Below, in pieces: positions 1 to 26,462 of a DNA stretch of 26,462 nt. The notes beneath the pieces are model-generated. The model searched no databases. It was given only the letters and a program-made list of their open reading frames with translations, and was not told the DNA's origin. Each line of letters begins with the position of its first letter. Within the stretch, counting starts at the first letter, position 1. Both the position numbers and the translations under genes were made by a program. Origin of the DNA: an uncultured Nitrosopumilaceae archaeon (GTDB lineage Archaea > Thermoproteota > Nitrososphaeria > Nitrososphaerales > Nitrosopumilaceae); the NCBI GenBank assembly GCA_964508325.1, contig CAZDTF010000001.1, positions 1 through 26,462 of the forward strand. The letters are read 5' to 3'.

Positions 1-2
1 AA

Positions 3-674
3 AATTATGATAAGGTATGTGACAAAAAATATGTTATGCAAGGAAGTTGTAATGTTACTGGAATGGGAAGAATTCTTCAACCACTAAAAGAAAAATATGG
101 GAAAAAAATAAAAAGATTTGATGCAACACTTCTTCGCAGATGGGCAGATTTAGAAGATTCTACAACCGAAGTAAAAGACTCGATTGAATGGACACGTAAA
201 CCACATCATAATGAGGATGTTAAAAGCTATATGGGCAAAGATACTCCCTTGTTTATACGTGCATTCAAAGTGCCAACAAGACAGATGCATGTACATTTAA
301 TGGATATTAGATTCAACGAAACAGCTCCGTCAACATCAGAAATTGTAGATCTTTTCAAAAATGAATATGGTATTGCTACTTTGTATACTGCTAAAGGAAC
401 AAAAGATATTAGAGATTTTGCTGAAACCACAAAGTTCAGTTTCAAGGATACCAATATGATCCACATACATGCAGATATGTTAGAAGTGCAAGATGATGTT
501 GTAAAAATCACTTATTCTGATGATCAAACTGGAATAGTAGTACCTGAGAATCATCTTTTACTGCAAGCAATGTTATTCAAACGAAATCAAGACGATGCAT
601 TCAAGCACACCGAAAAACTGTTTCATATGGAAGAGAAAAAGAAGATTCTAGAGGAACATTTTGCAAAAAAGTAA
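3..674 (+). CDS. gap: Archaeal type II glyceraldehyde-3-phosphate dehydrogenase, C-terminal part (5' end lies outside the window)
   Basis: The frame is open from base 3 (NYDKVCDKKYVMQGSCNVTG). It matches archaeal GAPDH motifs: catalytic SCN, RRxAD, PHH, VPTxxMHVH and VVPEN. Confidence 0.85.
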   Translation, partial: NYDKVCDKKYVMQGSCNVTGMGRILQPLKEKYGKKIKRFDATLLRRWADLEDSTTEVKDSIEWTRKPHHNEDVKSYMGKDTPLFIRAFKVPTRQMHVHLMDIRFNETAPSTSEIVDLFKNEYGIATLYTAKGTKDIRDFAETTKFSFKDTNMIHIHADMLEVQDDVVKITYSDDQTGIVVPENHLLLQAMLFKRNQDDAFKHTEKLFHMEEKKKILEEHFAKK

Positions 675-727
675 ATCATATTATTTAAAAACTATGCATT
701 CTAACTTAAACCAGATAAGATTCTAAA

Positions 728-1633
728 TTGGGTGTTTCAGACAAACAGGGTGCTGCAAAAGACAGTGTTAGTGTTCTTAACAGAGGCCAGCGGGCAGCAA
801 GGCAATCGGTAATAACCCTTGCAGCTATCGGAGTAGCCGAGCTTATTGTAACTCTTTTTACTGGAAGTATTACCCTGACTGCAGATGGATTAGATTCTCT
901 TGCCGATGCCATGATTTCGTTTATTGTTTGGTTTGGAATCTTGATGGTAAAAAAACCAAGGAGCGATTTATTTCATTTTGGATATCGCAAAGTGGAAGTT
1001 TTAGCGGCATTCATTGCGGCGATAATTATTGTAATTTTAGGCATCCTTATCACATTACACGCAATTAACGCATTATACAATCAGATGGAAATGCGTTATC
1101 CAGAGATCACGATGATAACACTTGCAGCTGCTGGTGGAATTTCATTACATAGAGCTTTTGTCATAAGAAAGGTAGCTATAGAATCTAATTTAATATCACT
1201 AAAACTAGATGCAAAAAATTCAATAAAAGATGCTACCGCGTCATTTGTTGGACTAGTAAGTATACTTGTGGGCACGTATTCTACTTTCAAATTCATGGAT
1301 GCAATTGGTGGCATGATTATTGCAGGATACATTTTCCTGATGGCGTATACTGCAATTAAAGAATCCACATTGGTTCTTATAGATGCTGTCAATGATCCAC
1401 AAATTACAGACAGCATAAAAAAAATAATTTATGAGAAATTTGTTATACGAACGAAGGATATCTATTTGAGACCTGTCGGTACTGAATTTAATGCTGAGAT
1501 ACACATACTCTTATCAAGTGAAACTAGACTTGACGAAACAAGTAAAATAGTTAAAACAATATCCGATACAATAAAAAATGAATTAGATATTACCCGTGTA
1601 GTTATAGTCCCAGAACCAGAACCTTCAAACTAA
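728..1633 (+). CDS. Cation diffusion facilitator (CDF/FieF-like) metal transporter
   Basis: About 6 TM helices, SITLTADGLDSLAD, FHFGYRKVEVLAA, DAKNSIKD and a C-terminal dimerisation domain ending VVIVPEP. TTG start is approximate. Confidence 0.92.
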   Translation: MGVSDKQGAAKDSVSVLNRGQRAARQSVITLAAIGVAELIVTLFTGSITLTADGLDSLADAMISFIVWFGILMVKKPRSDLFHFGYRKVEVLAAFIAAIIIVILGILITLHAINALYNQMEMRYPEITMITLAAAGGISLHRAFVIRKVAIESNLISLKLDAKNSIKDATASFVGLVSILVGTYSTFKFMDAIGGMIIAGYIFLMAYTAIKESTLVLIDAVNDPQITDSIKKIIYEKFVIRTKDIYLRPVGTEFNAEIHILLSSETRLDETSKIVKTISDTIKNELDITRVVIVPEPEPSN

Positions 1634-2961
1634 GTTCTGGGCGGATTAGCAAACTTGTTTTGAGAATTTTTGTGATAATCTACTGGGATACTTGCATCTT
1701 TTTGCCTTCCTGTAAGAATTCCAACTACAGTGTCGTCTTTTTTAATAATTTCTTCAGCAACTAATTTTTTAACGCCCGCAGGAACTGCACCGGATGCCAT
1801 TTCGCAATCAAATCCATTCAATCCAACCAGTGCCATTCCGTCCAACATTTCTTGATCAGATACTTGAGTTACAACCCCATTTGTGAATTCAAGTGCACGT
1901 AAACCTTTGAGAATATTGGCTGGTTTTGCGATTTGAATGGCAGTAGCTTTAGTTTTTGGTCTTATCCCGTTTTTATCCAAATGAACATAATATTTTTTAA
2001 TTATTTCGACATCAGGTTTTCCTTTGCTCCAACGAAGCTTCGTATTCTCAAATTTGCCATTATAAAGTGTGTATAATGTATTTGCGCCCTCAGAATTAAC
2101 TACAGCAATTCGCGGAATTTTTTTTATCCATCCCCACTCATAAAGTTCCATAAGGCTTTTGCCACAACTCGATGTGTTTCCTAATGCACCTCCTGGGTAT
2201 ACAATCCAATCAGGCGGATTCCAATCAAGATGTTCTAATGCTCTGAACACAATTGTTTTTTGCCCTTCTATTCGGAACGGGTTGACAGAATTAACTGTAT
2301 ATCCACCAATCTCATTTGCTTTTTGTAACGAGGCCGAAAGTGCATCATCAAAATTTCCCTTTATTTCAATCACTTGTGCACCAAATTGAAATGCTTGACT
2401 TAGCTTTCCTGGTGCTACTTCCCCTGAGGGAATATAAACATCACATTCGATATTTTCGTTTGCCGCATACATTGCAGCAGATGCCGAAGTATTACCTGTA
2501 GAAGCACAGATGATTTTTTTTATGTTAACTAATTTAGCATGCGTTATTGCAGTTGACATTCCGTTGTCCTTGAAGGAACCACTCGGATTATATCCTTCGG
2601 GTTGAAGCCAAAGATTTTTGAGTCCTACATAATCAGAAACCTTTGACATGTGATATGGTTTAGATAATCTTCCTTCAGATCCATCTAAGGAAACAAGGTA
2701 TTTTGAACACTCTTCAAAATTTTCAGTGTCGATTTGACAAAAATTTAATAGATCCCTGAATCTCCAGACTCCACTTTCATTAAAGATGTTATTTGCATGA
2801 TTTCTTCTTTTATAAAATACATCTTTAAGCAATGTAGAAGGAGCAGTTTTGTATTTTATGTCTAATAAGTGACCACGATCACATTCTATCCTGATATCAA
2901 AGATGGGATATTCTAAACCACATGTGGGTTCAATACATTTTTGCAAAGCTCCGGACTGCAA
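1630..2961 (-). CDS. thrC: Threonine synthase (PLP-dependent)
   Basis: N-terminal Cys cluster, NPSGSFKDNG PLP-lysine motif, CASTGNTSASAA, NSVNPFRIEGQKT, PGGALGN and EMASG. It overlaps the CDF stop by 4 bp, convergently. Confidence 0.95.
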   Translation of the reverse strand: MQSGALQKCIEPTCGLEYPIFDIRIECDRGHLLDIKYKTAPSTLLKDVFYKRRNHANNIFNESGVWRFRDLLNFCQIDTENFEECSKYLVSLDGSEGRLSKPYHMSKVSDYVGLKNLWLQPEGYNPSGSFKDNGMSTAITHAKLVNIKKIICASTGNTSASAAMYAANENIECDVYIPSGEVAPGKLSQAFQFGAQVIEIKGNFDDALSASLQKANEIGGYTVNSVNPFRIEGQKTIVFRALEHLDWNPPDWIVYPGGALGNTSSCGKSLMELYEWGWIKKIPRIAVVNSEGANTLYTLYNGKFENTKLRWSKGKPDVEIIKKYYVHLDKNGIRPKTKATAIQIAKPANILKGLRALEFTNGVVTQVSDQEMLDGMALVGLNGFDCEMASGAVPAGVKKLVAEEIIKKDDTVVGILTGRQKDASIPVDYHKNSQNKFANPPRT

Positions 2962-3155
2962 TATATGGAAACTGTAGAAAGTACTTATTTAAATCTAGAG
3001 AATAACAGAAGAATATCTAATTAATAAAATTTGATATTTTTGATGTATTCATTATCATATTGTATCATATCATTTTGTGAACTTATTAACGGGAACTACA
3101 AAACTAGATTGAAAATAAAGTAATGATTTAGTATAAAATTTGAAAAAGAAATAAC

Positions 3156-3269
3156 CTATTTTTTTGGTCCTGATCTTGTGTGAAAATTAAGACAGCATTT
3201 GCATTCTTTTGCAATACATTCACTTTCAGAAACATGCCCGCAAATGCCACACTCACAATGAGTTTGCAT
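3156..3269 (-). CDS. Cys/His-rich metallothionein-like microprotein (37 aa; not in ORF track)
   Basis: Manual translation: MQTHCECGICGHVSESECIAKECKCCLNFHTRSGPKK* (7 Cys, 3 His). ATG start, with TTATAT 23-28 nt upstream on the minus strand. Confidence 0.72.
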   Translation of the reverse strand: MQTHCECGICGHVSESECIAKECKCCLNFHTRSGPKK

Positions 3270-3340
3270 GTAAATCAGTGGATTTTAGATGATATAACCC
3301 ATACGGGGGACATTTTCCTGATTTATAACTCAATAAATTA

Positions 3341-3712
3341 TTACTTTCTTGATTTCTTGGCAGATTTAAGTGCAGATTTGGCTGCTTTTTTGGCAGATTT
3401 TGCAGCGTCTTCAGTATGTTTTGTTTTTGCTTCATCGGCTTCTTTTGTTTTTTCATCTACTGCTTTCATTATTGATTGGATCAAGCCATCTAGATCACTG
3501 TCCGATACGATCGGTTCAACAGCAGTCGCAATCTGATTAATTGTATTTGATATAGCTGAGCTCACCTCTTCAAAACTCTCCGGATCCTCGTATGCAGCAT
3601 TGTATAATGCTTTTAGACGTCTTACGTCCATTAATAGTTGGTCAGTCATGGTTAAGCGGAATTTTTTTCCATTAACCGTGATTTCCTGAATTATCATGTC
3701 TGCACTCTTCAT
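3341..3712 (-). CDS. Conserved hypothetical protein with Lys/Ala-rich basic C-terminal tail
   Basis: The ORF track gives 3341..3745; the ATG at 3712 (MKSADM) is the more likely start. The tail is DAAKSAKKAAKSALKSAKKSRK. Confidence 0.75.
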   Translation of the reverse strand: MKSADMIIQEITVNGKKFRLTMTDQLLMDVRRLKALYNAAYEDPESFEEVSSAISNTINQIATAVEPIVSDSDLDGLIQSIMKAVDEKTKEADEAKTKHTEDAAKSAKKAAKSALKSAKKSRK

Positions 3713-3776
3713 TCTACTTTCATAAAGGTTTCTGTAAACAAACAACTAATAACAGAATAGTTGTGATTTAATAAAA

Positions 3777-4679
3777 TTGAATAGAAGAATAGCAGAAATG
3801 GCTCAGAGATATTTTGCAACAGGAGTCAGTCTGATCACATCTTCTGGTCCATATGGACAAAATGTTATGGCTGCAGAATGGACCATACAGATTTCATACA
3901 AACCAATGCTTATGGCTATCTTTATTCATGAGAACACTGTAACTTTCCAGAATATCAAAAAAACAAAGGAGTTTGGAATAAACGTATCCTCTGAGGAACA
4001 AACAATGGCAGTAAACATAGCTGGTGGCTACTCAAAAAAGGAAATTGATAAATTAAAAATCAAAAATTCTTTTAATATTATACCATCAAGAAAAATAAAT
4101 TCCCCGATGATTTGTGGATGTATCATAAATGCTGAATGTCAAGTGATTACAATGAAAAAACTTGGTGATCATACCATGATTGTCGGTAAGGTGACTGCAA
4201 TCTCATATGACAAGTCAAAAAGACCACTAGTTTATCACACTGGTAGATATTTTCGAATTGGTCAGATAATAGAATCCTTCAGAAAAACAATAAATGTTGA
4301 TAATGCAACATTTGATTGGTTTTCTATTGAATCTGAAGGTAAATTTGTGCTAAAAGGTATTTGTCTTGTAATCAAACTCAATGATAAAATTTTGGTTTTA
4401 AAACACACTAGAAAAAACAATTCATACTTGACAATCCCATATGTCGTGCCTAAAAGAGGGATTGAGTATACGAAAGCTCTTGATTCTTATCTAAAAAAAT
4501 TAGACTTGAAGGTAACAATAAACAAGGTTCCGGTACTCAAAAGATTAACCTTAAAGAACAAAAAGAAAATTCAAAGGATCAACCTTGTTTTGTTTGAAGG
4601 CAAATTAAAATCAGACTCTAAAAATTACATATGGAGATTCATAAAGTCAAATTCGTTATTACATGAATTAACGGATTAG
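3777..4679 (+). CDS. Flavin reductase-like (FMN-binding split barrel) protein fused to a degenerate Nudix-like domain
   Basis: TGVSLITS, NVMAAEW, FGINV and GDHTMIVGKV...PLVYHTG are typical flavin reductase motifs. The C-terminal ~120 aa has a Nudix-like pattern (ILVLK...LTIP...G) without the catalytic Glu residues. Confidence 0.85.
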   Translation: MNRRIAEMAQRYFATGVSLITSSGPYGQNVMAAEWTIQISYKPMLMAIFIHENTVTFQNIKKTKEFGINVSSEEQTMAVNIAGGYSKKEIDKLKIKNSFNIIPSRKINSPMICGCIINAECQVITMKKLGDHTMIVGKVTAISYDKSKRPLVYHTGRYFRIGQIIESFRKTINVDNATFDWFSIESEGKFVLKGICLVIKLNDKILVLKHTRKNNSYLTIPYVVPKRGIEYTKALDSYLKKLDLKVTINKVPVLKRLTLKNKKKIQRINLVLFEGKLKSDSKNYIWRFIKSNSLLHELTD

Positions 4680-5035
4680 ATTACGATATAATCTAGTGCT
4701 ACTGCGTCACTAAGCAAAAGCGAATGTCGTGTACTAAGTATGTAACCATTTTTAACATCTGTTGTTTGAACCCATCTGTTTGTTGAACTATAATGCCTTT
4801 TTTCTTTCATTTCTTTTTCAATCTCTTTAAGATCAAACTCACCTTCTTCAACCTGTTGAGTCTGAATGTGCTTTATGGTTAAAAGAATTTTTTTGACCTT
4901 TACTCTCACGCCAAACCTCCACACATGATCTGGGGTTTCATCTTCTACTTCTAGTAGTTTTAATTTGATTTCTTTAGTACCAAATGCATCGTGACTTATT
5001 AGACTTCGTTCGTCAACAAAGTTCTCGAAGCTCAT
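4676..5035 (-). CDS. Conserved hypothetical protein
   Basis: 119-aa ATG ORF with globular composition; 4-bp convergent overlap with the upstream gene. Confidence 0.7.
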   Translation of the reverse strand: MSFENFVDERSLISHDAFGTKEIKLKLLEVEDETPDHVWRFGVRVKVKKILLTIKHIQTQQVEEGEFDLKEIEKEMKEKRHYSSTNRWVQTTDVKNGYILSTRHSLLLSDAVALDYIVI

Positions 5036-5075
5036 TGCATTAAATCAGGCATAGTCATTAAAGAAGTATTCGATA

Positions 5076-5705
5076 TTATGATATCCAGTGTTTTGATTTG
5101 AAAGGCATTTGATAGTTTTCTAGTTCAAGCTTTTGTCTTTTCCCATTAACAAGAGCGTATGTTTTTCCTTCATACGTACAAACACAGTCTGTAATAGGGC
5201 TTGATTCATCCCATGTTTTGTAAAACTCTCGAAGTTGTCTGTGTTCATATTTGCCTGTCCCTGTTCTTTTCTTTGAGAGAAATTTGAAGGCAAGTATCAT
5301 CTTTCTTGTTTGATAGAGCTCAAAGGTATTAATCCACTTTAAACATCGTATAATTTGATCATATGGAACATGAAGTGTTGTCCCAGTTCCAGATTTTGCT
5401 TCGATGGTAAAAATTGTATTTGCACTAGTACTTACTGCCAAAATATCCGGTAGTGCTACGCTTGGGGAACCAAGTCTAAAGGCCTTCCAGCCTTCAGCAG
5501 CATTGAATCGTTTTACCAACGTATCTTCCCAATTATAACCACGTTGTCGTCTTGTCCTGGCTATTTTTTTATTGGCAATGTCATGAAGTATATTGTCTTC
5601 TTCATTTTCCTCCTTAGATTCTAAAATTGGTATGTAATTTTTATGGCTTAGCATAATCGACTTTTTTATAGAATTTTTTCTTTTAAGTGACACCATATCA
5701 TCCAA
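5076..5705 (-). CDS. hjc: Hjc-like Holliday junction resolvase (PD-(D/E)xK nuclease)
   Basis: RGYNWEDTLV...FRLGSPSVALPDILAV...IEAKS...VPYDQI matches the archaeal Hjc pattern. The true start may lie downstream of 5705. Confidence 0.75.
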   Translation of the reverse strand: MDDMVSLKRKNSIKKSIMLSHKNYIPILESKEENEEDNILHDIANKKIARTRRQRGYNWEDTLVKRFNAAEGWKAFRLGSPSVALPDILAVSTSANTIFTIEAKSGTGTTLHVPYDQIIRCLKWINTFELYQTRKMILAFKFLSKKRTGTGKYEHRQLREFYKTWDESSPITDCVCTYEGKTYALVNGKRQKLELENYQMPFKSKHWIS

Positions 5706-5888
5706 TCAATTTTGTCATATAGAACTCTGGTAATTATGTTAATACCTAGTAAAAAAACTGTTTTTAAGCTAAATTAATTGGTATAATCCCAATTGAATTA
5801 TTTGGTTTTACATATCTTATAATTCCGGGATATATTTTAAAAAATGAATTAGTCAGGATTAATATGTGCTGGTAAATTACTACAAAAC

Positions 5889-6224
5889 ATGTCTCATGAA
5901 GAATCGATTATAACCTACCTAAAATACAAAACATATGAAGATCTTTTAAAGGTAATTTTATATTCTTCTCAGTCAGTCTTAGGCGCAATTCCGTTATTAT
6001 ATCATATTAATTACAATAATCAAGAGGTTGTGTTTATTCAAACGGGTGGTGTAGGGAGCAATACAGTTCACTACATGTTACCAAAGGAAAAACCAAGTAA
6101 GAAGTTTATTGAATTGAAGAGATTAACAGGGGAATTTAGCTTTGTTGATAAAATAGGCAGTGATGGAATGTCACTTTATATCCCAATCTTAGATCTCGAA
6201 AAATCAACTTTAAAATTTCCATAA
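5889..6224 (+). CDS. Conserved archaeal hypothetical protein
   Basis: 111-aa ATG ORF, divergent from the Hjc-like gene; ends YIPILDLEK. Confidence 0.7.
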   Translation: MSHEESIITYLKYKTYEDLLKVILYSSQSVLGAIPLLYHINYNNQEVVFIQTGGVGSNTVHYMLPKEKPSKKFIELKRLTGEFSFVDKIGSDGMSLYIPILDLEKSTLKFP

Positions 6225-6266
6225 TTAAGTAACCCCCAAGCTAGACTTTGTGGATGTTTAGTCATC

Positions 6267-6377
6267 TTAATTCATTAATCTGTCATAATTTACTTTTATT
6301 TTATGGCAATGGCAATCACATGGTATGGTTAGACAATCTTGGTGTTTCGTAGATTTGCATTCGATAGCTATGAACAA
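6267..6377 (-). CDS. Cys/His-rich microprotein with CxCxCH motif (36 aa; not in ORF track)
   Basis: Manual translation from TTG: MFIAIECKSTKHQDCLTIPCDCHCHKIKVNYDRLMN*. AAAGGAG lies 9 nt upstream of the TTG, and the ORF starts 6 nt after the stop of the 6384..6689 gene. Confidence 0.68.
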   Translation of the reverse strand: MFIAIECKSTKHQDCLTIPCDCHCHKIKVNYDRLMN

Positions 6378-6383
6378 AATAGT

Positions 6384-6689
6384 TTACTCCTTTGGCAAAA
6401 CCTTAAAGTGTATGTGAAAAAGCAGATAGCTTCCAAAAATCATCAACCCAATCCACAATGCAACTAGTATTGAGGATGTGTTGCTATCCAGATTTGATCC
6501 AGAATTATTTTTGCTGACAGGATGACTTAATAAATTATGGGAGTTATTCGCTAAAAATTTGTTTCCTACTATTCCAAAGTTTATGTTAGAATAAAAGGAA
6601 AGGTAGGAAAAAACCGACATTGTTGTGACAATGCCAATAACTAAACACATTATTACCACATAGCGACGTTTGGAGATAATTTTACTCAA
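6384..6689 (-). CDS. Hypothetical membrane protein (2 TM)
   Basis: Two hydrophobic segments flank an Asn/Ser-rich loop. TTG start. Confidence 0.6.
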   Translation of the reverse strand: MSKIISKRRYVVIMCLVIGIVTTMSVFSYLSFYSNINFGIVGNKFLANNSHNLLSHPVSKNNSGSNLDSNTSSILVALWIGLMIFGSYLLFHIHFKVLPKE

Positions 6690-6720
6690 TTATATCAAAA
6701 AGGCTTTGTTTTTGATATAA
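6690..6720. repeat. Perfect 12-bp inverted repeat (TTATATCAAAAA-N7-TTTTTGATATAA)
   Basis: Arms are 6690-6701 and 6709-6720, directly upstream of the 6689 start codon. Confidence 0.8.
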
Positions 6721-6923
6721 CGAGTTGTAAGTGTTAGAAAATCACATACAGGTTAGATCAAATTTTTAGGATTTGTTTGGTCGGAAGTTTTTTAAGTGAA
6801 TTTGTGGCGTCCTGATTTCTGATATTTCTGTGGGTTGCAAAACCCAATAAAACCAAGAAAAATGACATTATTTGACATATTAGGTGAATGAGATTTGATT
6901 TAAGATTATTAACCTCTGGCATG

Positions 6924-6941
6924 ATTTCCAAATATGGGAAT
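6924..6941. promoter_or_regulatory. Palindromic operator candidate ATTTCCA-AATA-TGGGAAT
   Basis: Overlaps the DMT start codon; TTATTAA lies at 6906-6912. One of five copies in the window. Confidence 0.6.
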
Positions 6942-7917
6942 CACTTCAGATATTGGGAGAATCAAATTCACATCCCCTACAACTTTAGGATATCTAGTTG
7001 TAATTATTGCTGCTACCCTAGAAGCTCTTCGGCAGATTCTATCAAAAGCATTGTTAGTACCAAGTGATCAGGTAACTGCAGAGTTAAATCCAGTTACTGT
7101 CTCTTTTTTCATTTTTATTATTAACGGATTATTTTTTTCACCACTTACCAGAAATAGTGGCTCAATTAGGAAAATCAAAAGAAAGGATTTATTTTTCTTA
7201 ATGTTAATAGGAATTGCGGAAAGTTCAGCGTTAATTACCTACTTTCTTGGATTACGTGACTCCACTGCACTTAATGCATCAGTCCTTAACAACGGAGAAA
7301 TAATGTTTTCAATTTTGTTAGCTGTTATAATTTTCCGCGAAAAGTTTCAAAAAATGGAACGAGTTCCTTTTGCAATGATAATAATCGGAATGGTAGTTTT
7401 ACCGATTGGTTATGACTTTTATGCCAACGGAATAACTATGACGAAGCTGGTTTTTGGCGATATTTTGCTTCTCTTGGCAGGACTGTTTTGGGCCCTTGAT
7501 ATCAACTTGTCACATCATATCAGTAGCAGATTAGGTTCACAACGAATAACCCAAATAGCTTCTTTTTTAGCAGGATTGTTTGCTTTGTGTTTGATTTTAG
7601 GTTTTCAAATTCCATTTAAAATTGATATAACACACATACCGTCTATTGCAATTGTTGGTATTGTTAGTATAGGAATGTCTACGGCTCTTTTCATTACAGG
7701 GTTAAAATTAATAGGAGCAGTACGAACAATCCTGATCTATTCCATAAATTCAGCTTTTGGAGTAATTTTTTCTGGTATATTTTTGCATGAAAATATAACC
7801 ATTGTTAGTATCCTTTCTGTTAGTTTGGCTTTCCTGGGAATTTATCTACTTAGAAATAGATTAGGCAGTGGTGGCCAAAAATTGACGGTAGGGGACAAAG
7901 AAGCAAAGCATGATTAG
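6934..7917 (+). CDS. DMT/EamA-family transporter
   Basis: About 10 TM helices in two EamA repeats; LAVIIFREK and FSGIFLHENIT end motifs. Confidence 0.9.
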   Translation: MGITSDIGRIKFTSPTTLGYLVVIIAATLEALRQILSKALLVPSDQVTAELNPVTVSFFIFIINGLFFSPLTRNSGSIRKIKRKDLFFLMLIGIAESSALITYFLGLRDSTALNASVLNNGEIMFSILLAVIIFREKFQKMERVPFAMIIIGMVVLPIGYDFYANGITMTKLVFGDILLLLAGLFWALDINLSHHISSRLGSQRITQIASFLAGLFALCLILGFQIPFKIDITHIPSIAIVGIVSIGMSTALFITGLKLIGAVRTILIYSINSAFGVIFSGIFLHENITIVSILSVSLAFLGIYLLRNRLGSGGQKLTVGDKEAKHD

Positions 7918-8419
7918 TTTTAAGAGATTATGCGAAAGTTGCCAGCATCAAGGGTGCTGCACAAATTCCTCTGTCCCATTAGTATTCCCAAGTGATTTAA
8001 ACGCATTAAAATCCATTGGAAAGTCTGGAGAGAAATACTTACAACTAGTTACAATAAAAGATAAAAAAGTATTTGCCCTTAAAAAGAAAAATAATTCAAA
8101 TGTTTGTATTTTCTGGGACGAAAATAAAAAAATGTGCTCAATTTATGAAAATAGACCATTTGATTGTAGAGCATATCCTTTTGACATTTGTCTAATTGAT
8201 GGAAAATACCATTGGATAGTGTATTCATGCAATCCAGATAGTGATTGGCACTGGAGTGAAAACTATTTACAGGCGTTAGAAAAAGACATGGAATTAAACG
8301 AAATTTTTAGCAATATTGAAACTTTTGCTAATAATACAGAATTAATTTTACCACGCGAATCAGAAAAAACTCCATACACAATATTACGTGAAGTAAAATA
8401 TAAAAAACCTGATGAATGA
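7910..8419 (+). CDS. YkgJ-family cysteine-cluster (Zn or Fe-S chelating) protein
   Basis: CESCQHQGCC...CIFWD...CSIYENRPFDCRAYPF signature; 8-bp overlap with the DMT gene. Confidence 0.9.
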   Translation: MISFKRLCESCQHQGCCTNSSVPLVFPSDLNALKSIGKSGEKYLQLVTIKDKKVFALKKKNNSNVCIFWDENKKMCSIYENRPFDCRAYPFDICLIDGKYHWIVYSCNPDSDWHWSENYLQALEKDMELNEIFSNIETFANNTELILPRESEKTPYTILREVKYKKPDE

Positions 8420-8477
8420 ATTTAGCAAGTTTTCTATTTCAGGATATACTAAGGCGATTGAAATTTACTATATTAAC

Positions 8478-8975
8478 TCAGAGTACTTTGGATGGAACAT
8501 AGGCTCCTTTTATTTTTTGTAACCTTTCCAATCTTTTCATAACGAAAGCTGTAGTTTCACGAACTTCAGGGTTTGGGTCCTCTAGGCTTTTGGATATCAA
8601 GTCTTTAGAATCAAATGCGCGCATCAACCCCAAAGATTCTATTGCTTCATGTTTTGCAATCACACTTTTATCATTTAAGGCAGTTTCAACCAAATCTGGG
8701 ATTTTCTTTCTCATGTTTCTAGCAGCAATTTGGTAACATGCTTCGTGTTTTACAACCCCATTGTTATCGTTCTTTAATACCCATGCCATAAGATCTGCAA
8801 CTTCATCAAATAATGGAGTATCGGGATTCATTTCTGCTATTTCCCCTGCTAGCCATACTGCATCCCAACGTAAGGATTCATCAGGTTCATTTTTTATTAT
8901 TGATATGCATTTATCTAGCCGTTCTCTAATTGGAAGATTTCTTAGTTTACCCTCATCAAGTATGATATTGCTCAT
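8478..8975 (-). CDS. HEAT-repeat protein with two HE motifs (half deoxyhypusine-hydroxylase-like)
   Basis: VVKHEACY, IAKHEAIESLG and DPNPEVRETT...KRLE. The ATG at 8975 is preferred over the TTG at 8981. Confidence 0.85.
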   Translation of the reverse strand: MSNIILDEGKLRNLPIRERLDKCISIIKNEPDESLRWDAVWLAGEIAEMNPDTPLFDEVADLMAWVLKNDNNGVVKHEACYQIAARNMRKKIPDLVETALNDKSVIAKHEAIESLGLMRAFDSKDLISKSLEDPNPEVRETTAFVMKRLERLQKIKGAYVPSKVL

Positions 8976-8992
8976 TTCCAAATATGGAAATG
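8973..8992. promoter_or_regulatory. Palindromic operator candidate CATTTCCA-AATA-TGGAAATG
   Basis: Perfect 8-bp arms. It overlaps the HEAT gene start and sits at the divergent promoter shared with the 9072 regulator. Confidence 0.65.
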
Positions 8993-9071
8993 CTATATCC
9001 GTAAATAAGGATTGTTATTTCATCATGAGACACACTACTCGATTTAACCATCATTATCCTATACTTGTATA

Positions 9072-9689
9072 ATGTCAGGATTAGACACACTTATTGCAAA
9101 ATCGTTAGATTCAACAATTAAGGAAAATTTAGGTAAAAAAACCTTAGAAAAAGTTGAACAGAGACTCTTTGAGCGATATGGTATAAATCTTACACAGTCT
9201 ATTGAAGATTTTACTAAACTTGATAGTGTACTAAAAGAGTTTTTTGGTGAAGGTGCAGAAGGACTAGAAAAACAATTCTTGGAAAATATAGTCAGAATAG
9301 AACAAGAATCAAAAACTCAAAGCCCAAATTGGGTTGCAATAGAAGATGCTTCTCTTGCCAAATTAATTTTAGAATCATTTGGAGATGAAGACAAGAAAAA
9401 CATTCTAAATTCTGTCTTAGATGAACCCAGGATCATTTCAGACATTCTAGAAATCTCAAAAATACCACAGACCTCTGGTTATAGAAAAGTCAATTCTTTA
9501 ATTGATAATGGTCTATTAATAGTTCAAGGTCACATTACTACACATGACGGAAAAAGGGTGAGTAAGTATAAATCAATATTTGAGAATGTAACAATCAATA
9601 TTGAAAAAAATAAGGTGGTCGTCAAAGTTCTACTTGCTAAAGAGTCAATAGAAAAAAGCTCTGTAATTCAAGTAGTCCAATGTAGATGA
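9072..9689 (+). CDS. Transcriptional regulator: DUF3227-like helical N-terminal domain plus winged HTH
   Basis: The N-terminus has LFERYGI...LKEFFGEGAEGLE. The C-terminus has DKKNILNSV...ISDILEISKIPQTSGYRKVNSLIDNGLL...GKRVSKY (ArsR-like wHTH with wing). Confidence 0.8.
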   Translation: MSGLDTLIAKSLDSTIKENLGKKTLEKVEQRLFERYGINLTQSIEDFTKLDSVLKEFFGEGAEGLEKQFLENIVRIEQESKTQSPNWVAIEDASLAKLILESFGDEDKKNILNSVLDEPRIISDILEISKIPQTSGYRKVNSLIDNGLLIVQGHITTHDGKRVSKYKSIFENVTINIEKNKVVVKVLLAKESIEKSSVIQVVQCR

Positions 9690-9695
9690 TCACAA

Positions 9696-10496
9696 GTGCT
9701 GCGTTGGAAAAGGCATTCTGATAAGCCAGACATAGTACCTGAAAAGCTAGAAAGCCCAATTGATCCAAAAATACTATTACTTATTTTTGGGATAGTAGTA
9801 TCATTTCAGATTTATTTGTATCAGGCTTTTCCAAAACCAGATGATGCTTCTCATCTGATTGATGTCATTTCTGTCATCAACCCACTGATCTCTTCAATTG
9901 CCGCATTTATTGTAGTTAAGAAATATTGGGGATCGCGTGTTTTTGGAAAAGCGTATCTTGCTTTAGCGATAGGGTTTACCATGAATTTTCTTGGAGAGAC
10001 TGTTTATGGGATCTACGACACTTTGGGTTATGATACAAGTTTTGGCCCCATGGATATACTCTTCTATGCATTTTACCCGTTGATAATGGCCCATTTAATA
10101 TTAAATATCAGGTTTTTCAAGCCAAAAGTTGGAATTCTAACCAAAGCATGGGTGATAGCCATCCCAGTTGCTATCACATTAGTTTATTCAATCTTGTCAT
10201 TTCAAAAACAGGGTGAGGCTAACTTTGCTTTCTATACTGGCATGATTTATGTAATCTTAGGTTCAGCCATTTTATCAGGCACCATGTTAGGAGCAAGGGT
10301 ATTCAGGCAAGGTGTACTAGGAATGTCTTGGTTTGTTCTATTGATTGGTGTCATACTCTTAACTGTAGGTGACGTATGGTATTCATACCTGGATACGTTT
10401 GATCAATACACGTTGACTCACCCAGTGAATTTATTTTGGTATGGTGGTTACATGTTAGTTACTTATGCATTATACAAACATCAAAAAATAATTTAA
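9696..10496 (+). CDS. Multi-pass membrane protein resembling a stand-alone sensor domain (paralogue A)
   Basis: About 8 TM helices; GKAYLALAIG...GETVY...DILFYAFYP and GDVWYSY...HPVNLFWYGGY. There is no cytoplasmic kinase domain. Confidence 0.75.
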   Translation: MLRWKRHSDKPDIVPEKLESPIDPKILLLIFGIVVSFQIYLYQAFPKPDDASHLIDVISVINPLISSIAAFIVVKKYWGSRVFGKAYLALAIGFTMNFLGETVYGIYDTLGYDTSFGPMDILFYAFYPLIMAHLILNIRFFKPKVGILTKAWVIAIPVAITLVYSILSFQKQGEANFAFYTGMIYVILGSAILSGTMLGARVFRQGVLGMSWFVLLIGVILLTVGDVWYSYLDTFDQYTLTHPVNLFWYGGYMLVTYALYKHQKII

Positions 10497-10530
10497 TTTT
10501 TCTAAACACTATTCTAATTAACTAGCTAAA

Positions 10531-10565
10531 AAATACAGTATCACAAGTAACTGTATTTCTTTTTT
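10531..10565 (+). terminator. Terminator-like hairpin with T-run
   Basis: AAATACAGT (10531-10539) pairs with ACTGTATTT (10550-10558), followed by CTTTTTT, about 35 nt after the 10496 stop. Confidence 0.45.
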
Positions 10566-10652
10566 ATTACTTAACGCTACATATCTAGTAAATGTGTTCC
10601 CATTTTTGGCAGAACAACCTTTTATCTGAATTAATCCAAACAACAATTAATA

Positions 10653-10880
10653 ATGTTACGAATAAATACGACCCAAAAACAATGCGAACTCCCTCAAAAA
10701 AGCAATCAACTATCAGGTTTTTCATTAGAAGAGTCCAGCTTTGACACAGTACATGTGATAAAAACTATGTTGAAAATCATTAAAATAAAATCAGGAGATA
10801 ATATGGACGAAGAGACCAAAGCCCAATTTTCAAAGATTACCGATGCTGTTGTACAAATGGTAGAAGAAGCAAGAGAATAA
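10653..10880 (+). CDS. Small protein resembling a degenerate HisKA/DHp helix pair
   Basis: VIKTMLKIIKIKSGDNMDEETKAQFSKITDAVVQM resembles the post-H-box segment of thaumarchaeal histidine kinases. An alternative short start is the ATG at 10803 with AGGAGA upstream. Confidence 0.5.
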   Translation: MLRINTTQKQCELPQKSNQLSGFSLEESSFDTVHVIKTMLKIIKIKSGDNMDEETKAQFSKITDAVVQMVEEARE

Positions 10881-10930
10881 TAGAAACAATCACATCTATA
10901 GCCAATTTTTAGTATGTAATTTCTTAAGAC

Positions 10931-11830
10931 ATGCAGACATCTAAAGAGGATCTAATAGATCAGTCTGTTACTCATATGACAAGCGACATGGCTAATTTTT
11001 CTGTAATAGGATCCACTCTAGAATCCAAATCATATGATTATGAAATGTTGCTAGAAAAATTGAAAAATGAATTATCTAAATTTGGATTAACTTCAAACCA
11101 ATCAAAAGTCTTCTTGTTTTTAGAAAAATATGGTCCAAGTACAGCAACCCAAGTAAGCAAGACTTTAAAGGTCCCAAGAACAGAGACGTATCATCTTCTT
11201 ACCCACCTTCAAAACAAGGGAATAGTATCTGCTACATTTCAACATCCGATCAAATTTTCAGCATTGTCACTTGACAAAGCAATAGGAGTTCTGATAAACA
11301 CTGAAAAAGAAAGAGTAAAAACTTTAGAAACTCAGGAAAAAGGTTTGGTTGATCTTTGGAACACTATTCCAAATTTTAAGATCGACCAAAATGATTCTAA
11401 AGAAGGTAAATTTCAGATGCTCCAAGGAATAAATCAAATGACTGGAAAAATAAATGAAATGATTACCAAAACAAAAAATGAACTCCTTATCTTAGGATCA
11501 GAAAAAGACTATATGAAGTTTTATCATTCAGGTTTTTTGGAACTGATCACAGACTCTAAAGTGGAAGCAAAATTGATCACATCATCATCTAAAAAAACAA
11601 CCTACATCTACGATCAAAAATTAATATCCAAAGTAAAGAAGATGCCAAGCAAAATTAAAGAAAATCTGTGCTTTATAATAAAAGACGACAACGAATTGCT
11701 TTTATTCATGAAAAATGTGAGTGAATCTCCACAAAATGTTGTAGCAATGTGGACTGATTCGACTTCAATGATTTACACGATGAAATTGCTTTTTGGCTAT
11801 ATCTGGTCAAACTCTAGACATATACAATAA
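10931..11830 (+). CDS. TrmB-family transcriptional regulator
   Basis: LSKFGLTSNQSKVFLFL...ATQVSKTLKVPRTETYHLLTHLQNKGIV (TrmB HTH), then a coiled linker and a C-terminal effector domain. Confidence 0.92.
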   Translation: MQTSKEDLIDQSVTHMTSDMANFSVIGSTLESKSYDYEMLLEKLKNELSKFGLTSNQSKVFLFLEKYGPSTATQVSKTLKVPRTETYHLLTHLQNKGIVSATFQHPIKFSALSLDKAIGVLINTEKERVKTLETQEKGLVDLWNTIPNFKIDQNDSKEGKFQMLQGINQMTGKINEMITKTKNELLILGSEKDYMKFYHSGFLELITDSKVEAKLITSSSKKTTYIYDQKLISKVKKMPSKIKENLCFIIKDDNELLLFMKNVSESPQNVVAMWTDSTSMIYTMKLLFGYIWSNSRHIQ

Positions 11831-11849
11831 TGAAGGAATAAAAACCAAC

Positions 11850-12137
11850 ATGGATTTTGAAAAAAATCAATTAAGAAAAGCATTAGTTAGTCTTGCTGTT
11901 GAAAGAGTGTTAATTGATATTGGAGATCCAGTTTACGAGAAAGTGATAAAGCAATTATCCAAAGACTATGATTGCTATTTGCCTGATTGTTATGAACATC
12001 CAGAATACCTAAACAAAGTTTTAAAGAAACTCTTTGGGAACTCTTTTGTCACTATTGTAGAAGCGATAAAAAAAGAACTGGAGGTTCAAATGATAGAAAA
12101 ACCCATCGAAGTCTTTATCAGTACAATAAGTGAGTAA
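11850..12137 (+). CDS. Small Nitrosopumilus output-domain (NitrOD)-like protein
   Basis: KALVSLAVERVLIDIG...YDCYLPDCYEHPEYLNKVLKKLFG is recalled as the thaumarchaeal output domain found with response regulators. ATG at 11850. Confidence 0.7.
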   Translation: MDFEKNQLRKALVSLAVERVLIDIGDPVYEKVIKQLSKDYDCYLPDCYEHPEYLNKVLKKLFGNSFVTIVEAIKKELEVQMIEKPIEVFISTISE

Positions 12138-12139
12138 AT

Positions 12140-12940
12140 TTGCAAAATAATTTTGAGAGATTACAAGAACAGAAGCTACTATTCACGTGCCTTATTATCA
12201 CAGGTCTTGGAATACTAATAGCTACATTTCTTGGAAAAGAAATGGTCAAAACAGTGACTGATCTAACATACGTTCCAGTAGCTGGAATGCTGGTTGTTTT
12301 ATCGATAATTATTTCAGCAAGATTTCGAAAAACTGGAAATCATGGCAAAGCTTGGCTATTATTCTCAGGCCTTGCAATTTCATGGTTTATTGCAGAAACA
12401 ACTTGGATCATTTATGAACTTGGATATCATCTTAATCCATTTCCATCGCCAGCAGACGCATTTTATCTTATAGGATATCCGTTTTTATTTTTGTTTACGA
12501 TACATTACCTCAAACCATTTAAGAAATTAATTTCAAAAAAATTAATAATTTCTGCTTCAGTGATTACGATATCAGTTCTAATTCCAAGTTTGTATATGAC
12601 AATTGAGAACCATTCAAATGAAAGTGGTTTTGGAGTTATTTTAGGCGCAATTTATCCAATTGAAGATTCCATAGTTCTTGTTCCAGCAATAATTGGTATT
12701 GTTTTATTTTTTAGAGGTGAAGTAAACTTTTTGTGGACACTATTGTTGATTGGAATTTTGTTTGAAGTAATAGCAGATACGGGATTTCAATATGTCACAC
12801 TAAATAATTCATATTATACTGGTCATCCCGTAGACATTTTATTCATATGGTCATACATCATGTTTTCATTTGGTGTTTATAGTCATATTAAGATATTCAA
12901 AAAGGAAAACAGAATAAAAGAATCCAATAAATTTGTATGA
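12140..12940 (+). CDS. Multi-pass membrane protein resembling a stand-alone sensor domain (paralogue B)
   Basis: GKAWLLF...AETTWIIYEL...PFPSPADAFYLIGYP and ADTGFQY...GHPVDILFIWSY; same pattern as 9696..10496. Confidence 0.78.
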   Translation: MQNNFERLQEQKLLFTCLIITGLGILIATFLGKEMVKTVTDLTYVPVAGMLVVLSIIISARFRKTGNHGKAWLLFSGLAISWFIAETTWIIYELGYHLNPFPSPADAFYLIGYPFLFLFTIHYLKPFKKLISKKLIISASVITISVLIPSLYMTIENHSNESGFGVILGAIYPIEDSIVLVPAIIGIVLFFRGEVNFLWTLLLIGILFEVIADTGFQYVTLNNSYYTGHPVDILFIWSYIMFSFGVYSHIKIFKKENRIKESNKFV

Positions 12941-12968
12941 AAATCTGTGTCAGATTAATTAAAATATG

Positions 12969-13331
12969 TTATAAATTCTGAATTTTTGATGACATGCCAA
13001 AACTGCTTTGTTTCAATTGGAAAAAGAATTTTTCTTTACCGTCATAATCACACTTTACAAGCTCAAGTTCTTCTCCTAGTATAGGCTTTTTTAATCCTGT
13101 TTCTAACTCGCCCATTATTCTAATTGTATTTTCAAACTCAGCTATGCAAAAATGTGTATCTTCTTTCGTTGAGAACTCAATTAACTTTCCATTCCTTGAT
13201 ACTTGTCTCCATATTACGTTACCAAAACAGATGCTACAGAAATCGTATGGAGGCCAAACAAGCTTATTGCATTTAGGACATTCACTACACACAAATTTGC
13301 CATTTTTTAGTTCGTTTTCAAATTGATTCAT
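12969..13331 (-). CDS. DUF35 Zn-ribbon/OB-fold protein (thiolase partner)
   Basis: CPKC...PP...CSIC ribbon followed by an OB fold; 4-bp overlap with the thiolase. Confidence 0.88.
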   Translation of the reverse strand: MNQFENELKNGKFVCSECPKCNKLVWPPYDFCSICFGNVIWRQVSRNGKLIEFSTKEDTHFCIAEFENTIRIMGELETGLKKPILGEELELVKCDYDGKEKFFFQLKQSSFGMSSKIQNL

Positions 13332-14437
13332 GATTCAAAAATAAGGACAGTCGATGAGGTAGCAGCTGCTGACATGTTTTGAACTAGTCCAACTTTGGCC
13401 CCATTAATTTGACGCTTTCCTGCTCTACTTTGAAGTTGTTGGCCAATCTCTACAACCTGGGCTATTCCAGTAGCTCCTAAAGGGTGTCCAGAACCTATCA
13501 ATCCACCTCTAGGATTAATTCGCCTATCTTGCGTTTCATACAAATTTTTAACAAATTGATTCCCTTTTCCTTTTTGAGCAAACCCAAGGTCTTCTACTTC
13601 CACAATTTCACATATGCTAAACGCATCATGAACTTCGGCAACATCGATATCAGTGGGTTCCTTTTGTGACATTACATATGCATCATTAGCTGCATGTTTA
13701 GTTGATTTCATACTAGTAAGATCCTCGTTTTTGGTAAACCCAGCAGAGATTGATTTTTGACCTACTCCTGTTATCCAGACTGGGCAATCAGTGAATTTTT
13801 TTATGGTCTCTTCTGATGCAAGGAGTACTGCAGCAGAACCACTACACGGAAAAGAACAATCTAAAATGCGTATATCCTGAGTAATATTTTTTGAATGCAT
13901 GATTTCATCAACAGAATATTCTCTATCAAAATAGGCAAATGGATTTGCTAGCGCATTTTTGTGATTTTTAGCAGATACAATTGCAAGGTCTTCCATCGTA
14001 GTACCATATTTTCGCATATGCGATCTAGTAAACATTGAAGACCAATATACGGGATGTTTGTATTGACCTCGTGATTTGTCCCATTCTAAAACCAGACCCG
14101 GATTATCAAATTTTTCTGCGCCAACTACCAAGGCAACATCTGCCAAACCTGAGGTAATGTATGAAAAGGCAGAAATTACACTATTTGCACCAGAATTGCA
14201 CAAACTCTCAACTGAGTGAGATATTTTTGGTGAAATTCCTGCAATCTCAGACACTATGTTTGCCAAGTATTTGCTATTGTCATTAGTTGAAGTAAGAACA
14301 ACACTTACATCATTTTGAGTCAGGTTGGAAGTGTTTTCAAAAAGTGACTTTATTGAAGATAGCATCAGAGACGCTATGGAAACATCCTCTTTGTTGAATT
14401 TTGTGAGGCCAAATCCGCCAATGGCTACTCTTCTCAA
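13328..14437 (-). CDS. Thiolase-family protein (archaeal/SCP2-like)
   Basis: VESLCNSG, NHKNALANPFA, EVHDAF and NPRGGLIGSGHPLGATG. Confidence 0.92.
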   Translation of the reverse strand: MRRVAIGGFGLTKFNKEDVSIASLMLSSIKSLFENTSNLTQNDVSVVLTSTNDNSKYLANIVSEIAGISPKISHSVESLCNSGANSVISAFSYITSGLADVALVVGAEKFDNPGLVLEWDKSRGQYKHPVYWSSMFTRSHMRKYGTTMEDLAIVSAKNHKNALANPFAYFDREYSVDEIMHSKNITQDIRILDCSFPCSGSAAVLLASEETIKKFTDCPVWITGVGQKSISAGFTKNEDLTSMKSTKHAANDAYVMSQKEPTDIDVAEVHDAFSICEIVEVEDLGFAQKGKGNQFVKNLYETQDRRINPRGGLIGSGHPLGATGIAQVVEIGQQLQSRAGKRQINGAKVGLVQNMSAAATSSTVLIFES

Positions 14438-15405
14438 TTTTTACTACCTGATAGCGTAGAGACAAGTAGTTTAAAGGATTTCGTAACTTTGTCTATTGGA
14501 TTAAACTGTATGATTGGCAACGAAACACCAGCTTTTACGAACTTTTCTAGCTTTTTCTTACAATCTTCTGGAGTACCACAGATAGTAAGAGAATCAAGCA
14601 TATCGTCAGAAACTAGTTTGTAATTTGTATCAAGACCAGATTTTTTGTATTCATCATATATGCCTTGCACTTCTTTTGCAAATCCATTTTTTGCTAAAAA
14701 TTCTCTATAAATTTTTCCAACCGACACATAAAATGCAAGTGTCATTTTTGCTCGATGTATTGCCTTGTCTTCATCTTCAGATAGGCAAGTAATGAATTGA
14801 CTAGATACATCAATTTTTTTCTTCGTTTGCATTTTTTGTATTGTCTTTTGAAGTTCTGAAATGGGTCTCAAGTAGAATATTACACCGTCAGCAATTTCCC
14901 ATGATAACTCAACCATTTTTTGGTTTATCGCAGATATATAAATTGGGATTTTCTTTCTTGGTGGCTTGATCAATAATGAAAAATTTTTTAGATGAAATAA
15001 CTTTCCATCATAATTTGCTTTCTTTCCAGATAATATCAGATGAATTATTTCTACATATTCACGCATTCGTTGGACCGGTTGATCAAATTCAAGGCCATGC
15101 CAATCTTGTACAATAGGCTCACTGCTTGTTCCCAATCCGAGTATTAATCTCCCGTTTGATAGTGTGTCAAGAGTTGCTGCGCCCATTGCGATAAGTGACG
15201 GCGTCCTAGAATAGATGTTGATTATCGATGAACCAATTTTTGAATTTTTTACAATTTGTGACACTGTACCAAGCATTGATAACCCTTCCATCCCCCAAGT
15301 CTCAGGAATCCAAATAGAATCAGGATTATATCTGGATAAAATTTTAGCACATTCTAATAATTCATTTATGGATAACAGTGACCCTAAGCTATAAGCAACT
15401 CTCAT
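14434..15405 (-). CDS. LLM-class (probably F420-dependent, Mer-like) oxidoreductase
   Basis: IWIPE, YSRTPSLIAMGAATLDTLSNGRLILGLGTS, IPIYISA and GTPEDC. Confidence 0.92.
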   Translation of the reverse strand: MRVAYSLGSLLSINELLECAKILSRYNPDSIWIPETWGMEGLSMLGTVSQIVKNSKIGSSIINIYSRTPSLIAMGAATLDTLSNGRLILGLGTSSEPIVQDWHGLEFDQPVQRMREYVEIIHLILSGKKANYDGKLFHLKNFSLLIKPPRKKIPIYISAINQKMVELSWEIADGVIFYLRPISELQKTIQKMQTKKKIDVSSQFITCLSEDEDKAIHRAKMTLAFYVSVGKIYREFLAKNGFAKEVQGIYDEYKKSGLDTNYKLVSDDMLDSLTICGTPEDCKKKLEKFVKAGVSLPIIQFNPIDKVTKSFKLLVSTLSGSKN

Positions 15406-15411
15406 AGGTTC

Positions 15412-16101
15412 TCATTTTTTAAATATAAAATTCTCATAGCCATACGAATCCATGTCATTTGCACATTGTTCAATATCTTTGTGAGAGTCTATTGAGCGCC
15501 AAAAAGCCTTCACATATTTAACAGCAAAAAGAGATCCTTTTTTTGCAAGTAATGGAAATGTAGTTTTTTCTATATTTCCTTTTTTTGGAATGTATCTAAG
15601 TATTTCTTTCGTCAAATAATAAACGCCAGCATTCATCCAATAATCTAAAATTTCAGGTTTTTCTTCAAATCTTTTTACACTGTCATTAGTTAGATGTACA
15701 ACACCAAATGATGTCCTAAGAGGAATTATCGCAATTGAGTTTGGATTTGTTTTTAATTGTCTTGGATCGAGATTTGTAATTACATCACCATTTATTACAA
15801 AAAAGTTTTCGTCGTCGATAAGATTACTGGCTTTTTTTATTGCCCCGCCAGTACCAAGCATTGTTTTTTCAATGGAATAATCAATTTTTATAACATTTTT
15901 TTTTGGTTTAAGATAATTTACTATCTGATCACTTTTGTATCCTGCACAGATAACAAACTCGTTTATGCCAAATTTTTGGAAATATCTTATCTGCCACTCT
16001 ATTAATGGGATATTGTTTATCGGAACAAGTGATTTTGGCACATAATCTGTCATTGGTTTTAGTCTTGTACCTGCTCCACCTGATAAAATGATGGCCTTCA
16101 T
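15412..16101 (-). CDS. Sugar-phosphate nucleotidyltransferase (NTP_transferase domain only)
   Basis: MKAIILSGGAGTRLKPMT..VPKSL, LGTGGAIK, NGDV, FEEKP and NAGVY. Confidence 0.92.
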   Translation of the reverse strand: MKAIILSGGAGTRLKPMTDYVPKSLVPINNIPLIEWQIRYFQKFGINEFVICAGYKSDQIVNYLKPKKNVIKIDYSIEKTMLGTGGAIKKASNLIDDENFFVINGDVITNLDPRQLKTNPNSIAIIPLRTSFGVVHLTNDSVKRFEEKPEILDYWMNAGVYYLTKEILRYIPKKGNIEKTTFPLLAKKGSLFAVKYVKAFWRSIDSHKDIEQCANDMDSYGYENFIFKK

Positions 16102-16224
16102 AGATAGTTGCTAAGTTTTTTACAATTAAAACATTTGCAAAACAAATTTTTGTTAAGTCAATTCAAGCAAAGAAGGTCTGTGAGTTTTCATAGGTTTATT
16201 AATTGTAGACAGAACAACAAGACT

Positions 16225-16641
16225 ATGGCATTAAAGGCAGCAATAATAATGTCGGTTATTTCAATTGCCATGCTTGCAATTTATGGAGTAGATGTCATGG
16301 CTACAGGTCCACAAACTGGAAACAGTAATGACAACCAAAAAGCTGGCTTTCTTCAGATGAATTCATCTGCTAGAGGATCAATTTTTGGCATAGTTCCATC
16401 TGCCATGTTAATAATATCATTTTTTATTACAAGAAAAGAACCATCAAAAAAGCTTGGAATCTTAATTATAATTGGCGGTGCATTAATCATCATTGGAACT
16501 GCCGTAATTCTTGGTATGCAAGGAGCACAACTGCCAGATAGGGCAGTACGCGAATTTGGAGCTGTACTTGGTATAGGAATAATCATTACAATTTTGGGAA
16601 GCTTGAAGATAAAAAAATCCACCAAAGTTGCAACCGCTTAA
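16225..16641 (+). CDS. Hypothetical membrane protein (about 4 TM)
   Basis: The ATG at 16225 (MALKAAII) is preferred over the track start at 16108; four hydrophobic segments. Confidence 0.75.
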   Translation: MALKAAIIMSVISIAMLAIYGVDVMATGPQTGNSNDNQKAGFLQMNSSARGSIFGIVPSAMLIISFFITRKEPSKKLGILIIIGGALIIIGTAVILGMQGAQLPDRAVREFGAVLGIGIIITILGSLKIKKSTKVATA

Positions 16642-16775
16642 TGAGCATGCCTGCATGTACAAAATGTGGTCAAGATGCAAAAAAGACATACAATTGTGAA
16701 CATACAAGCGAACAAGAATACTGTGTCGAATGTTATACGGAATTACATTATTACCTGACAGAACCAAGCCCATAA
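16641..16775 (+). CDS. Zinc-finger microprotein (44 aa; not in ORF track)
   Basis: MSMPACTKCGQDAKKTYNCEHTSEQEYCVECYTELHYYLTEPSP*. The ATG overlaps the upstream TAA (TAATG). Confidence 0.78.
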   Translation: MSMPACTKCGQDAKKTYNCEHTSEQEYCVECYTELHYYLTEPSP

Positions 16776-16794
16776 AATAACCCATATCTATCTT

Positions 16795-16812
16795 ATTCCC
16801 AGAAATGGGAAT
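16795..16812. promoter_or_regulatory. Palindromic operator candidate ATTCCCA-GAAA-TGGGAAT
   Basis: Perfect 7-bp arms, about 60 nt upstream of ORF 16872. Confidence 0.6.
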
Positions 16813-16871
16813 CTGCATGTCTACAAAAATGACACGCAAGTATACAATAAAACCAAGTTATTACACATCTC

Positions 16872-17306
16872 ATGCAAGTCTTAAAGGAAGAGACAGGACC
16901 ATTCGAATCATGGTATCAACAACATCTGAATACGCAAAATCTATCTACAATTCCTAGTTTAATAACAGATGAAAATCTTGGTTTTGCAGATATTCAATCG
17001 ATAGAATTTAATGTCACGCAGCCTAACAATGAGGAACCTACTACCAAAAATGAACCAATTAACAGTTCTAAAATAGCAATCCTAACTGAATCAATGGTCA
17101 ACAAAGCACAAGAAGTGATTACAAAGTTTGAGCAAGATAATGATGAACATATAGTCAAGATAACAAAGTTGATGATTGACAAAACTCAAGAGCGTTTGGC
17201 AAAGTTTGAAGAAATAGATGACATCAGATATAACTTGGCATTGAAGCACCAAGACAGATTGGTCAAAGTTAGATTTGAATCACTTAAGAATGCAGAAACT
17301 GTATAA
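16872..17306 (+). CDS. Hypothetical protein with helical C-terminal duplication
   Basis: 144-aa ATG ORF with two copies of a 26-aa-period motif. Confidence 0.65.
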   Translation: MQVLKEETGPFESWYQQHLNTQNLSTIPSLITDENLGFADIQSIEFNVTQPNNEEPTTKNEPINSSKIAILTESMVNKAQEVITKFEQDNDEHIVKITKLMIDKTQERLAKFEEIDDIRYNLALKHQDRLVKVRFESLKNAETV

Positions 17307-17396
17307 AATCTATTTCGATTAGTATTATCAGCAAGATCTGTAAATAGATTTTATAAGAATTAATGCAAAGGTAGTTTGATTTACTAGTAAAGGTTG

Positions 17397-17428
17397 TATT
17401 ATAAACAGATATTCCCAAAAATGGAAAT
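17397..17428 (+). promoter_or_regulatory. TATA-like box plus palindrome ATTCCCA-AAAA-TGGAAAT upstream of the pilin operon
   Basis: TATTATAAA at 17397-17405 and the palindrome at 17411-17428; the first pilin ATG is at 17491. Confidence 0.6.
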
Positions 17429-17490
17429 TAGGGTGTCTTAATGAGATACACGCAATCGTACAATAGAGAATTGATGTAACTCTTTCTCAT

Positions 17491-17967
17491 ATGAGAAGAG
17501 GTCGAAAAGGTTCCAGACCAGGAGTAGCTACGATAGTTACTACTGCAATAATGCTTACAACCGTTGCAATCATGGGCAGCGGGGTTGTCGTATGGGGCCA
17601 TTCAAACATTTTTCAAAATGAAGGTGCTATCGCAAGATCTTTTTCTAATAACGTAAATCAAATTAATGAAAATCCAATAATTGAAAAAATTTGGTTTTGT
17701 AAAATTCAAAGTAACTGTCCAAGTAAACCAGTCCCAGCAGTTAACATCACTTTGAACAATCAAGGCAACGTAGGTCTAAATGTAACACAAATACAATTTA
17801 GCACTTCAACCAAAACCACCCAATATCATTATAGCAATCAAACAATCATATCACAAAGAACAGGATCAATATTAATTCCGTATGCATATAGCAGTAATGT
17901 ACTTACCAACATTCAGGTTACTACTGCAAGAGGTACAACAATTTCAACACAGGCATTACCACCATGA
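17491..17967 (+). CDS. Archaeal type IV pilin-like protein
   Basis: Basic leader MRRGRKGSRPG, then hydrophobic VATIVTTAIMLTTVAIMG; ends with the VTTARG pilin-like strand. Confidence 0.82.
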   Translation: MRRGRKGSRPGVATIVTTAIMLTTVAIMGSGVVVWGHSNIFQNEGAIARSFSNNVNQINENPIIEKIWFCKIQSNCPSKPVPAVNITLNNQGNVGLNVTQIQFSTSTKTTQYHYSNQTIISQRTGSILIPYAYSSNVLTNIQVTTARGTTISTQALPP

Positions 17968-19478
17968 ATAATGGAAATGAGACAAATATTGTAAAAGCAT
18001 TTTTTAAGAAATCTAAACCATATCTGAAAGACAGAGCGTACCATAGTTACAGAAGAGGAATTTCAGGCGTACTTGCTGCAGTAATTATGCTTTCAACTGT
18101 TTCTGTAATGGGTACAACAGCTGTTGTCTGGTCTCAAAGTAATCTACACACTAGAGAACAGGCCACAGGTTCGCTTTATTCTAACATCATAAATAAAGTT
18201 AAAGAATCCCTTATACTGGAACATTTTTGGTACAACACCCCTAGTCAAAATCTTAACGTTGTATTGAAAAATACTGGTGAGGATGGCCTTCATATTATTC
18301 AGATCGAAGTTGATGGTCCTACTCGTCAAATCACACCCATCATCAATGGAGGGATTGTTCCAAACGGAATTTACATGGGAGTAGTTCATTATTACTGGCT
18401 AGGAGACCCACTTGAGGTTTATGTAACAACAGACAGAGGCTCAATATTTCATTTTCACTTGGGATCCCCAACAGATGGTACGTTAATCATTAAGAAGGTT
18501 TCAAAATTAGGCAACGGCAATTTTAGTTTCAATGGTGACTTGGGAAAATTTAATGTAAATACGACAGGTTGGAGTACAGGAGCAAATCTTTTGCCAAATG
18601 GAAGTTTAATCATGTCTGGAGTAATTCGTGACTTTAATGGAACAGATCACCGTGGGGGTAATCCAGACTTCGAGAGGCCATGTCTGCTATTATCATGCCC
18701 TTATGGACTTCATGCTGGCATTGTACTCCCAAACCTTGGAGCTGATCATGAACCAGTTTATAACAATCAAACCAATTATGTATTTAATAATGGATTTACG
18801 ACGTTTAACCAATGGTATCATGATTCCTCATTTGGCATGAAGAAAAATTTGAACATTACACTTAACAAACTTCCTCCAAATCCTCCCAATCCTACAACAT
18901 GGACTTACAACAATACTAGTTTCTTTCCTATAGACAAACAGCTATTTTGCCAAGGCAATTTAACTTGTAGCTATAGTGATAAACAAATCCCAATATCCCA
19001 CTATCATAATTATGGTTTTACCTACGAGGTTCACTCTTCGTTTACATACCAAGGTGGAGAAACTTTCTACTTTAGTGGAGACGATGATGTGTGGGTTTTC
19101 ATTAACCATAAACTTGCCCTTGATTTAGGAGGAGTACATGCCTTAGCAAAAGCTGTAATCAAATTGGATCAAAATAAAACTCAACTTGGTATTACACCTG
19201 GAGGCACCTATGACTTTGACTTTTTCTATGCGGAGCGCCACACGGTCAGCTCTGATATGGAAGTTACCACCTCTATCCAGCTTGGTCAAAATGGTGTTGG
19301 AACCACAAGTGCCTTCTTTGTGGACCCAGGAAAATACACCATAAATGAATTGGTTCCCAACGGATGGACTCTAATAGGCAGACAATGTGATAATAGTTAT
19401 ACTCTTCCAAATTCCACTGAGATTACAATTACAGTACCAAAAGGAGTAACCACCTGCACCTTTACGAATACACAATAG
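17964..19478 (+). CDS. Pilin-like adhesin: class III signal peptide, pilin domain, fibro-slime/PA14 domain and prealbumin-like fold
   Basis: RRG|ISGVLAAVIML and VTTDRG; fibro-slime motifs IRDF, NPDFE, FNQWY, FFPID, HNYGFTYEVH, FSGDDDVWVFIN..LALDLGGVH and FFYAERH. ATGA overlap with the upstream gene. Confidence 0.88.
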   Translation: MNNGNETNIVKAFFKKSKPYLKDRAYHSYRRGISGVLAAVIMLSTVSVMGTTAVVWSQSNLHTREQATGSLYSNIINKVKESLILEHFWYNTPSQNLNVVLKNTGEDGLHIIQIEVDGPTRQITPIINGGIVPNGIYMGVVHYYWLGDPLEVYVTTDRGSIFHFHLGSPTDGTLIIKKVSKLGNGNFSFNGDLGKFNVNTTGWSTGANLLPNGSLIMSGVIRDFNGTDHRGGNPDFERPCLLLSCPYGLHAGIVLPNLGADHEPVYNNQTNYVFNNGFTTFNQWYHDSSFGMKKNLNITLNKLPPNPPNPTTWTYNNTSFFPIDKQLFCQGNLTCSYSDKQIPISHYHNYGFTYEVHSSFTYQGGETFYFSGDDDVWVFINHKLALDLGGVHALAKAVIKLDQNKTQLGITPGGTYDFDFFYAERHTVSSDMEVTTSIQLGQNGVGTTSAFFVDPGKYTINELVPNGWTLIGRQCDNSYTLPNSTEITITVPKGVTTCTFTNTQ

Positions 19479-19491
19479 AGTTAATTAGAAA

Positions 19492-20694
19492 ATGAAACAT
19501 CATAACACAATATTTGGAAAAGGTTTGAACGATAGAAAAGGAATAAGCACCATAGTAGGAAGTGTGTTTTTTATTATAATTTTCACATCAGTTGCATCCT
19601 ACGTACTTTATAGCATGAATCAAATAGATCAATTTGGAGTAGCTGTTATTGGCAAAGGTCAAGACAATATAAACAGAAATAGCGAAGCGTTTGAAATCAC
19701 GGGTGTCACTGAAGACAATAACAAATTCAACGTTACCATACAAAATACAGGTCAACTTCCTGTAAATATAACTAGATTATGGATTCAAAATAAAACAGAT
19801 CCCACTTGGCCTACTACAAAATTCTCTATAAACCAGATTGTAGCACCAGGACAGACTCTTACCAAGATAGGTGAGAATCTTCAACTTACTGCAAAATCTT
19901 CTCAGGCATACGATATCTCCCTGGTGACAGAAAGAGGAAACACTAAAGAATTTCTGGTAAATTCTGCTAGTCAAAAACCTCTTTATCTTCAGCTTTTTGT
20001 TTTACCTGATAAGATCTCATCAGGGTTTGATACCACATTACTACTTGCAGTTACAAATAACATGTCTAATAATGGGATTTTGACAAATCTTGTGCCAAAT
20101 GCTACTACTATTAGAGCTCCTCTTGGTGCCACTGTAACGTGGGTTTCAGGCCCAGAGCCAGCAGTATATCCGATATTGCAAAAAGGAGACACCGCGTATT
20201 TCAAATGGATTTATAATATTTCTGGAAACAGTGGGCAGGGAATTAATTTTACTTCATCGCTTCAAAATAGTTATCTTGGAAATTCTGTCTCAAGAAATGC
20301 TACCATTACTCAGATTCAAGGGATTCCAACCGTAAAAACCGTTATGGGTGGAGGATTAAATGGTACAATATCTAGTAATGTATTAAATTATTTGAAATTT
20401 TTTGGAGATAGCAAACCAAGTACAACTTATAATCTAAAAAGCATGATTATGCCGATTAGTGGTACGTTCAAAAACTTGTATGTGAGTAAAGTAACTGGTT
20501 CTGGTACTGCTACTTTGACATTATACAAGAATGCTGTAAGTAGTGGAATAACTTGTACCACTGGAACATCATGCCCGGATACAGGACATTCAGTAAGTGT
20601 TAATGCTGGAGATACAGTTGCGATGGCAATACAATTTTCAAATTTGGTACCAAATGGAGACGTTACGTTTACTGTAGAATTTGATCCTAATTAA
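19492..20694 (+). CDS. Large pilin-like protein with class III signal peptide
   Basis: RKG|ISTIVGSVFFIIIF and QNTGQLPVNITRLWI...LVTERGN, followed by extra beta-rich domains. Confidence 0.85.
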   Translation: MKHHNTIFGKGLNDRKGISTIVGSVFFIIIFTSVASYVLYSMNQIDQFGVAVIGKGQDNINRNSEAFEITGVTEDNNKFNVTIQNTGQLPVNITRLWIQNKTDPTWPTTKFSINQIVAPGQTLTKIGENLQLTAKSSQAYDISLVTERGNTKEFLVNSASQKPLYLQLFVLPDKISSGFDTTLLLAVTNNMSNNGILTNLVPNATTIRAPLGATVTWVSGPEPAVYPILQKGDTAYFKWIYNISGNSGQGINFTSSLQNSYLGNSVSRNATITQIQGIPTVKTVMGGGLNGTISSNVLNYLKFFGDSKPSTTYNLKSMIMPISGTFKNLYVSKVTGSGTATLTLYKNAVSSGITCTTGTSCPDTGHSVSVNAGDTVAMAIQFSNLVPNGDVTFTVEFDPN

Positions 20695-20732
20695 AAATTA
20701 GATTATAAAATTTAAATTGACTCAATTAGTTA

Positions 20733-21437
20733 TTAAATCACTTTGACATTGTGTATTATATTAAAAATAATGTCTCCAAATAAAAGTTGAGATACAAACC
20801 CAGCTGTTATGTATAACATATACGGTATGCCTGGAGTCACCCAAGTATCTGGAGTGGTGCTAAATGTAGCATTTTCTGCGTGACGAAATGAAAAATCAAG
20901 CTTTCTAAGATTCCCTTCCTTTTTTTCAATTGGAAAACTATATTTTGGATTTTTAGCACGATATCCAAGAAACATTGCTAGTGTCTTTTTTAGACTAGTT
21001 TCCTCAAACCCCTCAAAAATATTTTTGTGCAAAGAAATAGCTATGATATTACGAATAAAATTCCCAAATATTGGGATAATTGAAAATATAGCAGCATTTG
21101 TCAGGATGGTAAAAGGAGTAATTATTCCATGAGAGAAGCTTGCCTGAGGGGCTAATGCTGCCAAGACTATCAATCCTAATGCATCTGCGCCCCCAAAAAG
21201 ACCAGTTCGCCAAATGACTATGGCAACTGGAGCAATAATTAAGGAGAACCCACTAGATTTTAGAGAATCAAGCTGACTTGGTGAAAATATAATTAATAAA
21301 ACGGCAACGGCCCCAAAGGCAATCCACAAAATGTCGTGAATTTCTCGCTTCCAGATATCCCATATGGAAGCAATTGCTAACATGATGAGGGCTGAAAAGA
21401 TCTGTAAATTATGGATGTCAAAGACTAATTCAGCCAT
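20733..21437 (-). CDS. A24-family prepilin/preflagellin peptidase (PibD/FlaK-like)
   Basis: ASIWDIWKREI (first Asp), FGGADA (second Asp, GxGD-like) and C-terminal VTPGIPYMLYI. Confidence 0.9.
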   Translation of the reverse strand: MAELVFDIHNLQIFSALIMLAIASIWDIWKREIHDILWIAFGAVAVLLIIFSPSQLDSLKSSGFSLIIAPVAIVIWRTGLFGGADALGLIVLAALAPQASFSHGIITPFTILTNAAIFSIIPIFGNFIRNIIAISLHKNIFEGFEETSLKKTLAMFLGYRAKNPKYSFPIEKKEGNLRKLDFSFRHAENATFSTTPDTWVTPGIPYMLYITAGFVSQLLFGDIIFNIIHNVKVI

Positions 21438-21630
21438 GCTATTGCCTCATGTTTCTTAGATAAATTGTGAGATCTCAAAAAAAATTACCGTACTACCTGA
21501 AATATTTGAAGCTTGGTTGAATAATAGTATGTAATATTTTGTTAAGACTGTTATTATTAAATAATACTTGGATCAGGAAAAATTTGTTTTCGTTTCCAAA
21601 CGATCTTTTTTAATTTTAATTAAATTTCAT

Positions 21631-21648
21631 ATTTCCAAAAATGGAAGA
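21631..21648. promoter_or_regulatory. Palindromic operator candidate ATTTCCA-AAAA-TGGAAGA
   Basis: Located in the divergent region between the peptidase (start 21437) and ORF 21684; an AT-rich TATA-like stretch lies at 21615-21624. Confidence 0.5.
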
Positions 21649-21683
21649 CCAATCTTATATTCTAAAATGAAGAGGTTAAAAAT

Positions 21684-21929
21684 ATGAAACTATTTGCGTC
21701 ATTACACAATCCTAAAAGTCGTAAATACGGAATATATTATTCTGTAGTTTTAGCAAGTATATCTTTAATTTTGATCTTGGAAGCCATAAATCTGGTTCAT
21801 CTCACTATTGGGGAACACTTCAGCACTTATTTTGAGGGGTTTTTTTCTCTGTATATGATTAGTCGCCATAATATAGGACAAACATTTTTACAAAACTTGA
21901 ATTATTTGGGATTATTTCAAAGTAAATAG
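21684..21929 (+). CDS. Small hypothetical membrane protein
   Basis: 81-aa ATG ORF with one clear TM segment and a second weaker one. Confidence 0.5.
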   Translation: MKLFASLHNPKSRKYGIYYSVVLASISLILILEAINLVHLTIGEHFSTYFEGFFSLYMISRHNIGQTFLQNLNYLGLFQSK

Positions 21930-21930
21930 T

Positions 21931-24414
21931 CTATTTTTCGCGTAACTCTGTTATTCGATCCTTTATTCCAGATACTTTTTCCATGATACTGATTTTTTCT
22001 GTAATTCCATCAAGCATGTTTTTCTTTTTTAGAACTATAATGCCTCCAGCTGCAGCAGCTGCTACGGGAATCACAAGAAACATAGGGTTAATGCCAAACA
22101 GACTAAATGGAGTAGGCGTAGGACTCGTATTTGATGCGGTATTAGAACCTGTAACTGGAGCCAAAGCCGCATTCACATTTATTGTTTTACTCACAGGTGT
22201 AGTACCGAATGCTGCTCCTGATACTGTAGCCTGAACGGTTATCGTTTTAGGGTCTTGGGAAAGTAATGAGATTTTTGCGTTACCATCTTTATCTGTTAGA
22301 GAATCCTTGCTCTGTATTGCGGCACCAGTCACACTCCAATCTACCTTCATCCCATTCAATGGAACGCTTTTATACATTACATTTAAAGAGGCAGTAAAAA
22401 TCGTATTTGGGTCTACATAGTCATTTGAAGTAATACTTGCTTCAGGAGTCAGATTTGTCGAAACAACATTGAATTTTGCCAGTGGAAGGTCACTTGTTAA
22501 CACAGCAAGTTCAGCTGTACCACTTTGGTTAGATTCAGCATTAAATAAAGAGTAATAATTTCCCTTTTTTATTACAATGCTTTCCGGAACATTCAAAATT
22601 GCAGGATCACTTGAAACAAGCTTGAACTGCGTGTCATCTTCTAGAAACACAGGATTTCCCTGAACATCAAGGAGCTGAATGGAGAAGGTATTTTTGAAAT
22701 TAGATAGAATCTTTTCTGCATAATCAATAGTGATAGATGTAGGTTTGGAAGAAAGACTCTTAATGGAAAAACTAGTTGCAAAATCTCCCCCAGAAACAGA
22801 AATGGTCGAATCGCCTATTTTTGATGATTTTGAATTTACTAATACAATCGAATCTCCTTGATGAATTGTTTTAGACTCTGTTTGAAGAATATCTTTGGGA
22901 GAAATAAAAGGCATCATATCTTTGGGGAAATAATTTGGCACCCCATCTTTTGTCATATATAATGCAAGTGGAAATTCATTATCTGTCAGTATGGCCGGTA
23001 ATAATGAATCTGCAACAAGCGCAAATGAATTTGTGGATATTGTCGATATAATAGTAGAATATGTTTGTGGTACAGTTGGTGGTTGTGTTGTTACAACATG
23101 TAATGATGGTTGAACTGGTGCAGTACTTGCTACTTTGCCAAATACTAGTGCTGATCCTGTTCCTCTGCTTATAATTACTGGATCAATTGAAAGTGTTTTA
23201 GTATCAGAAGAATCTATTTCTATTTGAATATCTTTATTAGCAACAACTGGAGGACCTGGATAAACAATACTATCGTTTTCTAAATGTATTATTCCTATCA
23301 ATTCATCTTGTCCAGTAGCCAAAATTGGCAACACATCTAAAACTGCAGTATGGTCATCAAGTAATGGGCCAGGGGTGGTTTGCATCTGTACAGCTGGTGA
23401 AATAAGATAACCTTTTGTTGATAGCCCAACATTCCATAGACCTCCCATCGACCCCCAGGGTTCAGCAATCCAACCCTTTGTTCCGGCAGTTACTGAAATT
23501 TGCGTGTATCCCCAGTACGATCCTTTCTTAATTACAATTGGAACATTGGCATCCACTGGTGGATTTTCTCCACTGGTATTTATCATTGCGATACCACTTG
23601 AATTGCTAATTTGTACTGGCAGAGTAATATCTTCTGTTGCTTGGATTGGAACACTTCCCTCTTGAAGCTGAGCTATTATGTATCCGAAAGAGTTCTGATA
23701 GCTATTCAAAATTTTTGGAAAGACATATAATTGAATTGTTTTTTGAGTTTCAGCCGTACTAACAGTTACCGTACTACTTACAGTTGCCATAGATGATGCC
23801 GATGCCGATATTTGTGTAGAGCCATCCTTTTTTATTTCAAATTCTCCAATTGCAAAATAACCTCCCGCTTTAATAGTAAGTTGAGTATTTTGTAGATTAA
23901 CAATATTGCTATCAGTTGTTAACGTGATAATGGTGTCCTGCCGCGCTTTTATTGGAATACCAGCCTCATTTGCCAATTCAACTGCGATATATCCTTTTTC
24001 ATCTCCATGAGTTGAGAAAGTATTAGGGGTTGTTTTAATCAAAAGTTTTGAAGGTGCCTTGTTATCATTAAAGACTGTTACAGGTACTTCTAGAGATGCA
24101 AATCCTGGAGCGGCAAGAGCAATCGTTGTAGTACCAGGATTTAATGTGTGGATCTTTACTGAAGTTACAAAACTATTTGGATCTTCTTGAACTTCTGATA
24201 TCTGAATTATGGAAGAATCTGAAGATGTAGCTATTAATTTATCAACGTTATGCGGTATACCGTCTCCTTTGGCATAGACTTGTAGAACTATATCCGTATT
24301 CTCCATTATTTTGTTTGGCAGAAATCTGAAACCCAATTCACTAGGAGTTTGTGCATATGCACCTGTGGAAAATACAATAATTCCCATTAAAACCAAGGTC
24401 AATACTAGTTTCAA
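21931..24414 (-). CDS. Large secreted, C-terminally anchored multi-Ig-like surface protein
   Basis: Sec signal peptide (MKLVLTLVLMGIIVFSTGAYA|Q), repeated beta-rich ~110-aa units (e.g. IVIKKGxY), an invasin-like last domain (TDKDGNAKI), a Pro/Thr linker, a TM helix and a basic tail. Confidence 0.85.
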   Translation of the reverse strand: MKLVLTLVLMGIIVFSTGAYAQTPSELGFRFLPNKIMENTDIVLQVYAKGDGIPHNVDKLIATSSDSSIIQISEVQEDPNSFVTSVKIHTLNPGTTTIALAAPGFASLEVPVTVFNDNKAPSKLLIKTTPNTFSTHGDEKGYIAVELANEAGIPIKARQDTIITLTTDSNIVNLQNTQLTIKAGGYFAIGEFEIKKDGSTQISASASSMATVSSTVTVSTAETQKTIQLYVFPKILNSYQNSFGYIIAQLQEGSVPIQATEDITLPVQISNSSGIAMINTSGENPPVDANVPIVIKKGSYWGYTQISVTAGTKGWIAEPWGSMGGLWNVGLSTKGYLISPAVQMQTTPGPLLDDHTAVLDVLPILATGQDELIGIIHLENDSIVYPGPPVVANKDIQIEIDSSDTKTLSIDPVIISRGTGSALVFGKVASTAPVQPSLHVVTTQPPTVPQTYSTIISTISTNSFALVADSLLPAILTDNEFPLALYMTKDGVPNYFPKDMMPFISPKDILQTESKTIHQGDSIVLVNSKSSKIGDSTISVSGGDFATSFSIKSLSSKPTSITIDYAEKILSNFKNTFSIQLLDVQGNPVFLEDDTQFKLVSSDPAILNVPESIVIKKGNYYSLFNAESNQSGTAELAVLTSDLPLAKFNVVSTNLTPEASITSNDYVDPNTIFTASLNVMYKSVPLNGMKVDWSVTGAAIQSKDSLTDKDGNAKISLLSQDPKTITVQATVSGAAFGTTPVSKTINVNAALAPVTGSNTASNTSPTPTPFSLFGINPMFLVIPVAAAAAGGIIVLKKKNMLDGITEKISIMEKVSGIKDRITELREK

Positions 24415-24475
24415 ATCAATGATTTGTATCTAAAAAAGGGATATAAGCCGCTGTATGACTCTTTGAATAACATAC

Positions 24476-25960
24476 TTAGGTTGGAGTTGTTGTCTTAAGG
24501 AGTGACCCTACATTGAAAAGATGTAATTGTACAATATCTATTGATATCATTGTAATTATAACAAGAACCAACGAAAATAGAAATCCTCCTGAAAATGCAC
24601 CTTTTGTAATTTTACCAATAAATAATCCTGCAAGCCAAGCTTGTACGATAACAGCCATAGAAACAAGATCATAGAAAGACTTTGTTTGCTCGACATATGT
24701 ATCGCTTAATTTTTGTTTACCTAGTCGTGATTGTTCATTAATTCCTGCGAACGAGTCTATAGTTAATAGGGTAGTAAACCCAGTTATGGTGATTAACATA
24801 AAACCTACCATAATGTATGGTTTTAGCATTTCGCGCTTGTTTTTTTCAATGCCATAGATTTTTTCACTTGTGTCTGCTAATGAATCAAGGGTAGATACAT
24901 TTCCTCCACCAGAAGTAATTATCTCAAACAATATTCTAAAACTGACAAGCACTTGGAAATTCTTGACCTCACTGTAAAGTGAGTCAAAAATATTATTCAT
25001 GGGTATACCCCATTCTAATTTATTTGATATCGTATTTGCAATTATATTAAATGATCTATAGTCTTTTCTCTTACACGCTCGTATGATGCATTTTTCTGGA
25101 CCTAGTCCAGCCTTTCTTGCCTCTGTAATGTCTCGCAAAATTTGTGGTGTGGCAGTCTCCGCATCCAGATTTTTAGTGTATTTTGTTCTGAAGCGTAGAA
25201 CAGGCCATACTGACGCAGCCACCAATCCAATTCCAACCATATAGGAATTAACATGAAAGCTAGAAAGGACATTGCTGAGAATCAGAATTGTAGGAACTAA
25301 TATGCTTGGCAAGGCAAATCGAAGTATCTTTTTTACTTGCAATTCACTAATGTTGGAATAATTAAACATCTGTGCTAATTTGATAAATAATAGTGACATT
25401 ATTGGGGGAAATACTAGTATTTGGTAAGGTGGATTGAAATTGTCTGTTGTACTTTGTCCAAGATTTACTGATAAAGGATTGGAACCTATAGCTGCGACTA
25501 GAATGAATACTGCTAATATCACTATCTGCATAGTCAGATATGCATGCACTAGTCCACTTATCCTATCTATCGATCCTTTTTCTTTGGCCTCAAGCATTTC
25601 AAAGGAACTAGACATCCTGCTTTTCAGATAATTGATTACATTCCCACCGCTCTGAATTGCTGATACATAGCCTGCAAGAAAATCTCCAAGTGCCCTGGAT
25701 GATGATTTTTCTTTTGTCTGACTCAAGACGGTAAGTGGATCTAGTCCAAGCATGTCTACTCGTTTAATAATTTTTATTGATTCCTGGCGAATGGTAGGCA
25801 AAAGATGAAGATCTTTTATCTTTTGGAATATGGAATATGGCCCCATTCCACTTGTTGCAAGCAATGTTACTATAGTAATAAAATATGGCAATTCTCTTTC
25901 TATCTTCTTGGCTTGTTTTTTCTCATGCTCTGCCAGCTCAAGTTTTTTTAAGGACAACAT
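24476..25960 (-). CDS. Type II secretion system F-family / TadC-like pilus platform protein (two T2SSF domains)
   Basis: ELPYFITIVTLLATSG...AIQSGG and TPQILRDITEARKAGLGPE...SGGGN, each followed by TM segments. Confidence 0.92.
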   Translation of the reverse strand: MLSLKKLELAEHEKKQAKKIERELPYFITIVTLLATSGMGPYSIFQKIKDLHLLPTIRQESIKIIKRVDMLGLDPLTVLSQTKEKSSSRALGDFLAGYVSAIQSGGNVINYLKSRMSSSFEMLEAKEKGSIDRISGLVHAYLTMQIVILAVFILVAAIGSNPLSVNLGQSTTDNFNPPYQILVFPPIMSLLFIKLAQMFNYSNISELQVKKILRFALPSILVPTILILSNVLSSFHVNSYMVGIGLVAASVWPVLRFRTKYTKNLDAETATPQILRDITEARKAGLGPEKCIIRACKRKDYRSFNIIANTISNKLEWGIPMNNIFDSLYSEVKNFQVLVSFRILFEIITSGGGNVSTLDSLADTSEKIYGIEKNKREMLKPYIMVGFMLITITGFTTLLTIDSFAGINEQSRLGKQKLSDTYVEQTKSFYDLVSMAVIVQAWLAGLFIGKITKGAFSGGFLFSLVLVIITMISIDIVQLHLFNVGSLLKTTTPT

Positions 25961-25964
25961 ATTA

Positions 25965-26462
25965 CTAGTTACTCTCTTCTATTTTTTTCATTATTGATTC
26001 AGGGTCTCTATAATATTTTCCAACTAGATCTGAGACCTCTTTATAATTTCGAATATCATTTTCAACCATCCATTTCAAAATTGTGATTCTTTTCTGATGT
26101 TCCTCCAAAATTTGTTGTAAATCTCTTCCAGTGGCATCTGCCATTTTCTGAAATAATGTACTGGACTGAAGATTATCTGCAAAGTAATCTGATTTTGGAT
26201 TCCAGGAAAATGCAGAAAATGCCGGTGCACCGTTAATAATTTCAGAAATCATTGTTGTCCTTCTACTGCTTTGCCCTGTAGTATTTTCTTTGATTCTTTT
26301 GATTACTACGGCACAATTCATCAATGAAATATACGCAGGAGGAATGTCCATCGGTTTTTGTTGAAGTCGTTTTATTGCAGATTCCAAGCTATCTGCATGC
26401 ATAGTGCATAGTCCACCGTGTCCTGTAGCCATAGCTTGAAACATAACATATGCCTCAGAACC
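25965..26462 (-). CDS. Type II/IV secretion ATPase (TadA/VirB11/FlaI-like), C-terminal part; 5' end outside the window
   Basis: GSEAYVMFQAMATGHGGLCTMHADS...RL..PMDIP (His-box region); the frame is open to the window edge. Confidence 0.92.
   Translation of the reverse strand, partial: GSEAYVMFQAMATGHGGLCTMHADSLESAIKRLQQKPMDIPPAYISLMNCAVVIKRIKENTTGQSSRRTTMISEIINGAPAFSAFSWNPKSDYFADNLQSSTLFQKMADATGRDLQQILEEHQKRITILKWMVENDIRNYKEVSDLVGKYYRDPESIMKKIEESN

Follow-up and report, generated by a model that had tools for sequence, protein, structure and literature searches.

A conserved palindrome at promoters of Nitrosopumilaceae as the putative operator of a winged-helix regulator

An 18-bp palindrome, ATTYCCA-N4-TGGRAAT, is repeated at promoters of a soil ammonia-oxidising archaeon and of its relatives in the Nitrosopumilaceae. 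On balance, we favour the reading that it is the operator of a dimeric winged helix-turn-helix (wHTH) repressor, with the protein P0001 and its paralogs as the predicted binders. To our knowledge, almost no gene regulation has been described in the thaumarchaeal group, and a literature search found no published description of the palindrome/regulator pair. The two constitute a testable candidate pair of operator and regulator, the latter being uncharacterised. The window, that is, the whole analysed stretch of 26,462 nucleotides, holds four perfect copies and two conserved variants of the motif:

6924-6941, no strand assigned: operator site 1, perfect, ATTTCCAAATATGGGAAT; the EamA/DMT ATG lies at motif position 11
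8974-8991, no strand assigned: operator site 2, perfect; 8-bp perfect arms if read as 8973-8992
10596-10613, plus strand: asymmetric variant site, GTTCCCATTTTTGGCAGA; upstream of the small ORF 10653 and the TrmB-like gene
16795-16812, no strand assigned: operator site, perfect, with 7-bp arms; located 77 nt before ORF 16872-17306
17411-17428, no strand assigned: operator site of the pilin operon promoter, perfect; TATA-like box at 17397-17408, ending about 3 nt upstream
21631-21648, plus strand: asymmetric site, ATTTCCAAAAATGGAAGA; flanked by the prepilin peptidase gene and the small ORF 21684

An earlier sequence-only reading had listed five of these copies, and all five are present where it placed them, including the 8-bp and 7-bp perfect arms at the second and fourth sites. 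The sixth, which it described as a weaker copy at 10596-10613, is real and forms a conserved island in three genomes of the same genus (G004, G007 and G008), but the label misses an asymmetric class with a TGGMAGA half. Here the half is TGGCAGA; the copy at 21631-21648, with two mismatches, has TGGAAGA. When up to two mismatches are allowed, the window yields eight matches, whereas 100 dinucleotide shuffles average 0.99 and never exceed 4. Those at 15574, 21060 and 25640 were rejected as chance near-matches, as they lie in coding sequence and their CCA/TGG core is broken.

The scan was extended to the whole genome (1.47 Mb, 70% complete, 87% coding). All seven perfect copies are intergenic or lie over a start codon, and of the 14 copies that have one mismatch at most, 13 are intergenic. 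The core TYCCA-N4-TGGRA gives 35 matches, 60% of them intergenic; with identical arms and spacers of N2, N3, N5 or N6, there are 11-16 matches, of which 0-17% are intergenic. The intergenic enrichment is, therefore, confined to the N4 spacing. A weight matrix trained on other genera only found 14 intergenic and 4 coding matches at a score of at least 16, a 24-fold difference per bp. The asymmetric pattern YCCA-N4-TGGCAG has 14 matches in the genome, 9 of them intergenic. Shuffles, genome counts and weight matrix thus agree that matches are much commoner between genes than within them or in shuffled DNA, as the earlier reading requires. Among 151 genomes of the family, 138 perfect sites were counted against 7 for a reversed control pattern, and the palindrome did not turn up in 12 further families of the order.

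The genes that adjoin the sites in the window, along with the candidate regulators, are as follows:

6934-8419, plus strand: target operon of an EamA/DMT transporter (6934-7917) and a CxxCxxCC/YkgJ-like protein (7910-8419)
8478-8975, minus strand: target gene for a HEAT-repeat protein (Pfam HEAT_2), deoxyhypusine hydroxylase-related
9072-9689, plus strand: P0001, candidate cognate regulator, 205 aa
9696-10496, plus strand: P0122, 8-helix membrane protein, co-transcribed with P0001
10931-11830, plus strand: TrmB-like regulator, Pfam TrmB and Regulator_TrmB domains
17491-20694, plus strand: target operon of a pilin-like gene, a PA14/SpaA-domain protein and a third surface protein
20733-21929: divergent pair at site 21631, prepilin peptidase (20733-21437, minus strand) and 81-aa ORF (21684-21929, plus strand)

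The HEAT protein matches human DOHH (4d4z) in phmmer with an E value of 6.3e-9. A regulon of transport, half-DOHH and pilus genes had been proposed from the window; these members are supported, but the extent is larger, with at least ten further promoters on other contigs carrying sites. Outside the window, the proposed regulon takes in secreted Ig-like proteins, giant phosphoesterases, a phosphodiesterase-APS kinase and a glycosyltransferase. The ancestral core is proposed to be local, comprising the divergent HEAT/DOHH-like gene and the EamA/DMT(-YkgJ) operon, and the regulon would have extended, in the host genus, to the type IV pilus locus and to secreted and cell-surface genes elsewhere. 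Outside the core, the targets in relatives are mixed, and include PPDK, purD, purK/KaiC and riboflavin synthase. With such heterogeneity, a 'surface regulon' is only a tendency.

Conservation upstream of orthologues, another expectation of the sequence-only reading, was found in several genera. In a set of 80 loci, a site is present at 41 of the 49 starts of EamA/DMT orthologues and at 26 of the 42 starts of HEAT orthologues; for nine control neighbour genes, only 0-2 starts have one. Both start sites are present in G003, G004, G007 and G008, and also in G017, where they follow a rearrangement. Upstream of the pilin gene, the motif is the best-conserved block in G007 and G008, and the site recurs in G004 and G017. 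The peptidase/small-ORF site occupies an identical position in 9 of 11 Nitrosotalea-type loci, including that of Ca. Nitrosotalea devanaterra; the divergent layout is conserved in relatives as well, and a paralogous locus of this type in G000 carries an asymmetric site at C162:2423. ORF 16872-17306, downstream of site 16795, has a weak orthologue in G004 and no clear one in G007 or G008. The palindrome sites are conserved at orthologous promoters across several genera of the Nitrosopumilaceae.

As had been noted earlier for most of the sites, each lies just downstream of a TATA-like box, which ends 2-13 nt upstream of the site (at 6898-6911 for site 6924, ending 13 nt upstream; at 16772-16780 for site 16795). 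Counted along the motif, the start codon is at position 11, 17 or 22; at site 8974, the ATG of the HEAT gene (8975, minus strand) makes up positions 17-19. Genome-wide, an A/T peak is seen at -31 to -25 from ATG codons, and leaderless mRNAs are therefore common. On this sequence evidence, the sites appear to cover the expected start of mostly leaderless mRNAs, and this is the geometry of a repressor. It is proposed that each site, at roughly -16 to +8, lies between the TATA-like box and the transcription start. A bound dimeric wHTH factor would leave TBP/TFB on the TATA box while blocking the recruitment of RNA polymerase or the opening of the promoter, and transcription would thus be repressed. 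The earlier suggestion of repression fits this anatomy, and we consider it reasonably probable that the operator-bound factor represses. At some promoters, a second site is present upstream of the TATA box. Site 8974, which is 81 nt upstream of the wHTH gene, stands upstream of that gene's own TATA box. In other archaea, a factor in such a position can activate, so the sign of regulation is not necessarily uniform.

P0001 comprises an N-terminal helical domain (~1-73), an ArsR/Phr-type winged helix (~91-173) and a C-terminal beta/helix extension. No Pfam model matches it at threshold. The helical domain (about 75 residues) is found on its own as a separate protein too, and the recognition helix PQTSGYRK is conserved in the family. 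At least three full-length paralogs are present in G000. Of the 85 copies of its homologues' genes in the 80 loci, which come from several genera, 26 have a site 80-92 nt upstream. Sites peak at -90 to -101 from the wHTH start in 27 of the 80 loci, in MAGs labelled Nitrosotalea, Nitrosotenuis and Nitrosopumilus. Around wHTH genes, 104 sites with at most one mismatch were counted in 593 kb, i.e., one per 5.7 kb against one per 105 kb genome-wide, though the 80 loci were chosen through the wHTH gene, so that part of this linkage is built in. Motif-first searches and the table of 151 genomes provide support independent of that choice. In this table, motif and wHTH co-occur (46/15/15/75) with an odds ratio of 15, which overstates the significance as related genomes are not independent. 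Fifteen genomes have the wHTH without a perfect site and fifteen have a perfect site without a close wHTH; divergent homologues or chance coding matches explain some of them. The two clearly coding occurrences of the motif are both in genomes without the wHTH. G002, which belongs to the same genus and is 95% complete, has neither motif nor wHTH. In genus g34, a wHTH of 31% identity again adjoins sites. Thus, conserved adjacency and phylogenetic co-occurrence strongly support the candidacy of P0001, and a protein of its family is likely to be the binder. P0122 shares its fold with the 7TM sensor modules found in histidine kinases and GGDEF proteins but has no output domain. In 42 of the 80 loci, one of its homologues is encoded no more than 1.5 kb from the wHTH gene. 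This sensor-like protein is a possible signal input, and in the proposed mechanism it would probably be the one.

The inverted repeat could instead act as a nucleic-acid structure, either an RNA 5' hairpin affecting stability or translation or a DNA cruciform. Perfect arms of 7-8 bp with a 4-nt loop can indeed fold, and at the pilin, 16795 and 21631 promoters part of the motif might be transcribed. However, the hairpins are weak (-1.7 to -8.2 kcal/mol), the transcribed strand of the pilin site has C/A mismatches, both orientations of the motif occur, and the DMT and HEAT start codons lie within the motif or at its border, which leaves the 5' arm outside the mRNA. Compensatory variation is absent as well. 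Arm positions 2, 3, 5-7, 12-14, 16 and 17 are nearly invariant, and the sole variable pair, 4/15, varies independently (28 Watson-Crick pairs observed, 27.6 expected). The spacer, which had been called always A/T-rich, is so in the window, but G/C does occur across 61 orthologous sites, where A/T makes up 93% at the two central positions and about 80% at the two outer ones. The structural explanation is hardly credible, and ATTYCCA-nWWn-TGGRAAT is very probably a protein-binding operator. Its two-fold symmetry, strict 4-nt spacing and invariant half-sites are the signature of a dimeric sequence-specific factor. The same signature weighs against an unlinked factor, such as a TFB/TBP paralog or a nucleoid protein, for which the palindrome would be a promoter-class element and the wHTH merely a conserved neighbour. 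Thaumarchaea have many TFB and TBP paralogs, and the location always at core-promoter distance from a TATA-like box, the functionally mixed targets in relatives and the 15 genomes with perfect sites but no close wHTH homologue would all suit such a factor. Nevertheless, the TATA distance varies and second sites occur upstream of the box, unlike a basal element; the motif tracks the wHTH family and is missing from the 12 other families searched. The site-wHTH linkage even persists when the neighbouring target gene changes, as in G013, where the divergent partner is a response-regulator gene and the site is still present. An unlinked binder is, therefore, quite improbable.

A closer competitor is the TrmB-like protein, which with its paralogs, or as an obligate pair with the wHTH, might bind a real operator in place of P0001 alone. 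Members of the TrmB family bind palindromes as dimers (PMC4706686). Site 8974 is 2 kb away from the TrmB-like gene, whose operon has the conserved variant site 10596 upstream, and TrmB-like paralogs directly adjoin wHTH paralogs in pilus-type loci with asymmetric sites and on contig C162 of G000. The co-occurrence of the TrmB-like protein with the motif has an odds ratio of 6.6 in the 151 genomes, inflated likewise by relatedness, and 9 of the 15 motif-positive, wHTH-negative genomes have the gene. On the other hand, genus g27 has it in 9 of 9 genomes and the motif in none, while g32 has the motif in 6 of 9, the wHTH in 8 of 9 and the TrmB-like gene in 0 of 9 at E<=1e-80. The DMT/HEAT modules of G017, G013 and G043 have sites and a wHTH gene with no TrmB-like gene nearby, a site no more than 150 nt upstream accompanies only 2 of the 30 TrmB homologues from the 80 loci, and the known motif of the TrmB family is of different sequence and spacing. 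Of the two regulators suggested earlier, the wHTH protein is thus strongly supported and the TrmB-like protein is the weaker candidate; that it is the binder, alone or as an obligate partner, is unlikely. The asymmetric TGGMAGA-half sites, at the peptidase/small-ORF promoter and upstream of the regulator genes, may be read by a pilus-type paralog of P0001, and there the TrmB-like protein may be a partner.

Palindromic operators bound by wHTH repressors are already known as a kind of system. In methanogens, NrpR acts as a repressor at GGAA-N6-TTCC, a short palindrome that overlaps the promoter. The likeness is that of a GGAA/TTCC-based palindrome, whereas the arms here are reversed, TTCCA-N4-TGGAA. 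As TrmBL1 shows, a factor that sits downstream of the TATA box in archaea inhibits the recruitment of RNA polymerase (PMC4706686). The glycolytic motif of TrmB/TrmBL1 in Thermococcales, TATCAC-N5-GTGATA, is likewise a palindrome for a dimeric archaeal wHTH regulator, and a TrmB-like gene is present in the same cluster here; however, the half-site differs, the spacing is N5 rather than N4, and the motif is followed less closely by the TrmB-like protein than by the wHTH. Small wHTH regulators of the Lrs14/AbfR type control type IV pilus-like appendages in Sulfolobus, but Lrs14 genes are never found in pilus loci (PMC4858521), whereas the regulator genes here are linked to the loci. AbfR2 is among the weaker structural matches to P0001 (rank 49), and the likeness is that of the generic wHTH fold only. 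We know of no operator shared with these regulators. The closest in structure are Phr, the heat-shock regulator of Pyrococcus furiosus, and its paralog PH1932, both archaeal ArsR-type wHTH repressors. For the winged helix of P0001, the best superposition is that with PH1932 (2cwe; Z 10.8 over 79 residues, rmsd 2.4); with Phr (2p4w), 101-106 positions align, including part of the C-terminal extension. Sequence identity to the two is only 14-17%, and P0001 has the extra N-terminal helical domain of ~75 residues. Phr is a negative regulator that recognises a palindrome (PMC10746257), and, as here, its operator is at the core promoter, but the operator sequence is unrelated. Furthermore, the P0001 family, unlike Phr, is limited to Nitrosopumilaceae and relatives, and the regulon of Phr consists of chaperones, while that proposed here comprises a transporter, a HEAT protein and pili.

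Four perfect copies of the palindrome ATTYCCA-N4-TGGRAAT, an 18-bp putative operator, are present in the window (starting at 6924, 8974, 16795 and 17411), and the copy at 21631 carries two mismatches. The arm lengths quoted in the sequence-only reading were found to be correct. When up to two mismatches are allowed, eight matches are seen, against a mean of 0.99 and a maximum of 4 in 100 dinucleotide shuffles; those at 15574, 21060 and 25640 were discarded as chance, as they lie inside genes and their CCA/TGG core is broken. The genome (G000; 1.47 Mb, 293 contigs, about 70% complete, 35.6% G+C), of which the window is contig C1, has as its closest public relatives MAGs from soil and groundwater that bear the label Thaumarchaeota or Nitrosopumilaceae. 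The genes concerned are as follows.

In or near the motif region: CDF transporter
6934-7917: EamA/DMT transporter (DMT), with a CxxCxxCC protein at 7910-8419
8478-8975, minus strand: HEAT-repeat protein (HEAT)
9072-9689, plus strand: P0001, 205 aa, with a weak TrmB-type HTH match
9696-10496, plus strand: membrane protein P0122
10931-11830, plus strand: TrmB-like regulator
17491-20694: pilin-like genes of the type IV pilus locus
20733-21437: prepilin peptidase of the same locus
Remainder of the pilus locus, reaching the window end: large Ig-domain protein, TadC-like and ATPase genes

The sequence-only reading had placed the copies in promoter or start-codon regions, and the whole genome bears this out against shuffles, other spacings and coding sequence. 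All seven perfect copies, including the four of the window, are intergenic or lie across a start codon (ORF calls cover 87% of the genome); if one mismatch is allowed, the same holds for 13 of 14 copies. The core TYCCA-N4-TGGRA occurs 35 times and is 60% intergenic, whereas the same arms with spacers of N2, N3, N5 or N6 give 11-16 matches that are 0-17% intergenic; other palindromes of equal composition are rare and fall within coding sequence. A weight matrix, trained on the sites of other genera only (orthologues at most 75% identical), gave 14 intergenic against four 'coding' matches at a score of at least 16, a 24-fold excess per base, and since the crude ORF caller labels some promoter sites as coding (e.g., C162:2423, C30:8835 and C207:1853), the intergenic fractions are underestimates. 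Several of the four 'coding' matches are such artefacts. Similarly, 26 of the 33 perfect copies in relatives are outside called ORFs, and the remainder are mostly over start codons or short doubtful ORFs.

The motif is also conserved at orthologous promoters across genera. Among 31 relatives searched, it is found perfect in 9 of the 10 same-genus genomes (1-6 copies each) and in 4 of the 8 other genera of the family, and in none of the 12 other families of the order; the reversed control pattern has no match in any of the 31. The 151 genomes of the family hold 138 perfect sites versus 7 for the reversed control. In several genomes, pairs of sites lie ~2.04 kb apart and correspond to the DMT-start and HEAT-start sites, a synteny that is kept in G003, G004, G007 and G008 and rearranged in G017, a member of another genus. 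In addition, 80 loci were retrieved through the wHTH protein P0001, from MAGs labelled Nitrosotalea, Nitrosotenuis, Nitrosarchaeum and Nitrosopumilus, and from Ca. Nitrosotalea devanaterra. Allowing one mismatch at most, the site stands at the start of 41 of 49 DMT homologues and 26 of 42 HEAT homologues, 23 of the latter at a single fixed offset, while nine other neighbouring gene families have 0-2 such starts each. In G007 and G008, the pilin-operon site stands out as the best-conserved block while the rest of the upstream region has diverged, and the pilin homologues of G004 and G017 have it upstream as well. The site between the prepilin peptidase and an 81-aa ORF is kept in G007 and G008 as well, and 9 of 11 Nitrosotalea-type loci carry it as an identical, asymmetric ATTTCCA-N4-TGGAAGA.

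The anatomy of the site was derived from 61 non-identical orthologous copies. Positions 2, 3, 5, 6, 7, 12, 13, 14, 16 and 17 are almost invariant, and the two central spacer bases are 93% A/T, so that the consensus is ATT(Y)CCA-nWWn-TGG(R)AAT. Positions 4 and 15 are variable and independent of each other (28 complementary pairs observed, 27.6 expected). Because the arms are invariant in sequence and show no compensatory change, the site points to recognition by a protein and not to a folded nucleic acid. A structured RNA 5' hairpin was rejected for the same lack of compensatory changes and for its weak folds (-1.7 to -8.2 kcal/mol); the pilin site has a C/A mismatch on the transcribed strand. 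Likewise, an origin from a mobile element or MITE was dismissed, given the length of the element, only 18 bp, and its presence at orthologous positions.

Nearly every site is preceded by a TATA-like box (ATTA, TTATT or TTTAAA types), whose end is 2-13 nt away from the motif. Many mRNAs of this organism appear to be leaderless, with the start codon as their 5' end, because the 450 ATG genes with at least 70 nt upstream show, taken together, an A/T peak at -31 to -25 from the ATG and next to no Shine-Dalgarno signal. The DMT start codon is at motif position 11 in this genus and at 17 or 22 in other genera, and the HEAT start codon consists of motif positions 17-18 and the next G in almost all genomes. 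With leaderless transcripts, these positions would place the motif roughly from -16 to +8 of the expected transcription start at both genes; in the pilin promoter it ends at about -1. The placement of the motif relative to TATA-like boxes and start codons fits a site between the TATA box and the predicted transcription start. TrmBL1, when bound downstream of the TATA box, blocks the recruitment of RNA polymerase, and its binding upstream can activate (PMC4706686). Phr, a wHTH protein that binds a palindrome, acts as a negative regulator (PMC10746257). Following the logic of these two proteins, the motif sites are probably repressor operators which, lying downstream of the TATA box, would block the recruitment of RNA polymerase.

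Two further features of these promoters were observed. Some HEAT promoters of the Nitrosotenuis type (L093, L096, L101, L111, L122 and L124) have the motif on both sides of the TATA-like box, with one copy some 40 nt upstream of it and the other downstream; this arrangement suggests that binding is cooperative, or involves looping, in that lineage. A GTGT-rich short inverted repeat lies just 3' of the pilin-operon site (17429-17455), in the presumed 5' UTR (e.g., GTGTCT..AGATAC; GTGTGT..ACACAC in G007). It is found in the orthologous 5' UTRs of G007, G008 and G004, and like elements occur 3' of the motif at several further promoters.

The sequence-only reading had named two candidates for the regulator, the wHTH protein P0001 and the TrmB-like protein. 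P0001 proved to be both linked to the site and co-distributed with it. Ten genomes from a motif-first search have a perfect site at a distance of 80-210 nt from the wHTH gene. Sites number 1 per 5.7 kb in the surroundings of wHTH genes versus 1 per 105 kb genome-wide, with a sharp peak at -90 to -101 from the gene in 27 of the 80 loci. Counted over the 151 family genomes, motif and wHTH (E<=1e-40) fall as 46/15/15/75, an odds ratio of 15, though these genomes are related to each other and the statistics are inflated by kinship and overstate independence. The wHTH-positive genomes hold 114 of the 138 perfect sites. Genus g34 is an apparent exception, and there a 31%-identical wHTH adjoins the HEAT/DMT sites. 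Neither motif nor wHTH occurs in G002, which is 95% complete and belongs to the genus of G000, and the two perfect sites clearly inside long ORFs are both in genomes without the wHTH. In G013, a response-regulator gene replaces the HEAT gene as divergent neighbour of the wHTH gene, and the site is kept over the start of this response-regulator gene.

The TrmB-like protein is less well supported by co-occurrence: its odds ratio with the motif is 6.6, below that of the wHTH. All nine genomes of genus g27 have the TrmB-like gene and none has the motif, whereas genus g32 has both motif and wHTH and lacks a close TrmB-like gene. The gene is also missing from the DMT/HEAT modules of G017, G013 and G043, and the site is upstream of only 2 of 30 TrmB-like homologues. 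Nevertheless, in loci of the pilus type the TrmB-like gene is directly 3' of a wHTH paralog, and its product may be a partner at the asymmetric sites there. In G001, G007, G008 and G009, the orthologues carry an in-frame TAG opposite the first ~10 residues of the called protein (10931-10965), so the true start probably lies a few codons further 3'.

About 670 database proteins, all thaumarchaeal, make up the family of P0001; they are annotated at most as 'transcriptional regulator', and no Pfam domain is assigned among them. Against the curated HTH_5, HTH_20, ArsR PF09824 and TrmB models, P0001 gives only sub-threshold matches (TrmB, ArsR and MarR; the best, to TrmB, at 17 bits with a cut-off of 25.6), and PF09824 is matched by 3 of 26 family members (E 0.003). 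The AlphaFold (AF2) model (pLDDT 82) has three parts, namely an N-terminal helical domain (residues 1-73), a winged helix (about residues 91-173) and a beta/helical C-terminal extension. In structure searches, of which the VIA search covers residues 91-173 only, the winged helix matched PH1932 with a Z of 10.8, and NolR, SmtB, CzrA and Phr were among the top matches, Phr aligning over about 100 residues; as modelled, the wHTH fold is of the ArsR type. With the whole model, Foldseek gave no match in the PDB at E<=0.001. Throughout the family, the putative recognition helix (PQTSGYRK...) hardly varies, which agrees with the constancy of the half-site.

The P0122 gene follows that of P0001 after a gap of 7 nt, and the two are predicted to be co-transcribed. 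P0122 is an eight-helix membrane protein found in thaumarchaea only, and in 42 of the 80 loci, in several genera, one of its homologues is encoded no more than 1.5 kb from the wHTH gene. The N-terminal 7TM input modules of histidine kinases, GGDEF and HAMP proteins resemble the P0122 model (pLDDT 86), as do two entries annotated as HTH-domain proteins. It is devoid of any output domain, as is its equally stand-alone paralog at 12140-12940. Modelled fold and gene neighbourhood suggest that P0122 may feed a signal to P0001.

The wHTH paralogs occur in two types of context, the DMT/HEAT/7TM type, which includes P0001, and the pilus type, where a TrmB-like gene and the prepilin peptidase come directly after the wHTH gene, with the asymmetric site beyond. 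G000 has a second pilus-type module, whose gene order is also found in Ca. Nitrosotalea devanaterra:

C162:1-3276: the module
47-640: wHTH paralog, 55% identical
771-1628: TrmB-like paralog
1691-2386, minus strand: prepilin-peptidase paralog
2423: site ATTTCCAAAATTGGAAGA, then a surface-protein fragment

Asymmetric sites join an ATTYCCA half to a TGGMAGA half (M = C/A). The oriented class ATTYCCA-N4-TGGCAGA has 14 matches in G000, nine of them intergenic (among them C124:117, C33:4303, C136:3297, C5:4297, C42:7681, C183:1513 and 10596-10613 in the window). The window copy, earlier described as a weak sixth one, turned out to be a conserved island in the upstream regions of relatives. The TGGCAGA half points to the downstream gene in 8 of 9 cases, and four of the genes 3' of these sites are regulators of the wHTH or TrmB-like families. 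A TGGCAGA or TGGAAGA half-site is found upstream of the TrmB paralog on C124 and of N-domain-only and C-domain-only paralogs (C33, C136). Asymmetric sites before regulator genes hint at a regulatory hierarchy. The paralogs may divide the sites among themselves, or a wHTH and a TrmB-like protein may act together at the asymmetric ones. A wider proposal, which we hold to be rather unlikely, is that P0001 and P0122 form a split, kinase-less transmembrane one-component system; it draws on the occurrence of the 7TM fold in some bacterial proteins annotated as HTH-containing. P0122 would then be a sensor that controls P0001 through its lineage-specific N-terminal domain, the TGGMAGA sites would be read by a second paralog or by a wHTH/TrmB hetero-complex in a two-tier network, and the whole would act as a switch for the pilus, cell-surface and transport programme in ammonia-oxidising archaea.

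Outside the window, the high-scoring sites of G000 give the following list of predicted regulon members, each with the site upstream unless stated otherwise.

Two near-identical secreted Big_3_5/fn3 proteins
C22:622-5835: secreted phosphoesterase, 1737 aa, site score 23.4
C36:4532-8155: secreted phosphoesterase, 1207 aa, weaker site nearby, score 12.8
Phosphodiesterase-APS kinase fusion, with the site also in G006 and G009
Family-2 glycosyltransferase
Ig-domain protein
PepSY protein
Universal stress protein

The 1737-aa and 1207-aa proteins have a PF04185 phosphoesterase domain and Ig-like domains. Two contig ends, C108:4250-4873 and C28:1-1280, hold nearly identical promoter and 5'-gene segments (secreted Big_3_5, perfect site), which are either recent paralogs or strain/assembly duplicates. 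In relatives, perfect sites also precede PPDK, purD, purK/KaiC, riboflavin synthase, an Hcp-like gene and a histidine kinase/response regulator pair. Because the targets in relatives are so mixed, the conserved core of the predicted regulon is DMT and HEAT (with the regulator), and the pilus and cell-surface emphasis appears as a tendency of this genus and not a rule. A phosphate-starvation regulon, suggested by the sites at the two giant phosphoesterases and the phosphodiesterase, was dropped for the same mixed targets and since pst/pho genes are not among them. The HEAT gene and the EamA transporter share motif sites at their starts across the family, and are predicted to be co-regulated throughout it. 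As for the HEAT protein itself, its direct match to human deoxyhypusine hydroxylase (4d4z, E 6.3e-9, residues 63-157) agrees with its earlier description as half of such an enzyme (DOHH).

Ammonia-oxidising archaea are globally important and, to our knowledge, almost nothing is known about their gene regulation. The 18-bp site and the 205-aa protein offer a concrete candidate pair for archaeal transcription and for the biology of these organisms. The EamA transporter and the DOHH-like HEAT protein form the conserved core of the predicted regulon, which in this lineage extends to type IV pili and secreted proteins. Cultured or enriched relatives, e.g., Ca. Nitrosotalea devanaterra, also have the module, and if the unexplained HEAT/DOHH-like gene is co-regulated with a transporter, as predicted, this may help to assign its function. 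The literature searches gave no relevant thaumarchaeal motif or TSS map, no publication on this motif or regulator, and no operator or regulon for this family; a survey of archaeal type IV pili lists the regulators in such loci as predicted and unstudied only (PMC4858521).

Among known systems, the TrmB-family operator TGM (TATCAC-N5-GTGATA; PMC4706686) is unlike ATTYCCA-N4-TGGRAAT, and a site of this family was rejected, as half-sites of neither the TATCAC-N5-GTGATA nor the TACT-N-AGTA type match the consensus. P0001 shares the wHTH fold with Phr and the ArsR proteins, but it falls below every curated family threshold and has an extra domain. The predicted repressor/operator pair would work in the same way as Phr and TrmBL1.

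Follow-up and report, generated by a model that had tools for sequence, protein, structure and literature searches.

A half-size homologue of deoxyhypusine hydroxylase as an optional gene of Nitrosopumilaceae, predicted to pair with itself and accompanied by a sensor-like gene neighbourhood

A 165-residue protein encoded by an uncultured Nitrosopumilaceae archaeon is a single-lobe homologue of eukaryotic deoxyhypusine hydroxylase (DOHH) that keeps the equivalents of that enzyme's iron ligands, and its gene is optional within one archaeal family, where it is co-inherited with a sensor-like/regulator/transporter module. The reading that we favour, and to which we give about even chances, is that this protein (type I) is a homodimeric DOHH-like diiron oxygenase, an accessory paralog of the Nitrosopumilaceae acting on a substrate different from aIF5A. 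The missing hypusine hydroxylase of archaea is probably not type I; should an archaeal HEAT protein fill that role at all, a second and more widely distributed paralog (type II) would be the better fit. The type I gene lies in a 26,462-nucleotide stretch of DNA (the window; contig CAZDTF010000001.1 of assembly GCA_964508325.1) from a metagenome-assembled genome (MAG) that is 70% complete in 293 contigs.

A one-lobe relative of eukaryotic DOHH

The type I coding sequence occupies positions 8478..8975 on the minus strand (stop codon 8478-8480) and yields 165 amino acids from the ATG at 8975, the start used in most orthologues; an alternative TTG start at 8981 (8478..8981, minus strand) would add two residues. 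The open reading frame is real and carries the motifs ascribed to it in a first-pass annotation made from the sequence alone: KHEACY, KHEAIESLG and DPNPEVRETT..KRLERLQ can all be read directly in the translation, where, in the ATG numbering used here, they appear as K76-H77-E78-A-C-Y, K108-H109-E110-A-I-E113-S-L-G and DPNPEVRETT...KRLERLQ (the earlier numbering, H79/E80 and H111/E112/E115, is correct when counted from the TTG). The first His-Glu motif (His77-Glu78, codons at 8742..8747, minus strand) has its counterpart in human DOHH at His56-Glu57, and the second (His109-Glu110-Ala-Ile-Glu113, codons at 8637..8651, minus strand) at His89-Glu90 and Glu93. Four HEAT-like repeats had been read from the sequence, and the AlphaFold2 monomer model (pLDDT 93.7, from a 26-row alignment) agrees, with eight helices arranged as four hairpins; HEAT_2 (PF13646) is the sole Pfam family recognised (47.3 bits, above the gathering threshold of 27.7). 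An antisense open reading frame inside the gene (8761..9072, plus strand) was set aside, as the homologues found match the minus-strand frame.

In a phmmer search of all PDB chains, the best match of type I was human DOHH (4d4z/4d50, E 6.3e-9), its residues 63-157 matching the N lobe and another stretch matching the C lobe less strongly. The alignment pairs KHEACY with KHELAY (H56/E57) and KHEAIESLG with RHEAGEALG (H89/E90), which confirms the motifs of the human N half that the first-pass annotation had quoted. A profile built from 26 family members retrieved DOHH across both lobes at E 1.1e-23, followed by synthetic alphaRep proteins (7.7e-14 for an alphaRep fusion, and 1.3e-9), and an HMM-HMM comparison with nine eukaryotic DOHHs (hhalign) gave a probability of 98.8% and an E value of 5.6e-17 across repeats 1-4. 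At the profile level, the match between the two sequence families is far beyond chance, and the proposal that the protein is a single-lobe DOHH homologue is borne out by the PDB ranking, the profile and the hhalign comparison alike. The motif-for-motif correspondence claimed earlier, with near-identical spacing, likewise holds at the level of the ligands, the His-to-His distance being 32 residues in type I and 33 in eukaryotic DOHH. A fold search with the monomer also placed 4d4z first, but designed alphaReps were almost as close and not clearly separated, so that DOHH and alphaRep cannot be told apart on monomer fold by itself. PBS-lyase-type HEAT proteins (CpcE/CpcF, NblB) and alphaReps share with type I the short HEAT_2 repeat and are similar to it in monomer shape, but they are without His-Glu pairs at the ligand positions and form continuous solenoids without the two-lobe DOHH packing. 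A PBS-lyase/NblB identity was rejected on the NCBIfam scores (NblB, 18.7 bits against a cut-off of 300; CpeY, 12.5 against 600).

The N and C lobes of eukaryotic DOHH have diverged and form a pseudo-dimer, in which H56, H89, E90, H207, H240 and E241 anchor the diiron centre, and E57, E90, E208 and E241, together with two glycines (G65/G214), bind the substrate (2021 review, PMC9117371). Type I has in common with this enzyme (human 4D4Z/4D50; yeast Lia1; EC 1.14.99.29) the HEAT-hairpin fold, two His-Glu motifs per lobe set 32-33 residues apart with the ligands aligned, a HEAxExLG second motif and a last repeat of the form DPxxxVxET...RL. The two differ in several respects: their identity is only ~20-26%; position His+7 of the first motif is Ala in type I and Gly in eukaryotic DOHH; type I is an optional gene in a sensor/regulator/transporter neighbourhood; and, whereas each eukaryotic chain holds eight repeats as a two-lobe dyad, the 165 residues of type I make four hairpins and hence one lobe, so that a homodimer would be required.

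Conservation within the family is concentrated on the metal-type residues. A word-index search returned 939 homologues of type I, which were mostly from Nitrosopumilaceae and, where they had a name, were listed as 'HEAT repeat protein' of Nitrosopumilaceae, Nitrososphaera sp. and Thaumarchaeota. Among 28 close members, 45 alignment columns are invariant (including N72-G-V-V-K-H77-E78, H109, E110 and E113), and across 26 rows reaching down to ~31% identity only R19, R36, H77, H109, E110 and E113 remain so. The equivalents of the DOHH iron anchors in this lobe (H77, H109 and E110, for H56, H89 and E90) are therefore strictly conserved over the 26 rows, and E78, the counterpart of Glu57, is kept in 25 of them and replaced by Asp in the other. 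Loss of the His-Glu motifs among orthologues had been named in advance as an outcome that would speak against a DOHH-like enzyme; down to ~31% identity, both motifs are kept. The Gly position at His+7 is more variable: it is Ala84 in the window gene and Ala, Val or Ser in the type I crown group, while basal type I members keep Gly. Conversely, the Glu at His+4 of the second motif is present in type I (HEAIESLG) and in eukaryotes (HEAAEALG), but absent from type II (HEAAIALG).

Predicted self-pairing, a natural fusion and tandem halves

The first-pass annotation had suggested that the single half acts as a homodimer, and structure prediction, a natural fusion and tandem half-genes all point to such pairing. 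When two copies of type I were modelled with two Fe(II), the predicted complex reached ipSAE values of 0.87, 0.87 and 0.86, against 0.00 for the best control; among proteins of solved structure, 20 of 30 homo-pairs and 1 of 23 single chains attain the mark used for dimers, a calibration that is only approximate here, given the custom alignment and the ligands. DOHH is itself a solved look-alike, and the dimer pass, like the fold predictions, may partly reflect memory of it. The three runs had at least 79% of their contacts in common, with a partner pLDDT of at least 87, and predicted a symmetric interface formed by residues 6, 8, 32-38, 72-75, 104-106, H109, E113, 119 and 137-155. In the model, residues 105/106 of both copies touch each other and the partner's H109, which would put the iron sites at the two-fold axis. 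Residues invariant in the family are enriched at this interface (18 of 29 positions, compared with 45 of 165 overall; hypergeometric p 1.4e-5).

A two-lobe arrangement of type I sequences also occurs in a single chain. The protein P0121, a 316-aa single open reading frame on a 1.2-kb metagenome contig, joins two type-I halves head to tail, and both His-Glu motifs are present in each half. Its AlphaFold2 model (pLDDT 91.3; the alignment rows all fell on the N half, and the model was confident nonetheless) superposes on human DOHH with a TM score of 0.71 by target and an rmsd of 4.9 Å over 314 columns, compared with a TM score of at most 0.45 and an rmsd above 12 Å for every other HEAT/ARM chain. 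Superposition on DOHH alone indicates that the fusion would adopt DOHH two-lobe packing and not a continuous solenoid, and the predicted packing of joined type I copies matches that of the eukaryotic enzyme. In another lineage, on two further metagenome contigs, two diverged type-I-like half genes stand in tandem, 3 bp apart. Type I thus probably pairs with itself, as a homodimer for which DOHH-like two-lobe geometry is predicted.

Two paralog families and the gene neighbourhood of type I

To place type I among related archaeal proteins, we surveyed 401 genomes sampled across the phylum with the type I profile. Full-length type I matches (E 1e-55 to 1e-78) were found in 27 of the 57 Nitrosopumilaceae (genome G000 included) and in 0 of the 344 other genomes of the sample, and even within genera the gene is patchy (4/7, 12/23 and 5/7). 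Weaker matches (E 1e-14 to 1e-21; open frames of ~165-180 aa) belong to type II, which is present in 54 of 56 Nitrosopumilaceae, in the order's two sister families (a level that includes the Nitrososphaeraceae) and in another two families. One of the latter is in the Caldarchaeales, judging from its members' names, archaeon HR01 and Caldarchaeum. All 27 genomes with type I also carry type II. The two families are well separated by the type I profile, which gives at least 164 bits for type I members and at most 76 bits for type II and everything else.

Type II is, like type I, a half-size DOHH homologue, with one lobe and two His-Glu motifs 32 residues apart; it is ~160 aa long and always ends in ...TGG. 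Beyond this ending and its wider distribution, it differs from type I in a higher score against human DOHH (79 bits, E 2.6e-21, compared with 39.5 bits) and in having the eukaryotic first motif, HEAAxxLGQ. The sequence case for type II as the nearer relative of DOHH is nevertheless not one-sided, since it is type I that keeps the Glu at His+4 of the second motif. Type II also adjoins two DHS homologues in archaeon HR01, the only such case among the 10 type II loci examined (locus L017), and this adjacency is a lineage-specific clue and no rule. For type II proteins, IMG uses the name 'deoxyhypusine monooxygenase', a label from automatic annotation only, and NCBI the name 'HEAT repeat domain-containing protein'.

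In a tree of single lobes, type I forms one clade (SH-aLRT 99) on a long stem (0.9), whereas type II (98), eukaryotic lobes (99) and Heimdallarchaeota-type lobes fall together, with a support of only 81% for that grouping. The Heimdallarchaeota proteins concerned (244-263 aa; for example, MCY3413108.1) are HEAT proteins of the type I superfamily with identical motif spacing, but they hold four His-Glu motifs, and thus both lobes, in a single chain, as eukaryotic DOHH does, and their lobes group with type II and eukaryotes apart from type I (support 81).

The window's own assembly contains a type II gene as well (contig C151; motifs RHEAAFSLGQM and RHEAAIALG), but this copy looks damaged. It begins at the end of its contig, has two in-frame stops (L005, 35-37 and 47-49) and has lost its stop codon by a TAG-to-TTG change. 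Contigs ~96% identical to it from three rock-metagenome runs have G, T and A at the damaged places, and in them the gene is intact and continues upstream. The damage may be an error of the MAG or strain-specific decay, and type I could be the only intact half-DOHH copy in the window genome.

Gene neighbourhoods were compared over 16 type I loci from 15 genomes (50-85% identity to the window gene). Divergent from type I, with ~95 bp between the two genes, lies a 205-aa putative winged-helix (wHTH) regulator (9072..9689, plus strand), with a weak match to a TrmB helix-turn-helix over residues 119-152 (E 0.005) and look-alikes named as transcriptional regulators or HTH families, a lead only. It is found within ~4 kb of type I in 15 of the 16 loci and belongs to a multi-copy family that, in the genome sample, is confined to the Nitrosopumilaceae and whose paralogs often stand beside paralogs of a membrane protein. 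That protein, TM266 (9696..10496, plus strand), begins 7 bp after the 205-aa gene; it is a 266-aa multi-pass (7-TM) protein to which no Pfam family matched, and over ~240 aa it is 25-29% identical to the N-terminal membrane part of ~600-aa HisKA+HATPase_c sensor kinases, so that by sequence it resembles a stand-alone sensor-kinase input domain. TM266 lies next to or within ~4 kb of type I in all 16 loci, and matches of at least 154 bits occur in 27 of 27 type-I genomes and in two genomes without type I, a co-occurrence to be read as an association among genomes that are related and not independent. Convergent with type I is an EamA/DMT-family transporter (6934..7917, plus strand; Pfam EamA 1.7e-30), within ~4 kb in 15 of the 16 loci. 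By contrast, a putative Zn/Fe-chelating protein of the CxxCxxCC (YkgJ) type (7910..8419, plus strand; Pfam PF03692, 5.2e-9) accompanies type I at just 3 of the 16 loci.

The genes are shuffled in order and orientation from locus to locus, and both TM266 and the 205-aa protein are still near type I on a metagenome contig (L041) where type I has fallen to 56% identity. One contig with a 56%-identical homologue also carries PvlArgDC, 2.7 kb away; several genes lie between, and no linkage was taken from it. In the window, no translation or polyamine genes were found, the neighbours being the EamA transporter, the YkgJ-type protein, a flavin reductase, an Hjc-like protein and TrmB. Together, the partner genes look like a sensing module, as far as their sequence relationships indicate.

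Candidate activities of type I

On the reading that we favour, one type I chain would form one four-HEAT lobe with one His/His/Glu iron site (H77, H109 and E110), and E78 would correspond to the Glu that in DOHH helps to bind the amine of the substrate. Two chains would pair head-to-head, with the two-fold axis passing the H109/E113 region, and would in this way rebuild the two-lobe, two-iron centre of DOHH, which could then activate O2 and hydroxylate an amine-bearing substrate. We infer the iron binding, the O2 chemistry and the class of substrate. That substrate is probably not deoxyhypusine-aIF5A and would more likely be linked to the co-inherited module of wHTH regulator, 7-TM protein and DMT transporter, but synteny with a regulator, a sensor-like protein and a transporter does not identify it. 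As a tentative elaboration, possible rather than probable, type I may hydroxylate a free small molecule that bears an amine, such as a polyamine, or else a target associated with the membrane, with the 7-TM protein and the wHTH regulator governing its expression or activity and the DMT transporter handling the product.

The first-pass annotation had proposed deoxyhypusine-aIF5A, or else another substrate; on the former proposal, the type I homodimer would be the archaeal enzyme that converts deoxyhypusine-aIF5A to hypusine-aIF5A. Its premise that no archaeal DOHH is established stands: papers from 2012 to 2021 describe archaea with DHS and without DOHH, some of them containing hypusine (PMC5178350, PMC6105217, PMC8153317 and PMC3306375), and searches of newer literature change nothing. 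Our literature search found no paper describing an archaeal DOHH or the type I and type II paralogs, and none mentioning hypusine together with Thaumarchaeota. This gap leaves room for such an enzyme, and several observations would suit type I in the role, as DOHH is its nearest solved relative, the per-lobe iron ligands and the Glu57 equivalent are all kept, the window genome has aIF5A and two DHS homologues, and the type II copy of the MAG looks damaged. Ammonia-oxidising archaea are aerobes, as hosts of an O2-dependent enzyme need to be. The distribution, the neighbours and the existence of a closer paralog nevertheless speak against the proposal, which we regard as unlikely. The co-occurrence with aIF5A and DHS that it would lead one to look for does not appear, type I being restricted to about half of one family while DHS was matched in 4 of 4 archaeal control genomes; type I does not follow the pathway. 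Every genome with type I already has type II; the conserved neighbours of type I are unrelated to translation or polyamines, and the DHS genes of archaeon HR01 adjoin type II, not type I; type I sits on a long divergent branch; and Ala84 occupies the position of a glycine (G65/G214) counted as substrate-binding (PMC9117371). Hypusine is reported in Sulfolobus acidocaldarius (as cited in PMC5178350), and our control genome of that species, in which DHS is present, yields not a single HEAT_2 hit, so neither paralog explains the hypusine of Sulfolobales or is a general archaeal solution.

Other readings keep the fold and change the function. A non-catalytic sensing or adaptor subunit, in which a HEAT dimer binds iron (or O2/NO via iron) and reports to the 7-TM protein and a wHTH regulator controlling the DMT transporter, would account for the homology between the constant neighbour and the membrane input domain of sensor histidine kinases, for the recurrence of wHTH and 7-TM gene pairs as paralogous modules in these genomes and for the divergent arrangement of the regulator and type I genes; HEAT repeats, moreover, commonly serve as protein-binding scaffolds. 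We consider it doubtful, as the full catalytic-type ligand set and the substrate-binding Glu are kept as in an enzyme, the regulator assignment is weak, and to our knowledge no DOHH relative acts as a sensor. An ordinary HEAT scaffold with structural His-Glu pairs and no bound metal is highly improbable: Pfam sees HEAT_2 only and the monomer fold is shared with designed alphaReps, but generic HEAT_2/alphaRep repeats are without His-Glu at these positions, the family varies around the four metal-type residues but not at them, and the fusion is predicted to pack into two lobes in the manner specific to DOHH. It also seems very unlikely that type I and type II together make an asymmetric two-lobe enzyme, as eukaryotic DOHH does with its differing N and C lobes. 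Diverged halves do occur in tandem elsewhere, eukaryotic DOHH is itself a pseudo-dimer of this kind, and no type-I genome in the sample is without type II, but in the fusion and in the tandem pairs the partner of type I is type I, not type II, the two genes are unlinked, the type I homodimer is confidently predicted, and about half of the family, like other orders, has type II only, which must work there without type I.

The homodimeric DOHH-like oxygenase acting on another substrate thus remains our preferred reading for type I. Half-size archaeal homologues of DOHH are concrete, clonable candidates for the question of the missing archaeal enzyme, and, with single genes, tandem genes and fusions all represented, they exemplify a possible origin of the two-lobe enzyme of eukaryotes. 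In ammonia-oxidising archaea, type II rather than the window gene would be the first to consider for aIF5A. Type I suggests that the diiron HEAT scaffold of the DOHH type has another, as yet unexplored use, tied to a lineage-specific module; if this is true, the DOHH lineage would have in type I its first member to act on a substrate other than IF5A.

Conserved terminus and own-genome copy of type II

In every type II half-DOHH protein examined, the conserved end ...F-[AT]-[KR]-[LK]-T-G-G stands directly before the stop codon, making type II a HEAT protein with a C-terminal Gly-Gly. Copies with this TGG end were located at L013:3021-3506 (minus strand), at loci L014-L022 and, in the Nitrosopumilaceae MAG itself, at L005:50-367 (contig C151 of GCA_964508325.1). 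In this own-genome copy, the gene (region L005:1-460) is truncated by the contig start, is interrupted by two in-frame stops (TAA at 35-37 and TAG at 47-49) and has TTG in place of its stop codon at about 365-367. Contigs of approximately 96% identity from three metagenome runs of the probable source study carry G, T and A at the altered sites, which leaves the gene intact; the lesions reflect either an assembly error or recent decay.

Genes neighbouring type II, and the putative wHTH and 7-TM modules

A Rad50/SMC-like ATPase gene is convergent with type II in the Nitrosopumilaceae, the two almost touching (ATPase genes at L005:223-1656 and L014:3318-5420, both on the minus strand). Two diverged DHS (PF01916) homologues are present in the MAG (L001:1417-2376 and L002:1399-2511), and in archaeon HR01 both kinds are adjacent to each other (L017:949-1860 and L017:1903-2898), beside the type II half-DOHH gene.

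Pairs of genes for a putative wHTH protein (205 aa) and a 7-TM protein (about 266 aa), one of which neighbours type I, are repeated paralogous modules in the Nitrosopumilaceae (modules and related genes at window positions 9072-10496 and 10931-12940, and at L039:665-2464). The 205-aa protein has seven matches within its own genome, a 7-TM paralogue (window positions 12140-12940) follows a TrmB regulator, and the same 7-TM domain forms the N-terminal part of sensor kinases of approximately 600 aa (HisKA+HATPase_c).

Two-lobe, fused and tandem relatives

Four database proteins (P0158, P0154, P0180 and P0219; 244-263 aa) each comprise two HEAT lobes, carry four His-Glu motifs and are possibly full-length archaeal DOHH relatives; one of them is MCY3413108.1, from a Heimdallarchaeota MAG, annotated solely as a HEAT repeat protein. 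In another database protein, P0160 (363 aa), two type-II-like modules are fused; each contains two RHE motifs and closes with ...RLIGG. Ahead of them lies a hydrophobic, signal-peptide-like N terminus, an odd feature for an enzyme whose expected substrate is a translation factor of the cytosol. Diverged type-I-like half genes were also found as a tandem pair separated by 3 bp (L042:3-1090 and one ENA contig), with a convergent Methyltransf_21 gene after the pair; as an intermediate, the tandem arrangement stands between the single gene and the fusion.
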